A DNA stretch of 64,000 bases from Treponema sp. GTDB taxonomy: Bacteria > Spirochaetota > Spirochaetia > Treponematales > Breznakiellaceae. The notes below the pieces were generated by a model. The model was not told where the DNA came from. It saw nothing but the letters and a program-made list of their open reading frames with translations, and ran no database searches. The translations under genes were made by a program, and so were the position numbers. Location of the stretch: positions 444-64,443 of the forward strand of contig JAITFK010000023.1 in assembly GCA_031281555.1 (NCBI GenBank), given 5' to 3'. Below, piece after piece: positions 1-64,000 of the stretch (within the stretch, counting starts at the first letter, position 1; each line of letters begins with the position of its first letter).

Positions 1-669
1 GCTGAAATAACGTGCAATATTCTTGCCATAGGTTTTGCCCCGTTTATTATGCAGTTTGCCATGAGCCTGGTCGGTGTTTTACAGAACGCCACAATTTTGA
101 AATACGGCGGAGACGAGGCGCTTACCGCCATGACAAGTTCCTTCAGTATGCTTATCGTTATCATTATGCCGCTCATGGGAATAGGACAAGGCGCGCAGCC
201 GATTATCGGTTATAACTACGGTGCGAAACAATACGACCGTGTAAAAAAATGCTACAAGCTGGCTCTTATCGCCTGCACCGGATTTCTTACCGCAGGCTTT
301 CTCGCGGCGCAATTAGTCCCCGGATTTTTCTTTTCGCTGTTCAGCAAAGATACCGGTTCCCTACGCGGTCTTGGAATACTGACCATACGGATAACTACCG
401 GCATGTTTCCCATTATAGGGCTGCAGATGATGAGCGGACAGCTTTTTCAAGCGATTGGGAAACCCGTTCAGGCGGCCATTTTAAGCCTTTCCCGGCAAAT
501 CCTCTTTTTTATTCCGATGATTTTATTTTTACCCGTTCTGTTTAAAGCCATCGGCCTTCGACCAATTTACGGCGTATATTGCACTTTCCCCCTATCCGAT
601 TTTTGCTCCACGATTATATCGGGAATATTTATCTACAGGCAGTTCAGGATGTGGAAAAATAACTTTTAG
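1..669 (+). CDS. MATE family efflux transporter (5'-truncated by window edge)
   Basis: Frame 1 is open from base 1; MATE/MepA-like motifs GIGQGAQPIIGYNYGAK and FQAIGKP..A.ILSLSRQ; multiple TM helices. Confidence 0.9.
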   Translation, partial: AEITCNILAIGFAPFIMQFAMSLVGVLQNATILKYGGDEALTAMTSSFSMLIVIIMPLMGIGQGAQPIIGYNYGAKQYDRVKKCYKLALIACTGFLTAGFLAAQLVPGFFFSLFSKDTGSLRGLGILTIRITTGMFPIIGLQMMSGQLFQAIGKPVQAAILSLSRQILFFIPMILFLPVLFKAIGLRPIYGVYCTFPLSDFCSTIISGIFIYRQFRMWKNNF

Positions 670-837
670 AGAATATAAGGGACACACCGGGCGGCGGCGC
701 GGAGCGCCTAACACCAAAATTCAGCCTGTGTTCTTTATAAAGATTTTCTGATTTTATAAACTTTAATTCTCACAAAATTTGCATTGGGTTTATTACGGCG
801 GCAAAAACAGCCGAAAATTTGCATAAGGGGACATATC

Positions 838-1212
838 ATGATTTATTTCGGCTTTGTACTGGCAATAGCCATTATGGGCGGGACAATTTATATGGCGTTT
901 GATAAAAAGTCCGATTCTCTTACCCGTTTGGCAAGCCTAATAGCGCTCGGCGTCATGCTGCTGACGGTAATTATCTGCCTTTTTATCGCCCTTACCAATG
1001 ACACCGTCCCCGTTGATGATTCTTTAATAATCGTCGGAGCCCCTGTAGTAACCAAAAAAGACATCAGCGGCAATATAATGCCGCTTGTTCTGTCGGTTAT
1101 TTTGATAATTGTGCTTTACGTGGTGATTTTCATCGTTTCGCTTAAAGACCAAAAGAAGAATGCGCCGAAGAAGAAAACCGAAAAAGCAAATACTGAGAAG
1201 TTTGAGTTTTAA
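838..1212 (+). CDS. Hypothetical membrane protein (3 TM segments)
   Basis: ATG at 838 preceded by AAGGGG; hydrophobic segments and Lys-rich tail. Confidence 0.7.
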   Translation: MIYFGFVLAIAIMGGTIYMAFDKKSDSLTRLASLIALGVMLLTVIICLFIALTNDTVPVDDSLIIVGAPVVTKKDISGNIMPLVLSVILIIVLYVVIFIVSLKDQKKNAPKKKTEKANTEKFEF

Positions 1213-1240
1213 AAAAGTATGCGGCAGCTTACGCTTGTCT

Positions 1241-2281
1241 TTACTGCCTAAAAGTATTTTTAACGGCGGAAATGGCAGCAATTACTTTGTCGCACCATTC
1301 GTCAAATTCAGCGTCTTCCTGTTGTAGTTCTCTGTTAGAAAGAATATTTCTGATTGTCATTCTGATACCTTCGTCCATGCGTACTTTCGCGCTGAAGCCT
1401 GGCACAAGGCGTTTTAATTTGGTATTGTCAAAGATAACTGAGTTTGCTTTGTCCCCTGTAAGGCTTCCTTTTAAATCGTAAATGCCGCCCGAACATTCGT
1501 CCAGGAAATCGCTTGCTATATGCACGGCTTTAAGTTCAACGTTAAGCGTATCCGCTATAACCCTGTAGATTTGGTTCCATGTTACGCTTTCGTCCGAAGT
1601 TATGTGCACAGCTTCGCCGATGGCGTGGATGTTTCCCATTAGCCGCAAAAATGCGCAGGCAAAATCGCTGTTATGTGTAATTGTCCAAAGGCTGGTACCG
1701 TCTCCGTGTATGATAACAGGTTTGCCTTCTGTCATTCTTTTTAATACCTGCCAGCTTCCCTTTTTGCCGTGAACCCCGAGAGGGACGTTTCTTTCATCGT
1801 AAGTGTGGCTGGGACGGACAATGGTAATGGGGAAGGCGCTTTCACGGTATCTTTCGAGCAGGTATTCCTCGCAGGCGATTTTGTCTCTTGAATAGCGCCA
1901 GTAGGGATTAGCGAGCGGAGTGCTTTCCATAACAACGCAGGAAGAAAGAGGCTTTTGATACGCGGAGGCTGTGGAAATGAAGATAAATTGCCTGCAAAGG
2001 CCGTTAAAAATATTGAAATCTTTTTTGACGTGATCCGGGACAAAAGCGATGAAATCGGCGACAACATCGAAATATTTGTCTTTACCCAGCGTTTTTTCCA
2101 GTTTTGCCCTGATTACTGCTTCTTCTTCAGTTCTTATATCACATTGGATTTGGGTCACTCCTTTAAAATCATCCTTGCGGTTTCCCCGGTTAAGGTGAAA
2201 AACTTCCCACCCGAGTTCTACACCCAGTCTTGTAATCGCGCTTGATATTGTGCCTGTTCCGCCTATGAATAACGCTTTCAT
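1241..2281 (-). CDS. NAD-dependent epimerase/dehydratase (extended SDR)
   Basis: MKALFIGGTGTIS Rossmann motif, YSRDK (YxxxK); AAGGAG RBS before ATG at 2281. Confidence 0.9.
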   Translation of the reverse strand: MKALFIGGTGTISSAITRLGVELGWEVFHLNRGNRKDDFKGVTQIQCDIRTEEEAVIRAKLEKTLGKDKYFDVVADFIAFVPDHVKKDFNIFNGLCRQFIFISTASAYQKPLSSCVVMESTPLANPYWRYSRDKIACEEYLLERYRESAFPITIVRPSHTYDERNVPLGVHGKKGSWQVLKRMTEGKPVIIHGDGTSLWTITHNSDFACAFLRLMGNIHAIGEAVHITSDESVTWNQIYRVIADTLNVELKAVHIASDFLDECSGGIYDLKGSLTGDKANSVIFDNTKLKRLVPGFSAKVRMDEGIRMTIRNILSNRELQQEDAEFDEWCDKVIAAISAVKNTFRQ

Positions 2282-2306
2282 GGTTTTGCTCCTTTTTAGA
2301 GTATAT

Positions 2307-2345
2307 TGGAGTTGTTCTGAAACTTCAGTTTCTGAACAACTTCCA
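2307..2345. repeat. REP-like palindrome, copy 1
   Basis: GAGTTGTTCTGAAAC-TTCA-GTTTCTGAACAACTT, near-identical to 61873-61906. Confidence 0.8.
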
Positions 2346-2407
2346 TAAAAAAACATTATATCATACAGGGTTTAGACATTATGATTTTTATGCCATTATT
2401 TTAAATT

Positions 2408-3283
2408 ATGAAGTGCGGTTTTGTTACTATTGTAGGCCGTCCGTCCGCCGGAAAATCAACACTCCTTAACAAATTGTGCGGTGAGAAAGTCGCCATTACA
2501 AGCAGTGTGCCGCAGACAACACGCAACGCTATAAAGGGAATTGTCAACAGGGAACAGGGACAGCTTGTTTTTATTGATACTCCGGGACGGCATGTTTCCG
2601 AGAAAAAAATCAACAAGAAATTGATGGAAGTTTCTTCTCTCGCTCTGGAGGAATGCGATCTTGTCCTTTATGTTTTGGACGCTACACGCTCCCCCGGTAT
2701 CGAAGAAGAGGAGATAGCGTCTCTTTTGATTCCGCTCGCTGAAAAGACAATTGCCGCTGTCAATAAAATGGATGTTTCCGCTGCTGATTTTAACAGCGCC
2801 AAGGATTTTATCTCTTTAAAAATTCCCGCCGTAAAGGAAAGATGTTTCGCTGTATCAGCTAACACGGGGCAGGGTATTGACGCTCTTGTTTGCGAATTGT
2901 TTAACAAAGCGCCGGAGGGAGACGCCCATTACGGAGATGAATATTACACAGATCAGGATACAGGTTTCAGGATTGCGGAAATAATCAGGGAACAGGCGAT
3001 CAACCGGCTGCGTCAGGAACTGCCCCATTCGCTGTATGTTGATATCGCCGATATGGAATTGACAGGGACAAATCTTTGGGTAAGGGCGTTTATTATCGTA
3101 GAGCGTGAATCCCAAAAAGGCATGGTTGTAGGCAAGGGCGGCGAAATGATTAAGACAATCCGTCTTTCGGCGTTAAAAGAGTTAAAGAAGATTTTTGACT
3201 GGAAAATCGATCTTGACTTAAGAGTGAAAACAGGCAAGGACTGGCGCAGCCGTGATCATATACTGAAAAAGTTAATCAATTAG
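2408..3283 (+). CDS. era: GTPase Era
   Basis: GRPSAGKST, QTTR, DTPG, NKMD motifs and C-terminal KH domain (VVGKGGEMIK). Confidence 0.95.
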   Translation: MKCGFVTIVGRPSAGKSTLLNKLCGEKVAITSSVPQTTRNAIKGIVNREQGQLVFIDTPGRHVSEKKINKKLMEVSSLALEECDLVLYVLDATRSPGIEEEEIASLLIPLAEKTIAAVNKMDVSAADFNSAKDFISLKIPAVKERCFAVSANTGQGIDALVCELFNKAPEGDAHYGDEYYTDQDTGFRIAEIIREQAINRLRQELPHSLYVDIADMELTGTNLWVRAFIIVERESQKGMVVGKGGEMIKTIRLSALKELKKIFDWKIDLDLRVKTGKDWRSRDHILKKLIN

Positions 3284-3323
3284 TGTCTGTCCACAAAGTC
3301 GGTTACTTTGCGGACAGACATTA
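3281..3323. terminator. Hairpin between convergent era and thrH (terminator or REP-like)
   Basis: TAGTGTCTGTCCACAAAGT...ACTTTGCGGACAGACATTA inverted repeat. Confidence 0.6.
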
Positions 3324-3401
3324 TATTTTCTCGCCTAAAGGCTATGAAAATACGATTTTTAAAGTAGTCTTTCTATAATGTGTCCACATTATAGAAAGAC
3401 T

Positions 3402-4007
3402 CTAATTAGCCAGAAATCTGTCGATTTCCGCCATAAAGTCCTCGTAGGTATCAGTACATTTTATTTCAGCTTGTTCATTTCTGATTGCCTCAGGCGGACG
3501 GAACAGGCAGCCGCAGTCAGCTTCTTTAATCATCGCAAGGTCGTTGTAAGAATCCCCCGCTACGAATACTGTTAAGTTCATTTGTTTAAACGCCTTTACA
3601 GCTTCATATTTTCCGTTTTTCTGCCTGAGCCTGTAGTTTGTAATAGTTCCGTCATCTGCGGTTTCCAATGTATTGCAAAAAAGAACAGGCCAGGAAAGTT
3701 TTTTCATTAACGGTTTTGCGAACTGTTCAAAAGTATCGGAAAGAATAATTAACTGTGTCTTTTCCCGAAGGGTTGCTGTAAACTCTATCGCTCCTGGCAA
3801 GGGTTCAAGCGTCGAGATAACTTTTTGAATATCGGGAAGTTTCAAATTGCGGTTATGCAAAATATCAAGGCGAAACTTCATCAATTTGTTGTAATCGGGT
3901 TCGTCCCTTGTTGTTTTTCGCAATTCAGGGATTCCGGCGGCCTCGGAAAACGCTATCCAGATTTCGGGAACAAGCACTCCTTCAAGATCAAGGCATACAA
4001 TTTTCAT
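3402..4007 (-). CDS. thrH: Phosphoserine phosphatase / homoserine phosphotransferase ThrH (HAD)
   Basis: CLDLEGVLVPEIW, TTRDEPDY, GDSYND motifs. Confidence 0.92.
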   Translation of the reverse strand: MKIVCLDLEGVLVPEIWIAFSEAAGIPELRKTTRDEPDYNKLMKFRLDILHNRNLKLPDIQKVISTLEPLPGAIEFTATLREKTQLIILSDTFEQFAKPLMKKLSWPVLFCNTLETADDGTITNYRLRQKNGKYEAVKAFKQMNLTVFVAGDSYNDLAMIKEADCGCLFRPPEAIRNEQAEIKCTDTYEDFMAEIDRFLAN

Positions 4008-4062
4008 AATCGTAATGTAGCATGAGAAAAGAATGTTTTCCAGTATTATACTATAAATAGAT

Positions 4063-4833
4063 ATGACAAGCCTTGATATTCATAACCCGTTTGACGCGCC
4101 TGTTTATTATTTGGAAACTGTCGAAAGTACAATGGATGTATCGCACGAACTCGCGCAAAGGGGAGAGCCGCACGGGACTGTTATAGCCGCCGGTTTTCAA
4201 AAAAAAGGGCGAGGACGCGTTAACGGCAGGGTTTGGCTGACAGAGAAAAATGAGAACCTCTTGTTTACAATTTTACTGCGTTATCATTGTATTGAGAATA
4301 TTCATGCGGCTATTACATTGCGTGCCGGTATTGCCGTCTCCTATGCTGTCGAAAATTACGCTGAAAAATTGAATAGAACTGTTACGGTTAAATGGCCGAA
4401 TGATATTATGATTAGTAATAAAAAAGCAGCGGGAATTCTTTGCGAAGCCTCAAGCGAAGGTACTGTTCACATTGGTATCGGAGTGAATTTCGCTCAAAAA
4501 GAATTTCCTTCATCAATAGAAAAAAAAGCGACAAGTATTGCTGTTGCCGCAGGTATTGATATTGCCCCTCACGAAAGATTTGTCCTTCTGGAAAAGATAC
4601 TTGAGTCTTTTTACGGTGAACTTGCTGTAACACAGGAAAGCCTGAAATCAAGGCTGGAACAGCGTCTTTATAAAAAAAATGAAAAAGTTATCTTTATCGA
4701 AGGAGCAGCCGGTTCAGGTAAAGAAGTTACAGGCATCCTTTGCGGTATCACTGAAACCGGAGAACTGTTAATCAAAGCTGACGGAGAACAGGAAGAACGC
4801 TCATTTATAACAGGCGAATTAATATTAAATTAA
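4063..4833 (+). CDS. birA: Biotin--[acetyl-CoA-carboxylase] ligase
   Basis: STM, QKKGRGR...W, KWPND, KAAGIL, GIGVN motifs; no N-terminal HTH. Confidence 0.92.
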   Translation: MTSLDIHNPFDAPVYYLETVESTMDVSHELAQRGEPHGTVIAAGFQKKGRGRVNGRVWLTEKNENLLFTILLRYHCIENIHAAITLRAGIAVSYAVENYAEKLNRTVTVKWPNDIMISNKKAAGILCEASSEGTVHIGIGVNFAQKEFPSSIEKKATSIAVAAGIDIAPHERFVLLEKILESFYGELAVTQESLKSRLEQRLYKKNEKVIFIEGAAGSGKEVTGILCGITETGELLIKADGEQEERSFITGELILN

Positions 4834-6233
4834 CCAAAATATTCTTTCACGTTTTCAAAAGAAATATCACAGACAATTTTTTCCAGGCGCTTTTGGTCAT
4901 TGGGATACTCGCCTTTTTCTACCCAATTGCCTATTAAGTTGCATAAAATACGCCTGAAATATTCATGACGCGGATATGAAAGAAAACTGCGGCTGTCCGT
5001 TAACATTCCGATAAAAGAGGGAAGCATTCCAAGGTTCGCAAGGATACGAAGATGTTCTTCCATTCCGTCACGGTGATCGCAGAACCACCAAGCGCAGCCG
5101 AACTGCATTTTTCCTTTAATGTTCATGCCTTGAAAGCCTCCCATTATTGTCACGATGGGATAATAATCTTTGGGATTTAACGAATAAAGAATTGTTTTTG
5201 GAAGACCGTCAGAGCCTGCTTCAATGTGATCAAGAAGAGCCGCAAGATTTTTAGCGAGCATACAATCATTTACAGCGTCAAAGCCTGTATTAGGTCCTGC
5301 GCTTTTTAACATGTTTGTATTCGCATTACGAATAACGGAAAAATGGAGCTGCATCGCGATATTTTTTCTGGCGTAAAGATTTGCAAGTGAAATGAGTATT
5401 TGAGTTTTGTAAGCGTCAGCGTCCTGCGGAGAAACCTTTTTACCTGCAAGCGCTTGTTTAAAAGTTCTTTCTACGCGGCCTGCGTCTGTAATTGTAAATG
5501 GTACGTATTCAAGGCCGTGATCTGACGAGCGGCATCCATGCGCAATAAAAAAATCCATGCGTTTTTCAAGAGCGGCAAGTAAATCATCATTATTTTTAAT
5601 TGTTATTCCGCTTGCTCTTGAAAGCTCGTCAATATATTCTTTAAACCCCGTATTGTTTAGTTCCAGCGCCTTGTCGGGACGGAAAGAAGGTATTACCTTT
5701 GTCGCTATTTTTCCGATAGCCGCCGTTCCTTCAGCGATAGCCTTATGGTACTCAAGCGCATCGACAGGATCATCTGTTGTCCCAACTGCGTATATATTAA
5801 ATTTTTCAAAAATACCTTTTACGCTAAGCTGCGTCTGTTGAAGGAGTGTCTTTGCCTTTTCCCAGATTGAAGAAGCGCTTTCTTCTGTAAGCGGTTCATA
5901 AATACCGAAATAACGCTGAAGTTCAAGATGAGTCCAATGATAAAGCGGGTTGCCAATCAGGTTTTCAACTGTTCTTGTCCACGCAAGGAATTTTTCATAA
6001 CTGTCGGTTTTGCCTGTAATGTACTTTTCATCGATTCCAAAGGCGCGCATCATACGCCATTTATAGTGATCCCCGGAAAGCCATGCATCTGTTAAGTCAA
6101 TCAAGTTTATATTTTGGGCAATTTGGGCAGGCGAAAGATGGCAATGGTAATCAAAAACAGGTTTATTTCCCGCTATTTTATAAAGATTTCGCGCTGTTTC
6201 TGTTTCCAGTAAGAAAAATTCGTCCATGAACAT
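4830..6233 (-). CDS. uxaC: Glucuronate isomerase
   Basis: DYHCHL, DHYKWRMMR, GNPLYHWTHLEL, WWFCDH, GMLTDSRSFLSYPRHEYFRR. Confidence 0.96.
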   Translation of the reverse strand: MFMDEFFLLETETARNLYKIAGNKPVFDYHCHLSPAQIAQNINLIDLTDAWLSGDHYKWRMMRAFGIDEKYITGKTDSYEKFLAWTRTVENLIGNPLYHWTHLELQRYFGIYEPLTEESASSIWEKAKTLLQQTQLSVKGIFEKFNIYAVGTTDDPVDALEYHKAIAEGTAAIGKIATKVIPSFRPDKALELNNTGFKEYIDELSRASGITIKNNDDLLAALEKRMDFFIAHGCRSSDHGLEYVPFTITDAGRVERTFKQALAGKKVSPQDADAYKTQILISLANLYARKNIAMQLHFSVIRNANTNMLKSAGPNTGFDAVNDCMLAKNLAALLDHIEAGSDGLPKTILYSLNPKDYYPIVTIMGGFQGMNIKGKMQFGCAWWFCDHRDGMEEHLRILANLGMLPSFIGMLTDSRSFLSYPRHEYFRRILCNLIGNWVEKGEYPNDQKRLEKIVCDISFENVKEYFG

Positions 6234-6239
6234 AAAATT

Positions 6240-6268
6240 ATTATACCGGTTGTTATTATTTATCTCAA
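6240..6268 (-). promoter_or_regulatory. Sigma70 promoter of uxaC, probably leaderless
   Basis: Minus strand TTGAGA-17nt-TATAAT-6nt-ATG, no Shine-Dalgarno. Confidence 0.7.
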
Positions 6269-6311
6269 CTTTAATATAGATAATTCCTGTTTTTGCCGAA
6301 ATTTAATCTAG

Positions 6312-8456
6312 ATGCCTGTTAAATATTCCATTAAAACGAATATTTTTGTTCTCTTTGGCGGTCTTGTATGCGCCGCCGGAATGGTATTACTTACCAATTT
6401 CATTTTAGCTGGTCCCAAACTTGGTTTACATTATGATTTTCTTCTTAAGCGTAAACAACCGCCGCCTGTATCAGGCGAGATTTTGATAATTGAAACCGGT
6501 GACTATATTGAAAGCAGTGATATTTTCAACGTTTTAATAACGCTGACAGAGATGGATGCCGGAAACCTGATCATGACAGGAAAGGTATCCCCGTCTTCAT
6601 CGCCTGTAACAATTACCGAAGCTGAAATCAGGCAGCGTTTCATGGATGAATACATACTTATAAAAACAAATATCCGTAATTTATTTGACGCTATAAGGTT
6701 AGGTTCTGTTTCTCCTGTTAACGCTCCTGTTTATATAGACAGACTGATTGAGCTTACCGATCAGGGAAGAGACCGACTTCTTGCCGCATTGATCAACAGA
6801 GATGTGAATTTCCTTCGTTCTATCGCTGTTTTCGGTAATTACCTAGAAGTGGATACGGATCCTGTTTTGGATAAAGACGGAAAAGTAAGGCGTGTTTTAC
6901 CTATAGACCCAAAATCATTAACGGAACATTCCGTTTTTTTAAGTTTAAAAAACCGTTATGCAGCGTCTCAAATAGAGACTGTAGAGCAAGAGCAGATATT
7001 ATGGCTGCTTAATCATAACGGAACTGAACTTGATATTCCGCTGGACAGAAACGGAAATATTATTACTCCGTGGAATTGTAATTTCAGGCGAGTAGACATT
7101 TCGCTTTTTAAAGAATATGAAGAAGCTGAGCTTGCCATGCGTAGCGCTTTGACAAAAGCAAATGAATTGGGAGTTTTTTCCCAAACTCTGCCTGAAAAGT
7201 CGCCGCTTATCCTCGGCGATTTCGCGTTAATGTTCAGGGAAAAATTGCTTAATTCACCTGACGGTGAAAAGCGAAGCGCATGGATAGGAGAACGTGAAAA
7301 ATATTTTGAAAGTCTTGATGAATTTTTTAACAGCCGGGCGGAAGCTGATTTGGTAAAAGGATACAATGAGGTTATAGCGGATGAACCATTGTTAAAGGAA
7401 GAAGGACTTGCCGCCCTTGCAAGAATGCGCGATCAATTAATACAATCTTTTACGAATATGCGTGATGAATACAACAGACTTAACGCTGTTTATTTAAAAT
7501 TGAAAAAAGAGCTAGCCATGTCGTTTTGCGTATTGGGCCGCGGCGATAATGTCGAATATTCGGCTCTTCTCGCTAACGCTATAATTACGGGTAATCATGT
7601 AAAACCTGTACATGATCAGTATATTTTAATCTTTTCCGCCGCCGCCGCGTTTTTTATTCTATTTGTTATTTTTTATTTGCGTCCTTCAGTCCTGATAATT
7701 TTGGGTATAATTTTAAGCGCTCTGGCATCGCTTGTGTTCAGTTTACTTTTTATTTTTTACTCTTACTGGATTGATCCTGCAATTGTTTTTATTTCATCCG
7801 TTACAGGAACGCTTGTTATTTTTTATTTAAAGTGTGCTGTTAAAAGCTACAGGGCGCGCCGTTTCCGTGTGGCTTATGGTTCTTCAGTTTCTCAGGGTAT
7901 GCTTCAAGAACTGATATGTGAAGGGAAACCTCGTCTTTCCGATGTTATTGTTACAAATGCCGCCGTAGTTGCGATAAAAAATAATAATTTACTTACAAGT
8001 GAAGATCATGAAAAACCGCATGATGCAGGAAAAGCAAAAAAAACATTTTTTGCTCATGTAAAAAAGACTGTTTCGGATTACGGAGCCGTAATAGCGGGTT
8101 TTGAAGGAGATACGGTTCTTGTCTGTTTCGGTTCTCCGCTTGACAAATCTAGCGATCCTTTGAGCAGAGCCTGTTCAATGGTAACGGAATTGCTTAATGA
8201 CGAAAAGAAGTCTTGGAATTTCGGCATTGATGCCGGAGAGTGTACTTTTTACTGGATGCCGGAAACAGGCTACTCGGTAAACGGCAGACCTGCCGTCCGT
8301 GCGCGAGTGGCTTCGTCGAAAACAAGACGATTACAAGTACGCTCAATTGTAACAGAAACTGTTTGGCTCGATCTCAACTTAAGAGCAAAAAAACTCGGCT
8401 CCCTGTACGACGGCAGCGAAGCTATTTATGAATATCCTGTTGCAGGCAGCGGTTAA
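6312..8456 (+). CDS. Membrane protein with extracellular (CHASE2-like) region and degenerate class III nucleotide cyclase domain
   Basis: N-terminal TM, DKDGKVRR motif, three TMs, then FEGDTVLVCFGSP and FGIDAGE cyclase-like motifs. Confidence 0.6.
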   Translation: MPVKYSIKTNIFVLFGGLVCAAGMVLLTNFILAGPKLGLHYDFLLKRKQPPPVSGEILIIETGDYIESSDIFNVLITLTEMDAGNLIMTGKVSPSSSPVTITEAEIRQRFMDEYILIKTNIRNLFDAIRLGSVSPVNAPVYIDRLIELTDQGRDRLLAALINRDVNFLRSIAVFGNYLEVDTDPVLDKDGKVRRVLPIDPKSLTEHSVFLSLKNRYAASQIETVEQEQILWLLNHNGTELDIPLDRNGNIITPWNCNFRRVDISLFKEYEEAELAMRSALTKANELGVFSQTLPEKSPLILGDFALMFREKLLNSPDGEKRSAWIGEREKYFESLDEFFNSRAEADLVKGYNEVIADEPLLKEEGLAALARMRDQLIQSFTNMRDEYNRLNAVYLKLKKELAMSFCVLGRGDNVEYSALLANAIITGNHVKPVHDQYILIFSAAAAFFILFVIFYLRPSVLIILGIILSALASLVFSLLFIFYSYWIDPAIVFISSVTGTLVIFYLKCAVKSYRARRFRVAYGSSVSQGMLQELICEGKPRLSDVIVTNAAVVAIKNNNLLTSEDHEKPHDAGKAKKTFFAHVKKTVSDYGAVIAGFEGDTVLVCFGSPLDKSSDPLSRACSMVTELLNDEKKSWNFGIDAGECTFYWMPETGYSVNGRPAVRARVASSKTRRLQVRSIVTETVWLDLNLRAKKLGSLYDGSEAIYEYPVAGSG

Positions 8457-9055
8457 AGCTTGTTCTTGGGCTGAGTAACAACTTTTTTAATTTCGTTGTT
8501 CTGACCCATCCACATTCTCTGGTTTGTTTCGATACTGGTCATTTCCGCAGTAACAAAATATGTCCTAACAGTTTGATTCCCGTCTCTGTCTACAATTGTT
8601 CTTACCGCACCTGTGAGCATATAATCAGCGCCGGTTTCATTACGCAGTCTGGCCATAGTTGCCGCGCTTGCGTTGCTCTGTTGATCCTGCCTTTCTGCGC
8701 GAAGTTCATCTCTTACATCGCCGCCGGCGACAAAGTCAAGTTTCCCGGTGTTAAAGATTGTTGTTTCCATTGTTGATGAAATTATCGCTGTGTCTATATG
8801 CTCGCTGCTTTCGTTTCTGAACCTGCCGACAATCACCATTGGCGTTGAGCCTTTTGCCCTTATTGCCTGAGCAACTCTTGAGCTGTTAAGGCAATCCTTG
8901 ATAAGCGACTCGCATACAATTCTTACATCAACGTCATTCCAGTAACCGCTTAAATCAATCTGTTTACTAGAATCAACCCTTTTTACATTAGTTCCTGTTG
9001 AACAGGCGGAAAAAATTAAAATCATAATCCCCAAGAATAAAAACACTTTTTTCAT
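8453..9055 (-). CDS. LpoB-like lipoprotein (penicillin-binding protein activator family)
   Basis: Lipobox FSAC; DLSGYWND, NESSEHID, ETGADYML motifs. Confidence 0.75.
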   Translation of the reverse strand: MKKVFLFLGIMILIFSACSTGTNVKRVDSSKQIDLSGYWNDVDVRIVCESLIKDCLNSSRVAQAIRAKGSTPMVIVGRFRNESSEHIDTAIISSTMETTIFNTGKLDFVAGGDVRDELRAERQDQQSNASAATMARLRNETGADYMLTGAVRTIVDRDGNQTVRTYFVTAEMTSIETNQRMWMGQNNEIKKVVTQPKNKL

Positions 9056-9065
9056 GATTAATCCC

Positions 9066-10439
9066 CTATTTTAAATTTACAGACTCCAAAAGATTTAGTC
9101 CGTTTAATTTTACATTAACATCCATATATTCCGCGCTGGCTATTAAATTACTGCCATTGTAATAATTTATTATAACCGAATAAGTTCCTGGGTCAAGATT
9201 GACTCCTCCGATATATGCTTTACCCGGAAGGTAGCGTGACATTCTTGTGTCCGCGCCTTCGGATAATTCAAGCGCCGTTCTGGCTGCCGCCGCCACAAGA
9301 AAACCCGCCATATCACCCTGCTGTTTTACGGTTTCCATAGCGGCTATATCGGCTGCTGTATATTTTAAGATCGCGCGTATAAATGTTTTAAGAATGATAA
9401 TTGAAGAACGAGCGTTAAAAGTTTCTTCGACGACAGCGTTCATATCTTCAAGCAGTTCAAGGTTAAATTTGTTCCCGTTTACTATAGTTTCAATTCTGGT
9501 TATAAGGCTTGATCTTCTCTGCAATACGGGAAGTTTAAAATCAGCGATTCGCAGAATAGGATGCCTGAACGGAAGGTAAAAAACAATACGTGTTTCCTGT
9601 TTTACCGGGGACAATCCCGTAAAACTGATAATGTTAAGCCTTGCCTTTCCGGCGGGAACATTACGCGCGGCATCAACTGTTAAAGGAATTGGGTGCTTGT
9701 AAACATTACTGTTGGTAAATGCTCTTTGAAGCTGTTCAAACTCTATACGCGCGGCATCTGTATTTCCGGCGCTCTGATAAAAAAGCGCTCCCAGATAACG
9801 GGCAAGGGCGGAGTTGGAAAAGTTTACCTGTTTTCTGGCAGGTAACTCGCTTACACCGGTTTCGTTTTTTGCCATGTCATCAAGGCTCGCTCCGGTTTTA
9901 GGATCTTTATATTCATATTTACGCGAAAGCATTTCCAGTTTTCCGCTAGTACTGCTTAATTTACGTATTTCTACCAGAGCGCCTTCAATACTGCCCCTGT
10001 TAAAATAATTCAACGCGTTAAAAACGTTAATATAAATATCTTCAAAATCTTCGCCCGGGTAATTTTTGGTATTGTCGTTTAAAATAAAAGAAAAAAAACT
10101 TTCCGTAACGCTTTTGGTATACGCTTCTTCTATTAGTCGTTCCGCGAATTGCAGATCGTTTGAAGAGTTCGCGTAATTTCCCGAGTAATGTTCCAGAAGC
10201 CCCTTATCAAGGTAAAGAGATACGGCGTTTCTTTCAGAGTATATCGGCGTCTTTTCTTCCTGTCCGCGTACTATAGCGTCAATTGCCGTTGAAAAATTCG
10301 CTTGTTCGACGGCAATATCAATTTCTTTGAACCTGGCGGGAGTTGCCGCGCAGGAAAATAAAAAGAATATGAATGAAAAAATTAAGATTGATTTTTTGGA
10401 TAATCTTAAAAAAGTTTTTTTATCATCAGTTCTTGGCAT
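9066..10439 (-). CDS. COG3014-like TPR lipoprotein
   Basis: Lipobox LFSC; YPGEDFE, ALVEIRK, ADTR motifs; typical partner of LpoB-like genes. Confidence 0.65.
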   Translation of the reverse strand: MPRTDDKKTFLRLSKKSILIFSFIFFLFSCAATPARFKEIDIAVEQANFSTAIDAIVRGQEEKTPIYSERNAVSLYLDKGLLEHYSGNYANSSNDLQFAERLIEEAYTKSVTESFFSFILNDNTKNYPGEDFEDIYINVFNALNYFNRGSIEGALVEIRKLSSTSGKLEMLSRKYEYKDPKTGASLDDMAKNETGVSELPARKQVNFSNSALARYLGALFYQSAGNTDAARIEFEQLQRAFTNSNVYKHPIPLTVDAARNVPAGKARLNIISFTGLSPVKQETRIVFYLPFRHPILRIADFKLPVLQRRSSLITRIETIVNGNKFNLELLEDMNAVVEETFNARSSIIILKTFIRAILKYTAADIAAMETVKQQGDMAGFLVAAAARTALELSEGADTRMSRYLPGKAYIGGVNLDPGTYSVIINYYNGSNLIASAEYMDVNVKLNGLNLLESVNLK

Positions 10440-10472
10440 TGAGATGTGTAATTTTTTTCGATTTTATTTGTT

Positions 10473-10501
10473 TTGTCAAGGCGCTGGTTTTTTGATATAC
10501 T
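10473..10501 (+). promoter_or_regulatory. Sigma70 promoter of rsmE, probably leaderless
   Basis: TTGTCA-17nt-TATACT-6nt-GTG. Confidence 0.65.
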
Positions 10502-10507
10502 TTTACG

Positions 10508-11245
10508 GTGAATATTATTTTATTGGAAGAACACGAACTTGGTCACAATCTTTCAAGGCGCGATGAAAGAACTGTTCATCTTTTAAAAGTGCTTCATAAA
10601 AAAACAGGCGATACTTTCGAAGCCGGAATTCTAGGCGGAATGCGCGGGACAGGAAGGCTAGAAAAGATAAATTTTGACGGTTCAATTTTTATCTCTATAC
10701 AGGCGGATGAGCCGCCTCCGCCTAAATTACGTCTGCGAATGGCTGTTGCTTTTGTTCGCCCTATACAGATACGCCGTATATTCCGCGATCTTTCCTGTAT
10801 AGGAGTATCGGCAATTGATTTGATAGGAACCGATTTTGGTGAAAAAAGTTACCGCGATACAAAATTGTTTGAAGACGGCGGCGCTCATGCAGCTCTTGTG
10901 GAAGGCGCTGTTCAGGCGCGGGACACACAATTGCCGGTTTTTTCCGTATTTGAGGATTTAGATAATTGGCTGGATGAGCGTCCATGGGAGAAAACAGGCA
11001 GTACGCGTATCCCTCTCCTTCATGCGATGGACAATGTAAGAGCGGAAGGCTCTCTTTTTTATATTTCACCGACAAGCCGCCCGTGGGTGATCGCGATTGG
11101 TCCTGAAAGAGGCTGGTCGGACAGGGAAAGAGAACTTTTTGAAAAAGCGGGCTTTATGCGGCTGTCTATGGGTAGCCGCGCTCTTCGTACGGAAACTGCC
11201 TGCGTAGCGGCTGCGGCGCTTGCAATGGAAAAAATAATGGAGTAA
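10508..11245 (+). CDS. rsmE: 16S rRNA m3U1498 methyltransferase (SPOUT)
   Basis: HLLKVL near N-terminus, IGPERGWS..E, MGSRALRTETA. Confidence 0.88.
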   Translation: MNIILLEEHELGHNLSRRDERTVHLLKVLHKKTGDTFEAGILGGMRGTGRLEKINFDGSIFISIQADEPPPPKLRLRMAVAFVRPIQIRRIFRDLSCIGVSAIDLIGTDFGEKSYRDTKLFEDGGAHAALVEGAVQARDTQLPVFSVFEDLDNWLDERPWEKTGSTRIPLLHAMDNVRAEGSLFYISPTSRPWVIAIGPERGWSDRERELFEKAGFMRLSMGSRALRTETACVAAAALAMEKIME

Positions 11246-11247
11246 TT

Positions 11248-12045
11248 ATGAATCAGGATAAAGTAAAAGAAAAACTGCTCGCTATAGAAGATGCACCGCT
11301 TGAATTTACTCTTATATTCTCAGGTAAAAAAAGTAAAAAGGTGAACGGTCTTTACAAGGTACAAAGCAGGGAGATAATTATTCATAACAGAAATTTTAAA
11401 ACGGACGAAGCAGGGCAGAACCTCTTGCTCTATACCGCGATTCATGAATATGCTCATCATTTACATTCTTGCTCGCGCGGCGGTACTCTTTCTTCACGCG
11501 CTCATAACAGCGAGTTTTGGGCTATTTTTCATGCGCTACTGGAAAAAGCGGAAATTAAAAAAATCTACAAAGATGTTTTTTCTGTTTCACCGGAGCTGTT
11601 AAAACTGACAGACGTTATCCGAAACAAGTACCTTAAAAATAACGGTGAGCTTGTAAAAGAAATGGGCAAACATCTGCTCAAGGCTCACGATCTCTGTACC
11701 GGAATCGGCGTGCGTTTTGAAGATTATGTTGACAGAATGCTTCGCATACCAAGAACTGCCGCCAATATGGCGATTAAAATGTTTGAATACGATATTGCTC
11801 CTGAAGTCGGGGCGGACAATATGCGTTTTCTTGCCGGTATCCGCGACAGTGATGAGCGTAAAGCTGCGGAGACTGCTCTTATTAAAGGAAAGAGTCCTGA
11901 TACTGTTAAAATTGCGGTACGCGGAAAAAGTGAAAATGAAAATCCTGTAGAACGCCTTGAAAAAGAAAAAACAAGGCTTGAACGTACAATCGCCGCGCTT
12001 AACAAGAGGCTGAATGAAATAAAACGCGAGCTTGCCCAAAAATAA
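11248..12045 (+). CDS. Hypothetical SprT-like zinc metalloprotease with C-terminal coiled coil
   Basis: TAIHEYAHH (HExxH) followed by AHNSEFW. Confidence 0.55.
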   Translation: MNQDKVKEKLLAIEDAPLEFTLIFSGKKSKKVNGLYKVQSREIIIHNRNFKTDEAGQNLLLYTAIHEYAHHLHSCSRGGTLSSRAHNSEFWAIFHALLEKAEIKKIYKDVFSVSPELLKLTDVIRNKYLKNNGELVKEMGKHLLKAHDLCTGIGVRFEDYVDRMLRIPRTAANMAIKMFEYDIAPEVGADNMRFLAGIRDSDERKAAETALIKGKSPDTVKIAVRGKSENENPVERLEKEKTRLERTIAALNKRLNEIKRELAQK

Positions 12046-12071
12046 TTATGATTGTATCATTTAATTAATAA

Positions 12072-13247
12072 ATGAGTGAAAAAATAAGAAAAGTATACAT
12101 AGATTACAATGCTACAACTCCACTCAGTACTGAAGTGAGGGCGTCCATGATAGAGGATATGGATATTTACGGCAACGCGTCCAGTATGCACGCTTCAGGC
12201 AGACTTGCAAGGAACAGAGTAGAGAAGGCAAGGAACGCTGTAGCTGCTCTTATCGGCGCGTCAAGCGATTCAATTATTTTTACATCGGGAGGCTCCGAAT
12301 CCAATAATACTGTATTCATTACCATGCGCCGTCTTGCGGAAAACAACAGTGAAGGCCGCAACGAATTTGTCATAACGGCCATTGAACATCCGTGTGTGAT
12401 GAATTCGGCGCTTGATATTGAAAAATCCGGATTAAAATTAAAAATTCTCCCCGTTGACGAATACGGAAAACTTAACATGGAAGAATATAACAAAGTCCTA
12501 AACAAAAAAACTCTTTTGGTTTCGGTAATGGCAGCTAACAATGAAATCGGCGTTGTGCAGGATATAAAGAAAATCGCATGTTTGGCAAAAGAAGCCGGAG
12601 CGTTTTTTCATACTGACGCTGTTCAGGCGACGGGGAAAATACCTGTAAATGTTGAGGATTGGGGTGTAGATTATCTTACGCTTTCCGCCCACAAGATTTA
12701 CGGCCCAAAGGGTGTTGGCGCGCTTTATGTCAGAAAAGACGCTCCGATTTTTCCGTTGATACACGGCGGGCATCAGGAAGACGGACACAGGGCAGGCACT
12801 TACAATAACATTGGTATACTGGGTTTTGGAAAAGCGGCTGAATTGGCGGCGAGCGCAATCGACAAATACAGGGAAACAATCTCTTCTCTTCGCAACAGAC
12901 TGCGCGTCGGGCTTCTGGAAAAAATCCCCAATATAAAGGTAAACGGTCACCAAAAAGATACGCTTCCCAATACTTTAAATATTTCATTTCCGGGAGCGGA
13001 AGGAGAATCGATCCTTCTTTCCATGGACATGCAGGGAATTGAAGCAAGTACAGGTTCAGCCTGCGCGTCAGGAAGCCTTGAGCCTTCCCATGTACTTATG
13101 GCTACGGGTCTAAGTCCTGAACTTGCACATAGTTCCATACGTTTCAGCCTTGGATGGGGTATTACAGAAAGTGATATTGATTATATAATAGAAACACTCC
13201 CGCCGATTATCGCGCGGTTAAGGGCAATGTCTACATTGTCAATGTAA
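12072..13247 (+). CDS. iscS: Cysteine desulfurase (NifS/IscS)
   Basis: YIDYNATTP, FTSGGSESNN, HTDAVQ, SAHKIYGPKG, STGSACASGS. Confidence 0.93.
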   Translation: MSEKIRKVYIDYNATTPLSTEVRASMIEDMDIYGNASSMHASGRLARNRVEKARNAVAALIGASSDSIIFTSGGSESNNTVFITMRRLAENNSEGRNEFVITAIEHPCVMNSALDIEKSGLKLKILPVDEYGKLNMEEYNKVLNKKTLLVSVMAANNEIGVVQDIKKIACLAKEAGAFFHTDAVQATGKIPVNVEDWGVDYLTLSAHKIYGPKGVGALYVRKDAPIFPLIHGGHQEDGHRAGTYNNIGILGFGKAAELAASAIDKYRETISSLRNRLRVGLLEKIPNIKVNGHQKDTLPNTLNISFPGAEGESILLSMDMQGIEASTGSACASGSLEPSHVLMATGLSPELAHSSIRFSLGWGITESDIDYIIETLPPIIARLRAMSTLSM

Positions 13248-13255
13248 GGAAGTTT

Positions 13256-13846
13256 ATGTCCGACTGGCTGTATTCAGACACTGTAAAGGATCACTTTACA
13301 AATCCCCGTAATGTGCTTTTTGAAGACGAGGCAAGCTTTGCTCCCGACGCGCGCGGGCAGACAGGGAATATAAAATGCGGGGATCAAATGTTAATGCTCC
13401 TTAAAATCAAAGATGATAAAATAACTGATGTCCGCTGGAAAACATACGGCTGCGCGAGCGCTATAGCTTCAACAAGTATGTTATCTGAAACTATCAAGGG
13501 AATGAAGATCGAAGACGCTTACAGAATACGGCCTGAAGACCTTGTAGAAAAACTTGGAGGGCTTCCCAGTTTTAAAATACACTGTTCCGTCTTAGGTGAT
13601 AAAGCCCTGAGAGAAGCAATTGACGATTACCTCGCAAAAACCGGCAGAGCCGGAATGTTAAAGGAAGAATCAAAAGTTATCTGTCATTGTCTTGGAATTA
13701 CGGATAAGGACATTGAAGCGGCATTCCATAACGGCGCTCGTACATGGGAACATCTTCAACAGGCTACTAAAATCGGCACTGTCTGCGGAAGCTGCCGTGA
13801 AAAGACTGAAGAATTGGTACACGGCCTTGAGCACATTTATTCGTAG
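13256..13846 (+). CDS. iscU: Fe-S scaffold IscU/NifU-N fused to a BFD-like [2Fe-2S] domain
   Basis: HFTNPRN, CGD, GCASAIAS, KIHCS; C-terminal ICHC...GTVCGSC. Confidence 0.85.
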   Translation: MSDWLYSDTVKDHFTNPRNVLFEDEASFAPDARGQTGNIKCGDQMLMLLKIKDDKITDVRWKTYGCASAIASTSMLSETIKGMKIEDAYRIRPEDLVEKLGGLPSFKIHCSVLGDKALREAIDDYLAKTGRAGMLKEESKVICHCLGITDKDIEAAFHNGARTWEHLQQATKIGTVCGSCREKTEELVHGLEHIYS

Positions 13847-13863
13847 AACATAATTCCTATTAC

Positions 13864-13908
13864 AAAAAAACGGGGCTGTCCAAGAAGTAAAACTTGGGCA
13901 GCCCCGTT
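13864..13908. terminator. Intrinsic terminator between convergent iscU and P83/100 genes
   Basis: AACGGGGCTGTCCAAG...CTTGGGCAGCCCCGTT stem; U-run on the minus strand. Confidence 0.75.
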
Positions 13909-13922
13909 GCAAGGTTAAAATC

Positions 13923-15503
13923 CTATTTAGATTCCGTTAAGTCATCAGGGTTCAGTATTAATGCTGAACCGCTTTCATTCTGGGTAAGAAGCCGTCCCTG
14001 CTGGAACGCAACTGATGCTTGAGGATGTACTTGAAGACTTGATTTAGCCTGTAAAACAAGATTGGTATCAAAACGGCCGAGGTAACAGAAGTTATTGCTG
14101 AGATCAACCGTAATCGCGTAAAGATAATTTGTATTTACCCAAATCAGACTTCCTGACATAATGTCATCTTCGCCGAATTTAACTGTTTCCAATGTATCCT
14201 GATTTATCTCAGTCAGGCGGATAGTAGCGTCGCCTCTGTTTTCACCCGCAATCGCGATTATTTTTTTGTCAATAAAGGTTACTGTCCGTGTATGTATTGT
14301 ATTTAACACAGAACGGCCGATTTCATTTGCGGTTGTTGCATTAAAAAGTATTAACCTCCCTCTTCCCGGATCTGTACTTTCGATCGTTATTCCAAGAAGC
14401 CCTCCGACTGTATCATTGAAATTATTATTCTGTTGGGTTCCCTGCGCGGTTCCTGAAGCATTTCCGGAACTTGTACCGGTATTGCCGTCAGCTATTGTTG
14501 ACTGTTGATCTTGTGCAATTTCCTCACGTTCCTGCTGCGCTTCTTCTGTTTTTTGTTCGGCGAATTCTTCCAGCTTTTGCGCTTCTTCACTCCGCTGTTC
14601 AAGCTCTTTTTCCCTTTCTGCCAGTTCCTGTTCTTTTTGACTGTCCAGCGGTTGTTCTCTTTCCTGGGCTATCTGTCTTTCTTCCTGTCTGATTGCTTCA
14701 CGTTCATCCTGAGCGCGTCTCTGGGCTTCTTCCGCTTCGCGTTCTTTTAAATCGACCATATCCTGACGCTGCGGTACGCTTTGATCGCTTTCCTTTCGCA
14801 ACTCTTCAATAACGCGGCTGTCAGAAATGACGGAAGTATCAACAGAGCTTAAGCCTCCGCTTCCAAGCGGGATAACTATCAACGTTCTTCCCGGCCATTC
14901 GTCATAACGAATGGAAAGCCCCGCTTTCTCCCTGACAAGATCATTAATCACAGGGGTTTTATATTTTTTTGTAAAATAGTCCCAGTTGCCCCGGTATACA
15001 GCATTGTAAATTGTTATATATTCCGCCAAAAGAGCTGCGTCTTTTTCACTGTAATCATACGCAGCCTGTAAGTACCCCTGTATAATTGTGCGCAAGTTCC
15101 TGATATGGTCTACGCCTGTGTCTACTCCAAGACCGAAAATGTCCGCGTCAAGCTTACCGTCCTCATAGGCTGATACATTGTGAATGACAAAATATCTGTT
15201 TGAAGCACCTGATTCAAACCTGTAGGAATATTGCCTTCTTTGTTCAAGAGTCATTCCTTCCAGCGTAGACGCGATGCCTTTTTCCCTTTCTGAAATCTGC
15301 CGTCCCACTGCTACGCCGATTTGACGAATCTCTTCTTTTGTATCTATACGGGTATGCGGGCCTTCATAATTCAAAAAAACTACAGGCGGAAGATTACTTA
15401 ATTCATCTTCATCAACCTGAGCATGGACTGCTGCGGTTAATCCTGTTAGTATTATTATGGTAATAGTCCAGAATTTTAATAAAAAACATTTTGGCATTTT
15501 CAT
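13923..15503 (-). CDS. P83/100 family protein (spirochete antigen)
   Basis: Signal peptide; FLNYEGP, DADIF, VDHIRNLR.I..GYL..AY, YNAVYRG, WPGRT.IVIPL; central coiled coil. Confidence 0.8.
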   Translation of the reverse strand: MKMPKCFLLKFWTITIIILTGLTAAVHAQVDEDELSNLPPVVFLNYEGPHTRIDTKEEIRQIGVAVGRQISEREKGIASTLEGMTLEQRRQYSYRFESGASNRYFVIHNVSAYEDGKLDADIFGLGVDTGVDHIRNLRTIIQGYLQAAYDYSEKDAALLAEYITIYNAVYRGNWDYFTKKYKTPVINDLVREKAGLSIRYDEWPGRTLIVIPLGSGGLSSVDTSVISDSRVIEELRKESDQSVPQRQDMVDLKEREAEEAQRRAQDEREAIRQEERQIAQEREQPLDSQKEQELAEREKELEQRSEEAQKLEEFAEQKTEEAQQEREEIAQDQQSTIADGNTGTSSGNASGTAQGTQQNNNFNDTVGGLLGITIESTDPGRGRLILFNATTANEIGRSVLNTIHTRTVTFIDKKIIAIAGENRGDATIRLTEINQDTLETVKFGEDDIMSGSLIWVNTNYLYAITVDLSNNFCYLGRFDTNLVLQAKSSLQVHPQASVAFQQGRLLTQNESGSALILNPDDLTESK

Positions 15504-15681
15504 GGCAATACTCCTAATCTTTTTATTTTATTATATATTAAGAAAATAGTACATATAAAACAATATATTTAAGAGCTTTCCAAAACTACAGTTTTTGAAA
15601 AAACTTACTTAGATTAAAAAACAGCTTTTTAGCTGGTATATGAATGCTTTAAAAAAAATTAACCGAATTTGAAAATATTGC

Positions 15682-15718
15682 TTGATATTTATCTTTTTCT
15701 GTATTACGATTTGTAATA
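15682..15718 (+). promoter_or_regulatory. Promoter and palindromic operator of the TA operon
   Basis: TTGATA-17nt-TACGAT-7nt-ATG; palindrome TATTAC-GATTT-GTAATA (15702-15718) overlaps the -10 box. Confidence 0.65.
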
Positions 15719-15999
15719 TGAAAACAATAATAATGAAAAATGATAAAATTACCACTGTCAGGCTTCCCATAGAAACCAGGAATAAACTCTTGTCTATAGC
15801 GAAAGCAAAAAACAGAACAAAATCGGAAATTATCATAGAATCGCTTGAAATGTACTATAAACTGGAAGAGAACGAAATTGATTCATATACTTTGGGCCTC
15901 CCCTTTTTCGGCAAGTATGACCTGGGTCCGGAAGATCTTTCAATTACATACAAACAACGTATAAAAGAGAAACTTCATGCCAGACAGAATTCTTATTGA
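15718..15999 (+). CDS. RHH/CopG-type antitoxin (VapB-like)
   Basis: ITTVRLP....KL...AK....TKSEII ribbon-helix-helix pattern; overlaps the PIN gene. Confidence 0.75.
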   Translation: MKTIIMKNDKITTVRLPIETRNKLLSIAKAKNRTKSEIIIESLEMYYKLEENEIDSYTLGLPFFGKYDLGPEDLSITYKQRIKEKLHARQNSY

Positions 16000-16396
16000 T
16001 TCTGGTCCTCTTATTGCTCTTTTTCATTCCGGTGATAACCATCATAAAAAAATACGGAATTTTCTGGCAAAGAAGAAATATTTATTTATCAGTACACTAG
16101 CGGTTTTTACTGAGGTTTCTTATTTCTTAAACGCCAACATCAACGCTCAGCTGGATTTTTTTAATTGGGTGATGTATAAAGGAGTTGTTATCAACGACAT
16201 AAATCAACATGATATACCCCGCCTTATCGAATTAACTGAAAAATATTCCGATCTGCCAATGGATTTCGCGGACGCTACTTTAGTTATTACTGCGGAAAAA
16301 ACGGGTATTCGCCAAATAATAAGTCTGGACAGTGATTTTGATATTTACCGTCTGCCCGGTAGAGAAAAAATACATAATGTTTACAAGAGTGAGTAA
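15977..16396 (+). CDS. vapC: PIN-domain toxin (VapC-like)
   Basis: LIDSGPLIAL, MDFADATLV, SLDSDF. Confidence 0.85.
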   Translation: MPDRILIDSGPLIALFHSGDNHHKKIRNFLAKKKYLFISTLAVFTEVSYFLNANINAQLDFFNWVMYKGVVINDINQHDIPRLIELTEKYSDLPMDFADATLVITAEKTGIRQIISLDSDFDIYRLPGREKIHNVYKSE

Positions 16397-16416
16397 TCGG
16401 GAAGAAAGTTTAAGTT

Positions 16417-18117
16417 CTACTGCAGCGATGCCAGTTCTTTCAGAGCTTGTCTCCTTATCGCGGACGATTGGTAACTCTCACAAAGCAGGTTGAGAATTTT
16501 GACTCCTGTTTGACTTAAAGGCGGCCCTGAAAAACGGCAAAGGGCTCCTGTCGCTGAGGTTATCGCAGATAGCACCTGGCTTTCTTTTGTGCCGCTATAG
16601 ATTATTGAATAGAGAAAAGCCTGTATTGCGATACCGTCGGGGTCCGTACCTATATCTCCGATAGCGGAAGCGGCTGCCGCTTTTATTACAGGTTCGTTCT
16701 CCCTGTTAAAAATGCTCACAAGCCAGGGGATTGTCTCCCTTGAACCTATTTGCCCCAAAAGACGCAAAGCGCTTACTCTGTACTGGATATGCATCTGATT
16801 TGCAGATAACGTCAGTAAAAAAGTCGTCCATGCCCCTTCATTTGCTCCGACTCTGCCGAATTTTACGGCGGAGCTTATTTGATCAAGCGTCCTTTTTATC
16901 TCATATTCAGAAAGCGGAAGCGGCGGCATATATATTGCCTGAGGACTGCCCATTTTGTAGGAACCTTCAGGAAACGTCCCGTAAAAACCGTCTCTTGCGG
17001 ATAACGGGCGATCTTCAGCTTTATACGCATAAAGTATCCAGTCATTTCCTCCCGAATAAAGCAGGCCGTTTTCATCAATGACGGGAATGGAAGCGGAATT
17101 TTGCAGACTTATCAGCCACAATCTTCTGCCGTCGTGTGAAAAACCTGACGCTCCGTTTTTGCTTAAGATGTATATACCTCTTTCGTCAAAAATAATTTCC
17201 GCTTCCGTTTCGGGTTTACCGCCCCTTATTAAGTTATCCCTGATATGGCTGTCGCCTTCCCATAATACTTTTCTTTCGTCTAACGAAACAAATGATATTT
17301 TACCGTTATTTAAAACTGCTGCGATATTGCCGTTTTTGTATTCAGCCGCAAGTACACCGGCGGATAATTTCGGCAGAAGCGTGAATTGAAATTCATTTTG
17401 AGAAGTTAAATACCAGTCTTCGGCGGCTCCTATAATTTCCATGCTTCCGTCAGTATACAGCGCCATAATTCTGTAATGATCTATTGAGACCAATGCCGCA
17501 GGCTTGTTTGAAAGCGTCCATAAATTGGAATTGCCGAAAGGATCGATGCGGTAGACTTCATTATTCTCAAGAGCAAAAATTATTCCTCCGCTGTGAGACA
17601 GACACGGAGCCAGAGAAATGGCGGTTTCGAATGTTCTTGTCCAAAGCAGACTCCCAGACGCTGTGTAACAAAGAAGAGTTTTTCCGGCAGGTACAAATAG
17701 TCTTCCGTCCCAGCCTGGAATTACTCTTGCGCTTAAAGGGCTTCCGATATTACGCCGCCACAATTCGCGCCCTGAACGGTTTACAGCTATTAATATCCCG
17801 TTTGTCCTTGCGATATACGAAGTGCCTTCCGGTGATCGCGTAACATAGGGGCTTATTTTAGCTCTTGCGGAATAGTTCCAGATGGGTGTACCGGTAACTG
17901 AGTATGCCTTGATATTTCCGCCGTCTAACGCGACAACAACGGATTGCGCCTGTACGCTTGGCATTGACAATACAGAGCCGCCAAGCGCTTGCCGCCAAAA
18001 CGGTTCAGAATTTGAAAGATTCTGACCCTGGTTTGCGGTATTGTTTTGAGAAAAAACAGAACCGGCGCATATAACGGCGCCCAACAGTAAAATTATTTTT
18101 TTTTGTAAGGCGTACAT
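16417..18117 (-). CDS. Exported PQQ-like beta-propeller protein with C-terminal HEAT repeats
   Basis: Signal peptide; repeated G..LW blades; ALRLLGQIG and AASAIGDIG repeats. Confidence 0.65.
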   Translation of the reverse strand: MYALQKKIILLLGAVICAGSVFSQNNTANQGQNLSNSEPFWRQALGGSVLSMPSVQAQSVVVALDGGNIKAYSVTGTPIWNYSARAKISPYVTRSPEGTSYIARTNGILIAVNRSGRELWRRNIGSPLSARVIPGWDGRLFVPAGKTLLCYTASGSLLWTRTFETAISLAPCLSHSGGIIFALENNEVYRIDPFGNSNLWTLSNKPAALVSIDHYRIMALYTDGSMEIIGAAEDWYLTSQNEFQFTLLPKLSAGVLAAEYKNGNIAAVLNNGKISFVSLDERKVLWEGDSHIRDNLIRGGKPETEAEIIFDERGIYILSKNGASGFSHDGRRLWLISLQNSASIPVIDENGLLYSGGNDWILYAYKAEDRPLSARDGFYGTFPEGSYKMGSPQAIYMPPLPLSEYEIKRTLDQISSAVKFGRVGANEGAWTTFLLTLSANQMHIQYRVSALRLLGQIGSRETIPWLVSIFNRENEPVIKAAAASAIGDIGTDPDGIAIQAFLYSIIYSGTKESQVLSAITSATGALCRFSGPPLSQTGVKILNLLCESYQSSAIRRQALKELASLQ

Positions 18118-18192
18118 TAATTATTATTATACAATAATTTTCACACACAGGCACAGGTGTATATTTATTTCCATGCTTTTTATGCGGGAATA

Positions 18193-19380
18193 TTAAACTT
18201 GTTTTTCAAAGACAGCCAGGCTTTCAATATGCGCCGTTTGGGGATAAAAATCAAAAAGTTTAAGGTCTTTTAATCTGTATCCGCCGTTTAAAAGAATTCC
18301 GGAATCTCGCGCGAGAGACGCGGCATCGCAGGAGACATACGCCAATAAAAGTGGTCCGTATCGCGCTAGGGAAAGAGCGAAGCTGTGAGCTAAACCTGCT
18401 CTCGGCGGATCGGCAACCGCGAAACCAAACTTGAGGTTTTTACGCAATATTGCCTTCTCCCACGCGGTATCGCGTAACGCGAAAAGCTCGGCGTTTATTC
18501 CTTTTAAATTTTCTCTTGCGAAGCTGATTGCTTTTTTATTTTCTTCCGCAAGGATTATTTTTGGAAATTTTTCTTCTGCTTTTGTAAGAAGAAAGAGTGC
18601 GAATGTCCCGATACCGCAGTAAAAATCCGCGGCGGGAAGGGTAGTACCAGCTGTCCGCGCGATTTCGATCAAGCTTAAAATTAGTTTTTCCAGCATGGAA
18701 ATATTACTCTGAAAAAAAACACCAGCGTCAAGAAGAATATCCCTGTCAAGAAGCCTGATTTTTCCCGTTTCAAGACCATTTTCAATCAGGAAAAGATCAT
18801 TAAAAGAAAAAACCGTAAATCTGTCCTTTTCAGGCGGCAAGGGCAAGTTTTTTCCTTCCTGTAAAAGTTTCCTGATACCGTTTTCAGCGACAGGACAATC
18901 CGTAACGGCGATTATTTCACCGCTTCCTCGCCCCTTTAATCCAAAGCTGCGGTTATCGTTTTTTGCCTTCTCTCTCAGGCAATGAAACTGCATCCTGTTG
19001 CGGTATTCAAAGGGAGAGGAGGGGACTATTTCCATCTGAGGCAGTCCGTCTAAATCAAAACCGCCGATTCGTAAAAATGAATCTTTCAGGATAGCGGCTT
19101 TAGCGGCAAGCTGCGCGCTATACTCAATATGTTGAAGGCTGCATCCGCCGCACTTACCGTAAAACGGACAAACACTTTTTACTCTTACAGGAGAAGGCTC
19201 AATAATTTCCAGTAACTGCGCTCTTGCCCATGTCTTGTGTTCTTCAATAATCCGGCACAGAACTGTTTCATCAGGCGCTCCGCCCTCTACAAAAATAGGT
19301 TTCCCGTCCAAGCGTCCGAGAGCGTCTCCTCCGGGAGCGATACTTTGAAGAAATATTTTTATTACATCGCCTGCCGCCAT
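18193..19380 (-). CDS. TRAM-domain RNA m5U methyltransferase (RlmD/TrmA family)
   Basis: TRAM domain, CPFYGKCGGCSLQH, FFQSN, DFYCGIG, DPPRAG, YVSCD, DFYPQTAHIES; start 19380 or 19392. Confidence 0.88.
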   Translation of the reverse strand: MAAGDVIKIFLQSIAPGGDALGRLDGKPIFVEGGAPDETVLCRIIEEHKTWARAQLLEIIEPSPVRVKSVCPFYGKCGGCSLQHIEYSAQLAAKAAILKDSFLRIGGFDLDGLPQMEIVPSSPFEYRNRMQFHCLREKAKNDNRSFGLKGRGSGEIIAVTDCPVAENGIRKLLQEGKNLPLPPEKDRFTVFSFNDLFLIENGLETGKIRLLDRDILLDAGVFFQSNISMLEKLILSLIEIARTAGTTLPAADFYCGIGTFALFLLTKAEEKFPKIILAEENKKAISFARENLKGINAELFALRDTAWEKAILRKNLKFGFAVADPPRAGLAHSFALSLARYGPLLLAYVSCDAASLARDSGILLNGGYRLKDLKLFDFYPQTAHIESLAVFEKQV

Positions 19381-19434
19381 GTTTTTTATCATACAGGGAT
19401 AAATTAAAAATGTATGCTGTCAAACCATGCATAT

Positions 19435-19983
19435 TTAAATAGGTTTAATACCCATTTGATTTATGAAACTTACAGAGTCTGTTACTTTTGTCTCATTTGG
19501 GTTTATGTTCTCATAACTCTTTGTAAGTTTTAACAGTAGTTTTATTTTAGCTATAGAGTCATTACGCCAGATAGAATTTGGATATTCAAGGATTACCTTT
19601 GTAAAATAATTTTCAGAGAGATAAATTGACAATATTATATTAGTTAACGCTTGTTTTAATTCATTATACGGCTTAAGCGAAAAACTATTATCTGTTTTAC
19701 GTTTATAAATAAAGTTAGGGTGAATGTTTTTATAGTATTTTATGCCTAATTTATAGTACAGGTAATCCTGATTCTCAAGTTGTATAAGTCCGTTTTCCGA
19801 TTTGTTTGAAGCGTCAATGGTAACTTCTTGTCTGTTTTTTGAAAATATTTTCAAGTCATTAAGTATATTGGTTAATTTTATTGTAATTTCATTATTAACG
19901 GTTTCCGTATTTGCATTTTTGGTCAAATCCGGGTGATATTTTTTTATAAGATGTTTTATAAGTTTTTTTATATCTTTATTCAT
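19435..19983 (-). CDS. AT-rich hypothetical protein with a J-domain-like HPD motif
   Basis: KHLIKKYHPD near N-terminus; start uncertain (19983 or 20013). Confidence 0.5.
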   Translation of the reverse strand: MNKDIKKLIKHLIKKYHPDLTKNANTETVNNEITIKLTNILNDLKIFSKNRQEVTIDASNKSENGLIQLENQDYLYYKLGIKYYKNIHPNFIYKRKTDNSFSLKPYNELKQALTNIILSIYLSENYFTKVILEYPNSIWRNDSIAKIKLLLKLTKSYENINPNETKVTDSVSFINQMGIKPI

Positions 19984-20183
19984 GCTAAAAACCTGAAAAA
20001 TATTTTCCGACAAAGATGCAGTATAAGGCAGTAAATTTATTTCCTATTATAAGAATATACTTAATTAACGCGCTGTACAATGTATGGAAAAATCATGCTT
20101 TGTTACTGTTTCAGCATTAAACCTGACCCATTATGGCGTGATTATTTATTGATTTATACCTGTATTTCTGCTATTATTTTTAC

Positions 20184-21134
20184 ATGGTTCAGAATGAGTC
20201 ATATTTTGAAAGCCATGACGGTACCAAACTGTTTTTGTACCGTTGGCTGCCTGAGACCCGGCCTAAGGCAGTGTTGCATATCGTTCACGGTATGGCGGAA
20301 CACGCGCTACGGTACAGACGGCTGGCTGAGAAATTAACCGCGGCTGGAATTGAAATTTGGGCCGCAGATCAGCGGGGGCATGGTAAAACTGCCGATTTAA
20401 GCTTGAATAAGTCAGGCAAGGGAGGCCTGCTAGGGCACTGCGGCGACGGTTACGGTTTTGCGCTTGTTACAAAAGACATCTATGTCCTGAATAAAGAAAT
20501 AAAGAAAACTATTAATGTTCCTGTTTTTCTTCTTGGACATTCTTGGGGTTCGTTTATAGTTCAAAACTATATTGAAGAATATACAAATGATTTAAATATA
20601 GAAGGCTGTATTTTATCCGGCACAAAGGGGCCGGGTGATTTTATGGTAAAACTGGGGCTTCCGTTTCTTACTGTTCTTGCGGCTCTTCGCGGACAGCGTA
20701 ACGGCTCGCGTTTGGCAAGGGCGATGGGAGACGGGCAGTACAACAACCCGTTTAAGCCGAACCGTACGCAGTTTGACTGGATTTCCCGTGATGAAGAGGA
20801 AGTAGACAAATATACAGCGGATCCACTTTGCGGGTTTTTGTGTTCATCCGGTTTTTACAGGGATCTTACAAGGATTTTAAATAATGTCCATCGTCCTGAA
20901 AAAATAGCAAGTATTAAAAATAATTTACCGGTGTATGTTTTCTCGGGAAGCTCGGATCCTGTAGGAGCTATGGGCGCCAGCACGACTGCCCTTGTAAATG
21001 AATACCGGAAAAAAGGAATTAACGATCTTGAGTTTGTGCTGTATCCGGGCGCAAGGCATGAAACTTTAAACGAGACTAATCGTGAAGAAGTAATGGATAA
21101 TCTTCTTTCATGGATAAGTAAATACTGTGAATGA
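20184..21134 (+). CDS. Alpha/beta hydrolase (lysophospholipase-like)
   Basis: HGMAEH..RY, DQRGHG, GHSWG, DPVG, ARHE. Confidence 0.88.
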   Translation: MVQNESYFESHDGTKLFLYRWLPETRPKAVLHIVHGMAEHALRYRRLAEKLTAAGIEIWAADQRGHGKTADLSLNKSGKGGLLGHCGDGYGFALVTKDIYVLNKEIKKTINVPVFLLGHSWGSFIVQNYIEEYTNDLNIEGCILSGTKGPGDFMVKLGLPFLTVLAALRGQRNGSRLARAMGDGQYNNPFKPNRTQFDWISRDEEEVDKYTADPLCGFLCSSGFYRDLTRILNNVHRPEKIASIKNNLPVYVFSGSSDPVGAMGASTTALVNEYRKKGINDLEFVLYPGARHETLNETNREEVMDNLLSWISKYCE

Positions 21135-22330
21135 GATATAGATATTCAACCGGAAAAAACGGGAAACCGGTAAAAAAAGCGATAATCTACACCTGCGATG
21201 AACACGGAATAAATTTTTCCGATATAAACAAGGAAGCCGTAGGCATAATCAAAAAATTAAGACATGCGGGCTTTGACGCTTATATTGTCGGCGGCGCTGT
21301 CAGGGACTTAATACTTGGCAAGAAACCGAAGGACTTTGACATTGTAAGCAACGCGAGCCCGGCGAAAATTAAAAAAGTATTCCGCAATTCCAGAATAATA
21401 GGTAGACGATTCCGTTTGGTACATGTTTATTTTGAAGAGAGAGTCTTTGAAGTCTCTACTTTTCGTTCTTTAAAAGACGGGTATACGGGTAATATATTCG
21501 GGACAATGGATGAAGATGTTTTTCGCCGTGACTTTACGATGAACGCTCTCTTTTACGATATTGAACAGCAAGTTGTAATTGATTATGTGGGAGGGATGAA
21601 TGACATAAAAAAGAAGCAGGTTAAACCGGTTATCCCCCTTTCAGAAATTTTCACGGAAGATCCTGTTAGAATGATACGCGCCGTGAAATACGCGGCTCTC
21701 GCAGGTTTTTCAATTCCGTTTAATCTTAAATTAAAAATCTCAAGACAATCAGAATTACTTGCGGGTATTTCCCCTTCGCGCCTTACGGAAGAAATTTTAA
21801 AAATAATTAATTCGGATAATGCCGCGGCTGTTGTAAACCTGCTTGATAAAATGGGACTGTATAATTACCTTCAGCCCAATGCCGCGAGTCTTATGCGGAA
21901 AAACCCGTCTTTCAGACAAAATTACCTTAAGAACATGGCTGCTTTGAACGGCAGTGAAAGCGGGCGCGGACAGGTTCTAGGCGCTCTTTTTTACGATTAC
22001 CTTGAAACAGTTTATAACTGGGAAGGCGAATATTCGTCAGGGAAAAATCTTCCTGTGTCAATAGAAAATTTCAGGGAAATATTCAAAGCTGTCCGTTCTT
22101 TTATGCTCCCCATGAATCCTCCCCGTTACGATCTGGAGCGAACCCTGCGAAAATATTTCTCAAATCACGGTATAATAATTAAAAGGCCGCATATTGAAAA
22201 ATTAAAGCCGACCGTTGAAACCGTTGAAAATAAACCTTCCGCCGCGAGAAAGAGAAGACGCCGGAAACACAAGCCTGAGTTAAAAGAATCCGCAAACGTT
22301 ACGCAAAACGCTGAGATTCATAATTATTAA
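21131..22330 (+). CDS. pcnB: Poly(A) polymerase I
   Basis: VGGAVRD, KDFD, PAP signature IIGRRFRLVHV, RRDFTMN, EDPVRMIRA, Arg-rich tail. Confidence 0.88.
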   Translation: MRYRYSTGKNGKPVKKAIIYTCDEHGINFSDINKEAVGIIKKLRHAGFDAYIVGGAVRDLILGKKPKDFDIVSNASPAKIKKVFRNSRIIGRRFRLVHVYFEERVFEVSTFRSLKDGYTGNIFGTMDEDVFRRDFTMNALFYDIEQQVVIDYVGGMNDIKKKQVKPVIPLSEIFTEDPVRMIRAVKYAALAGFSIPFNLKLKISRQSELLAGISPSRLTEEILKIINSDNAAAVVNLLDKMGLYNYLQPNAASLMRKNPSFRQNYLKNMAALNGSESGRGQVLGALFYDYLETVYNWEGEYSSGKNLPVSIENFREIFKAVRSFMLPMNPPRYDLERTLRKYFSNHGIIIKRPHIEKLKPTVETVENKPSAARKRRRRKHKPELKESANVTQNAEIHNY

Positions 22331-23202
22331 ACTGTGTTTGATTCGCTTTCTGTGATTTTATCAATGATTATATTTACTTCTTCAATTAATATTCCGGTGT
22401 AATGTTCTATTGTATCTATGACATACTGCTGTAATTCGTGGATATTTCCTCCTAGCTGGATACCGTATGGTACGTCTATGGTTATTACAAGGCGATAACC
22501 CATTTTATCGTCTTTAACAAGAACTTTTTTAACTTTGATATTTTTATTATACTCGCCAACGCAATGGACGGCGAATTGGCTTAAAGCGGCTTCTGAAATT
22601 ATCACTTTTCCGCGTTTTGAATATTCAGGCCTTACAAGTGATTTTTCATGCAGAGTCGCTACAGGACCGATTCCGGGAGGAGCTACTTTTTTCCTGAAAA
22701 TTCTTATAACATCGTAAAAAATATCGGGATAACTTTTTTTTACTTCAATTGACGGTACGGGAATTACATGCTTTCCTTCAATGCGCCTTGTCCTTACGGC
22801 CTTGTCTATTTCTTCTTGAGAAGAAATATCTTCAATTTTTATTATTTTTTGCGGCGGGGGAAGCTGTAAACGCGCCGCTATCTTATTAACCATTTTTTCT
22901 GAAGTTCCAAGCAGCAGAATACGGTTGTATTTTTCGTTTTGGAGTCTGCGGGCTACTTCGTCTCTGTGCAATTTTTCATCAAAAAGGGCAACTTTAACCG
23001 CTGCCATAAAAGTATGCTCTTTTTTTGCGGAATGTCCTGCAAGAATACGATTATCCTTGATTAAAAGGCCATCGTCGATTATTAGATCAATTCCGTATTT
23101 TTGAGCAACCAGTTTCGCGTGGAAGCTTTTACCTGTTCCGCTTTCCCCGACAAGAGCAAATATTTTTTTTCTTTTAAAGAACGAAAGAAAATTTAATTTC
23201 AT
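22327..23202 (-). CDS. P-loop NTPase with C-terminal Asp23-like domain
   Basis: GESGTGKS, IIDDGLLI; C-terminal GKVIISE...Q..V...IEHYTG....VNI.I. Confidence 0.6.
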   Translation of the reverse strand: MKLNFLSFFKRKKIFALVGESGTGKSFHAKLVAQKYGIDLIIDDGLLIKDNRILAGHSAKKEHTFMAAVKVALFDEKLHRDEVARRLQNEKYNRILLLGTSEKMVNKIAARLQLPPPQKIIKIEDISSQEEIDKAVRTRRIEGKHVIPVPSIEVKKSYPDIFYDVIRIFRKKVAPPGIGPVATLHEKSLVRPEYSKRGKVIISEAALSQFAVHCVGEYNKNIKVKKVLVKDDKMGYRLVITIDVPYGIQLGGNIHELQQYVIDTIEHYTGILIEEVNIIIDKITESESNTV

Positions 23203-23214
23203 CGCTCCGGTATA

Positions 23215-23925
23215 TTATTGATTGCTGTTGTACACACGCAGATCAGACAATAATTGCCTTGCTCTTTCCTTGACCGGGGTAATATACTGACCTTCCGCTA
23301 TGCGCGTTATAGTTCTTATGGCTTCAGGGTGACTAATGCCGTTATTCTGCCTTGCGATATTTTCAAACGCGTCAATTGTAGCAATCGCCATAAGGTTATC
23401 AGGATTTAAATTGTCAAATCTTGAGAAAGCCCAGGAAATAATAACAACAGTTTCATTGTTATCATTTACGCCTATATCTCCAAGAGATTTTATCACTTCC
23501 TGAAGCACCATTGGCTCATTTTCAAACTGGCAGATATCAAGAAGTGATTTTTTTGCTTCTTCGGTACCCATCTGTCCAAGGTACTTTGCTGATAAACGTC
23601 TTACATCGGGGAAATTGTTTACAACTCTTCCGTTCTCCATCGCGATAGACCTTCTTCCTTCCCTTGAAAGAAAATCAAGCGTCTGACGGATATCGTCGTT
23701 TTTACTTCCGCGGTTTATTGCGTCGTTTATGTATTCCAAAGCTACAAATTTTTGTTCTCTGGTGCTGGCTCTGGCCGTTTCCCTGATAATCATAAGCTCT
23801 ATTGATTCTTTCAAATATGATTCCTCAACAGACAGATCGCTTCCCGGATTACTCTGAGCAGCAATTCCTGTTACAGCCATAACAGACGCTGTAATTAAAA
23901 TGAAAAGACGTTTAATTGTAAACAT
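23215..23925 (-). CDS. Exported HEAT-repeat protein
   Basis: Signal peptide; VRRLSAKYLGQMG and VIKSLGDIG repeats. Confidence 0.65.
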   Translation of the reverse strand: MFTIKRLFILITASVMAVTGIAAQSNPGSDLSVEESYLKESIELMIIRETARASTREQKFVALEYINDAINRGSKNDDIRQTLDFLSREGRRSIAMENGRVVNNFPDVRRLSAKYLGQMGTEEAKKSLLDICQFENEPMVLQEVIKSLGDIGVNDNNETVVIISWAFSRFDNLNPDNLMAIATIDAFENIARQNNGISHPEAIRTITRIAEGQYITPVKERARQLLSDLRVYNSNQ

Positions 23926-23952
23926 ATAAATTCTCCTTAATTTATCCTTGTT

Positions 23953-24528
23953 TTAATTGACAATTAACCATGAATTGCCCACTTTTTCAAGATCGTATAA
24001 AACCAGCCGTTGTTCTTCGCCGGTTCTGTTGTTTTTTAAAATCGCGAAAGCTTTAACTCTGTTTATATCAATAAATTCTATATCGTCAACACGGCTGTCT
24101 GCTCTTGAAGGTACAACTACATTACCAAAATAATCTTCAGGCGTTCTTAATACAATATTTCTTGTTTTCATTGCCGGTGAATCCGATATCTGCTTTAAGA
24201 ACTGAGGTGAAGAAATTTCCTTAAAATAATTTTGAGACAGTGTCGCTTTCCACGCGTTGTAGTTCTTTTTACTGATAATATCGTTTAGGTTTCCGATAAA
24301 ACGTTTTACTTCGTCTAAAGTAGAATCATGCTGAGCCTGGCTGACTATTTTTGAATTAAAAGTATCCTCAGTTTGCTGCGGACTTGTTTCTGTTTTCTGA
24401 GGCGTATTTTGTACAGTAACCGGTGAAAGCTCGGCTTTCGGGCCTGAATGGCAGGAAACCGTTAAGATTACCGCAAGAATTAATAAAAAAGCGGAAATTT
24501 TACTCCCCATACTATTACAGTATTTCAT
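23953..24528 (-). CDS. Hypothetical lipoprotein
   Basis: Lipobox TVSC; VVVPSR motif; start may be at the internal Met. Confidence 0.65.
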   Translation of the reverse strand: MKYCNSMGSKISAFLLILAVILTVSCHSGPKAELSPVTVQNTPQKTETSPQQTEDTFNSKIVSQAQHDSTLDEVKRFIGNLNDIISKKNYNAWKATLSQNYFKEISSPQFLKQISDSPAMKTRNIVLRTPEDYFGNVVVPSRADSRVDDIEFIDINRVKAFAILKNNRTGEEQRLVLYDLEKVGNSWLIVN

Positions 24529-24598
24529 TTTATCTAAAATGTCAATTAAATACCGGTATATTATTGAATAATATACCGATTCACGTTAAGTTGATGAT

Positions 24599-25081
24599 AT
24601 GTTAAAAGCTGCTTTTCCCGGGTCTTTTGATCCGCCAACATCAGGGCATATAAATATAATCCAACGCGCAGCTTCAATTTTTGATGAATTGGTAGTTGTA
24701 GTAGCAGAAAATAAACAGAAAAAATACCTTTTTTCTGCGCAGGAAAGGGCTTCCATGATTATTGAGCTCATTCGGGAAAAGAAAAATGTATCGGTTACCG
24801 TTTGCGACTGCCTTGTCGTGGATTTCTTAAAAAAGATGGGAATTAAACTTTTAATTCGCGGAGTCCGCGGCCTTGAAGATTTTTCCTATGAATTTGAGCT
24901 TTCCATGATGAACAAAGCGCTTGATCCGGAAATTGAAACTATCTTTATGACAACAGATCCTGAATATTTTGTAATTCGCTCATCGTCAATAAAAGAACTC
25001 GCTTCATTTAACGGGAATTTACACGGTATGGTTCCGCCTCTTGTTGCAAAAGCATTAAAAGAAAAGTATAGTAAATCCTAA
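24599..25081 (+). CDS. coaD: Phosphopantetheine adenylyltransferase
   Basis: PGSFDPPTSGH, IRGVR...DFSYE, SSSIKE. Confidence 0.95.
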   Translation: MLKAAFPGSFDPPTSGHINIIQRAASIFDELVVVVAENKQKKYLFSAQERASMIIELIREKKNVSVTVCDCLVVDFLKKMGIKLLIRGVRGLEDFSYEFELSMMNKALDPEIETIFMTTDPEYFVIRSSSIKELASFNGNLHGMVPPLVAKALKEKYSKS

Positions 25082-25149
25082 CAGAGAATAAGTGATTTAT
25101 TGAAAGATTGTTCAGGAAAAAGAATGTTGACAAAATTTGTTTTTTTGTC

Positions 25150-25178
25150 TTGACAGTATTTTTTATTTTTGTTAATAT
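25150..25178 (+). promoter_or_regulatory. Sigma70 promoter of rpmF-acpP-rnc
   Basis: TTGACA-17nt-TAATAT with extended TG. Confidence 0.65.
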
Positions 25179-25202
25179 CAATTAGTTTAGAGAGGTTAAA
25201 TT

Positions 25203-25391
25203 ATGGCAGTACCAAGAGGAAAAACATCGAAAGCAAGGACAAGCCGTCGGCAGTCCATCAATATGAGACTTACCGCGCCTACAATGATTAGTTGCAGCAC
25301 CTGCGGTAACAAGGTGCTTTTACATCGTGTTTGCCCGAAGTGCGGTTTTTACCGCGGCAAGCAGGTAATTGTTCCTAATTCCAAAGTTTAA
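25203..25391 (+). CDS. rpmF: 50S ribosomal protein L32
   Basis: MAVPRGKTSKAR, CSTCG, HRVCPKCGFYRGK. Confidence 0.96.
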   Translation: MAVPRGKTSKARTSRRQSINMRLTAPTMISCSTCGNKVLLHRVCPKCGFYRGKQVIVPNSKV

Positions 25392-25405
25392 TTAAGGGGA
25401 AAGAA

Positions 25406-25642
25406 ATGGACGAGTTATTTGAAAAAATGAAAAAACTCATCGCGGAAAAACTGAGTGTTGATGAGGGAAAAGTTACAATGGAAGCGTCATTCCGTCAGGA
25501 TCTCGGCGCCGACAGTCTTGACAACTACGAACTGGTTTACGCTATTGAGGAGCAGATGGGTATCAGCATCCCCGATGAAAAAGCCACCGAATTTGAAACC
25601 GTAAAGGACGCATACGAATTTATTAAATCTCAGCAAAAGTAA
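25406..25642 (+). CDS. acpP: Acyl carrier protein
   Basis: DLGADSLD phosphopantetheine site. Confidence 0.95.
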   Translation: MDELFEKMKKLIAEKLSVDEGKVTMEASFRQDLGADSLDNYELVYAIEEQMGISIPDEKATEFETVKDAYEFIKSQQK

Positions 25643-25646
25643 CAAT

Positions 25647-26357
25647 GTTTTAAATCCTGAAAGGGTAAAAAAACTGGCGGCTTTTCAAAAGGCCGCCGGT
25701 TTTAAATTTAAAAATATCAATCTTTTAAATATTTCTTTTATGCACCGTTCGGTTTCCAATGAAATCGGCAGCAAGGTAAATAATGAGCGCCTTGAATTCC
25801 TGGGCGATTCCGTTTTAGGCGCTGTCTGCGCTACGCTTCTTTACCAAAAATATACCGAAAAAAACGAAGGCGAACTTGCGAAAATAAAATCTGTTGTTGT
25901 TTCGGAAGATATTCTTTCGGAAATTTCCCTGAATTTGCAAATTGATAAAATACTCCTGCTTGGCAAGGGAGAGGAGCTTTCCGGCGGCAGAACCAAGAAG
26001 GCTATTCTTGCCGACGCAATGGAAGCGCTTATCGGCGCGCTTTACATTGATTCAGGGTATAAGACCGCTTTTGATTTTGTAAGCCGCTGTATCACGCCGG
26101 AAATAAATCGCGTAACAGGAGAAAATTACCATAAAGACTATAAATCGCTTTTACAGGAATACTGTCAGAGGTTTTTTCACTGTTATCCCGAATACTGCAT
26201 GACCAAACGCTCCGGCCCGGAACACGATCGCACATTCTGGATGGAAGTACGCATAGGCGAGACTGTTTACGGAACAGGAACAGGCCGCAACAAGAAAAGC
26301 GCGGAACAGGAAGCCGCCAGGGTAGCATATGAAGCTTTGGAATCATCAGACGCCTAA
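25647..26357 (+). CDS. rnc: Ribonuclease III (start uncertain; first in-frame ATG at 25740)
   Basis: NERLEFLGD, DAMEALIGA, dsRBD (DYKSLLQE, G.G.NKKSAEQ.AA); homologous N-terminal helix is open upstream of 25740. Confidence 0.9.
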   Translation, partial: VLNPERVKKLAAFQKAAGFKFKNINLLNISFMHRSVSNEIGSKVNNERLEFLGDSVLGAVCATLLYQKYTEKNEGELAKIKSVVVSEDILSEISLNLQIDKILLLGKGEELSGGRTKKAILADAMEALIGALYIDSGYKTAFDFVSRCITPEINRVTGENYHKDYKSLLQEYCQRFFHCYPEYCMTKRSGPEHDRTFWMEVRIGETVYGTGTGRNKKSAEQEAARVAYEALESSDA

Positions 26358-26379
26358 AATAAATTAATTATTTTAGGCG
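26351..26379. terminator. Hairpin between convergent rnc and GH30 genes
   Basis: CGCCTAAAATAA-5nt-TTATTTTAGGCG. Confidence 0.55.
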
Positions 26380-26391
26380 CTTGATAATATC

Positions 26392-27711
26392 TCAGAGAAA
26401 TACTGTATTTACGGATTCCCGCAGAACCCGTACGGGAATATCTTTATCCTTGTCGCGGATAATGAGATCAGAATCATAGGTTTCCGTATTCGCGATAAAA
26501 AGTACTTTACTGCCGTCCGGGTTTATAAAACCCGCAGTCTGAAAATTCTGAGGTAATGACACAGGTTCAAGCATAATACGGCGGGCTCCCCGTTTGATGT
26601 AGCGGGAAAAGTGGAGCAATGTGTAATACTCGTCTGAACGCCGCACTGATGTTCCGTCTCTGTCAATTTCTACTGTTCCCGTGCAATTAAAAGGACCGAT
26701 ATTGGGATAACCTGCCGGGTCAAGGGCAAGATTCCAAACAGTTATGGATTGGCATCCGTTGTTAATTGCTTTAATGAAACCTGCCGCGATATCGCCGATA
26801 GAAAATCTTTTTGAGAATCCGGTAACCAAATCAATGGGTACTACTCCTCCTTCAGTCCAGTGGTTTTCACATTCAGGATGCTTGTCCCTGAACCAGCTAA
26901 TCATTTCAGGATGCCCTTCGTAGGGGTGCCACGCGATTCCGGCGCAGGCAGATTTCACTTCAGGATCATCCATCTGGAAAATTGCTCTGCGCCACATTAT
27001 TAAGTTATGATCCATCAGCCATATTTTAAGATCTTTAAACCCGTTCTCGTTAAGAAGCTTGCGCATTTTTAAGGCGAATTCCATTTCCAGTTCAGGATGC
27101 CACAAACAGGCAGGCATTTTACTTACTTGATCCGTTTCGGTTTCGTTTTGGGGGGTAAGGCCGTTAAGTCTTACCCCTGCTTTTTCATAATGTTGGAGAA
27201 ATTTGAGGTAATATAAAGCATAAGCGTCTAAATATTTTTGCCGCATCCAACCTCCCTGGGCCTTACCGGATGTCTTCATCCAGCCGGGAGGCGACCAGGG
27301 AGAGGAATAAAGGAAAAGATCGGGATTGTGTTTACGGCATAAGCGTAAAATCGGCAATATGAGTGCATCATCATGAGACGCGTTGAAGTGGCGCATCTCC
27401 GTATCATCCGGCTCGGAAGCGAAATCGTATTGAGTTTCCGCGTAATCACTTGAACCGACACATATCCGCCCTACGGAAAAATTTCCTTCAGCGGGAGAAT
27501 AAATTTCTTTTATCAGGTTTTCACGCGCTTCTTCTTTCATCCGGCTGAGCATTATACAGGCGGATTCTGTAAGAGCCGCGCCGAAACCCAGCATACTTTG
27601 GTCGGTTTTATCCTGAAGGACAATTGCCGGACCAAACCGCTTCCCTTGCGTTTCAAAATTAAGAGAACGTTCTTCCTGTATTCTGCCAGGATTAGTGATA
27701 ATGCACTTCAT
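26392..27711 (-). CDS. Glycoside hydrolase family 30
   Basis: GFGAALTES, SPWSPPGWMK, QNE (acid/base), WTEG (nucleophile), WNLALD, HFSRYI. Confidence 0.88.
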   Translation of the reverse strand: MKCIITNPGRIQEERSLNFETQGKRFGPAIVLQDKTDQSMLGFGAALTESACIMLSRMKEEARENLIKEIYSPAEGNFSVGRICVGSSDYAETQYDFASEPDDTEMRHFNASHDDALILPILRLCRKHNPDLFLYSSPWSPPGWMKTSGKAQGGWMRQKYLDAYALYYLKFLQHYEKAGVRLNGLTPQNETETDQVSKMPACLWHPELEMEFALKMRKLLNENGFKDLKIWLMDHNLIMWRRAIFQMDDPEVKSACAGIAWHPYEGHPEMISWFRDKHPECENHWTEGGVVPIDLVTGFSKRFSIGDIAAGFIKAINNGCQSITVWNLALDPAGYPNIGPFNCTGTVEIDRDGTSVRRSDEYYTLLHFSRYIKRGARRIMLEPVSLPQNFQTAGFINPDGSKVLFIANTETYDSDLIIRDKDKDIPVRVLRESVNTVFL

Positions 27712-27722
27712 ATTTTTCCCTG

Positions 27723-29213
27723 TTACTGACTGATTTCTCTTATGTAAGCGTCAAGCTGTCCCTGTAAAACCTGCTTTACTTTATCAACGCCCGCGGTCTT
27801 CATTTTATCTTCATATTCTTTAAGACCGGCCCTTAAATCCACAAGTCCCAGTTCCAGCGGATACCAATACTGACGGTGTACGTTCTGACAGGTTGAATAT
27901 TCGGTTTCTATAGAAGAAGTATCCATTACAAAAGAACGGATTCTTTGGGCTCCTACGCCGTCCTTTATATACGCATCGTATGAAGCTTTATAACCTGCGA
28001 TATCCTTGGGAGCGCCCACAGTCGGTAAGTTAAATTCACTGGTTCTGGCCGCCCAGCAGTTGGAGAAAGCAAAACCGACATTATCCAGCATATCAACACA
28101 ATCAACTCCGTTATCGTTAACTATTCTGTAAGTGCTTCCTTCAATACCGTAGTAGAACGCTCGGTAAACTACTTCATCGTTGGTGATAAGATCCCACAAC
28201 ATAAGAGCGCGTTCAGGGTTTTTTGAAGTGTTGGAAATAACCATAGCATCCTGAGTAAAGCTCATGTTGGAAACGTCCTTAACCATGTTGAACCAGCGGA
28301 TTCCCCATGACGGATTGGTTCGATACTCACCTTCGTAAGAGTCGATATTATGAATTCTAAGAGCGCTTTTTCCGTTGGTAAACTTGCCCGCATCGGTATC
28401 GGAGAGAGCCGATTTGGGGAAATACCCGGCTTTATTCCAGCGATCCATCATCCCAAGGAATTCCGGAATTGAGCTTTCTTCATAATATGTAAATATCTTT
28501 GGATTGGATTGTGCAGGATCTATATAAAGGAAATCGTTTGTGGAACCTTTAAGACTGTAATAACCTTTGAAGTACATCCACATATCATCGACAAAGCTGC
28601 CTTCGTTGTAGACATCAAGAGGCTCGATGCCGGGATTGTTAGCTTTAACAACGGAGAAGAATTTTTCTATATCCTGAAAATTCTCCATTTTTCCGTCCCA
28701 ACCGTGGGGTGAAGCTATGTCTGTCCGGTAGATGGCTCCAAATGCCGAATAGGTTGCCTGTAAGGTGGGCATACAGTATAAATGTCCGTTTACAGTAGCC
28801 TGAAAGAGAGCTGTCTTGGATTGCCTGGCGAAATTCTTCGGTGCGTATTTGGGCCAAAGTTCATCAAGTTCTTTAAAAGCGCCTCTCTTGGCCAAGTCGG
28901 CGAAGTTAAGCCATGTGGCAGTATATGCCATATCAAATGCTTCACCGGAAGAGAATAGTAACGGATATTTGTTATTTCCAAAGTCTGCCCATGAAAGGTA
29001 GTTAATCTTCAATGTACAGTTAAGTCTTTGGATGAGTATTTTATTTAGGTTATCCATTACTTCACCTAATCTTGGAGGTTCATCGCCCATGATCCACATG
29101 ACCAATTCCACTCTTTTGGAAGTGCTTGCGCCTCCTTCCGCGTTCTTGTTTCCGCACGAACTCAAAGCAATGAGAAGAATCAATGCAGCAAACAAAATGC
29201 TTTTTCTTTTCAT
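27723..29213 (-). CDS. Carbohydrate ABC transporter substrate-binding lipoprotein (DUF3502 C-terminus)
   Basis: Lipobox LSSC; SGEAFD, SKNPERA, YGIEG, AGVDKV..LQ.QLD. Confidence 0.85.
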   Translation of the reverse strand: MKRKSILFAALILLIALSSCGNKNAEGGASTSKRVELVMWIMGDEPPRLGEVMDNLNKILIQRLNCTLKINYLSWADFGNNKYPLLFSSGEAFDMAYTATWLNFADLAKRGAFKELDELWPKYAPKNFARQSKTALFQATVNGHLYCMPTLQATYSAFGAIYRTDIASPHGWDGKMENFQDIEKFFSVVKANNPGIEPLDVYNEGSFVDDMWMYFKGYYSLKGSTNDFLYIDPAQSNPKIFTYYEESSIPEFLGMMDRWNKAGYFPKSALSDTDAGKFTNGKSALRIHNIDSYEGEYRTNPSWGIRWFNMVKDVSNMSFTQDAMVISNTSKNPERALMLWDLITNDEVVYRAFYYGIEGSTYRIVNDNGVDCVDMLDNVGFAFSNCWAARTSEFNLPTVGAPKDIAGYKASYDAYIKDGVGAQRIRSFVMDTSSIETEYSTCQNVHRQYWYPLELGLVDLRAGLKEYEDKMKTAGVDKVKQVLQGQLDAYIREISQ

Positions 29214-29281
29214 TTTTTTCCTCCTAGAAAAAAAATATACCTGTATACACAGATACTATAAAAACCGCCGGTATTATCCGG

Positions 29282-30247
29282 TCAGCCTTTTACGGAACCA
29301 ATTGTTATCCCTTTAATGAAATATTTCTGGACAAAGGGATATACAAGAATAACCGGCCCTGTGGTAACTACCGCCATGGCCAGTTTAAGGGAATAGGTGG
29401 GAAGATTCTCCACCCGCAGACCTACCCGGCTCGCTATTTGAGCGAATGCCTGGGCGCGCATCAGCGTATCGTAGAGCATATATTGAAGGGGAAACTTGGC
29501 GGGAGTATTGACATAAAGCATCGCGTTGTACCAGTCGTTCCAGTAGCTAAGAGCCATAAAAAGCCCGATGGTGGCAAGCCCTGAAGGCAGCAGGGGGACA
29601 ATGATACGGACAAATATTGTAAATTCTCCGGCGCCGTCCAGTTTTGCCGATTCAATAATAGCGTGCGGAATAGTGCTGATAAAACTTCTCATGATGAGAA
29701 GGTGAAATATATTAAATAAACCGGGAAGGATCATGGAAAGATAGCTGTCTTTTAAATGCAGGTATCTTATGTAAAATATATAAGTAGAAACCATACCGCC
29801 GTTGAAAAGGGTAGTAAAGAAAAAGAAAAAAGCGATAACATTCCGGTATTTGAAGGATTTACGGCTTAACACATAAGCGGTCATGGTGATAAAGAAAAGT
29901 CCTGAAAAGGTTCCTACCGCGGTTATAAAAATAGAGTTCATATAACCCCTAAGAATCCTTTCAGGATACTTGAATGCCAATTTGTAAGCTTCAAAATTAA
30001 AACCCTTCGGCACCAGGCTGTATCCGGAGTAACGTATTACCGTTTCTTCCGTAAACGAACCTGAGACAAGAAGTAAAAAAGGAAGCAGGCACACAAAAGC
30101 GACAATAGTAATCATGAAGTAACATAACATATAAAAAACAATAGTTGAGTTACTTCTTCGTATTTTATTGGATTGAAATAAATCAAAAAAAAACATTAGC
30201 ATAACGACAAGAAAAAGCAATGCAAACAATAAAAATTTTAATTCCAT
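29282..30247 (-). CDS. Carbohydrate ABC permease (MalG/LplC-like), copy 2
   Basis: EAA loop ESAKLDGAGE, WNDWY, YPFVQKYFIKGITIGSVKG. Confidence 0.9.
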   Translation of the reverse strand: MELKFLLFALLFLVVMLMFFFDLFQSNKIRRSNSTIVFYMLCYFMITIVAFVCLLPFLLLVSGSFTEETVIRYSGYSLVPKGFNFEAYKLAFKYPERILRGYMNSIFITAVGTFSGLFFITMTAYVLSRKSFKYRNVIAFFFFFTTLFNGGMVSTYIFYIRYLHLKDSYLSMILPGLFNIFHLLIMRSFISTIPHAIIESAKLDGAGEFTIFVRIIVPLLPSGLATIGLFMALSYWNDWYNAMLYVNTPAKFPLQYMLYDTLMRAQAFAQIASRVGLRVENLPTYSLKLAMAVVTTGPVILVYPFVQKYFIKGITIGSVKG

Positions 30248-30282
30248 TTACCGCTCCAAAATAAAACCGCCGGTATTGCCGG

Positions 30283-31197
30283 TCAGCCTTTTACAGAACC
30301 GATTGTTATCCCCTTGATGAAATATTTCTGTACAAAGGGGTACACAAGAATAATTGGCCCTGTGGTAACTACCGCCATGGCCAGCTTAAGGGAATAAGTG
30401 GGAAGATTCTCCACCCGCATACCTACCCGGCTCGCTATTTGGGCGAATGCCTGGGCGCGCATCAACGTATCGTAAAGCATATATTGAAGGGGAAACTTGG
30501 CGGGAGTATTAACATAAAGCATGGCATTATACCAGTCATTCCAGTAACCTAATGCCAGAAAGAGCCCGATGGTGGCAAGCCCTGAAGGCAGCAGGGGAAT
30601 AATGATACGGACAAATATTGTAAATTCTCCGGCGCCGTCCAATTTTGCCGATTCAACAAGAGCGTCGGGAATCGTGTTTATAAAACTCCTCATGATGAGA
30701 AGATAGAATATATTAAAAAGCCCAGGAAGGATCATGGAAAGGTAACTGTCCTTTAAATGCAGATACCTTATATAGAAGATATAAGTAGAAACCATACCGC
30801 CGTTGAAAAGGGTAGTAAAGAAAAAGAAAAAAGCGATAATATTCCGGTATTTAAAAGATTTACGGCTTAATACATAAGCGGTCATGGTAATTAAAAAAAG
30901 CCCTGTAAAAGTCCCTATTGAAGTTATAAATATTGAATTTAAGTAACCTCGTACAACTCTTTCAGGGTATCTGAATGCCAATTTGTAGGCGTCAAGGGTA
31001 AAACCTTTGGGCAGCAGACTGTATCCTGAGTAGCGTATAATTTTTTCTTCCGTAAACGAACCTGAGATAAGAAGTATAAACGGAAGCAGACACATAAAAG
31101 CAATAATTGTAATAAGAAGATAAGATAACACATAGAAAACAATAGTTGAGGCGCTCTTTCGTATTGTTATTTCTTTAATCCGTTTAAAAAAGAGCAT
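30283..31197 (-). CDS. Carbohydrate ABC permease (MalG/LplC-like), copy 1
   Basis: Same motifs as copy 2; start overlaps the stop of the upstream permease. Confidence 0.9.
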   Translation of the reverse strand: MLFFKRIKEITIRKSASTIVFYVLSYLLITIIAFMCLLPFILLISGSFTEEKIIRYSGYSLLPKGFTLDAYKLAFRYPERVVRGYLNSIFITSIGTFTGLFLITMTAYVLSRKSFKYRNIIAFFFFFTTLFNGGMVSTYIFYIRYLHLKDSYLSMILPGLFNIFYLLIMRSFINTIPDALVESAKLDGAGEFTIFVRIIIPLLPSGLATIGLFLALGYWNDWYNAMLYVNTPAKFPLQYMLYDTLMRAQAFAQIASRVGMRVENLPTYSLKLAMAVVTTGPIILVYPFVQKYFIKGITIGSVKG

Positions 31198-32104
31198 AAT
31201 CAGCCTCAACTCTTTTTACAATGTGATTTACAGTTATTATGATAATGAAACAAAGTACTGATTGATAAAGGGATGCCGCCGCTACCATACCGATGTTAAC
31301 ACTGGTAGTTAAGGATCGGAACACATAAGTATCAATAACATCGGTGGCGTTAAAGAGTTGTCCGCTGTTTCCGACAATTTGGTAGAACATCTCGAAGTCC
31401 CCCCTAAGTATGCGCCCAACCTGTAAAAGCAGCATGGTGATAATTGTCGGCCTTATGGAAGGAAAAGTTATATACCTTATTTTCTGGAAAATATTTGCTC
31501 CGTCTATATCCGCGGCATCGTAACATTCAGGATCAATAGTGGTGATTGCGGCGATGTAAATTACGGCGTTATAGCCGCACCATTTCCATGAATTAAAGGC
31601 GCAGATGATAAAGGGCCAAACCATGGGTTTAGAGTAAATGTTCACAGGATCATATCCCATAGACTTAAGCATGTTATTCATTACACCGGTTTCAAAGTTG
31701 AAGATATTAAATACGAATGTTCCTACAATAACCCAGGAAATAAAGTAAGGGAGAAAAGTTACTGACTGGCAGAATTTTTTAAACTTTTTACCCGGCATTT
31801 CCGAGATAGCTATTGCTATAATAACCGCCAATCCCTGGGAGGTAATAAGGTTAATTAGATTATATAGAAAGGTATTGCGTGTAATGCGGAAACCGTCTCC
31901 TGAAATAAACAGGAAACGGAAATTTTCCAATCCGTTCCAGGCGCTGCCGAATATTCCCTTGTCAAAACGGTAACTTTTAAAAGCAAGAATAAGACCTGTC
32001 ATAGGGATATACTGCATAATAAAGACGAACAGCACCGCAGGAGCGACCATAAAGAATAGTGCTCTGTTTTTACTAAATTCATAGCGAAAACTTTTTGCTA
32101 TCAT
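31184..32104 (-). CDS. Carbohydrate ABC permease (MalF/LplB-like)
   Basis: LPYFISWV, YDAADIDGA, DVIDTYVFR. Confidence 0.9.
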   Translation of the reverse strand: MIAKSFRYEFSKNRALFFMVAPAVLFVFIMQYIPMTGLILAFKSYRFDKGIFGSAWNGLENFRFLFISGDGFRITRNTFLYNLINLITSQGLAVIIAIAISEMPGKKFKKFCQSVTFLPYFISWVIVGTFVFNIFNFETGVMNNMLKSMGYDPVNIYSKPMVWPFIICAFNSWKWCGYNAVIYIAAITTIDPECYDAADIDGANIFQKIRYITFPSIRPTIITMLLLQVGRILRGDFEMFYQIVGNSGQLFNATDVIDTYVFRSLTTSVNIGMVAAASLYQSVLCFIIIITVNHIVKRVEADYALF

Positions 32105-32270
32105 TGTAAATTCCTTATTAAAATTGTACTATACAATCTATTATGTATTAATAATACATGTATCATTTCTTTATTGTCAACCATGCTATAATAAGGAAAA
32201 AATAGAACAATCGTATCTGCGGAACGGCTCGCATGTGAAATTCTTTTAAAAAATCACCAAAATTAATATT

Positions 32271-32374
32271 ACACTTTTTGGTGCCAATAGATGTAATATT
32301 CCACATTTTTAGACATCAATAAATGTGATAAAATACACTTATTGGTTGCAATAAGTGTAGGTATCTGTTAAAAT
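32271..32374 (+). promoter_or_regulatory. Three 24-bp palindromic boxes at 32-bp period overlapping a sigma70 promoter
   Basis: Boxes at 32271, 32303 and 32335 (best: ACACTTATTG-GTTG-CAATAAGTGT); TTGCAA-17nt-TAAAAT-6nt-GTG. Confidence 0.65.
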
Positions 32375-32380
32375 AAATAA

Positions 32381-33691
32381 GTGAATCGACTGTTATATAA
32401 AAATTTATTGAAATGGAAGTCTTTGGCAAACCGTAAACCGCTGGTACTTTACGGCGCAAGGCAGGTGGGTAAAACCTGGCTTTTAAAAGAGTTTGGTAAA
32501 AGGGAATTTGAATTTACCATATACATAAATTTTAACACAGACAGAAAAGTTCATTCAATTTTTAAGGATGATATTTCGCCGCAATTCATAATAAAGAATC
32601 TGGAAAATTATCATAATAAAAAAATAGAACCTGCGAAAACTTTGCTGATTTTCGATGAGATTCATGAATGTCAGCGCGCGAAGGACGCTCTTAAATATTT
32701 TAATGAGGACGCTCCTCAATATTATATTGCGGCTGCCGGAAGTTTCCTTTGCATATCAAGCGGAAAATTTCCCGTAGGACAGGTTAATGAATTAACTCTT
32801 TATCCAATGACATTTTACGAATTCCTGGAAGCGGCGGGGCGGGGGCTGCTTGCGGAAACATTGAGTGAAACAGATACACCTGCTTTGATCAATGCGTCGC
32901 ACGAATTATTTACTATGATGCTAAGGCAGTATTTGTTTGTCGGCGGTATGCCGGAAGCAGTTAAAACTTTTATGGAAACGGATAGTTTAGCGGAAGTTCG
33001 AAGCGTTCAGGAGGTTATTCTTAATAACTACAAAAATGATTTTTCCAAACACATAAACGCCTCAGATATTCCCAAAGTCAATATGCTTTTTGAATCTATA
33101 CCTTTCCACCTTGCAAAAGAGAAGAAAAAATTTATTTATAAGGAAGTTAAAACAGGCGGGCGGGTTTCTGAATTTGAAAACGCCATGAATTGGCTTATTA
33201 ATGCAGGGCTTGTACACAAGGTAGATCGTACTACAGACGCTAAAATTCCGCTCTCCCGTTACACGGAACGGGAATATTTTAAACTCTATATGCTCGACGT
33301 AGGTCTTTTAGTGGTAAAAGCCCGTCTTGATATTTCAACTTTTTTAACAAGTGATAACCTGATATTTAACGAATTCAAGGGAGCGCTGGCGGAACAATTT
33401 ACGCTTCAGGAACTAAAAGCTTTAACTAAATTTCCCGTATTTTATTGGGGTAACGCATCGGGTAAAGCCGAAGTAGATTTTATTGTTCAATATAAAAATG
33501 AGATTATCCCAATAGAAGTTAAATCATCTATTAATACAAAATCTCAAAGTCTTTCTGTGTATATTGAAAAATATCATCCTGAAAACGCAATCCGTGTGTC
33601 CTTAAAAAATTATGGCAGGAACGGGAAGTTTCTTTCTGTTCCGCTTTACTTGATTGGGAATATTGAAAGCGTGCTTAGCGGGAAATATTAG
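32381..33691 (+). CDS. AAA_14 ATPase with DUF4143 (PD-(D/E)XK-like) C-terminus
   Basis: GARQVGKT, FDEIHE, VGGMPE, KLYMLDVGL, AEVDF...IPIEVKS. Confidence 0.88.
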   Translation: MNRLLYKNLLKWKSLANRKPLVLYGARQVGKTWLLKEFGKREFEFTIYINFNTDRKVHSIFKDDISPQFIIKNLENYHNKKIEPAKTLLIFDEIHECQRAKDALKYFNEDAPQYYIAAAGSFLCISSGKFPVGQVNELTLYPMTFYEFLEAAGRGLLAETLSETDTPALINASHELFTMMLRQYLFVGGMPEAVKTFMETDSLAEVRSVQEVILNNYKNDFSKHINASDIPKVNMLFESIPFHLAKEKKKFIYKEVKTGGRVSEFENAMNWLINAGLVHKVDRTTDAKIPLSRYTEREYFKLYMLDVGLLVVKARLDISTFLTSDNLIFNEFKGALAEQFTLQELKALTKFPVFYWGNASGKAEVDFIVQYKNEIIPIEVKSSINTKSQSLSVYIEKYHPENAIRVSLKNYGRNGKFLSVPLYLIGNIESVLSGKY

Positions 33692-33754
33692 TTTTATATA
33701 GTTCATCAAAACATCAAATTGAAAAAATGACATAAACAAGTCTATCGCGGTTAA

Positions 33755-35506
33755 TTAAGACGCGATTATTTTTAAAATGGCATCGCCTTGTAAATCCTCC
33801 GGTTGAATCGCATAAATAGAGGTAGAAGAAGAAATGCGTTTCATGTGATTATCCGAAATTGGAAAAGCGGATATAAGAAGTCCCTTTGCCGCAATGCCGC
33901 CGTAGATTTTCAGGTTATTTTCAAGTTTTTGTATATGTTCCTGTTTTATTCCGCCCACCTTACACTCAATAAGCCATAATCTTTTGCCGTCAGTAAACGC
34001 GCAATCAAATTCACCGACAGGTATTTTTTTACGTTCTTGTAATTGATCAACATAATTTACTTCCAATCCTATACGCAAATCACAGATATTATTTTTTTGT
34101 TCAAGATTACGCAATAAATCGAAAACATATTCCTCGAACCAGCCGCCGCCAAGGTATTGTCCGAAATCATCGCAATCCGGCGTTGAAATTTCTTCGCCAT
34201 TTATGTTAAGAGTTGTTGACATATTAATATCCAAAGAAGCATGAGAATTTTTCCATTTCCAATAAAAAGGCTGATTAGGTGTTTTTTTACATTGATTAAT
34301 GTATTTCTGAAAATCCTCGTTTTTGTAAAGCACCCTTATGGTTTCCCTGTATTCCCACAATTTCCGGGTAACATTGAGTCTTGTCTCGCGGCAAGGTCTA
34401 TTCTCCCATTTTCCCTGTGTTATAACAGAAAATCCGTTAATAGCAAAAAAGTTCGTAACGGATTTGATACCGACAAACGGAACAGTTGAACCGTCGCGGA
34501 TGTATATAATATCATGATTGTTTATTTCAAAATAAAAAGGTTCAAGCCCGTGCTCCCAGCAGGCGGATAACGCTCCGGCAAACATCAACTTTGTTCCGCC
34601 TGTCATGTTTACTGCAACTTTAGTTTCCTTTGAAAAACAAGCGGCTTGTTGTAGAATTGCTTTTCTTGTGTCTGCCGGTTTAAAAGGGTTATTAATTATC
34701 ATGACGGTATTACCGCCTTCTGAGGGAATTAATTTTGACAATGTGTCCGCAGCGTCGGCATATTCCTGTGTAGTAATAAAAATATGTTTTCTCGCCTGAA
34801 ATTGAATCATTCCAAAATAAATCGGCATTCGCTCGCGTCCAAGCAAATGAATAATAACATCATAAACGGACGGTTTTTCGGTTTGTACAGCGGCGTGCAT
34901 AGGCTGTAACAAATCTATCGGCAGTTCAATTTTTTCCGGCGGTTTACGCGGGTCGGAACTGGAAATGACGCCTATGTTAAGCTGAGGATTCGTTCTTGCG
35001 ATTAACGCCCAAGTGTAAGCCATCACAGGCGTTCCCGGGCTTACAAAACTTGTCAGTGTTTTTTCACTGTTGTCGTCTAAAACGAGTTTTAACGCCGCCG
35101 CCGCCGCTTTGTAAATCCCGTCCGCGTCGTTTAAATGTTTTAATTCTTTCGGTACAATTTGTAAATTGACGTTTATTCCGGCGGCGGCAAGTTCAAATTT
35201 TAACCATTCAATGAATATTGTGTGTCCGGTTACGGTATTGCTTACGGCATCAACCAATTGCTGAGTTTTTTCACGCGGGAATGCAGAGCGTTTTTCAGGC
35301 GGTTCATTCAGCCATTTTTTCCACTCAATGCGGAGATCGTTCGAAAGGGAGTTTGGGTCTTTGGCCGGATTTGTATACGCAAGAATAACGATATCAGTGT
35401 AATCTTTTGTTTTAAGCGCCCCGAGAATCGGGCCGTCTGTTTCCTCAAGACCAAGCGAGGCTTTGAGGTCTGTGATGCCGTACCATGTTAACAAATAGTG
35501 TTTCAT
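33755..35506 (-). CDS. Dual-CARF protein (RtcR-like CARF + Card1/DUF1887-like CARF) with C-terminal PD-(D/E)XK nuclease
   Basis: LLTWYGITDL...GPI and FVSPGTPVM (RtcR-type); VNMTGGTKLM (second CARF); GGWFEEYV...EFDC...LIECK. Confidence 0.8.
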   Translation of the reverse strand: MKHYLLTWYGITDLKASLGLEETDGPILGALKTKDYTDIVILAYTNPAKDPNSLSNDLRIEWKKWLNEPPEKRSAFPREKTQQLVDAVSNTVTGHTIFIEWLKFELAAAGINVNLQIVPKELKHLNDADGIYKAAAAALKLVLDDNSEKTLTSFVSPGTPVMAYTWALIARTNPQLNIGVISSSDPRKPPEKIELPIDLLQPMHAAVQTEKPSVYDVIIHLLGRERMPIYFGMIQFQARKHIFITTQEYADAADTLSKLIPSEGGNTVMIINNPFKPADTRKAILQQAACFSKETKVAVNMTGGTKLMFAGALSACWEHGLEPFYFEINNHDIIYIRDGSTVPFVGIKSVTNFFAINGFSVITQGKWENRPCRETRLNVTRKLWEYRETIRVLYKNEDFQKYINQCKKTPNQPFYWKWKNSHASLDINMSTTLNINGEEISTPDCDDFGQYLGGGWFEEYVFDLLRNLEQKNNICDLRIGLEVNYVDQLQERKKIPVGEFDCAFTDGKRLWLIECKVGGIKQEHIQKLENNLKIYGGIAAKGLLISAFPISDNHMKRISSSTSIYAIQPEDLQGDAILKIIAS

Positions 35507-35522
35507 TGCAAACTCCTTTTAA

Positions 35523-38500
35523 TTAATCATTCTCGTTATCATTGTCATTGTTTGATACGCCGGTGATACGAATCGCGTTTGCGCCGCCATCGCCGGTAAG
35601 ATACTGACGCAAAGCGTATAACAATGGAGGAGTACGATCACCTTCCGGTTTCGGAATGTCGAGTTGAATACGTGAAAAAAGTCTAATCCTTGATTGCGCA
35701 CATATTCCCACGACATTTTCAACTTGATCCGCCAATTCTTCGGTAACTTTTTGACGTGGCCACAAGATCATTTTGATTTCCGGATCTGACGATTCACGGG
35801 TGCGTAACAAGCCGAGCAGAAGTTCAAGCGGTTCGGCGGTAGAGCGAACCCAGTCGCGAACAGTCTCTCTGTTTTTTTTATCTTTTTTTGGGGGACAAGG
35901 CTTAACTTGTGAAAGCATTTCCTTAAGAACTTTCAGTATTGATTCAAGCTCCATAAATGAGAAATTATTAATAAAATTTTGTTCATGCCAGACGGTATAA
36001 GCAAAAACTCGTACAGCTTTCTCTGTCGGAGTTGATTTAAGTTTTGACAATATATCATGCTGCCATTCCTGCGACACGTCGCCAAGCGCGAAGCCGATGG
36101 CGCGATACTCACGAGATTGATCGTTTTCGACTTGCTGCATAATCCATTTAATGCAATTATTCTTTGTGTCTTTATGAAGGGAGGACAGTAGTGGCATTAA
36201 TCTTTGATTAAAAATATTTTCCGGAAGATTCTTTGACAGCATTGAAATTAATTCGTTAAACTTTTGTTTAAATTCAAGCGGAGCGTCCTCATCATTCAAA
36301 GAGCGGTTGTCAGCCCAAATTATCGGCATTCTGTTTTGCAGGCTTTTCTTCTTGAAATTACTTAATTTCCATTCTGCCCCTTTTGGAAGATGTTTTAATG
36401 TAGGCTTGGGTATCCGCTCATTCCATTTAGTTAACGACTCAAGTAACCAATTTAATAAATTAATTTCTTTACCTTGTATATCCTTCCAACATTCCAAATC
36501 TTTCCAAGATAAAGGCTTCGGATATTTTGGAGCAGGCGCATCAGTAATTTCTTCTTCTCTTTCCCATTTTGCCTTGACCGGAGGGAATTCTTCTTTTAGC
36601 GGTTCAAATACAAGACAGTATGGATCATCATCACCGTAGGTAAATGTCAAATTCAATTTGCAAACGGTATCTATATCAAGCGGGAATACAGGTGATTTAA
36701 GTTTTGCGGAGAATCCGACTTTCTCGTCGTTTTCGCCCTGCAAAAGTGGAAATTCATAAAATCGCTTTCCGGCGGGAAGCGTGAAGTTATCTTTAATTTT
36801 AATTGGAACAGGCTTGCCACGGATTGGTTCTATAATCGTATTACGCGAAACGAGATTATAATATTGGTAGCGTTCGCCAATCTTCACTTTGATTTTAAGT
36901 TCAGGCATATGATCACGCCAGAGCGGGATGTCTCCCGCCCTTTGTTGCAAATCATGAAAACGGGATCCGCCAACAACGGGGCTTTCAAAAAGATTAATAA
37001 GAAGACTAAATTGTCCGATTCGTTCATTCTTTTTAAGTATGTCAGGATTAATAAATTCAGGTGCTGTTGGCTGTGCTTTATCATACCAAATGCCTTTTTC
37101 ATCAACAGTGATTATTTCATAGTTTTTTAAGTCCGTACCATCAGGATCATTGTCAGAAATAATTACCGGGGGACAGCGTTCCCAATAATAACCCTTAGTT
37201 TCCGGAATGCGATCAATGAGTCTTTTATCTTCATCAGAGCGGGCGATGAGTTTTGTAGCGCAGGTTTTTCCGCCGATAGTATCAACAACCACAACGGTGA
37301 ATCCCTCGCTTATTATGGAATAATCAACCTTCTCAAAGACGGCCGCTACGCTTCGGGGCAGTGGTTCCGCTTTTGGGAAACTGGCATTGATGTTACGGCG
37401 GATGAGTTCAAGTTCAAAATCATTAAGAAAATCCGGAACCAGCCAAATGAGCGTACCGTCTGTAAAAGTTTCATGAAGTTTCGACGCAAAAGCACGGGCG
37501 GCTCGGTCAAGAATATGTATGTCTTTCTTTTCTTTGGAGAAGAAAAGATCGGCGAAAGAAATCGTCGCTTTAACATCGGAATGAAGAAAAACAGCATCTG
37601 AATTGAATAGTTCGAGGTTAAAAGTTTTATCTTTATTATTATCCCAATGCTGCCAAAGATAAGTTTCATTTAAAATACATGGTTTATTTTCTTCATATCC
37701 TTGTGAACTATTTTTTGAAACGAAATAACGCGGACGCAGGGCGGTAAAATCCACACAGACAGGTTCAGATATTTTTTCTGTTGTAAAATGGCGGACAATC
37801 TCTTTTTTTCTCTTTTGGAATACAAGAATTTCTCTAGGAATTTTCCAGGGAATTTCCTCAGGAATTTCCCAGGGTTTAATTTCAAATTTTTCATAGTCAA
37901 AGTAGACCGGCATATCGACGAAAATAAAATGACCATCAAAATATTTTTGTCCGTATCCGTATTCATAACTCCAGCGATATATTGTTTTTCTGCGGGCTTT
38001 AAAATCCAACAAGTCCTTATTAATGTCATCATCAAGCGTTTGCAGCCAACGCCAGGCGTCCCAGATACGGCGGTAATCGCGGTGCGACAAAAGAGTGTTG
38101 TTTGGCGGAAGGTTTTCCCAACGGCCTATGCTTTTCGCCTTGTCTCCAAGAAGCCAGGATTTGATTTTTGGAAGCAGTTCGTCTTCTTCTTTTTCTTTAA
38201 GACAATCATAACGCAATTCAAACAATTCAGCCAGGCGGGTAACGAACTCTTTCAAAAGACGATTTTCCGGAAGATCGATTGATTGAAAACGGCGTACAGC
38301 GTACAGATAAGGTTTGTCTTTAAGTTTTTCCCGGATGTTACGGCCCGGACGGTTACTTAGTTTGATAAAACTGTTTACATCCAATTCCCGTACCGCCCGG
38401 ACAGGCAATAACTCTTGTTTGCGGCGAGGACTTTCGTTGAGCGAACGGAACACACGCTTAACTGATTCGCGGGCATGATCTGCTATGCGCCAGAGGCGAT

Positions 38501-38798
38501 CATGAATTATTCCGTCATCCGGCTCCGCCATTTTAGCGAGGAATGTTGACAGAGGTTGCGGAAGCGGTTTGTTTGTTTTAGGGTCAAATTTGGCATTGAC
38601 ATAAAACCAGTTCATCTGTTCAAGAAAATCATGGGAAGCCCCGTCTTTTTTTCCAGCCTTCTCCTCCTCCTCATAAGAACGGTAAAGTTCAATCAAAGTC
38701 ATTTTTTTGAGGCTTTGCTTGAGTTTCTTTTTTAACCGTTTTCGAGTGTTTTTACCAGCTTTTATTTGAGCCGCTTTATGAGTTAATTTTTGAGTCAT
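35523..38798 (-). CDS. DUF2357 (McrC-like) protein fused to Hsp70-like and helical domains (CoCoNuT CnuCD-like)
   Basis: VRELD, DLPENRLLK.F, PPNN.LL.H.DYRRIW; then VCVDF, VPDFL.DF, PLPRSVAA, VVVVD, LWRDHMPEL, FTLPAG. Confidence 0.7.
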   Translation of the reverse strand: MTQKLTHKAAQIKAGKNTRKRLKKKLKQSLKKMTLIELYRSYEEEEKAGKKDGASHDFLEQMNWFYVNAKFDPKTNKPLPQPLSTFLAKMAEPDDGIIHDRLWRIADHARESVKRVFRSLNESPRRKQELLPVRAVRELDVNSFIKLSNRPGRNIREKLKDKPYLYAVRRFQSIDLPENRLLKEFVTRLAELFELRYDCLKEKEEDELLPKIKSWLLGDKAKSIGRWENLPPNNTLLSHRDYRRIWDAWRWLQTLDDDINKDLLDFKARRKTIYRWSYEYGYGQKYFDGHFIFVDMPVYFDYEKFEIKPWEIPEEIPWKIPREILVFQKRKKEIVRHFTTEKISEPVCVDFTALRPRYFVSKNSSQGYEENKPCILNETYLWQHWDNNKDKTFNLELFNSDAVFLHSDVKATISFADLFFSKEKKDIHILDRAARAFASKLHETFTDGTLIWLVPDFLNDFELELIRRNINASFPKAEPLPRSVAAVFEKVDYSIISEGFTVVVVDTIGGKTCATKLIARSDEDKRLIDRIPETKGYYWERCPPVIISDNDPDGTDLKNYEIITVDEKGIWYDKAQPTAPEFINPDILKKNERIGQFSLLINLFESPVVGGSRFHDLQQRAGDIPLWRDHMPELKIKVKIGERYQYYNLVSRNTIIEPIRGKPVPIKIKDNFTLPAGKRFYEFPLLQGENDEKVGFSAKLKSPVFPLDIDTVCKLNLTFTYGDDDPYCLVFEPLKEEFPPVKAKWEREEEITDAPAPKYPKPLSWKDLECWKDIQGKEINLLNWLLESLTKWNERIPKPTLKHLPKGAEWKLSNFKKKSLQNRMPIIWADNRSLNDEDAPLEFKQKFNELISMLSKNLPENIFNQRLMPLLSSLHKDTKNNCIKWIMQQVENDQSREYRAIGFALGDVSQEWQHDILSKLKSTPTEKAVRVFAYTVWHEQNFINNFSFMELESILKVLKEMLSQVKPCPPKKDKKNRETVRDWVRSTAEPLELLLGLLRTRESSDPEIKMILWPRQKVTEELADQVENVVGICAQSRIRLFSRIQLDIPKPEGDRTPPLLYALRQYLTGDGGANAIRITGVSNNDNDNEND

Positions 38799-38827
38799 TT
38801 TGAATGCTCTTGCGTTTCTCCTTTACT

Positions 38828-41137
38828 TTAATTTGTTTCTTCTTCGGGCTTGTCTGGTGTTGAATTATCCTCAAGATAGTTTGCTGTTTGCCACATGAAC
38901 TGTCCGTAACCAAGTTCGCAGGCTAGTTCGAAGTCTTTGGCAAGATTAACAGGTTTATCGCCAATAGCGGTGTTGTTGATTAGTCCACGGATTTCCTCGA
39001 GACATTTGCCGCCTTTACTATTTCTATGGGTATCTATACCGCGCAGTTTTGGCATGACCTTCTGGACGAGCTGGTCTTCAAACGCTTTATGCATTGCGTC
39101 GTCAAGTTTAAAATTTGTTTCCCCATTCTTCGCGGCGCGGACTTTGGGATAGTTCGCCATATAGTATTCGATTGACTGCCATACCCTGTGCCCGATAGCG
39201 CGGCCCGCAACTGCCAGATAAGAATTAATTTTTTCAATATACTCTTTATATGGCGCAACATTATCCTTGATGTTTGAAACGTCTTTTTCCCACCAATTCT
39301 CCCAGTTTCCCCGAGGTAATGGTGAGAACTTATGAAATTTCTTCAAGTCTATTAATTCTTCACGGCTCTTTAATTTTACAGGACGCGGAAAGTGAATGAT
39401 GATAGAGCGATCCAAAACCTTGTCAGAAAGTGATTTTGTAGTTTCATCCTGGTTCATGGTTCCCGTCCAAAGAACATTACGGCCCAGGGGAAGATCATAA
39501 GGTTTCATCCCGGCGCCAATTTTAACAGGAAGCGAAGGCACTAACCCTTTCATTCCGCGCCGCAGTTCGAGTTTGCTCAGGAATTCCGCGAAGTAGAGTT
39601 CCGGATGGGCAAGATTCATTTCATCAAGCAGGACAAGGCAGACCGCGTCTTCCAATCCTGGATAGATCACCTGTGTTTCATTGCCATCTATTTTTTTTTC
39701 TTCCCATTTCTTCTGACTTTGAGCGAGTAAATGCAGTACAGGCTGAGCGTCGAATTTATTGTCAATTGAATTAAAGAAGCCAAGCATGGATTCCTGACTG
39801 TCCCAATTTGGCTGGACGGAGAGCGGCTCAAAGTAAAGACCGCCAAAGTGTGAGTACAGGCGCGGCAATTCGGATTTGCCTGTGCCTGATACGCCTGCAA
39901 GAATTGTTAACGGAGACCATTCCGAGGTTTTTAGCGCCGTATGGAACGCGTATAAAATACGAGAATTAAAATGCATTCCATATTCTTCACATTTTCTGCT
40001 AACACCCTCAAGCCAGTCAATCTCAGCAAGAACATTCATCTTGTTTATTCCCTTTGCCTCATCTGCATTTTTTGGTTCCTGTTTTTTATACTCCGGCGGC
40101 CTTTGTACTTTATCATCCCATGGTTTTTCGATTTCTTTATATCTGGCCTCAACTTCCGCGGGACGTTCATACGCCGCGCGAAGGCGATCCAGTTCGGCTT
40201 TGTACTCATTTGCCGCGTTTTCAAAAAGAGATGCCTTTTGCTCAAAGATTTTGTTCTCCGCTTCTAATCCGTTGTTTCTTAGCCGTAGGTCGTCAATTTC
40301 CGCGATATCGTCTCTGTTAGCGTCAATTTGTTTTTTGCGTTCATCCGCCAGCTTTGTTTGCCGTTCAACCTCCTTTTTAATTGATTCATACTGTTCGCGC
40401 ATTTCTTCGGTAGGACGGGTGGCGAGTTCTTCTCGAAGTCGGTTAAATTCGACTGCTTTGCTGTTGAGTTCTCGGATTACTTCAGCGGGATCTTTACCAT
40501 TGAGTTGCCGTTTCAATTGCTCTAAAGCGCCGGCAAGATCAGTTTGGATACGGAGGCTGTCGCGCAGACGGACAATTTCGTCTTTATATGACTGCCTTTC
40601 AGTTTCAAGTGATTTGCGCTCTTTTTCCAGCAGGGCTTCCAGCTTGTCATCCAACTCGTTATATTTTTTTTGCCATTGGTTTTCAAGAAGCTCTCCCTTG
40701 CGTTCCAGAATTTTTTCCGTAGTTTCAAGGTCAGTTTTGCGATTCTGGAGATCGCTCTGCTGAGCGGATATCGCACCTTTTTGATTTCCAAGTTCATTCC
40801 GCTCTACGCTCAGTTGTTTCCGCGACTCTTCAAGTTCTTTTCGCCACTCTTCCCGCTCTATGACAATTTCCGCGTGAATATGATCGCGTTCGGCTTGTTC
40901 GGCTTCTGCAACTTCATCCAGTCGTTTAATTTTAAATTTTGCGATTTCTTCTTCTAATACCGAGAGTTTCTTTTCGCGGGTCTCTGAAATCTCAGTCTCC
41001 AGTTTAATTCGTTTGTTATGCAATTCACCTTCCGCTTCTCTTTGGCGAATATAAAATTCTTCCTCACGTTTTTTTAAGTCCGCTTTTCCATCGGCAATTT
41101 GCCTCAGTAAAGCTTCTAATTTTGAAAATAATCCCAT
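38828..41137 (-). CDS. Coiled-coil McrB-like AAA+ GTPase (CoCoNuT CnuB-like)
   Basis: ~320-aa E/K/R-rich coiled coil; GVSGTGKS, VQPNW, LLDEMNLA, GTMNQDETT..LSDKVLDRS. Confidence 0.85.
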   Translation of the reverse strand: MGLFSKLEALLRQIADGKADLKKREEEFYIRQREAEGELHNKRIKLETEISETREKKLSVLEEEIAKFKIKRLDEVAEAEQAERDHIHAEIVIEREEWRKELEESRKQLSVERNELGNQKGAISAQQSDLQNRKTDLETTEKILERKGELLENQWQKKYNELDDKLEALLEKERKSLETERQSYKDEIVRLRDSLRIQTDLAGALEQLKRQLNGKDPAEVIRELNSKAVEFNRLREELATRPTEEMREQYESIKKEVERQTKLADERKKQIDANRDDIAEIDDLRLRNNGLEAENKIFEQKASLFENAANEYKAELDRLRAAYERPAEVEARYKEIEKPWDDKVQRPPEYKKQEPKNADEAKGINKMNVLAEIDWLEGVSRKCEEYGMHFNSRILYAFHTALKTSEWSPLTILAGVSGTGKSELPRLYSHFGGLYFEPLSVQPNWDSQESMLGFFNSIDNKFDAQPVLHLLAQSQKKWEEKKIDGNETQVIYPGLEDAVCLVLLDEMNLAHPELYFAEFLSKLELRRGMKGLVPSLPVKIGAGMKPYDLPLGRNVLWTGTMNQDETTKSLSDKVLDRSIIIHFPRPVKLKSREELIDLKKFHKFSPLPRGNWENWWEKDVSNIKDNVAPYKEYIEKINSYLAVAGRAIGHRVWQSIEYYMANYPKVRAAKNGETNFKLDDAMHKAFEDQLVQKVMPKLRGIDTHRNSKGGKCLEEIRGLINNTAIGDKPVNLAKDFELACELGYGQFMWQTANYLEDNSTPDKPEEETN

Positions 41138-43101
41138 CTTTCCACCTCCAAAAGTGTTTTTATAGTTGAATAAACCGATTTACGGATTTTTTTAATTTCA
41201 TCTTTTTTTAGAAACAAAGGTTCGTTTCCATGAGCGCTCAGTTTGTCAATCTCAGCGACATCATAAATAAATAACGGTTGGTATTCCGAAACTTTTTGCA
41301 AGATGTCTTTGTACACAAGAAGAAACGCAATCGCGCATGAGCCCAGGGTTTGATTGTCTCCTTGCAATGTTTGGGAAATCCTCCGCAGGTTGACCGTTTG
41401 CAAAGACTCAGGCAGTTTAGACTCAGGCGGTTTAACAAGGCCTGCCTTCATTGCGTTTGTCAGCGCATCGTCAATGAAACCGGAATTTCCCGCATCCGGA
41501 GGCAATGTTCCTGTAAGTATCTTTCTGAACATCGCCTGAAGCGCGGCATACAAATCATTGACGAACCAAAGCGCGTTATCCCCGTCCTTCCATGACAACC
41601 ATGATTGTTCCGCTTTTTTTAACCAATCCTGCATATTCTTTCCAAGTTGGTTGTAATTATGAAGACCAAATTCATTCTGAATGTTTGCACATGAGTCAAA
41701 CATTATATCAGCGATAAAATCTTTATCTGCCGCCGCAACGGGCGTGTCCGAAAAACGAATATCCGGCAGCAATGCGGTTACAATTTCCCTCATAAAAGCG
41801 TCTTCAGGCAATTTGGCTGTATTTTCCTTTGCCTTGCCCTTTCCGTGCCTTAGATCATCCCGTTTCTCTTTGATATTAAAAATCTTATTGATGAAGTCCG
41901 GATACTTCTTGACAATCCTGTGCAGAGGATGCGAAGGGTCGTTTTCCGCTATTAAAAGAGCGATACTAATGACTGTCGCCATATCCGCTTTGCCGCTAAG
42001 AAAATCGTCAAGTTTTCCTTTTAAAACCGGATAGAAACCTTTTTTCGGCAGGTCCAGCCCTGTTTTTTGTGCCGTCGCTTCCAATATGCTTGAATGTTTC
42101 CCGGAATCCGTAAATTTAAGCGTTTCGATCGCGGTATTGTATTGTCTTTGAATACAGGAATAGAACAAAGCCCATTCAAGCGCCGAATAAATCCGTCCAA
42201 TGGAACGGTATTGATTTTTTTGTCCGGGACGCAGACTATAAACCAATTTACCGTAACGTCCCAAATTTTTATCATTGTCAAACGGCTCTTTTGAGGTTAT
42301 AGATTCTTTGTTTATTTTCGGATTGGATAATCTTTGTTTCCAATTCATAAACCATTTGGCCAGATTTTCATTGTGTCCAAGAAGTTGAGAAAAGGAACTT
42401 TCAAGAATCAGTGAAAAGCCGCCGCCAAAAGGGTTGGCAATGCGGAATTCGCCGTCGCTTTTCTGTACAGCAATTAAGCACTCAAGATAGTACGGTTCCG
42501 GTTCATCGGCTATGGTTATTTGATTAATCGCCGGAATTCGCCGGTTGCCGTCAAAAAAACTTGAGCGTTTCTCCATCACCCGTAACGCGTAAATGACATC
42601 GCTGGTTTCCGGTTTTTTCCTTAAATAATTTTTATCATATGTGATTTTCAGGAAAAGTTTTTCATCTTTCTCTTCCTTTTTCAGCGGATTGTCTTCATCC
42701 AACAAATGCAAAAACGGCAGAATTTTTCCTGTAGCGAGTTCGCGAAAAGCTAGCGCTTTAATGATTATTGGTTCTTTTTCTGTCATCCATTTATCGCGTC
42801 TTTGATTAATGATTTCGTTATTTTCATCAATGAACGCCATATCCTTCAGGCGCAAGAGAACAATTTTAACCAGTTCAACAGGAATGCATATCTCCTGCGC
42901 CAGCGCTTTCGCGTCCCGCATACCGCAGGCATCAATTATTTTCAGAATGACACGCTCAAACATATTCAAACCGCCGCTCTTATCCGGTTTTGGCAGTGTA
43001 ACGCGATAAGCATGTACCGGCCACGCGAGTTTTTCTTTCCTCCCGATAATTTCACCGAAGGGATTATCCGGTTTGCCAAAATCAAGGAATCTCAAAGACA
43101 T
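41116..43101 (-). CDS. wHTH plus HEPN-like effector (CoCoNuT CnuE-like)
   Basis: N-terminal wHTH (FERVILKII...LAQEICIP.ELV..VL..L); HEPN-type RxxxxH RDDLRH; degenerate second motif KLSAHGN. Confidence 0.6.
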   Translation of the reverse strand: MSLRFLDFGKPDNPFGEIIGRKEKLAWPVHAYRVTLPKPDKSGGLNMFERVILKIIDACGMRDAKALAQEICIPVELVKIVLLRLKDMAFIDENNEIINQRRDKWMTEKEPIIIKALAFRELATGKILPFLHLLDEDNPLKKEEKDEKLFLKITYDKNYLRKKPETSDVIYALRVMEKRSSFFDGNRRIPAINQITIADEPEPYYLECLIAVQKSDGEFRIANPFGGGFSLILESSFSQLLGHNENLAKWFMNWKQRLSNPKINKESITSKEPFDNDKNLGRYGKLVYSLRPGQKNQYRSIGRIYSALEWALFYSCIQRQYNTAIETLKFTDSGKHSSILEATAQKTGLDLPKKGFYPVLKGKLDDFLSGKADMATVISIALLIAENDPSHPLHRIVKKYPDFINKIFNIKEKRDDLRHGKGKAKENTAKLPEDAFMREIVTALLPDIRFSDTPVAAADKDFIADIMFDSCANIQNEFGLHNYNQLGKNMQDWLKKAEQSWLSWKDGDNALWFVNDLYAALQAMFRKILTGTLPPDAGNSGFIDDALTNAMKAGLVKPPESKLPESLQTVNLRRISQTLQGDNQTLGSCAIAFLLVYKDILQKVSEYQPLFIYDVAEIDKLSAHGNEPLFLKKDEIKKIRKSVYSTIKTLLEVERWDYFQN

Positions 43102-46100
43102 GGCATTACCTTCCCTTTTTCACGGCATAAATTGAAAAAATTAACCAGTCCTGGAATGTATTTCCTTGCAAGGCTGTTATTCAATAAACCGGAATCACCG
43201 GCCGCTACCAGCAGTTTTTTCTGGCGGCTCATGGAAACATTCAAAAGGTTATCAAGGCAGAGGCGTCCAAATAATTTCCTCGCCTGTTTTTCAGGGTCTT
43301 CATCATTCTGTTTCCAGTCCTGCGGTAATGATCTGACCATGGAAAGAAAGACCACATCAAACTCCATGCTCTGGAAAGAATCAACCGTACCAACGTGAAG
43401 TCTTTTTTTATCATGCCTAATTCCTTCAAGATGTTCTTTAATGTGATCGGCCTGAGCTTTGTAGAACGAAATAACTCCGAAAGACAAGTTTTCTCCTTCT
43501 TTGGAATTCATCCATATTTTTATCTGTCCGGTAATGGCGGTTATTTCGGCAGGGCGAATCAGACTGGTTCCTTCCCGCTGATACCTGCCTTTTGAGGCGG
43601 GAATATCCAGCCAAACGGCAGGTTTGTTATCAGTACCCGACAAGTTGTGTTCAAAATCGCCTTCAGGTCTGCTTGAACGGAATTGTTCAGACTTGTCATA
43701 AAATTCGCTGCTGATAAAGTCTCCCAGAAGCGGATGCATACGGTGTTGTTTATCTAATGTGATATGACGCGTAATGCCGTCTTTCTTTTCTAATTCCTTA
43801 AGCCTTTCAGAGAATAAATATTGGAACATGGATTTTTTCAGCCAATCAACTTTTTCTTCTCCCGTCTCCCCTTCCTCCATTTGGCGGGCGACTTCGTCGT
43901 TAATGATATGCGGCAGCTGACGGTGATCTCCGACAAGAATAATACGTTTGCCCTGCGCCATAGGGATCATAAGATCGCGCGGAGAAACCCGGGCGGCTTC
44001 ATCCACAATCACATACTCAAACGGTTCCATCTTCTTTTTTTCTGTGACGCCTTTTTTATTTTGCATTAATATATTGACACTCTGTTGGCAGGTAGCGGCG
44101 AAAGCATAACTATAATCCGATACGGCATCAATCATACCATATTGATTTTCTTCAAGTTCAGCCAGGAATTCCGCAAGCGCCGCTGATTTTTTATCTTTGG
44201 CGGAAAAACCAGTCTCTTTAATTTTCTTGATTGCTTTTTCAGCCAGCATAAGAATTTCATCGTTTTGTTTTTCTACGCTAAATACAGGCGGAGCGGTAAT
44301 CTTAAGCATAAGTTTCTTTTTCAGCACGGCTAAATCTTTCAGGAACGGCGGAGAAACAGCATTATCAATCCATAAACTTGCCATGGACAGCAAGTCCCAC
44401 TCGTCTTTTTCAATTTCATTTTTTATTTTTTCATCATTTTTTAATTTTCCAAAGGCTTCAGCCGCCCGATCCGGTCCGTCATCAGCAAAACTTTCAGTAC
44501 GGATACGCAGGCGGTGCACGGCGTCAAGCAGCGGATTGGATTCACTGTTAAGAGTTTCTTCATGCGAGAGTCTTTTGGCAATATACGCGGTGCGGTGCGA
44601 AATATCTTCCCCTATAATTGTAACATCAAGAGAAGCAATTTTATTTGCAAGATTCGCAGCAAGCGCCCGCGTCGGCGCATTAATGTATTGCAGGCAGAGA
44701 TTTTTAATTTCCATTTCTTTTTCTACTTCTGCGATATTTAAATTTTTAGCGCGTAGTTCATTGGTTGTTTTTTCATAAAATTTCATCATTTCTTTTTCAA
44801 AGGCGCTATCATCGTTTTTATCGGCTCCTGAACGTTTCCCGAATTTCGGAATTGGTATGCCGTTAAGCCAATAACGATTTATCATATTCTCAACCGCGTC
44901 ATGCTGGAATCCGGTTAACAAAACCTGACCATTAATATTTATTTGCCGTTTGTCCGCAAGCTCATTCAAGCGTTCAAGAATTGCGGCAATAATAGTGGTC
45001 TTGCCGGTGCCCGGAGGTCCCTGGATAAGAGCGATGTCGGGCGTCGACAGGGCTATTTTAATTGCGTTTATTTGATTTTCAGTCGGCTGATATTCTCCGA
45101 AAACTTGTTTACGAACAAACGCCGTAAGCGTTTTTATTTCAGGCGGTTTGCAAGCCGGAGGGATATCACCTTTTTCTTCTATTATAAGGCCAAGATGCGT
45201 ACAAGCACAGCGGCCTTCAAGTATTGCCTTGCGCGCTGACCTTCGCCGTTTTATTTGTGTGATTTCACCTTTAAGCGAAAGAACGAACATTCCCGACGGA
45301 GGCGGCATCTTTGTTTCAACTTTAAGTTTTTTTGACTCCAAGTCATAAATTGTAAGAATTTTTGAATCGTTGTCGTAACCGGAAATCCTGAAATAAAGGC
45401 TTTTCTTCTCCTCTTTTCCCTGTTTCCCGATGATCTTTTCTATTTTTTCTTTCTTTTCAACATCTTTTTCAATGCCATTCACGAATTCCGCAAATTTTAA
45501 ATCTGCGTTTAGAAGATAATCCGGTAATTCATCAACCATTTCTATTTCTTCCACGCCGCCTGACTTCAATGCATTTTCAACTGAAGCTCTCGGTTCTAAA
45601 ATGCGGACAGAGACATCTCCGTCATTTTTCTGTTTGACATCACAATAACGCAGTACGTCAATATAACGAGCACGCTTTAGCAAAAGTTCGCCTTCAAAAT
45701 CGCCGAACTCGTCCCATTTCTTCAGGTAACTTCCCTCATTATTAATAAGATTGTTCATTTGCGCTTTGGTGAGTATCTGAATCTGCCCTGTCTTTGTCCA
45801 ATCGATAAATTTTAATTTTCCTCTGGCAAGACGCAGCGCCCTGTCGTTTTTGTCTTTTAGTTTGGTCAGACGGGTAGAAATATAAATTGACTTCCCGTCC
45901 GGCAATTGTGTTTCTGTGGCGACGAAGCGGATATTATCGCCTGTGATACAGAACGAGTTCTTTCTGGTTGGCTCAGGTTTTGGGGCGGAGACTTCGGGAT
46001 TTAATTGAGGCTCTTCAATATCAATGTTTTCATCTGTTTTCTCCATTGGATTATCTGCGTCTTCCTGATTATCTTTTGTTTCTTCTTCTTTTGCTTTCTC

Positions 46101-46592
46101 CTCCGACTCCGTTTTCAATTCGTCATCAATTGCTGGACCTGCGATGATAAAGAAGAAAAATTCATTACCGTGAAAAAAACAACAGCGAGTTTCAAGGTAT
46201 TTATAAAGATTCTGACCGCTAAGTTTACGCCCAACTTTCTCAATCATTTTCTCCACATATTCGTCCACGCCGACTTCAACATCTCCCATCTCCAGACATT
46301 CACCTGTAAAGAATTTAATTTGCAGTTCAATGCTACCATTGGCAGCCACGTTAGCAAACTGCGAAATCATAGCTCTTCCCGCAACAAGTTCATTGCCCAG
46401 ACGGCGGACATCTATCTCTACAACCGGCTTAACAAATATGACAGTATCTTTAAGACGAATTTCAAACTCACCCGGCCGTGTCGGACAGGCTTTAACGCCA
46501 AGAACCGGCTGCTCTTTCAAAAGCTTTGGGGAAAAGTCGGTTCTTTTGACGCGTATGGTCGTTGTATCAGCGGGAATATCGTCAAATTTCAT
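43092..46592 (-). CDS. UPF1-like superfamily 1 helicase (CoCoNuT CnuH-like)
   Basis: QGPPGTGKT, VDEAAR, GDHRQLP, QHRMHP, TVDSFQSMEFD, LNVSMSRQK. Confidence 0.88.
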   Translation of the reverse strand: MKFDDIPADTTTIRVKRTDFSPKLLKEQPVLGVKACPTRPGEFEIRLKDTVIFVKPVVEIDVRRLGNELVAGRAMISQFANVAANGSIELQIKFFTGECLEMGDVEVGVDEYVEKMIEKVGRKLSGQNLYKYLETRCCFFHGNEFFFFIIAGPAIDDELKTESEEKAKEEETKDNQEDADNPMEKTDENIDIEEPQLNPEVSAPKPEPTRKNSFCITGDNIRFVATETQLPDGKSIYISTRLTKLKDKNDRALRLARGKLKFIDWTKTGQIQILTKAQMNNLINNEGSYLKKWDEFGDFEGELLLKRARYIDVLRYCDVKQKNDGDVSVRILEPRASVENALKSGGVEEIEMVDELPDYLLNADLKFAEFVNGIEKDVEKKEKIEKIIGKQGKEEKKSLYFRISGYDNDSKILTIYDLESKKLKVETKMPPPSGMFVLSLKGEITQIKRRRSARKAILEGRCACTHLGLIIEEKGDIPPACKPPEIKTLTAFVRKQVFGEYQPTENQINAIKIALSTPDIALIQGPPGTGKTTIIAAILERLNELADKRQININGQVLLTGFQHDAVENMINRYWLNGIPIPKFGKRSGADKNDDSAFEKEMMKFYEKTTNELRAKNLNIAEVEKEMEIKNLCLQYINAPTRALAANLANKIASLDVTIIGEDISHRTAYIAKRLSHEETLNSESNPLLDAVHRLRIRTESFADDGPDRAAEAFGKLKNDEKIKNEIEKDEWDLLSMASLWIDNAVSPPFLKDLAVLKKKLMLKITAPPVFSVEKQNDEILMLAEKAIKKIKETGFSAKDKKSAALAEFLAELEENQYGMIDAVSDYSYAFAATCQQSVNILMQNKKGVTEKKKMEPFEYVIVDEAARVSPRDLMIPMAQGKRIILVGDHRQLPHIINDEVARQMEEGETGEEKVDWLKKSMFQYLFSERLKELEKKDGITRHITLDKQHRMHPLLGDFISSEFYDKSEQFRSSRPEGDFEHNLSGTDNKPAVWLDIPASKGRYQREGTSLIRPAEITAITGQIKIWMNSKEGENLSFGVISFYKAQADHIKEHLEGIRHDKKRLHVGTVDSFQSMEFDVVFLSMVRSLPQDWKQNDEDPEKQARKLFGRLCLDNLLNVSMSRQKKLLVAAGDSGLLNNSLARKYIPGLVNFFNLCREKGKVMPCL

Positions 46593-47950
46593 TTAACTAC
46601 CTCTTCAAAAATAAAAGCAAGATTTTCCGGAAACGGTTTTGTCCCCCGGACAGGTTGTACGGATTTTTTCGTAAAGTCTAAAAGCGCGTCATACTCTGTA
46701 TCATCATCGTTATGTTCAAAAGAGAAGGGGTTGAATAAACGATGCGGCAAAGAGAATTCGTTCGTGTCAGCGGAAACAATAATTTCCCAACGCTGCGTCT
46801 TTACTCGGACAAATGCCGGGCGCGGCTTGGCACAATACGGACATTTTTTATGGCTGTCCGCGAAGTAACTCATTTTGCAATTAGGGCAAAGCAGCGACTT
46901 GTCAGAGGCTCTTGTTAATTCAAACGCCCAAAACGCCATAGACGGACGCCGGTGCGGTTTTGTCCGCCCTGTGCCGAAAGTATCCTGAAAAAGCAGCCTT
47001 AACTCCGGCGTTGCCGTAAGTTCGCGCGGCAGACCGCAGACTGAGGCATTTGAATCGTCATCCTTATCATCAACGAAGGGCAGAAAACCGGCATAAGCTT
47101 TTTCATTCAAATCGTCGGGCGCTCCGTCCGCCGCAGGTTCGGCATCCCAGCCGTTTTCCTCATCGTTAGGTTTCAGTACATTTTTACCTATGAACGGATG
47201 ACATAAAGCGATTGTTGTAAAAGCCAGAACCGCAAACGCCCAGCAATCTGTGCGAGGGCGGGATTGATCCAGCCCCCGGATTATTTCCGGCGCGCCGTAA
47301 TGAGGCGTGTAAACTGATTTTCCGCCTTTAGCCAATTCAAAACGCAGGTTGTCCGCGTCGATCAGCCAAACATCGAACTTCTCCCCTTCGTCGGCAAATA
47401 CATTCTCCGGCGATATATCGCCATAAACCAGACCGGCGCAGTGGAGACGGGCAAGAATCGAAGCGCATTTCGCAAGCGCATAAAGACGGCGGCGTGTTGA
47501 ACCAGTCTGGGCATAGTGAAAAAGATTCAAGGCAAAGTCTTTGTCGGGAATATTCATCAGCCATTGGGGAAGCGGCTGTTTGTCAAGTTCAATTTTTGTT
47601 TTTCCATTTAAGTTAAAATGACTGAACGGTTTCATTCCGTTCAAAAGGCGCATCACATACCCGGGCTCATCACCCGGCTTATCCCGTAAAATAGCGAGCG
47701 GCATTGATATAGGGATACGCGGCGGCAATGGCAAAAGACGTATGTTCTGGAAACGTTTGCGTAAACCCGCGGTATTATCAAGTTCTCCGGCGGCGTTTAA
47801 CGGTTGTTTGACAGCCAAATCGTCATCACTAGTACGGTATACAACGCCTTGTCCGCCGCGGGCGAGTTCCCTGCCCAGACAGTGCAGGTAGTCATATTCA
47901 TCGGCAAGATGCTTGGGAGATTCAACGCCGGGTATATAACGCTTATTCAT
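46589..47950 (-). CDS. Ser/Thr protein kinase with C-terminal Zn ribbon (TerY-P triad)
   Basis: LARGGQGVVY, LAVK, YGDISPEN, IDADN, YGAPE; CPNC...CPYC; ATG overlaps the PP2C stop. Confidence 0.88.
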   Translation of the reverse strand: MNKRYIPGVESPKHLADEYDYLHCLGRELARGGQGVVYRTSDDDLAVKQPLNAAGELDNTAGLRKRFQNIRLLPLPPRIPISMPLAILRDKPGDEPGYVMRLLNGMKPFSHFNLNGKTKIELDKQPLPQWLMNIPDKDFALNLFHYAQTGSTRRRLYALAKCASILARLHCAGLVYGDISPENVFADEGEKFDVWLIDADNLRFELAKGGKSVYTPHYGAPEIIRGLDQSRPRTDCWAFAVLAFTTIALCHPFIGKNVLKPNDEENGWDAEPAADGAPDDLNEKAYAGFLPFVDDKDDDSNASVCGLPRELTATPELRLLFQDTFGTGRTKPHRRPSMAFWAFELTRASDKSLLCPNCKMSYFADSHKKCPYCAKPRPAFVRVKTQRWEIIVSADTNEFSLPHRLFNPFSFEHNDDDTEYDALLDFTKKSVQPVRGTKPFPENLAFIFEEVVK

Positions 47951-48662
47951 CTTCCGGCTCCCTGCGAAAAAGGCACGCAATGGTTTTGTCATCGCTGTGC
48001 TTGGGCACAGGCCAGTCCTCAAGCATTATCCGCGTATTGCGCGAGGCGGACACGCAGGCTGAATCAACGGCGTGTGTAATAAACCCGCGGATAAATGCGT
48101 CGGTATCCGTTAAATCGTCTGAAACGCCGTCTGTGCAAAGCAGAACGGCGCGGCAAAGTTCTTCCTGTAAGGTTTGAAACCGCCACTCTTTGTCCGTGGT
48201 TTTTTCTGAAAGCGCGGACGTAATATTTGAAAAGCCGTTCGCTTTATCTTCGGCAAGCGATAAAACCGTGTCGTCATTTTTCAGAACAGCGATTAAGCCG
48301 TCGCCGAGCATTCCCGTTCTGATCAATCCGTCGGAAAGCCGAAAGGCGAACAAACAGGTAGCCGAACAATCACGGGACTCAAGCGGAGCAATAAAGGAAA
48401 GCCAGTTGCTTTTAATTTTGTCATACAAAAATGTTTGATCTATTTCTTTTTTATCGCGGCAGGCGTAAACTGCGCAAGTCACAGCGCGGCAGGCGGCGCT
48501 GCTTCCGAAATCGGAATAAGTTTTTGAACCCAGACCGTCGGAAACGATGACACCGTCGCCCCATGTGTTATGAAACGCTTTCCACGCGTCCTGATTTGGT
48601 TTGCCTTCCCGAATATGACCGGGACCAATGACGCTTGCGCCAAAACTTTTCCATAATGTCAT
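47943..48662 (-). CDS. PP2C-family phosphatase (TerY-P triad)
   Basis: SVIGPGH...NQDA, VSDGLGS, LGDG, CTDG, DDKT. Confidence 0.9.
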   Translation of the reverse strand: MTLWKSFGASVIGPGHIREGKPNQDAWKAFHNTWGDGVIVSDGLGSKTYSDFGSSAACRAVTCAVYACRDKKEIDQTFLYDKIKSNWLSFIAPLESRDCSATCLFAFRLSDGLIRTGMLGDGLIAVLKNDDTVLSLAEDKANGFSNITSALSEKTTDKEWRFQTLQEELCRAVLLCTDGVSDDLTDTDAFIRGFITHAVDSACVSASRNTRIMLEDWPVPKHSDDKTIACLFRREPEDE

Positions 48663-48673
48663 GTAACGCCTCT

Positions 48674-49120
48674 TTAATTCCAGCCGTCCAGCGCGGCGAA
48701 TAAATCCTCGGCGGAGAATACGTCCTTTCCTTTTAGGCTTGCGTCAGCGCCAATCTTTATGACGCGGAGTGTATCAGGCATTAACTTCCTCTTCCATCGT
48801 TTCAAATCCGTCTCATCATTACGCGTCCAGAATCCGTCTGTGAAGAGCAGAACCTTGCCATCAATCTGTTCGCCCAATAGTTCAATTAACGCCTTGGCGT
48901 TTGCCGCGCCTTTACAGTCAAGCATTTCTTCCGGATATTCATTGTCAGAAACCCATTCGACAATCCGCGCTTCATTGCTCCATGCGATCAATTTAATTTC
49001 CCCTTTGCCGTATCCAAGGCGGAAATACTGTTCAATTGTCCGCGCCATGCCGCGCGTAATAAAACACTTTCCGCCTTCCGACATACTGCCGGATATGTCA
49101 CAAATCAAATAAAGAGTCAT
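48674..49120 (-). CDS. Short vWA-domain protein
   Basis: MIDAS CDISGS, LFTDG, IKIGADA; RBS-like AAGGG upstream. Confidence 0.75.
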   Translation of the reverse strand: MTLYLICDISGSMSEGGKCFITRGMARTIEQYFRLGYGKGEIKLIAWSNEARIVEWVSDNEYPEEMLDCKGAANAKALIELLGEQIDGKVLLFTDGFWTRNDETDLKRWKRKLMPDTLRVIKIGADASLKGKDVFSAEDLFAALDGWN

Positions 49121-49163
49121 ATATCAGCGCCCTTCGCGTCAGGATTTCCGTCTGTTTGAGCCA

Positions 49164-49883
49164 TTACCAGTAACCTCCGTCTTCTTCAGATGAATTTGAT
49201 GATGCCGGAATATTATTCGGATTTTGCGATTTGCTGCGGGTGGTTACCGACATTGTCACCTTGCGGAAGAACTCGCGTATATTTTTCGCGTCCGCCGCTT
49301 GAAACACTTTATTCGGGACTTTATTGCCGTTTACTTCAGCCAGTACCGGAGTTTGGGAGATGAACTTTTCAAGAACCTTTGTGCCCGGCTCTTCCCCTAT
49401 ACCCATTGCCATGAAAAAACACTTGGAAGAGCGGCCGTCGGTAATTAAAGATTCCAGCGGTCCTTCCCAACTATCGGTCGGCGCTCCGTCTGAAACCAAC
49501 ACCACCGTCGGACGATACGCACGGGATGGTATGATCTCTTTGTCTTCTATCAAAGTTTTTGCTTTTAAAAACGCTTCCCCCATCGGCGTACCGCCATCAG
49601 CCATCATGTTCGTCCATTTTACAGTCGAGGCTGTTGTCGGCATAAGGAAGTTATTCGCCGTACCGCCAAAGGTGATTATTGAAACCAGAAATTCAGTCTC
49701 CATTTTTTCTTCATCGGCAAACGAATCAATCATTTGTTTGACGGCTTCATTTAAAACCTGAATCTTCGATGATTCGCCCCCGACGCCTTCATTCATTGAG
49801 CCGCTTACATCCAGCAAAAGTAAAACCGGTAATGGTTTTGCTTTAGATACGGTGAATTTGGTTGGATCAAAAACAGTTTGCAT
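49164..49883 (-). CDS. TerY-like vWA protein
   Basis: LPVLLLLDVSGSM, GGTPMG.A, YRP.VVLVSDGAPTD; AAGGAG RBS before ATG 49883. Confidence 0.88.
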   Translation of the reverse strand: MQTVFDPTKFTVSKAKPLPVLLLLDVSGSMNEGVGGESSKIQVLNEAVKQMIDSFADEEKMETEFLVSIITFGGTANNFLMPTTASTVKWTNMMADGGTPMGEAFLKAKTLIEDKEIIPSRAYRPTVVLVSDGAPTDSWEGPLESLITDGRSSKCFFMAMGIGEEPGTKVLEKFISQTPVLAEVNGNKVPNKVFQAADAKNIREFFRKVTMSVTTRSKSQNPNNIPASSNSSEEDGGYW

Positions 49884-49943
49884 AATTTTCTCCTTTTCGT
49901 TATAATTTAACATACCTTTATATAGTCTGAAATAAAAACAATC

Positions 49944-50825
49944 TTAACTATTTTTCCTGATTTTTTTTATAAAAGTATTAATTGTACGGCTTGCACTTTC
50001 CTCCCTAACACCGCAGGATTCTGCTATTTCCCTTGCTGTAGGAACAGTACGGTTTTCTTTGTAGCCTTCAAATATTTGCCTATTTATAAAGGAAACGCCG
50101 GAAATGACCTTTTCTATAAGCCTTATATCGCCCAGGGCCTTTAAAACTTGCGCTGTTAAGAGTTTAGAGAGAATCGGTTTTAACCGATCCTGCTGTTTTT
50201 GAAACGCCGCGTCTATAGTCTGAAGATAAGTCTTTACGGCCGCTTCATCTGTCAAAACGTCATTCGGCGAACTTGTTTTGTCGGCAATTAAATCGAATAA
50301 TTCGCCCTTTTTGCCGTCTTTTTCCATTATTGGGACGCTGCCCGATTGAACATATATATCCCGGTTTATCGCAATCGCTTCAAACGCTTTTTCGGGCGTT
50401 ATGTTTAAGACATCGGCGATTCTATTTACAAACCTGCTTTCATCAGGCTCCTCGCCGCATATTTTTTCATATTTAGCGATGTATCGGATTATTTGATCTG
50501 TTTTTTGCTCGAGCGTAATTCCGCTGCGCGTATCAGATATTTCCTCCTTAGCTTTTTGTGCAGATATTGTTTTTTTAAGCGCAGTATTAAAATAATTCAG
50601 GAAAGCGCCGCATTCAACTTTATATGATTTTATACACGCTTTTGCGGAAAGGACTATCTCATAACCAATTTTGCAAAAGTCTTTTCTTGTAAGCGATAAA
50701 AGCTCAGCGAGATCAGCAAGGAAACGCCTTTCTTCTACAATAAAAAGTTCTTTGTCTTTAATACGGTCTATTCTAAACAACGGGGATTCGTTTATAAGCT
50801 TTTCCAGTTCCCTGGGCGTCTTCAT
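49944..50825 (-). CDS. Divergent sigma-70 family (group 3-like) factor
   Basis: Region 2-like CIKSYKVECGAFLNYFNTALKK; region 3-like GEEP...IADVLNIT.EK...ELFDLIAD; region 4 HTH TAREIAESCGVREESASR. Confidence 0.6.
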   Translation of the reverse strand: MKTPRELEKLINESPLFRIDRIKDKELFIVEERRFLADLAELLSLTRKDFCKIGYEIVLSAKACIKSYKVECGAFLNYFNTALKKTISAQKAKEEISDTRSGITLEQKTDQIIRYIAKYEKICGEEPDESRFVNRIADVLNITPEKAFEAIAINRDIYVQSGSVPIMEKDGKKGELFDLIADKTSSPNDVLTDEAAVKTYLQTIDAAFQKQQDRLKPILSKLLTAQVLKALGDIRLIEKVISGVSFINRQIFEGYKENRTVPTAREIAESCGVREESASRTINTFIKKIRKNS

Positions 50826-50834
50826 TGACTATCT

Positions 50835-51455
50835 CTATTCGGAAAGTATTGTATCGAGTATTTTTAAGGCCGAATCACCATCTACGCACTCTAAAGTGTT
50901 AACAATGGAGTTTAGATAAAACAGAGCCGACATATCAAACAGTTCGGCATTGAAAGGCTTATTATCCTTGTTAAAATCAACCTTTCCGTAAATAATATTT
51001 TTGATATCCGCCTTGAAAAACCTCTGAGCAAAGTTTAGCGCTGAAAACATGATAATTGGCAGCGATTTTGTACCGTAGGTAATGTCGGCATAGACAGCCG
51101 CGCTTTCGACAAATTCGCTTAGTATTTCTTTGAATAGTTTTTCTTGTACTTCACGGCTCTCATTATGCGGCGTAGATAAAATACTGTACTCAATTTTAGC
51201 TCCCAGATTTGAATTTATTTTTTCAAGTTCTCTTTTATATTCACCGGTATTTCTGTCACTGTTACCGTTGATGTCTTCTTTCTTGAGTAGAACAACTTTT
51301 ACGTCGTCGTCTTTTCTTAATGTACAAGCCAGAACCCCATTAATGGGGAAAATTACTTCCCCATTGTATTCAATCGTGCTATTGCCGTTGACTTTATAAC
51401 AAAGAGTGTCAAGCCGATCTTTCATCATAATATTGCAAAAAACTATTTTTTTCAT
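50835..51455 (-). CDS. Stand-alone CARF-domain protein (TM1812/Csx1-N-like)
   Basis: VYADITYGTKSLP CARF motif, then AL.FA...IKNIIYG...DMS.L; AAGGAG RBS. Confidence 0.75.
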   Translation of the reverse strand: MKKIVFCNIMMKDRLDTLCYKVNGNSTIEYNGEVIFPINGVLACTLRKDDDVKVVLLKKEDINGNSDRNTGEYKRELEKINSNLGAKIEYSILSTPHNESREVQEKLFKEILSEFVESAAVYADITYGTKSLPIIMFSALNFAQRFFKADIKNIIYGKVDFNKDNKPFNAELFDMSALFYLNSIVNTLECVDGDSALKILDTILSE

Positions 51456-51972
51456 TTTATAGAAACTCCTTTGCTAACATGGCAGCTTTTTACTACTACC
51501 TCAAAAATTTTCATTGTTATTTTTTTTTACCAGATCATAATACTATATAGTAACAAATTTTGCTTAAATTAACACTTTTTTATAGAAAAACATATACAAA
51601 GTGCCTTCAATGACCATGGTATAAAAAATAGAAACTCTAAATTGCATATTTTACAACAAACTAATTTTTGTTTCAATTTGTATTTTTAGGTTGAAAGTGC
51701 AATTTGGTATTTACAAACAGTTTATTATTTCTCTGTTTTTGAAAATATGGCTTCCAAAAAGACGACTAACTGTTTACATCCTAAACCTTTGTTTGAACAA
51801 TTTCAAATTACAAAAATCACGTTATGCGTAGCTAAAAAAAATTTATCCTCAATTTTTAAAACAATCTTTTACTGAAAACATACAAATATTCTAAACCAAG
51901 AGACATGACATAAATGAGATAAATCTCAAGAGTGGATGACAATAGCAATGTAACAAACAACCTTACCTGCCA

Positions 51973-52000
51973 TTGACAATAAATCATTTTTATATAAAAT
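51973..52000 (+). promoter_or_regulatory. Sigma70 promoter of the MoxR-vWA operon, probably leaderless
   Basis: TTGACA-16nt-TAAAAT-7nt-ATG. Confidence 0.6.
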
Positions 52001-52007
52001 AAAACCC

Positions 52008-53223
52008 ATGCCTGAACAACCAAATCCAATATATAACTGGAATAAAAGCCAGCTTTTCAAACTATTATTCGGTCTTTATCACACAAAAATCCCCACAATG
52101 ATTTGGGGAAACCCCGGCGGCGGCAAGACCAGTACAGTTACCTTTTTGGGAAAAACTTTAGGTAAACCGACTGAAATACGCTCCGGTAACAAGTCCGATC
52201 CTACCGATTTTTCTGGGATTCCTTACTTAATCGACATGAAAAGCGAAGACGGAGGGAAAACCTTAAAATTTTCCGAACCAAAATACATACAGATAATGAA
52301 AGGAAACCCAGATGGTATATTATTCTTTGACGAAATAACAACCTGTTCCCCGGTAATTCAAGTTGCTCTTTTATCAATTATTCAGGATTGTCAGTTCGGC
52401 GAATTTGAAATCCCAAAGACAATATACAGAGTTGCCGCCGGAAATTATAACAATATAACCGGAACGCATAATATGAGCCTTGCCCTGATGAACCGTTTTT
52501 GCCACATCTTTTATAAAATGGATATAGAATTCTTTAATGAAGGGTTTATTTCTGACTTTAAAGGTTATGAAGAAGCCAAAATTAACAAGGACGAAGCTCA
52601 AATACATAAGGAGAACAAATACCGTCTGGCAGTTGTAAACTTTGTTAAACAGCATCCTGAATTCCTTGATGCTTTCCCTGCTGATGGAGCAATATCAGAC
52701 CCCCCATGAATTTGCGTATCCTACTCCGCGTTCATGGGAGATGGTAGTAAAAATCCTGTCGGTTCTTGACGAAAACGAACCTGTATATATAGAAGAGCTT
52801 GTAAAAGGGTGCATAGGAGATGCCGCCGGTAATTTATTTATCAAATTCATTAAAGATTATAAAGGGCTTGAAGTTGATATTCCCTATTTTGTAGGAAAAG
52901 AGAAGGATTTTCGTTTGCCTTACCCTGACAGCCATGATCATGTTTCTCAGATAATGGCTTCTGTTGTTTTTTATCTGGAACACGATACAAAAAAATACCT
53001 TGAACTCTGGATACAGGTTATCAAAGTTCTTCATAACGAAAATAATATCTACGGAAATTACGCGTCTTATGATAACCTTATAATGAAATATCTATTCTCA
53101 AACATGAAACATCTTTTGGACAGTAAAACTCTCGACCAAAAAGATATTCGCGAATTCAGTAAACGTATTCCGTGTTGGAATCTTTTACACATAACTGCTC
53201 TTGAAAAATATTCAAACAACTAA
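52008..53223 (+). pseudogene. MoxR-like AAA+ ATPase split by a +1 frameshift in a C6 tract (52700-52705)
   Basis: WGNPGGGKT, FFDEI, AAGN, ALMNRFCH in the first ORF; AYPTPRSWE in the second; deleting one C joins them as ..SDPHEFAYPTPRSW. Confidence 0.8.
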
Positions 53224-53228
53224 AGATA

Positions 53229-54389
53229 GTGAAGCACTCTCCTGAATTCCGTGTTCTTTTAGCCGCAAAAAAAGTAGGAGAAATTTTCCCGTATTATTTT
53301 CCTGCTGTTACAAAGCTTCGTTTTAGGAAAGATAATAAAAATACGCCTACTATGGGCATTAACTGTTCGCTTGTAATAAGTTATAACGAGGATTTCATAA
53401 ATAAACTGACAGATAAAGAATTAACTGGGGTCGTTCTCCATGAAATACTACATTATATGAACAGCCATCATGCAAGATACATGAATAATTCGTTAAAAGA
53501 TGCTTTACCTTTTGAAATACATAATATAGCAATGGATATTGAGATAAATGAATTTATATACGATTTACCTGAAGGTGCATTTAAAGCGGAATATTTTAAT
53601 TTCCCCAAAAGGAAGAGTTATGAAGAATATTTGCTTTTAATAAAAAAAATGAATAAGCAGAGCATTGATATAGATATAGCTCAAGGTAAAATGCCAACCA
53701 ATGATCTCAACCTTGATGGTTACAGTGATGATCATCAAGAGGTATTGAACGAATTAATCAATGAATGTAAAGAACATAAAAAAACTATAGGAACTGAAAG
53801 CGGAGTCTATGACATAAATCGCAGAATACAAAAAAGAAAATACCGCTGGGAGCAGGTATTTCAAAATATCCTTACAACAAAAATAACGGAAATTACTGCC
53901 GGGTTCAGATATAGAACGTTTGAAAAACCAAACCGCCGTTATGTCCATACTCCCGATATTATTCTTCCCGTTTTTATTGACAGAAAAGTAAAAATATCTT
54001 TGGCAATCATTATGGATATTTCAGGCTCTATGATTAATATAACAGATAAAATGTACGGCGTTATGAAAAGCATGATTGATATTACGGATATGGAAATTGA
54101 TATTACAATACTTGAAGTTGATACAGATGTCGAAAATGAAATATGTAGCTTCGATTTAAAAAGAAAAACTATTAATAGTAAAAGCGGCGGCGGAACGGAT
54201 ATGGGCGCGGGACTACGCTATATTCATGAAAATAAAAGGGAACCTGACTTAATTGTTGTAATGACCGATTCGTACACACCTTGGCCTGACCCGCCAATAC
54301 TTGCGAATAAAACAGTTGTTTTAACTGATAATCACGATGATTATGACGGACCCTATCCCATGTATCCGGTAATATTTGACGAACCTTAA
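53229..54389 (+). CDS. DUF2201-type metallopeptidase-vWA protein
   Basis: PTMG, VLHEILH, NIAMDIEIN, RPNRR-like KPNRRY, MDISGS, GGGTDM, VMTD..TPWP. Confidence 0.85.
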   Translation: MKHSPEFRVLLAAKKVGEIFPYYFPAVTKLRFRKDNKNTPTMGINCSLVISYNEDFINKLTDKELTGVVLHEILHYMNSHHARYMNNSLKDALPFEIHNIAMDIEINEFIYDLPEGAFKAEYFNFPKRKSYEEYLLLIKKMNKQSIDIDIAQGKMPTNDLNLDGYSDDHQEVLNELINECKEHKKTIGTESGVYDINRRIQKRKYRWEQVFQNILTTKITEITAGFRYRTFEKPNRRYVHTPDIILPVFIDRKVKISLAIIMDISGSMINITDKMYGVMKSMIDITDMEIDITILEVDTDVENEICSFDLKRKTINSKSGGGTDMGAGLRYIHENKREPDLIVVMTDSYTPWPDPPILANKTVVLTDNHDDYDGPYPMYPVIFDEP

Positions 54390-54416
54390 AAATTTGACGG
54401 AAGCTTTGTTCTGAGA

Positions 54417-54767
54417 TTATGTATTGAAAAAATCTTCCTGCATTGTTAATTCACTTAACATTTCTTGCGTTTTGAATTCTTCAGGAACATATCTAAACGA
54501 GCGACAATCCTGCTTCACTATTTCAAGCCACATTTTTGCAGGGACATATTTGCTGGCTTCTTTATTCTGCTTCACCGCTTCAACGCACATTTCAGCTGTC
54601 TTGAATTCTTTAGGGACTAATCTAAGAGCTCTACCGTTATGTTTTACCGCTTTAATGCACAGCATTTCCGCCGTTTTTAAATCTTGAAGTGTACTGGTAT
54701 TCTGCTTCATCTTTTCAAGGCACATATCTACTGTCTCAAGCCAGAATTTATCTTTATTTATAAGCAT
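54417..54767 (-). CDS. DUF4116-like repeat protein
   Basis: Repeats of KTAEMC..AVK.N..AL.YVP. Confidence 0.7.
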   Translation of the reverse strand: MLINKDKFWLETVDMCLEKMKQNTSTLQDLKTAEMLCIKAVKHNGRALRLVPKEFKTAEMCVEAVKQNKEASKYVPAKMWLEIVKQDCRSFRYVPEEFKTQEMLSELTMQEDFFNT

Positions 54768-54965
54768 TTTTATATTTAATAATATTTTTTTAGATCAGAT
54801 CAAGCTACCTTTATTAATATTACTGTGTTTATTATTTATTGTCAACAAAATTCTTATTTAAATATATTCTTTTTTAGCGAAAAAATATCAAATGTTGATT
54901 TAGCGTACTCTGTGCCTTTGCTAGAAGCCTTTGAAAGTTTAAATTATTAAACTGCTAATACTACA

Positions 54966-55175
54966 CAAGTACCAATCAAATACCACTCAAGTACCACTCA
55001 ACACCGACTAAAGTGGCATATAAGGAATAAATCTTTACTGTGCAAAAGATGTAAAGACTGCATCGTACCTTGTACCAGTTTTTACAGGTTTCGCCGGTAA
55101 ACCGCAATGGGGTCGACTAAAGTCGGTGTTGGGTCGAAGTTAAGTCGGTGTTGAGTCGGAAGGAAGCCGTAAGTA
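54966..55175. repeat. Two inverted arrays of 11-bp tandem units
   Basis: CAAGTACCAAT/CAAATACCACT/CAAGTACCACT/CAACACCGACT (54966-55009) and AGTCGGTGTTG/GGTCGAAGTTA/AGTCGGTGTTG/AGTCGGAAGGA/AGCCGTAAGTA (55121-55175). Confidence 0.75.
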
Positions 55176-55273
55176 CGCTGTACAGTCAATATCACGGTAA
55201 TCTCATTACTTCTCAAATAATCCTTTTCTGTCATTTTAAGCTCCTTATATCATAGTCAGTAGTTGTTGATAAC

Positions 55274-57052
55274 TCACTTAAACCCGATTTTCGAATCATT
55301 GTTGAGCATTGTTTCTTCACCGCAAAATTTAAACAAGTCAAAAAACTCAAGATCATTTCCGTTTAATATACCGGAAATTGTACATTTCCGTGCAATATTT
55401 TCTATTTGACCGCCGGATAAATCAAAAGCCTCAGCAAGTTTATTGGCATCTTCTCCGCTCAATTCCGGAATAAAGTTTTTCCAGATTGCTTGTCTTGTTT
55501 TAACGCATGGTTTTTGGAAATTAATCTTGTAAATAAATCTGCGCTCAAAGGCTGTGTCAATATTTTCAGTAAGGTTCGTTGTTGCAATCAGAATACCGTC
55601 AAGTTTTTCAAGTTCTTCAAGTAATATATTCTGTATGGCGTTTTCAGTTTGCGCAAGATTGCCTATTGAAGTATCTTTTCGTCTGTTGATAATTGCATCA
55701 GCTTCGTTTAAAAGAAGAATAGGTACGGGTAAATTACTGTCATTCGCTCTTTTTACCCTGTCATAGTATTTAGTAAAAATATTCTTAATTCTTTTTTCGC
55801 TTTCGCTGAACCATTTGCTTTTAGTCATTGAAATATCTATAGGTACAATATCCCTGCCGGATATGCGGGCTATTTGATACGCGGTTTCAGTTTTACCGGT
55901 TCCCGGAGACCCAAAAAACAAACAGTTAAAACCTGTCCTCATCCCATTTGATTTTAGCCGTTCTCTGACTTTAATAAAATTATTTTCAAGAAACAGTCCG
56001 GTAAGTTGTTCTACTTGTCTTTTATCGTTCTCATTATAAAACAATTCTTTTTTAAGAATGTTTTCATGGTTTATTAATTCCGAATCTTTTTTTGGTTTCA
56101 ACATGGTATCAGTTATACCCAATAAACCGATGAGGGCTTTATGCGTCAAAGAGATAAGATCTTTATCCTTATAATTCCAATTTTCATCGTTTCTCTCTTT
56201 AAAATCATCATCCGAATATTCGATAAGTTCCAGTTCAAAAAGTTTGTTTATATTGATTCTTTCATAATCATTTATATATTCAAAGACATCTAATCTGCAA
56301 AGAGAAAAAATATTTTCCTGCTTTGTATAAAACAGTGTACAAAGATAAGAAAGATAAGCCATATTTGCTTTTGTCAATGACAGCCTATAAATATTTTTAA
56401 CAAATTCAAGTTGAATATTGTTATCTAGCAAAGTAAAAAAATCTGTCAAGAAACTTTCTTTTTTTCTTCGAATTTTTCTATTTTCATAATAATTTATGAT
56501 AAAATCCGAAAAAAGATGATTTAAACGTTCAAAAAATTCGTCCTTTGAAAGACCGTAAGAAATGGGAGGAATGGAAGGAATAATATTTTTACCTTCCCGT
56601 AATGCTTGAATAACCTCAGGAGGAACCCAGTAACGGTTAAAATCTCCATTGGTTTCTTTGATCAAATGTTTATTTACTAGTACATCAAGATCGTCAGAAT
56701 ACTTTAAGCATTGTACTCTTGTAATTTTAAAGAACTTTGCCAAGTCTTCTATTGCAATTAAGTCATCGTTGTTAAGAATAAATGAGAAAATATGCGCCTG
56801 TAATGTGGTAATTCCAAGTATATCTGAACAAATTGTAAGATGCTTATCAAGAGTTTCCTGATATTCAGCTTTTTTTTCTATGTCATTAGGATTATTTTGT
56901 ATTGAATAATGCATTTCTAAAATACGATCAATATGATCCAGAAAAGCCAAAGGTATGTTTTGCTTTTCATTTTCAATTTCTTCAATGTCTGTCTTTGTAA
57001 TAAATTCGCCATGTTCAAATTCATAATGTTTAGATTCGTCATTTAAGTTCAT
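55274..57052 (-). CDS. AAA+ ATPase with N-terminal wHTH-like regions
   Basis: GSPGTGKT, SKWFSESEK, LLNEAD, ATTNL..NID.AFERRF, LSGGQIENI; AAGGAG RBS. Confidence 0.85.
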   Translation of the reverse strand: MNLNDESKHYEFEHGEFITKTDIEEIENEKQNIPLAFLDHIDRILEMHYSIQNNPNDIEKKAEYQETLDKHLTICSDILGITTLQAHIFSFILNNDDLIAIEDLAKFFKITRVQCLKYSDDLDVLVNKHLIKETNGDFNRYWVPPEVIQALREGKNIIPSIPPISYGLSKDEFFERLNHLFSDFIINYYENRKIRRKKESFLTDFFTLLDNNIQLEFVKNIYRLSLTKANMAYLSYLCTLFYTKQENIFSLCRLDVFEYINDYERININKLFELELIEYSDDDFKERNDENWNYKDKDLISLTHKALIGLLGITDTMLKPKKDSELINHENILKKELFYNENDKRQVEQLTGLFLENNFIKVRERLKSNGMRTGFNCLFFGSPGTGKTETAYQIARISGRDIVPIDISMTKSKWFSESEKRIKNIFTKYYDRVKRANDSNLPVPILLLNEADAIINRRKDTSIGNLAQTENAIQNILLEELEKLDGILIATTNLTENIDTAFERRFIYKINFQKPCVKTRQAIWKNFIPELSGEDANKLAEAFDLSGGQIENIARKCTISGILNGNDLEFFDLFKFCGEETMLNNDSKIGFK

Positions 57053-57076
57053 AAGTTCTCCTTGTCATAAATATTT

Positions 57077-57179
57077 TACCCGCAACGCAGGTATTGTAGA
57101 TTTTGTACAGCAAGCTGTATGAAAATAAGAGTGAAAAACACGGAAGTTGATTATCTTAAGCATAACCCTTCCGTGTTTT
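57077..57179 (-). promoter_or_regulatory. Structured leader element, copy 1
   Basis: Homologous to 59097-59202; three hairpins upstream of the AAA ATPase gene. Confidence 0.65.
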
Positions 57180-57202
57180 AGAGATTTAATTATTGCCGGA
57201 GA

Positions 57203-57400
57203 TCAATGAGATTTTATTTCCTGAGTAAACTGTGAATAATCAGGCGGCGGGAAACCGCCGGATTCGTAGAAAGCATCATGAAACTGATTTAATTTGTTGC
57301 TGCGATTCTTTATAACGGCAGCGTAAGCATCGCTATTCTGATTATGCGCGTTTGCATAATCAGCCAATTGTGTTTGAGTAAGACGATTTACTTTTACCAA
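57203..57400 (-). CDS. Small Asn/Gln-rich hypothetical protein
   Basis: AAGGAG then TTG at 57400; DYANAHNQN..AY...NRSNKLN..HDAFYES resembles 'DNHANQLNPN'-type small proteins. Confidence 0.45.
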   Translation of the reverse strand: MVKVNRLTQTQLADYANAHNQNSDAYAAVIKNRSNKLNQFHDAFYESGGFPPPDYSQFTQEIKSH

Positions 57401-57634
57401 AGTAGCTCCTTGAAAATTTGATGTTCTCAAGCTACACATTAGGTATGTTCAGGTAGTAACGATATAATAAGGTCTGATTACTGTATTTATTTGTATCACA
57501 TTAATATAATTTTGTCAAGATAAAATACAAAATATCTTTTATATCAATATTTTCATTATCTCTATTTTTAATATACAACAAGTTGTTTTTTTTGTCCACT
57601 TTTTTCAAGAAAATTAAAAAAAATAGGAATTATA

Positions 57635-57785
57635 TTAATTATCATTATGTCCTTTACATTGCAATATTTTACCGTTCGAGTATTTTTTGTCGATTTTTTG
57701 CCAGTATATATAATCTTCCCATGCTTTTTCGGCAAAAATCAACCTACTCATTCGCCAGTGTCATTAATTCATCCATTGCGGACTA
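57635..57785 (-). pseudogene. yoeB: Remnant of a yefM/relB-yoeB (Txe) toxin-antitoxin pair
   Basis: ATG 57751 MSRLIFAEKAWEDYIYWQKIDKK joined to C-terminal ILQCKGH; overlapping upstream AMDELMTLANE* antitoxin-like tail. Confidence 0.7.
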
Positions 57786-57822
57786 AATCGCGTTTATCCT
57801 TTAGTAGATAAAAAGCTATTAT

Positions 57823-59070
57823 TTAAAAAGCATAATCAGATAATTTGATATTATTTTCCTTTACCCAAATAAAAATAATACTTTTTATTTCATCATTTGT
57901 TATGGCTGTATTTATTTTACCCTTTGCTTGAACAAGTTCTAAATTAAGCAAATTAATTTCCAATGTAGCTATTCTTTTATCATTTACTTTAACCGAAAAT
58001 ATCGCACAATATCTTGAAACGCATCTATTTACATAGGTAAAAACACAATTATGCATGTCAACGCCTTCTTCATTCAATAATTTTCCGGTTGTTATTTCTG
58101 TAATTGTCCACATTTTTTCATCGATTATGTGAGTAAAATCTTTGATAGTTGTTTTCTCCCATTCTTTATTTTTCATTTCTTCTATTCTCATGGGAGAACC
58201 TAATTGATGATTATATATTTGTGCGTGCCAATCTTCACTCATATGTCTTAGTTGTTGCCATGTTATGTTATTAAAATCAATTTCCCGACCACTTAAAAAA
58301 TCCCAAATATCACTAATTTCATTTTCGTCTCTAACATACTTCTTATTACAGCAAATAAAACGGAAAAACTCTTGAACACGTCTTTCTGTAAGATTAGGAA
58401 ATTTATTAACAAAAAAGTCTAACGATAATTCTAATCCATTTGCTTTTATTTTTGCTCCCCAGAAATGCTGTAATAACTCCCTATAACTGGAATACTTAAA
58501 AAGTAAACTATATGTATCAACCCAATTACAGGTTAAAAAATATTTTACCTCAGTTCTGGTAAAATAGTTTTTATTTCTAGTATAAAATGATTCACCGCTT
58601 AATATATCTGTCAACCATTTATCCGCAACATACCCTATACTATAATAACCTTCTTCACAGTTGATATAGGGAATAAATAAAGAATATGGGATTGGATTTG
58701 GAAAATTCAACCTCAAATAAGAGTAAAAGTCTTTGATAACTGAATAATCTTGCATCCTCCATTTTGATTTAGGAAACCATTTGTTTTTATTTGATTCTTT
58801 GTTCCTTTTATAATCTCTTCTTAATTCATAAAAGTCATTCCAAAATTTATGATTATTATTTTGAGTATCAGGCATAAAGTGAGACAATACGACAAATGTT
58901 TCATGTCTCATAAACTTCAATCCTGTTGTATCATTTCTCTTTTCATTAATATTTCCGATTAAAGTATTGAATATTTTTTCAGGTATTTCTTTAAGTTTCG
59001 GTTTATTTGTTTTATCGTATAGAAGATTATATAATTCTTTATTCATGAGAAGCGGTTTTCTGTTTGCCAT
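57823..59070 (-). CDS. PcfJ-like domain protein
   Basis: C-terminal SEDWH, L.EEG.DMHNCVFTY...C....AIFS....RIATLEI....VQAKG..N. Confidence 0.8.
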   Translation of the reverse strand: MANRKPLLMNKELYNLLYDKTNKPKLKEIPEKIFNTLIGNINEKRNDTTGLKFMRHETFVVLSHFMPDTQNNNHKFWNDFYELRRDYKRNKESNKNKWFPKSKWRMQDYSVIKDFYSYLRLNFPNPIPYSLFIPYINCEEGYYSIGYVADKWLTDILSGESFYTRNKNYFTRTEVKYFLTCNWVDTYSLLFKYSSYRELLQHFWGAKIKANGLELSLDFFVNKFPNLTERRVQEFFRFICCNKKYVRDENEISDIWDFLSGREIDFNNITWQQLRHMSEDWHAQIYNHQLGSPMRIEEMKNKEWEKTTIKDFTHIIDEKMWTITEITTGKLLNEEGVDMHNCVFTYVNRCVSRYCAIFSVKVNDKRIATLEINLLNLELVQAKGKINTAITNDEIKSIIFIWVKENNIKLSDYAF

Positions 59071-59096
59071 ATTATTTTCCCTTCAAAATTAATTTA

Positions 59097-59202
59097 TACC
59101 CGCATACGTAGGTAATATAGATTTTGTACAACAAACTGTACAAAAGAAAGAGTGAGGAACATGGAAATTTATTGTTAAAAAACAACGCTTTCCTGTGTTT
59201 TT
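59097..59202 (-). promoter_or_regulatory. Structured leader element, copy 2
   Basis: Homologous to 57077-57179; upstream of the PcfJ-like gene. Confidence 0.65.
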
Positions 59203-59222
59203 GAAGCATAGTCTTTTAACTC

Positions 59223-59384
59223 CTAACCTTTTGACGGCACATTGTTTCTACCGCCACCTGACGGATTTCCGGTACTGCTTGTCCAAACACCTGTGCTTGG
59301 CTGGAGCGAAGCTGAACGGCCATCGCTTTCGGTTCCATGTCATTGTTTTCCACTACCACTTTTTGAACCGCTATCTTTTATCAT
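59223..59384 (-). pseudogene. Small Gly/Ser-rich ORF with an internal TGA at codon 15
   Basis: AAGGAG RBS; MIKDSGSKSGSGKQ*HGTESDGRSASLQPSTGVWTSSTGNPSGGGRNNVPSKG*. Confidence 0.5.
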
Positions 59385-59849
59385 TATTTACTCCTTAAAA
59401 AAAATTAACCCATATTACAATGGGTTTATACAATAAAATATATCTTTGTTTTTTTGGTTACAAAAAAGAGTTAAAGTTTTTGAAAAATATAGTGATTAAA
59501 AAAACAATATAGAAGTACAGAAAGAGATTCTGACGGGTTATAGGAAAGCTTTTGACGAGCTTTTCAATAATGGAGAAAAAGATGACTTTCTAGGATAGTT
59601 TCTTTCAGAAATGATATTAATTAATTATTTTGTTTACCCGAGACGTGTTATAAATAATTATTACGAATACGGTTGTATTCATGAAGAATTTAAATCGGAC
59701 AAGAAGGAAGAGATGTTTAGTCACCTTAAAAAATCCTGAAATAAATATATAAGAAAAACTTTTGTAAATGAACATAATATATATTGCCTTATAAAAATAA
59801 TTCCTTAATAGATATGCGTCGTACTAACGGTAATAAGATAAATATACTG

Positions 59850-59878
59850 TTGACAGGTTAATTATTATTGGGTATATT
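59850..59878 (+). promoter_or_regulatory. Sigma70 promoter of brnTA
   Basis: TTGACA-17nt-TATATT. Confidence 0.6.
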
Positions 59879-59895
59879 TATATAGGTATGAAAAT

Positions 59896-60189
59896 ATGGT
59901 CAAATTCATATGGGACGAGAAAAAAAACCAGGCTAACTTAAAAAAACATGGCGTTGATTTTAATGATGCTGTACGTGCATGGTATGATCCTGATAGACTT
60001 GATTTTTTTGATGATGAACATAGCATTAATGAGATTAGATGGATATTTCTCGGCGCTATGGCAGGAGTTGTTTTATTTGTAGTAGAAACAGAGCCGGGAG
60101 AAGAAACCGTTCGGATAATTTCAGCCCGCCGGGCTTCCAAACGTGAACAGGAGATATATTATGCCAATAGTAGTAAGAACCATAGATGA
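59896..60189 (+). CDS. brnT: BrnT family toxin
   Basis: FIWDEKKNQANLKKHGVDF, HS..E.RW..LG, RIISARRA. Confidence 0.9.
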   Translation: MVKFIWDEKKNQANLKKHGVDFNDAVRAWYDPDRLDFFDDEHSINEIRWIFLGAMAGVVLFVVETEPGEETVRIISARRASKREQEIYYANSSKNHR

Positions 60190-60466
60190 TCTGCCCGCTC
60201 TTGATGAGGAACGCGTTAATAAACTCAAAAAAATGCGGGATAAAGATATTGATTTTTCTGATATGCCCGCTATGACACAAGAACAACTTGCCAAATTTGT
60301 ACCTGCAAAATTGTTAAATCGTTCCCTTTACAGACCTGTTAAAATACCTGTAAAAATAAATTATGATGCCGATGTACTGGAATGGTTTCGTTCTTTTGGA
60401 AAAGGTTATCAAACAAGAATAAATTCAGCGTTACGTGAATATATGCTTGAGCATTGCGGGAAGTAG
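60161..60466 (+). CDS. brnA: BrnA family antitoxin
   Basis: IDFSDMP, YRPVK, DADVLEWFRS.GKGYQTRIN.ALR; CAGGAG RBS before ATG 60161. Confidence 0.9.
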   Translation: MPIVVRTIDDLPALDEERVNKLKKMRDKDIDFSDMPAMTQEQLAKFVPAKLLNRSLYRPVKIPVKINYDADVLEWFRSFGKGYQTRINSALREYMLEHCGK

Positions 60467-60490
60467 ATTAAATTGCTGTTCAACCACAAC

Positions 60491-61858
60491 CTACCTGACT
60501 TCATTTAACTTTGCCGCAATTTCAAGCAGTTTTTCCCGTGTGTTCTGAGCCGGGTCGTCTAGCACGGTTTCCAGAAGCTCGTTTAAAATAATTCCCATTT
60601 TTTTACCGCTCGGAATACCGATTGAAATCAGATCATTTCCCGAAACAGCAAGGTCTTTCATTGTAAAAGCGCGCCCGCTTGCGAGAATCTTTTTCACCCT
60701 GTCAGTAAGCTGTAAAAGTGAACTTGAATCCGCCTCTTTGCCTGAGAACGCGTATGCGTCGGCGCGGCGCAGGCGGTAGATGTTTTCCAGATTTAGCTCT
60801 CCTGCACGGGCAATAAAACGGCGGACGGCGGCATCGCTCCATTCATCCGTATAGTGAAACATATGCTCTTTTATCAAATGGCAGACGTTGTCTATTGTCG
60901 AATTGGGATAACGCAGACGGCCAAGTATTTTTTGCGCGATCTTGCATGAAACTTCTTCATGACGGTAAAAAGTCCAAACGCCGCTTTTTTCGTCAAGTTT
61001 ACGGACGGAAGGTTTTCCTATATCGTGTAACAGAGCGGCGAGGCGCAGTATTTGCGAATAACCGTTTTGAGCGGCATAGTCGCAGGCTAAAAGCGAATGA
61101 TCCAGCACGTCAAACTGATGAAAACCTTTCTGCTCAATTCCACGGCAGACAGCAAGCTCCTCAAGAAAAAGATGAAGAAGACCCGTTTTTTCCATTAACC
61201 TAAAAGCGCGGGAGGGAAGGGGAGAGGCAAGTATTTTATCAATTTCGTCCCGCACCCTCTCCTGTGAAACTTTAGCGCTCACAGACAAGGCGTCCGGTAT
61301 AGCGGCTAATGTGTTTTCTTCAATTTCAAAACCAAGCTGAGCCGCAAAACGTACGGCGCGCAGAGGCCGCAGTCCGTCTTCGTTAAAACGCTGTGAGGAA
61401 TTTCCTACACAGCGGATGATTTTATTCTTAATATCCTTGGCGCCGTCAAACGGATCGACAATTTCTCCGCCGGGAAGACGCATGGCAATGGCGTTCATTG
61501 TAAAATCTCGGCGGGAAAGGTCTTCTTCTATTCTTGATGTGTATTCGACTTTGTCCGGTCTGCGTCCGTCTGAGTAAACAGCTTCTGTCCTGAATGTGGT
61601 AACTTCGGCATTGTGGTTTTTGTAGAAGACAGTAACGGTTCCGTGTTTTATGCCTGTGGGGATTACTTTACCCTTTACAGCTTTGATTATAGCGGTTACT
61701 TCTTCAGGTGCGGCGTCAGTGGCAATATCCCAGTCATGTATTTTTTTTCTTCGCAGCATATCCCTGACAGCCCCGCCCACAAGGTAAATCTGCTTTCCGC
61801 CGTTGTTAAAAATAGAGGCTATTTCTTTAAGTATTGGGTGAATTGAAAAAAAAGCGAT
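60491..61858 (-). CDS. cca: CCA tRNA nucleotidyltransferase with HD domain (start codon uncertain)
   Basis: YLVGGAVRD, DWD, EVTTFR.E..Y.DGRRP, DLSRRDFTMNA, EDGLRPLRA, LLHDIGK; frame open upstream of GTG 61780. Confidence 0.88.
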   Translation of the reverse strand: MAFFSIHPILKEIASIFNNGGKQIYLVGGAVRDMLRRKKIHDWDIATDAAPEEVTAIIKAVKGKVIPTGIKHGTVTVFYKNHNAEVTTFRTEAVYSDGRRPDKVEYTSRIEEDLSRRDFTMNAIAMRLPGGEIVDPFDGAKDIKNKIIRCVGNSSQRFNEDGLRPLRAVRFAAQLGFEIEENTLAAIPDALSVSAKVSQERVRDEIDKILASPLPSRAFRLMEKTGLLHLFLEELAVCRGIEQKGFHQFDVLDHSLLACDYAAQNGYSQILRLAALLHDIGKPSVRKLDEKSGVWTFYRHEEVSCKIAQKILGRLRYPNSTIDNVCHLIKEHMFHYTDEWSDAAVRRFIARAGELNLENIYRLRRADAYAFSGKEADSSSLLQLTDRVKKILASGRAFTMKDLAVSGNDLISIGIPSGKKMGIILNELLETVLDDPAQNTREKLLEIAAKLNEVR

Positions 61859-61870
61859 ATATTGCTCCTT

Positions 61871-62005
61871 TAGAGTTGTTCAGAAACTTCAGTTTCTGAA
61901 CAACTTCCTTAATAAAAGCATTTTTGTAGTCTGACCACTTATTAAGTGGTCAGACGAGAAAATGCAAGACTTGTTTAACAACCAACCGGGTTGTTAGACA
62001 AGTCT
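61871..62005. repeat. Composite element of three palindromes (REP-like, copy 2 plus two further hairpins)
   Basis: Hairpins at 61873-61906, 61929-61955 (GTCTGACCACTTA-T-TAAGTGGTCAGAC) and 61967-62005. Confidence 0.75.
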
Positions 62006-62047
62006 AATGACTTAATAATCTGTTTTACTATATACTGAATAACACAG

Positions 62048-62719
62048 ATGAAAAACCGGCTCGGTGTTGTTATTACAGGCGGGGAGTGTCCGCCGAAGCG
62101 TATTACCCAGCAGGCAATGCAGGGAAAAAACACGCTTATTGTCGCGGCTGATTCAGGTCTTTTTCACGCGGAGGAAGCGGAGCTAAAACCTGATTACATT
62201 ATAGGCGACATGGATTCAATTGAAGTTATGCGGCTTACCGCCTATCCTGCTGAGTTTGTTATCCGCCATGACCGGGATAAGGATTACACCGATACGGAAC
62301 TTGCGTTTAAGCTGGCTGTCGATAAGGGCTGTGATGAAATATGGATTATCGGCGGCGGCGGCGGCAGGATCGATCACCTGTTCGGTATACGCTCTCTTTT
62401 TGAGCGGGAGATTTTTCCCTGCCGTTGGATCACGGATAACGCCGACATTTGGTGTATTGAGGCTTCGGATAAAACGTCAACCGAAGCATTTTGGGCGGGA
62501 AATACACTTTCCATGAAATCAGGGAATGACAACCTTGTTTCAGTATTCCCGCTTGGCGGCGGGCCGTGGGAAGCGATAAGCGAAGGGTTAAAGTGGCCGC
62601 TTAAAAGTCTCTCATGGGATCGAGGTTTTTTCGGGCTTAGTAATGTCGCTGTAGACGGAGAATTTTTAATTAAAACGGAGAAGGGAAGATTTATGGTAAT
62701 ACTTCCGCTTTTAATTTAG
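62048..62719 (+). CDS. thiN: Thiamine diphosphokinase
   Basis: AADSG, IGDMDS, DKDYTDTELA, GGRIDH, GLKWPL, GLSN. Confidence 0.92.
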   Translation: MKNRLGVVITGGECPPKRITQQAMQGKNTLIVAADSGLFHAEEAELKPDYIIGDMDSIEVMRLTAYPAEFVIRHDRDKDYTDTELAFKLAVDKGCDEIWIIGGGGGRIDHLFGIRSLFEREIFPCRWITDNADIWCIEASDKTSTEAFWAGNTLSMKSGNDNLVSVFPLGGGPWEAISEGLKWPLKSLSWDRGFFGLSNVAVDGEFLIKTEKGRFMVILPLLI

Positions 62720-62731
62720 AAGGAGAGGGTT

Positions 62732-63613
62732 ATGCCGGCGGTAATTATGGACGGAAAGTCTCTTGGAATGAAGATACGCCTGAATTTAAAAGGGAAAACA
62801 GAATTGCTTCAAAAAAAGGGAATAACGCCCTGTCTTGCTGTGATACTGGTTGGCGAAGATCCCGCAAGCGTTTCCTATGTTAAATCCAAAGGAAAAGCGC
62901 TCGTTGAAGCGGGAATGAAAAGCCGCGACATAAAACTGCCTTTTAACACACAGGAAGACGAACTTCTTTCTATCATCAATGATTTAAATAACGATAAAAA
63001 CACGCACGGTATTCTTGTTCAAATGCCGCTGCCAAAACAAATTAACGAAGAAAATATTATTAACGCGATTAATCCTGATAAGGACGTAGATTGTTTTCAT
63101 CCTGTTTCTGTTGGGAATATGGTTATAGGCAGGCAGGGATTTCTGCCCTGTACACCGCACGGGGTTATTTTATTATTGAGGGAATACAATATCCCTTTAT
63201 CAGGATCAAATGTAGTAATTGTAGGCAGATCAAACATTGTAGGAAAGCCGCTTTTAAATATTTTGATACACAAGGAAAATAACGCTACAGTAACTCTTTG
63301 CCATACAGGAACGCGTGATCTAAGTTATCATACACAGCGGGCGGACATTTTAATCGTAGCGGCGGGGAAGCCTTCTTTAATAAAACCGGAAATAGTAAAA
63401 GAAGGCGCTGTAGTGATCGATGTAGGAATAAACCGTGTATCGGATACTTCATCTCCGAAAGGTTACAGACTCTGCGGCGATGTCGATGAAGCTGTAATTG
63501 AAAAAGCTTCATTTTTTTCACCGGTTCCGGGAGGTGTCGGCCCGATGACTATCGCAATGCTGCTTCAAAATGTACTTGAGGCTGCGGAAAGAAGCATAAC
63601 TTCGTTCAAATAA
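62732..63613 (+). CDS. folD: Methylenetetrahydrofolate dehydrogenase/cyclohydrolase
   Basis: VGEDPAS..YV..K, QMPLP, KDVDCFHP, PCTP, GRSNIVGKP, DVGINR, PVPGGVGPMT. Confidence 0.96.
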   Translation: MPAVIMDGKSLGMKIRLNLKGKTELLQKKGITPCLAVILVGEDPASVSYVKSKGKALVEAGMKSRDIKLPFNTQEDELLSIINDLNNDKNTHGILVQMPLPKQINEENIINAINPDKDVDCFHPVSVGNMVIGRQGFLPCTPHGVILLLREYNIPLSGSNVVIVGRSNIVGKPLLNILIHKENNATVTLCHTGTRDLSYHTQRADILIVAAGKPSLIKPEIVKEGAVVIDVGINRVSDTSSPKGYRLCGDVDEAVIEKASFFSPVPGGVGPMTIAMLLQNVLEAAERSITSFK

Positions 63614-63753
63614 TTCTTGCCGGGAAACAATAAAATAAAAAATGGGGTTATTAAAGAAATAAGACAAGATACAATGGCGATCCGGAAGACTACTCTTCTG
63701 TAATATATTTGATTTTTATCTACATCAGGTATCATTCGATTATTTCCTCCTCA

Positions 63754-64000
63754 CTACTTTTTTTGCGCATTGAACAATAAAAGAGAGTCAATCACCATAA
63801 TGATCAGGAATATGGCCAGAGAAATCCGGCTCTGTATTTTGGGGATAACATAAAATCTCGCGAGTCCGTCGGTTATAAGCTGAAAACTGGTATAAATTAT
63901 GATCCCGCTCAAGATAAAACGTATCGCCACAACCTTGACCTTGACAAACACCAAAGCTCCCAGATAACCGCCGGCCACCTTGCCCGAAAGCCAGGGCAGT
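63754..64000 (-). CDS. Membrane protein C-terminus, possibly TauE/SafE family (5' part outside window)
   Basis: GKVAGGYLGA followed by hydrophobic helices; frame runs to the window edge. Confidence 0.45.
   Translation of the reverse strand, partial: LPWLSGKVAGGYLGALVFVKVKVVAIRFILSGIIIYTSFQLITDGLARFYVIPKIQSRISLAIFLIIMVIDSLLLFNAQKK

Follow-up and report, generated by a model that had tools for sequence, protein, structure and literature searches.

We analysed a 64,000-nt stretch of a Treponema sp. contig (the window), taken from a genome (G000) that is only 83% complete, and found 11 minus-strand open reading frames (ORFs) without internal stops (Table 1), bearing out the co-oriented operon proposed in an earlier note on this DNA. 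No frameshift or stop codon interrupts its 17.7 kb, and the spacing is as tight as that note held, with gaps of 9, 30, 43, 11, -80, -4, -10, -22, 29 and 16 nt by ORF-finder starts. Domain calls likewise uphold the CARF, sigma-like, vWA, PP2C, kinase, helicase, DUF2357 and CARF-nuclease identities. Some ORF-finder starts are probably too early, with the true starts later: the vWA1 start at 49883 is preceded by an AAGGAG ribosome site and leaves a sigma–vWA1 gap of 60 nt that contains a promoter motif, and CnuCD perhaps starts at 38702, where its homologs start. A generic promoter and terminator scan performed at chance level (40 vs 36.2; 23 vs 23.1). The DNA of the window is present in a termite-gut metagenome run, which, like two sigma homologs named Spirochaetia, fits a spirochete host, and no RNA run containing it was among the matches listed.

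Table 1. Features of the operon and its head in window coordinates; percentages are amino acid identities, and L058 is the P. veronii locus
Feature	Position	Strand	Remarks
Promoter motif P1 (GTTAAT-N18-TATAT)	51545..51573	-	About 90 nt upstream of CARF; PWM 22.3 bits
Standalone CARF, CARF2 clade, 206 aa, predicted anti-sigma	50835..51455	-	PADLOC, profile, complex model
Sigma70-family alternative sigma factor, 293 aa, regions 2, 3, 4	49944..50825	-	Profile, model, Foldseek
Promoter motif P2 (GTTAAG-N18-TATAT)	49920..49948	-	Overlaps sigma stop codon; points into TerY/vWA1
TerY-like vWA1, complete MIDAS motif	49164..49913	-	Likely start 49883
Short internal vWA2 of extended Type III-A	48674..49120	-	58% to L058 ortholog
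PP2C phosphatase (TerY-P)	47943..48662	-	PP2C_2 5.4e-41
Ser/Thr kinase with Zn ribbon (TerY-P)	46589..48022	-	Pkinase 5.1e-9; two CxxC; likely start 47950
CnuH, UPF1-like SF1 helicase	43092..46592	-	AAA_11/AAA_12; 57% to L058 ortholog over full length
CnuE, wHTH-2xHEPN	41116..43101	-	48% to NMY00742.1/OPK01847.1
CnuB, coiled-coil McrB-like GTPase, NxD motif	38828..41137	-	58% to NMY00741.1/OPK01904.1
CnuCD (DUF2357; Hsp70-like and HEAT regions by homology)	35523..38798	-	53% to L058 ortholog
CARF-CARF-D-ExK Can2/Card1-like nuclease (E499, D501, E514, K516)	33755..35506	-	CARF_Card1 and Card1 endonuclease

The earlier reading of the core as a Type III CoCoNuT is upheld, and its placement in subtype III-B is not. 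In the part of Bell 2024 (PMC11090510) covered here, Type III-B has a Vsr nuclease fused to CnuH and separate CnuD and CnuA, and TerY-P is frequent in Types II and III-A and never found in III-B or III-C; we rejected III-B since a separate HEPN protein CnuE, a single CnuCD gene and TerY-P are all present. The marks of III-A given there are a DUF2357-Hsp70 fusion, a tandem-HEPN CnuE, a duplicated vWA gene and a 2xCARF-D-ExK nuclease, and the operon shares with extended Type III-A the gene order vWA-PP2C-STK-CnuH-CnuE-CnuB-CnuCD, with UPF1-like CnuH followed by the separate wHTH-HEPN CnuE, as well as the NxD GTPase, the duplicated vWA and the Can2-like nuclease. The nuclease lies at the 3′ end, as in loci L050, L057, L060, L069 and L077. 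Operon proteins are 34–63% identical to their counterparts at the P. veronii locus; its accessions lie on either side of the III-A exemplars of Bell 2024. By sequence, the core is a Type III-A CoCoNuT, a predicted anti-phage system; our literature search for CoCoNuT follow-up found no experimental study of any CoCoNuT. Unlike extended III-A relatives, which carry FtsK/EssC, the operon has no ATPase cassette between its vWA genes, whether of the EssC, SpoVK or EccE3-HerA form: the EssC/WXG100 cassette that precedes vWA2 in relatives is absent, the vWA genes lie 43 nt apart, and a tblastn search of G000 with a relative's FtsK gave a sole match of 194 aa at 31% on a different contig. Paired vWAs without a cassette are, in the covered text of Bell 2024 (PMC11090510), a possible vestige.

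CnuB carries Walker A (GVSGTGKS), Walker B (LLDEMN) and NxD (MNQDE) motifs, the last within GTMNQDE at residues 559–565; by a crude coiled-coil test its residues 1–330 are 65% E/K/Q/R/L/A, with two prolines in 1–320, and this N-terminal region aligns with the P. veronii CnuB coil. A quick tree groups it with the exemplar-locus CnuB among 26 rows at a support of 98, with Type II-like GTPases apart. A single-sequence CnuB scan of a genome-contig database gave no match, nor did 200 same-family genomes yield CnuB, and the core therefore looks horizontally acquired. HEPN1 of CnuE retains R414-x4-H419, invariant in 50 homologs. The CnuE C-terminal model has no significant Foldseek match; its HEPN matches come from VIA-align, which aligned it with AF0298 (Z 8.7, rmsd 4.2, 122 aligned) and model residues 26–390 with Roquin (Z 9.8, rmsd 3.1, 135 aligned), values that are modest for helical folds. 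HEPN1 motif conservation and the C-terminal fold match together point to two HEPN domains, as in III-A. In III-A, CnuCD joins DUF2357 to Hsp70-like and HEAT regions and has no PD-(D/E)xK nuclease; here the DUF2357 match (9e-5) falls just under the cut-off, and the putative Hsp70-like identity of its other region rests on homology to the exemplar-locus ortholog. The terminal nuclease matches PDB Can2 7bdv by profile at 3.1e-12.

The CoCoNuT core family had already been predicted, and the novelty lies in the head. Described in the earlier note as two extra 5′ regulatory genes, CARF and sigma are more than extras, forming a conserved module with its own promoter motif. The CARF matches PADLOC CARF2--CARF at 4.8e-77 and, under cut-off, TIGR02221 at 4.6e-14, keeps the motif II sequence DITYGTK, and matches the Csx1-Crn2 CARF 8Y75 by profile at 5.7e-5; one close PADLOC model is labelled type III-associated. 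Its partner, formerly called sigma-like, is a sigma70-family factor with a sigma fold and a predicted role in directing polymerase. It matches TIGR02937 at 4.7e-7, under cut-off, and its profile finds SigA (6.3e-7) and the SigF-type 1l0o (2e-6) in the PDB. The structure model (pLDDT 88.5) matches SigB in Foldseek at 9.4e-5 and contains region 2 (residues 3–98), region 3 (approximately 106–160) and region 4 (195–293).

Homologs of this sigma factor, two of which are named Spirochaetia, form 462 clusters at 50% identity (E up to 1e-10) with varied cargo downstream. Immediately upstream of sigma there is a CARF gene in 42 of 47 metagenome loci (four have no room and one lacks it), and among the genome loci 15 of 19 copies of sigma have one (two no room, one CARF/sigma hybrid remnant, one lacking); in the reverse check, a sigma-HMM match follows 6 of 7 further CARF2 genes. 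The pairing is near-obligate. TerY-P and/or a CnuH-like helicase lies downstream in 30 of 48 metagenome loci, and 13 reach CnuB. The pair also heads MoxR-vWA and viperin loci in which no CARF effector was seen, one remnant pair sits inside a type III-A CRISPR locus, and the complete genome G302 has an identical CARF-sigma-III-A layout. No sigma homolog was found in five genomes of close III-A relatives, a search run without a positive control. In a Victivallis III-A operon (L060/L132), an RtcR-like sigma54 activator lies directly upstream of the vWA genes, filling the slot held here by CARF-sigma; among five close III-A operon heads only L132 has such a gene. G000 gave no RtcR match, and window positions 49001–52100 gave no sigma54 consensus match. 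Our literature search found no description of a CARF-sigma70 pair; in the parts covered, it is unmentioned by term in Bell 2024, Bell 2025 (PMC12458937), Makarova 2025, Makarova 2014, the BREX survey and the Adt1 preprint, and it may already be shown in the III-A supplementary sheet or figures of Bell 2024, in Makarova 2020 or in Anantharaman 2012, all of which lay outside the search.

Two copies of a bipartite motif accompany the module. A position weight matrix (PWM) trained on 25 sites from other loci, including the close relatives L002–L005, ranks the window sites at 49948 (23.3 bits) and 51573 (22.3 bits) as the top two in the 2.49 Mb genome, and the reversed genome still yields one match of at least 19 bits. 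The PWM finds 13 matches in 339 kb of genome sigma loci against none in the reversed sequence, none in 634 kb of sigma-less III-A loci and none in five III-A operon heads. P2 is the only exact GTTAAG-N18-TATAT match in the window, which holds four one-mismatch matches against 1.7 expected, a count reached by 7 of 100 shuffles. Across 218 family genomes, all four with at least two strict matches are sigma-positive and 28 of 208 others have exactly one; this strict pattern was composed after inspecting loci of five of those genomes, and misses G000 and three of nine other sigma-positive genomes. A sigma gene of divergent type, or a sigma-like one, occurs without a neighbouring PWM site in six genomes that had been scored sigma-negative. 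Divergent sigma clades show, by eye, a GTCAAC variant at the same positions, accompanied by a sigma4 E-to-K change in 6 of 6 rows, a link that is only suggestive given labels assigned by eye and few related lineages.

In a model of the complex, the CARF dimer sits on sigma regions 2–3 with an ipSAE of 0.87 against 0.00 for the best control; 116 of 157 solved pairs attain this ipSAE mark, as do 2 of 215 mismatched ones, although our complex, unlike that calibration, used author-built alignments and a 2:1 layout, and the score speaks to binding, not to inhibition or release. At least 94% of contacts are shared between runs, and partner pLDDT is at least 72. The predicted interface includes CARF residues 176–187 and sigma residues 29–41 and also covers sigma residues 54–62, the helix immediately ahead of where region 2.3 matches SigA and presumably part of the core-binding surface. 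The CARF dimer is predicted to grip sigma regions 2 and 3 via its C-terminal helices, and because sigma region 2.2 is the core-binding surface, we infer that this grip would block binding of core RNA polymerase. A ligand would twist the dimer and free sigma, which would drive its own operon from P1 in a feedback loop and TerY through the Can2-like nuclease from P2. The GTPase-helicase-HEPN complex would then cleave RNA, with kinase/phosphatase and CARF nuclease as further gates, in line with the phosphorylation gating and RNA targeting that the covered text of Bell 2024 (PMC11090510) predicts for CoCoNuT. On balance, we think it probable, if far from certain, that this III-A CoCoNuT is headed by a ligand-gated CARF anti-sigma, a dedicated sigma factor and two private promoter copies. 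We propose more tentatively that the pair may be a widespread and portable immune switch, in which CARF is a ligand-gated anti-sigma answering a CRISPR-independent signal, perhaps cyclic-phosphate RNA ends made by the HEPN RNase of the system, as a sigma70 counterpart of RtcR, and in which the freed sigma would activate CoCoNuT as well as other defence cargo.

An improbable alternative is that the switch works as described while the CoCoNuT core of this lineage is undergoing decay or attenuation and has ceased to defend. In CnuH, motif V carries G1075S, at a position that is G in 31 of 31 homologs, and motif VI carries R1116L, to which Y950H and, in CnuE HEPN2, R622S (R in 45 of 50 homologs, H624 kept) can be added; the EssC cassette and a cold-shock-like insert of about 100 aa in CnuCD, the latter present in 11 of 11 homologs shown, have been lost; and the CnuB end branch in the quick tree is 0.59 vs a median of 0.081. 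Against decay stand the uninterrupted 17.7 kb and the retained Walker motifs (A and B of CnuH included), NxD, HEPN1, kinase, PP2C and D-ExK residues. R1116L and R622S are common to open homologs in L003 and L004, which makes them clade features, and G1075S alone was seen in this copy only; one DNA run compared shows no difference at that position, and may itself be the source of the window. Insert loss is compatible with III-A because the covered text of Bell 2024 (PMC11090510) says that "most" members carry one. That the operon was earlier called intact calls for qualification, given G1075S, R1116L, R622S and the missing cold-shock insert, and by sequence the core may be weakened by the changes in HEPN2 and in motifs V and VI of the helicase.

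We give slightly less weight to a CARF that binds sigma as an activator or chaperone, with the signal promoting sigma-polymerase assembly. The complex model shows contact only, and the RtcR analogue in the same slot is an activator; however, the predicted interface covers what we take to be the core-binding surface, and in the CASP-sigma, CalpS and DdvS systems the proteins that partner sigma all act as inhibitors as far as the covered descriptions go. Marginally less probable again, the standalone CARF could act as a ring nuclease or a ligand sink, resetting the Can2-like nuclease, and owe its place beside sigma simply to being the regulon's first gene: ring nucleases occur among small standalone CARFs, Crn1 for instance, a Can2-like CARF nuclease closes the operon, and a type III-associated label appears among the PADLOC models. 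The pair nevertheless enters loci without a visible CARF effector (MoxR-vWA, viperin), the modelled interface is strong and specific relative to controls, and neither G000 nor G302 yielded a cOA source. A sigma-like protein that has lost its polymerase role and instead occupies the motif, overlying an ordinary housekeeping promoter, as a repressor or an operator-binding factor would fit the sub-cut-off family scores and a -10 box, TATATA, close to TATAAT, but is very unlikely given the retained regions 2, 3 and 4, region-2 residues conserved across 147 homologs, a motif that is bipartite with a fixed spacer and not palindromic, and a -35 box that appears to shift with sigma clade.

A two-gene module with a defined promoter would allow a simple reporter or pull-down screen for the ligand that CoCoNuT CARFs sense. 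By analogy with RtcR, we tentatively favour an RNA cleavage product with a 2′,3′-cyclic phosphate; cA4 is less likely, and some other ligand about equally so. Speaking for cOA as signal are the closest solved CARF, which binds cA4, and the remnant pair in the type III-A CRISPR locus. No Cas10 over cut-off was found in G000, G116, G034 or G302, or in G611 with the one model tried, and G508 has one; no SMODS cyclase was found in any of five genomes. RtcB occurs in only two of five, including G000, and therefore does not track the CARF-sigma module.

RtcR-like CARF-AAA-HTH sigma54 activators head CoCoNuTs of Types II and III-A in the covered parts of Bell 2024 (PMC11090510) and Makarova 2014 (PMC4012209), and as there, a 5′ CARF sensor here is predicted to translate a nucleotide or RNA signal into defence operon transcription. 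In contrast to the sigma54/RtcR head, the only one named in the covered part of Bell 2024 (PMC11090510), a standalone CARF2 protein is here paired with a separate sigma70-family output that has its own motif. If the anti-sigma reading is true, the module would be a new output class for CARF sensors and a sigma70 counterpart of RtcR, linking second messenger to sigma directly without a protease, and would account for the way in which a potentially suicidal nuclease operon could be kept off in lineages that lack an RtcR/sigma54 head. Since the sigma family is large and its cargo varied, the motif could reveal new defence operons.

As covered in PMC11229360 and PMC10028731, CalpL-CalpT-CalpS and Csx30-CASP-sigma similarly hold a defence sigma by an inhibitor, release it upon infection and have sigma-binding motifs inside their own locus. 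Those systems are CRISPR-linked, use a protease to cut the anti-sigma and have ECF-like sigma factors (CASP-sigma and CalpS), whereas no protease or CRISPR gene was identified in this operon, its sigma has region 3, and the CARF sensor is itself the predicted anti-sigma. In Myxococcus xanthus, the anti-sigma/sigma pair DdvA-DdvS also turns on a whole defence island; according to the covered text (PMC11506125), DdvA is a TPR-CHAT protein of transmembrane type and its partner DdvS belongs to the ECF sigmas, whereas a cytoplasmic, nucleotide-sensing pair is predicted here. With Csx1-type CARF2 and Crn1-type ring nucleases (PMC11317161 and PMC12409355, in the parts covered) the head CARF shares the fold family and motif II, D-x-T-x-G-x-K, and it differs in having no fused HEPN, C-terminal helices predicted to bind sigma, and a motif I of C-N-I-x-M instead of LGKG.

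An ORF search of the window returned, at 33755-51455, a run of eleven co-oriented ORFs without internal stops, separated by no more than 43 nt at the ORF-finder starts. Family scans agree with the labels of the earlier note (standalone CARF, here CARF2, sigma-like, vWA, PP2C, kinase, SF1 helicase, DUF2357 and Card1/Can2-like CARF nuclease). Pfam gave no match for CnuE, vWA2 or CnuB; CnuB, the GTPase, carries Walker A, Walker B and the branch-defining NxD motif, and the modelled CnuE C-terminus (pLDDT 89) resembles HEPN proteins by structure comparison.

The core belongs to a published, predicted system (Bell 2024, PMC11090510). According to the available text of that study, subtypes III-B and III-C always lack TerY-P, and III-A is marked by a tandem-HEPN CnuE, a fused CnuCD, duplicated vWA genes and a 2xCARF-D-ExK gene. 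The operon has TerY-P and III-A marks, so the III-B assignment first proposed is not borne out. A CnuE alignment search yielded 31 genome loci, and the order vWA2-PP2C-STK-CnuH-CnuE recurs in 31/31. Wherever a locus is long enough, CnuB and then CnuCD follow; in L064 and L074 this part is broken up. At a Pseudomonas veronii locus (L058), the CnuE cluster contains NMY00742.1/OPK01847.1 and the CnuB cluster NMY00741.1/OPK01904.1, which adjoin the III-A exemplars NMY00740.1 and OPK01842-45 in the available text of Bell 2024 (PMC11090510). The window proteins share 34-63% identity with the L058 orthologs, and in a quick tree the window GTPase joins L058-type CnuB at support 98, separate from Type II-like GTPases. 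From these marks, the exemplar-locus identity and the tree grouping, the operon can almost certainly be classed as a Type III-A CoCoNuT. It differs in lacking the FtsK/EssC ATPase found upstream of vWA2 in both relatives scanned (L050, L054) and the ~100-aa cold-shock-like insert of CnuCD homologs. A search of 200 same-family genomes detected no CnuB.

The description of the system as intact stands for its open ORFs and for the GTPase, kinase, phosphatase, HEPN1 and D-ExK nuclease, which keep their catalytic motifs, and less well for CnuH and HEPN2. The helicase CnuH carries G1075S in motif V (G in 31/31 homologs) and R1116L in motif VI, the latter common to loci L003 and L004; HEPN2 residue 622 is S in the window versus R in 45/50 aligned sequences, with S also in the closest clade. 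The window sequence agrees with one DNA run, possibly the source of the window itself. Judged from sequence, attenuation of the core would be unlikely.

The 293-aa sigma protein that follows CARF2 is one member of a family whose sequences form 462 clusters (E up to 1e-10). Its PDB profile matches include SigA, a SigF-type sigma and RpoS, with a designed repeat protein in the top row, and its model has three helical domains matched to sigma regions 2, 3 and 4. A standalone CARF lies directly 5′ of sigma in 42/47 metagenome loci, not all independent as some are near-duplicates, and for 15/19 genome copies. Conversely, a sigma-HMM match comes next after six of seven further CARF2 genes, the seventh preceding a 298-aa gene without family label. 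The cargo is mostly CoCoNuT-like: TerY-P and/or a CnuH-like helicase lies downstream in 30/48 metagenome sigma loci, and 13 loci extend to CnuB. Of the remaining 18 loci, 6 have different genes at that place and 12 end too early. The pair heads both III-A and Type II-like cores, and a complete genome (G302) has the window's layout from CARF through CnuCD. Further contexts include MoxR-vWA pairs (L110, L111, L112, L114), a helicase-ClpB-radical SAM cassette, viperin and a type III-A CRISPR remnant. In Victivallis, an RtcR-like sigma54 activator, the head described for CoCoNuTs in the available text of Bell 2024 (PMC11090510), takes this place 5′ of the vWA genes; the remaining four of five sigma-less III-A heads examined have neither CARF-sigma nor an RtcR-like gene.

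Regions upstream of CARF share the motif AA(A/G)TGTTAAGT-N16-CTATATA, which the sigma protein likely reads. With a matrix trained on 25 sites from metagenome loci, the two window sites are the best matches in the whole 2.49-Mb genome, scoring 23.3 bits (49948) and 22.3 bits (51573) against 18.2 bits for the next one. Reversing the genome still gave one match of at least 19 bits, so the site positions carry the weight. Across 339 kb surrounding the genome sigma loci the matrix gave 13 matches, every one in a same-family genome. It gave zero in the reversed control, zero in sigma-less III-A loci totalling 634 kb (the majority ending short of the operon head) and zero in five sigma-less III-A operon heads. 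Where a locus has sites, these precede the CARF operon or downstream genes, or fall at the sigma stop. A strict pattern, chosen after some of those loci were known and failing on the window's own two sites, has at least two copies in 4/218 family genomes, all sigma-positive, and exactly one in 28/208 others. The nine loci with a divergent sigma, which belong to other families of the spirochete phylum, gave no matrix match; by eye, a (G/A)TCAAC variant occupies the same places in 8/9.

Modelling of two CARF copies with one sigma gave an ipSAE of 0.87 versus 0.00 for the best control, a level met by 116/157 solved and 2/215 mismatched pairs, counts only rough for this job. Runs agreed in at least 94% of contacts, with partner pLDDT of at least 72. 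The model makes binding of sigma by CARF likely. In it, C-terminal helices (174-205) of both CARF copies grip sigma at positions 23-62 and 108-139. Sigma residues 54-67 sit just before the region-2.3 match to SigA in the PDB profile alignment and presumably represent region 2.2, the helix that binds core polymerase; the predicted clasp over this region suggests that CARF acts as an anti-sigma. We know of no solved CARF-sigma complex, so the score seems unlikely to reflect a structure already learned by the predictor. CARF motif II is conserved: D124, T126 and K130 are the same in all 34 sequences compared. In the available account of Csx1-Crn2, the nearest solved relative, the dimer rotates ~30 degrees on ligand binding; by analogy, a ligand-driven twist of the CARF dimer could release sigma.

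Neither a Cas10 above the cut-off nor a SMODS cyclase was found in the window's own genome (83% complete) or in complete G302, which weakens cOA from CRISPR or CBASS as a universal ligand. This absence favours, without showing, an RNA-fragment signal such as that proposed for RtcR heads in the available text of Bell 2024 (PMC11090510); the cA4-binding ancestry of the CARF and one remnant lying inside a CRISPR locus speak instead for cOA. The same text places BrnT-like genes upstream of RtcR-headed CoCoNuTs.

Defence under sigma control is known from CASP-sigma (PMC10028731), CalpS (PMC11229360) and DdvS (PMC11506125), whose available descriptions give a different inhibitor type in each. The literature searched, outside which some CARF and TerY-P surveys fell, held no description of a CARF-sigma70 pair. 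New here are the tie of CARF-sigma to CoCoNuT III-A and II cores, the alternation of CARF-sigma with RtcR in the head slot, and the model of CARF as an anti-sigma. The operon is a real Type III-A CoCoNuT variant and its head a probable ligand-gated CARF-sigma switch; the whole mechanism, in which a ligand-gated CARF anti-sigma switch would induce CoCoNuT, we favour only modestly.

Several neighbours and relatives of the pair were also recorded (table below). The 103-aa gene occurs in many gut-metagenome loci, is absent from the window and could be a third switch component. The 242-aa hybrid in L099 is probably a deletion remnant of a CARF-sigma pair. P0157 is a fusion of a sigma-family protein with a radical-SAM domain, contig C29 carries a paralogous set of the MoxR-like/DUF2201 genes, and in L140 a CARF-sigma pair lies 5′ of DUF4116 and IetA-like genes. 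Islands in L094 and L097/L119 have four promoter-motif copies each ahead of separate operons; the genes of these, for the most part unannotated or of TPR/Sel1, kinase and helicase type, are candidate new defence cargo.

Coordinates of features in the window and, where a locus is named, in homologous loci
Feature	Position	Strand	Remarks
Eleven-gene operon	33755-51455	minus	
Promoter motif copy	51573-51545	minus	upstream of CARF
Promoter motif copy	49948-49920	minus	overlaps sigma stop codon, points into TerY
Two tandem, near-duplicate ABC sugar-permease-like genes	29282-31209	minus	putative, assigned from sequence
AAA_14-DUF4143 protein	32381-33691	plus	PADLOC candidate PDC-S01 match (6e-163); convergent with operon end
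MoxR-like AAA and DUF2201 vWA/metallopeptidase	52008-54389	plus	MoxR-like AAA in two overlapping ORFs (52008-52709, 52642-53223); divergent from CARF gene
DUF4116, IetA-like AAA ATPase (PADLOC 9e-27) and PcfJ-like genes	54417-59070	minus	GC 29-35%
BrnT-BrnA toxin-antitoxin pair	59896-60466	plus	~8 kb from operon head
Conserved 103-aa gene	L018:9021-9332 and similar loci		no Pfam match; between promoter motif and CARF
Viperin gene	L096:13286-14101		immediately 5′ of CARF-sigma in another genome
Type III-A CRISPR locus	L099:3155-11194		CARF-HEPN gene, 242-aa hybrid (CARF N-terminus, sigma C-terminus), then Csx20

What the first reader, a model, noticed from the sequence alone, without database searches (positions are those of the whole stretch)
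49944..51455. Stand-alone CARF plus divergent sigma-70-like factor heading the defence operon: candidate new signal-to-transcription module
Seen: a 206-aa CARF-only protein (DITYGTKSLP, no effector domain) sits 9 nt before a 293-aa protein with sigma regions 2, 3 and 4, which ends 60 nt before the TerY start. Known: CARF domains bind cyclic oligoadenylates or RNA cyclic-phosphate ends, and small CARF-only proteins can be ring nucleases. CoCoNuT superoperons were linked to RtcR-type (sigma54) CARF activators. Cyclic-oligonucleotide control of a sigma-70 factor is known from the CRISPR CalpL-CalpT-CalpS cascade. Inference: here a CARF sensor/anti-sigma or ring nuclease is coupled to a dedicated sigma factor that controls the operon. 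I do not know this pairing outside CRISPR loci; it is the most plausibly undescribed element in the window.
Basis: partly seen in the sequence, partly recalled or inferred. Interest (0 to 1): 0.8.

Follow-up and report, generated by a model that had tools for sequence, protein, structure and literature searches.

The report
CARF anti-sigma switch for defence operons
Two adjacent genes, found together in nearly every relative examined, encode a divergent sigma factor and a CRISPR-type nucleotide-sensor protein predicted to bind and hold it inactive, and a matching DNA motif that is likely the sigma's promoter sits in front of many different anti-phage operons, so the pair would be an apparently undescribed alarm-triggered on-switch for bacterial defence, mostly outside CRISPR.

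Summary
The 206-aa gene is a stand-alone CARF2-clade (Csx1-like) CARF; the 293-aa gene is a divergent sigma70-family protein. They are adjacent in 76 of 77 evaluable CARF-anchored loci and 43 of 45 sigma-anchored ones, across several phyla. They head interchangeable defence operons: TerY-P/CoCoNuT (here type III-A), RavA-ViaA-like, UPF1-like helicases, type III CRISPR, CBASS and viperin.

New evidence: (1) A complex model scores 0.86 against 0.00 for controls; the CARF dimer grips the sigma's region 1.2/2.2 helices. (2) A motif AAAAnTGTTAAG-N16-nCTATATA lies before the cassette and at the end of the sigma gene (31 of 101 upstream regions vs 0.4% of shuffles). Its -35 variant tracks the sigma region-4.2 helix.

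Best model: a ligand-gated anti-sigma, not a plain ring nuclease. The ligand is unknown: Cas10 was found in 4 of 50 and SMODS in 5 of 50 genomes carrying the cassette. Nothing is shown biochemically. I found no description in ten library searches, but Makarova 2020 was not readable. The scan had no look-alike by sequence.

The parts
50835..51455 (-). Stand-alone CARF2-clade CARF protein (206 aa); predicted dimeric anti-sigma with a conserved nucleotide pocket (D124, T126, G128, K130; Y156, G157)
49944..50825 (-). Divergent sigma70-family factor (293 aa): sigma2 about 5-100, sigma3 about 100-160, region 3.2 linker, sigma4 HTH about 262-292
51543..51579 (-). Candidate sigma-dependent promoter P1 (AAAAGT-GTTAAT, 16 nt, ACTATATAG), 87 nt upstream of the CARF ATG; would be autoregulatory
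49918..49954 (-). Candidate sigma-dependent promoter P2 (AAAATA-GTTAAG, 16 nt, ACTATATAA); overlaps the sigma stop codon and points into the defence operon
51452..51514 (-). 20-codon ORF overlapping the CARF start; probable remnant of a ~150-aa gene that precedes CARF in relatives (weak)
49164..49883 (-). TerY-like vWA, first gene of the type III-A CoCoNuT operon
48674..49120 (-). Second, short vWA-like protein (no Pfam hit; duplicated-vWA arrangement of extended type III-A CoCoNuTs)
   Evidence: sequence inspection
47943..48662 (-). PP2C phosphatase (TerY-P triad)
46589..48022 (-). Ser/Thr kinase with C-terminal zinc ribbon (TerY-P triad); ORF as listed, real start probably the ATG near 47950
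43092..46592 (-). UPF1-like SF1 helicase (CnuH)
41116..43101 (-). Probable CnuE effector (661 aa; RxxxxH motif seen by eye, no profile hit)
   Evidence: inspection
38828..41137 (-). McrB-like GTPase with long charged N-terminal region and NxD motif (CnuB)
   Evidence: inspection
35523..38798 (-). DUF2357 McrC-like protein (CnuC)
   Evidence: E 9e-5, just under cut-off
33755..35506 (-). Can1/Card1-like CARF + PD-(D/E)xK nuclease, last gene of the operon

Best explanation
The CARF and sigma genes form a conserved two-gene cassette in which the CARF dimer is predicted to bind the sigma as an anti-sigma and would release it when an alarm nucleotide fills its conserved pocket, and the freed sigma would then transcribe the cassette and the downstream defence operon from the GTTAAG-N16-CTATATA motif. 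Shown by sequence or calls: both folds, the obligate gene pairing, the motif before the cassette and at the end of the sigma gene, and the exchangeable defence operons downstream. Predicted: a 2:1 complex in which the CARF C-terminal helices (174-205) grip the sigma's first long helix (23-44) and the region 2.2 helix (50-62); region 2.2 is the surface that binds the RNA polymerase beta' coiled coil. Inferred: the protein is a Csx1 cut off after the helix that normally leads into the HTH-HEPN effector, so the sigma docks where the effector would sit. The ligand-driven rotation of the CARF dimer seen in Csx1-Crn2 would then open the grip. P1 gives positive feedback that also resupplies the anti-sigma. 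The ligand is most likely an oligoadenylate: cA4-like where Cas10 is present, and elsewhere a short RNA-breakdown product with a 2',3'-cyclic phosphate or a product of an unidentified synthase. This last step is the weakest.
For: Pairing: 76 of 77 evaluable CARF loci have an HMM-detected sigma directly downstream, 4 of them broken; 43 of 45 evaluable sigma loci have the CARF directly upstream; 8 of 8 and 16 of 16 further loci from genome searches. Complex: score 0.86, best of 3 controls 0.00; the mark was reached by 116 of 157 solved complexes and 2 of 215 mismatched pairs; runs agree in at least 88% of contacts; partner pLDDT at least 70; the counts hold only roughly for this 2:1 job with my own alignments. 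No solved sequence homologue of the CARF was found, so recall of a solved complex is unlikely. Motif trained on sigma-end regions (29 of 93) is found above 12 bits in 31 of 101 CARF-upstream regions, against 0.4% of shuffles and 2.5% of 200 other upstream regions. The two window sites are the top two in the 2.49-Mb genome. The -35 variant matches the sigma 4.2 helix class in 74 of 78 loci. Pocket positions are more conserved (0.82) than the protein average (0.57). Motif II T-x-G-x-K is 100/95/95% conserved and is the cA4-binding motif of Csx1-Crn2, where cA4 rotates the CARF domains about 30 degrees (PMC11317161 passages). Anti-sigmas blocking region 2.2 and direct sensing are known strategies (PMC4598750 passages).
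Against: No binding, ligand or transcription data exist. A canonical signal source is usually missing: Cas10 in 4 of 50 and SMODS in 5 of 50 cassette-bearing genomes, mostly MAGs; neither in the own genome, 83% complete, nor in G212, G483 and G130. The glycine-rich motif I that closes over cA4 in Csx1 is replaced by (C/V/S)(N/D/T)(I/L)PMK. The predicted CARF interface as a whole is no more conserved (0.55) than average (0.57); only its core is (D174, F179, Y180, L181, F146), and the sigma-side contact residues vary between clades. Motif II also stabilises the dimer, so its conservation does not prove ligand binding. The -35/4.2 match rests on about two clade-level switches, so it is not proof of co-evolution. 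31 of 109 sigma loci have no site above 12 bits, including the intact CRISPR-embedded L076 and L077. With the window and four close relatives left out of training, P1 ranks first but P2 drops to joint third.
Confidence: 0.6

Rival explanations
1. The CARF is an anti-sigma, but its pocket is vestigial or structural. The sigma is released another way: proteolysis, phosphorylation (for example by the TerY-P kinase) or a phage protein binding the CARF.
For: Motif I is replaced; cOA synthases are rare in these genomes; small uncharacterised genes often sit first in the transcription unit (a ~105-aa family in 30 loci) and could be input factors.
Against: Pocket residues are the most conserved part of the protein. 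No protease or kinase accompanies the pair consistently: TerY-P follows in only 34 of 101 loci.
Confidence: 0.17
2. The CARF binds the sigma with the opposite logic: ligand-bound CARF activates or stabilises the sigma (Crl-like), or ligand tightens the inhibition and its loss induces the regulon (as recalled for c-di-GMP with RsiG-WhiG).
For: The complex was predicted without ligand, so the ligand state it represents is unknown. The invariant-like E56 of region 2.2 is not among the listed contacts.
Against: Residues 51, 52, 55, 58, 59 and 62 on the same region 2.2 helix are contacts, which would be hard to reconcile with RNAP binding. CARF ligands known so far switch defences on.
Confidence: 0.1
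3. The CARF is a Crn1-like ring nuclease that clears the activator of CARF effectors such as the Can1-like nuclease at the end of this operon, and is merely co-transcribed with the sigma.
For: CARF-only and under 250 aa like known ring nucleases (10.1101/2024.09.24.614671 passages); structural matches to Sis0811 and Sso2081, Z 12.3 and 10.7; a Can1-like gene ends the window operon; some copies lie in type III loci.
Against: It is tied to the sigma, not to CARF effectors or Cas10. The complex prediction passes. Most downstream operons seen (RavA-ViaA, helicases, viperin) showed no CARF effector in the stretch held. A dual role is not excluded.
Confidence: 0.08
4. The 293-aa protein is a decayed sigma that no longer starts transcription. 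It acts as a DNA-binding repressor at the motif, or as an RNAP-sequestering toxin with the CARF as its antitoxin.
For: Below all curated sigma cut-offs; the tryptophan dyad of region 2.3 is absent; low whole-model pTM 0.39; CalpS release causes growth arrest in E. coli.
Against: Region 2.2/2.3 residues (E56, F75, Y78) and 4.2 residues (S279, R280) are conserved across 109 loci. The motif is bipartite with -35/-10 geometry and lies tens of nucleotides upstream of start codons.
Confidence: 0.05

Closest known systems
CalpL-CalpT-CalpS (type III CRISPR; 10.1101/2024.05.08.593097, passages read)
   Same: An oligoadenylate-sensing input controls a dedicated sigma factor through an anti-sigma.
   Different: Calp needs three proteins, a SAVED sensor, a Lon protease and irreversible cleavage, and its sigma is ECF-like. 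Here there are two proteins and no protease, the CARF sensor itself would be the anti-sigma, the sigma usually keeps sigma3, and most copies lie outside CRISPR loci.
DdvA-DdvS of Myxococcus xanthus (PMC11506125, abstract and outline read)
   Same: A sigma/anti-sigma pair controls a multi-system defence island (CBASS plus type III CRISPR).
   Different: DdvA is a transmembrane zinc-bundle/TPR-CHAT anti-sigma released by proteolysis. This anti-sigma is a soluble CARF.
RtcR-like CARF-AAA-HTH activators heading CoCoNuT superoperons (PMC11090510, passages and sections read)
   Same: A CARF protein at the 5' end of a CoCoNuT operon is proposed to turn a nucleotide or RNA-end signal into transcription.
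   Different: RtcR types are sigma54 enhancer-binding ATPases in one chain. Here the CARF is of the Csx1-like CARF2 clade, has no ATPase or HTH, and is paired with its own sigma70-type factor. The paper's main text mentions sigma only for sigma54, and its four held supplements have no hit for 'sigma'.
Csx1 / TM1812-family CARF-HEPN (Marinitoga Csx1-Crn2, PDB 8y7g; PMC11317161, passages read)
   Same: Closest fold (Z 15.0, 192 residues aligned) and the same motif II; GenBank labels relatives 'TM1812 family CRISPR-associated protein'.
   Different: No HTH-HEPN nuclease; motif I replaced; the helix that leads to the effector in Csx1 is the predicted sigma-binding surface.
Csa3 (CARF-wHTH transcription factor; PMC6546367, passages read)
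   Same: CARF-based transcriptional control of defence genes.
   Different: Csa3 is archaeal and binds DNA itself through a fused HTH; no sigma factor is involved.
RsiG-WhiG of Streptomyces (recalled, not looked up)
   Same: A soluble anti-sigma whose grip on a group 3 sigma is gated directly by a cyclic nucleotide.
   Different: It uses c-di-GMP, has an unrelated fold and a developmental role, and the ligand stabilises the inhibited complex.

Membership tests
CARF superfamily, CARF2 clade stand-alone | Full-length match to a CARF2--CARF profile and a CARF fold | tested here: met
   PDLC01820 E 4.8e-77, residues 1-205 of 205; fold matches
CARF superfamily, CARF2 clade stand-alone | Motif II D-x-T-x-G-x-K/R | tested here: met
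   D124 100%, T126 100%, G128 95%, K130 95% in 96 non-redundant sequences
Csx1/Csm6 effector | Fused HTH-HEPN nuclease | tested here: not met
   206 aa, ends after the CARF helices
Csx1/Csm6 effector | Glycine-rich motif I (LGKG in Csx1-Crn2) | tested here: not met
   Replaced by (C/V/S)(N/D/T)(I/L)PMK
Crn1-type ring nuclease | CARF-only protein under 250 aa | tested here: met
Crn1-type ring nuclease | Encoded with type III CRISPR | tested here: not met
   Cas6/type III directly downstream in 3 of 101 loci; Cas10 in 4 of 50 other cassette genomes
Crn1-type ring nuclease | Cleaves cA4 to A2>p | not testable with these tools
   Needs an assay
sigma70 family | sigma2 fold with region 2.2/2.3 residues | tested here: met
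   Residues 5-100 align to SigI6 (Z 7.5, rmsd 3.2, 90 aligned; middling for a helical protein) and 51-98 to a SigH (rmsd 1.5); E56, F75, Y78 conserved; hhalign
sigma70 family | sigma4 helix-turn-helix at the C-terminus | tested here: met
   Residues 200-292 align to SigA domain 4 (Z 6.6, rmsd 1.8, 62 aligned); Foldseek top hits all sigma factors
sigma70 family | Reaches a curated sigma profile cut-off | tested here: inconclusive
   TIGR02937 29.6 bits against a 42.9 cut-off; no Pfam sigma hit for the window protein; one relative hits Sigma70_r3 weakly. Consistent with divergence.
sigma70 family | Binds core RNAP and directs promoter-specific initiation | not testable with these tools
   Indirect only: promoter-like motif
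ECF (group 4) sigma | Lacks sigma3 | tested here: not met
   sigma3 and the 3.2 linker align with SigB and the genome's own sigmas; 12 of 109 relatives do lack it
CalpL-CalpT-CalpS | SAVED-Lon protease plus a separate cleavable anti-sigma | tested here: not met
   No such gene family recurs beside the pair in 128 loci
RtcR-like sigma54 activator | CARF fused to AAA+ and HTH | tested here: not met
   No AAA or HTH in the 206-aa protein
Type III-A CoCoNuT (downstream operon) | McrB-like GTPase with NxD motif, DUF2357 McrC, UPF1-like helicase, TerY-P triad | tested here: met
   Pfam/NCBIfam hits; NxD seen in the 769-aa ORF; definitions from PMC11090510
Type III-A CoCoNuT (downstream operon) | CnuE with two HEPN domains; Hsp70-like domain in CnuC | tested here: inconclusive
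   One RxxxxH motif seen by eye; no profile hit; not folded

The most novel reading that the evidence does not exclude
A widespread one-step immune switch: a CARF domain acting directly as a ligand-released anti-sigma for its own sigma70 lineage with its own promoter. It is plugged in front of CoCoNuT, helicase, RavA-ViaA, CBASS, viperin and type III CRISPR operons, and it responds to a nucleotide alarm made without Cas10 or a CD-NTase, that is, a signal or synthase not yet identified that may also activate the orphan Can1-like nucleases of CoCoNuT operons.
Probability: 0.4. Interest if true: 0.92.

Novelty: new variant of a known kind. Interest (0 to 1): 0.82.

Why it matters
CARF domains are known as switches for fused nucleases and other effectors, as ring nucleases, and as parts of single-chain transcription factors. 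A CARF that is itself an anti-sigma would be a new use of the fold and the shortest possible route from a nucleotide alarm to a transcription programme. It gives a likely function to a catalogued but unexplained family of stand-alone CARFs that databases label CRISPR-associated, although most copies seen here are not in CRISPR loci. It also makes an open question testable: what do CARF proteins sense in CoCoNuT and other cyclase-free defence islands? The two genes plus a 37-bp promoter are a ready-made reporter for finding that signal. The promoter motif can also be used to pick out co-regulated, uncharacterised defence genes.

Tried and rejected
Unseeded two-box EM on the flanking regions converged on coding-sequence features, not on the promoter. 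The motif was therefore seeded by eye from the sigma-end alignment and tested on independent upstream regions.

PDB sequence searches gave nothing for the CARF and only weak sigma hits. PHROGs gave nothing. Viral contig scans with either alignment found no relative. The single 'phage' record (MT835511.1, marked unverified) carries the pair within a defence-island-like stretch, so I do not count it as phage carriage. A search for longer, fused CARF forms found none, which is weak evidence.

The own-genome PF22335 hit (27 bits) lies in a 417-aa protein whose N-terminus looks like a response-regulator receiver domain, not Cas10. No RtcR in the own genome; RtcB is present on another contig. No Rfam match in the window; no informative repeats. 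The generic sigma70 promoter scan gave 12 sites against 8.1 expected and did not report P1 or P2 on the minus strand. No RNA holder was listed, so expression was not examined.

In G052 a type III-B locus lies downstream of the pair, but no motif site faces its cas genes, so I do not count it as sigma-controlled. One distant CARF-only protein (L171, 77 bits) is followed by a long ORF that my sigma profiles do not hit, so the pairing may not extend to all CARF2-only subfamilies. The ESM Atlas gave no hit for the ~105-aa upstream family.

Makarova et al. 2020 (CARF classification) and Anantharaman et al. 2012 (TerY-P) are not held; either, or their supplements, could mention this neighbourhood.
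Full report
OBSERVATION. Both ORFs are as described: 50835-51455 (minus, 206 aa) and 49944-50825 (minus, 293 aa), 9 nt apart, with the sigma stop 60 nt before the TerY ATG at 49883. They head a same-strand run of TerY vWA, a short vWA, PP2C, kinase, UPF1-like helicase, a 661-aa probable CnuE, an NxD-type McrB GTPase, a DUF2357 McrC and a Can1-like CARF nuclease, ending at 33755. This fits a type III-A CoCoNuT with duplicated vWA as defined in PMC11090510 (I read section 10 whole, part 1 of section 9 and passages). The closest named relatives are spirochaete proteins (Treponema primitia, 72% identity).

THE TWO PROTEINS. The CARF matches the PADLOC profile CARF2--CARF over its whole length (E 4.8e-77). 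It folds with high confidence and is closest to the CARF of Marinitoga Csx1-Crn2 (Z 15.0). In 96 non-redundant homologues, motif II is nearly invariant (D124, T126, G128, K130), as are M11, Y20, E76, Y156, G157, D174, L178 and L181. Motif I is not the glycine-rich loop of Csx1. The second protein falls below curated sigma cut-offs. Even so, every listed Foldseek hit is a sigma factor entry, its ends align with sigma2 and sigma4 domains (middling Z), and its profile aligns collinearly with the genome's own sigma70 proteins through regions 2.3, 3 and 3.2, and 4.2 in one of three alignments. The tryptophan dyad is absent. The family is large and unannotated: 462 representatives at E up to 1e-10 among 50%-identity clusters, mostly 'hypothetical protein'. 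Twelve of 109 locus copies lack sigma3.

THE PAIR IS OBLIGATE. Of 80 loci fetched with the CARF alignment (the best 80 of 122), 3 end too soon to judge. Of the other 77, 76 have an HMM-detected sigma directly downstream (two split by frameshift, two reduced to a C-terminal remnant). The last (L059) has a 251-aa ORF that BLAST clusters with the others. Of 48 metagenome loci fetched with the sigma alignment, 3 start inside or at the sigma, 43 have the CARF directly upstream, and 2 are short sigma fragments without it. Eight further loci from the own family and 16 from a phylum sample (the profile used there included some related sequences) all have the sigma. Hosts include Spirochaetota, Bacillota, Deferribacterota, Fibrobacter and Cloacimonadota records. 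The cassette is patchy: 9 of 89 family genomes, 14 of 401 phylum genomes.

WHAT IT HEADS. Among 101 loci with at least 1.2 kb downstream: TerY-P-led operons 34, RavA/ViaA-like MoxR-vWA 18, other UPF1-like helicase operons 18, Cas6 with type III CRISPR 3, Abi_2 3, CBASS phospholipase 2, prokaryotic viperin 2, ThiC-like radical SAM 2, other 19 (annotations). One protein is a sigma-viperin fusion (P0157). The cassette therefore behaves as a portable regulatory head, not as a part of one system. These counts include close relatives and are not independent events.

PHYSICAL LINK. A model of two CARF chains with one sigma scores 0.86 (three runs: 0.84, 0.86, 0.86), best of three controls 0.00. The mark was reached by 116 of 157 solved complexes and 2 of 215 mismatched pairs; runs agree in at least 88% of contacts; partner pLDDT is at least 70; the counts hold only roughly for this job. 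The model supports binding and does not show it. The CARF uses the C-terminal helices of both chains (174-205) plus 23-27 and 145-151. The sigma uses 23-44, 50-62 and 108-139. Residues 50-62 are the helix just before the region 2.3 motif. Counting back without gaps from Y68 against the genome's own sigma sequences printed puts E56 on the glutamate of the region 2.2 motif (my reading; hhalign placed a gap there). Region 2.2 is the beta' coiled-coil contact that anti-sigmas such as RseA block (PMC4598750 passages). None of the pocket residues is among the contacts, which leaves room for allosteric control. Against: the interface as a whole is not more conserved than average, and the sigma side varies between clades.

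A CASSETTE-SPECIFIC PROMOTER MOTIF. The window has near-identical bipartite sequences 87 nt before the CARF start (51579-51543) and across the sigma stop codon (49954-49918). A matrix seeded by eye and trained only on sigma-end regions (29 of 93 non-redundant regions) has the consensus AAAAnTGT(T/C)AA(G/C), 16 nt, nCTATATA. On 101 independent CARF-upstream regions it scores above 12 bits in 31, against 0.4% of shuffles and 2.5% of 200 upstream regions of other genes. Where a small gene precedes the CARF, the site lies before that gene instead. It also appears in loci fetched later. In the own genome the two sites rank first and second of 2.49 Mb, and block-shuffled genomes have none above 19 bits. 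With the window and four close kin removed from training they rank first and joint third. So the regulon in this genome is probably just this island. In 33 loci with both an upstream and a downstream site, 27 share the same -35 pentamer. The pentamer follows the sigma 4.2 recognition helix: ExSxSR with GTTAA 47, KxDASR with GTCAA 14, EGYISN with ATCAA 13, 4 off-pattern, of 78. On the tree this amounts to about two clade-level switches, so it is suggestive only. The GTTAA form is kept across Spirochaetota, Bacillota and Deferribacterota hosts, following the sigma and not the host. Thirty-one of 109 sigma loci have no site above 12 bits; some lack flanking DNA and some are divergent, including the CRISPR-embedded ones.

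THE SIGNAL. The pocket positions are the most conserved part of the CARF (0.82 against 0.57; the position set was chosen by me from motifs I and II and the YG motif). In Csx1-Crn2, cA4 binding through motif II rotates the CARF domains about 30 degrees relative to the following helical domain (PMC11317161 passages), which is where the sigma is modelled. But the usual cA4 source is mostly missing. In the own family Cas10 is in 1 of the 9 cassette genomes. Three of five closed or nearly closed genomes have neither. The window's own operon ends in a second CARF protein with no cyclase in the 83%-complete assembly. I therefore expect an oligoadenylate-like ligand that need not come from Cas10: RNA-breakdown products with 2',3'-cyclic phosphate, as proposed for RtcR-type CARFs at CoCoNuT loci, or an unknown synthase. 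This step is inference.

MECHANISM. Resting state: low-level expression, CARF dimer holds the sigma (predicted). Alarm: ligand binds the conserved pocket and twists the dimer (inferred from Csx1). The sigma joins RNA polymerase and reads P1 and P2 (inferred from motif position and covariation). The defence operon is expressed, and more CARF is made, which would shut the response down as the ligand falls (inferred). I put 0.6 on this full model and about 0.8 on the narrower claim that the CARF binds a working sigma that reads this motif.

COMPARISON WITH WHAT IS KNOWN. It works like CalpT-CalpS and DdvA-DdvS (sigma control of defence) and like RtcR or Csa3 (CARF control of transcription), but fails the membership tests for each. 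Ten library searches (listings and abstract starts) and passage searches for 'sigma' in PMC11090510 and its four held supplements, PMC4012209, PMC11229360, PMC6546367, PMC12839542 and 10.1101/2024.09.24.614671 showed no description of a stand-alone CARF paired with a sigma70. The CARF family itself is already catalogued as a profile. Makarova 2020 and Anantharaman 2012 could not be read, and most subscription papers are not in the library, so the neighbourhood may have been noted before. RsiG-WhiG and Crl are recalled, not looked up. Earlier scan notes have no look-alike by sequence or place; by words there are different sigma-controlled defence cassettes.

VERDICT. Real, conserved and apparently undescribed: a CARF-based anti-sigma, its dedicated sigma and its candidate promoter. 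New variant of a known kind; interest 0.82.

Noticed in passing
window 51452-51514 (-): A 20-codon ORF between P1 and the CARF start resembles the N-terminus of an unannotated ~150-aa family (conserved KCGHVG motif) that is intact upstream of CARF in 9 loci. L004 and L085 appear to keep its 3' end instead, so the gene seems to decay repeatedly. The match is weak (7 bits).
   Followed up: partly
L101:2568-2879 and 29 other loci: An unannotated ~105-aa family sits directly upstream of the CARF, behind the promoter motif, in 30 loci. No Pfam, NCBIfam, PHROGs or Atlas hit. Candidate third component.
   Followed up: partly
P0157: 585-aa fusion of this sigma to a prokaryotic viperin (NF038283 above cut-off). 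Viperin genes also flank the cassette in L008, L039, L060 and L146, with the promoter motif in front in L008, L039 and L146.
   Followed up: partly
window 52008-54389 (+): Divergently transcribed MoxR-type AAA (AAA_5) and DUF2201 vWA-metallopeptidase pair. The AAA gene is split into two overlapping frames (52008-52709, 52642-53223) near a run of six C, probably a frameshift or assembly slip.
   Followed up: partly
L028, L031, L032, L034 and 14 more: A RavA/ViaA-like MoxR ATPase, small ORF and vWA operon follows the cassette in 18 Treponema loci and usually has the promoter motif; the ATPase has an Lcl_C-like C-terminal hit. Candidate uncharacterised defence system.
   Followed up: no
L005, L008, L009, L011, L017, L019, L020, L024 (and L014, L026): A ~840-aa UPF1-like helicase plus an unannotated ~480-aa protein, sometimes with a ThiC-like radical SAM and a 185-aa ATP-grasp-like gene, lie under the same motif in Clostridia-type genomes.
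   Followed up: no
L029 and L043: The Can1-like CARF nuclease gene sits between the two vWA genes there, whereas in the window it ends the operon; this fits the variable cassette slot described for extended type III-A CoCoNuTs.
   Followed up: no
L063, L065: An internal deletion removes most of the sigma and extends the CARF frame, but the downstream motif and (in L065) the RavA-ViaA operon remain.
   Followed up: no
G363: One genome has three separate CARF-sigma cassettes; one lies about 13 kb downstream of a Cas10 gene.
   Followed up: no
window 50000-60000: Low-GC stretch (29-35% against about 42%) with a DUF4116 protein, an AAA ATPase and a PcfJ-like gene, consistent with an acquired island.
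   Followed up: no
L023:8281-8514: Four copies of the promoter motif in tandem about 80 nt apart; pairs with the same spacing occur in L009, L011 and L016.
   Followed up: no
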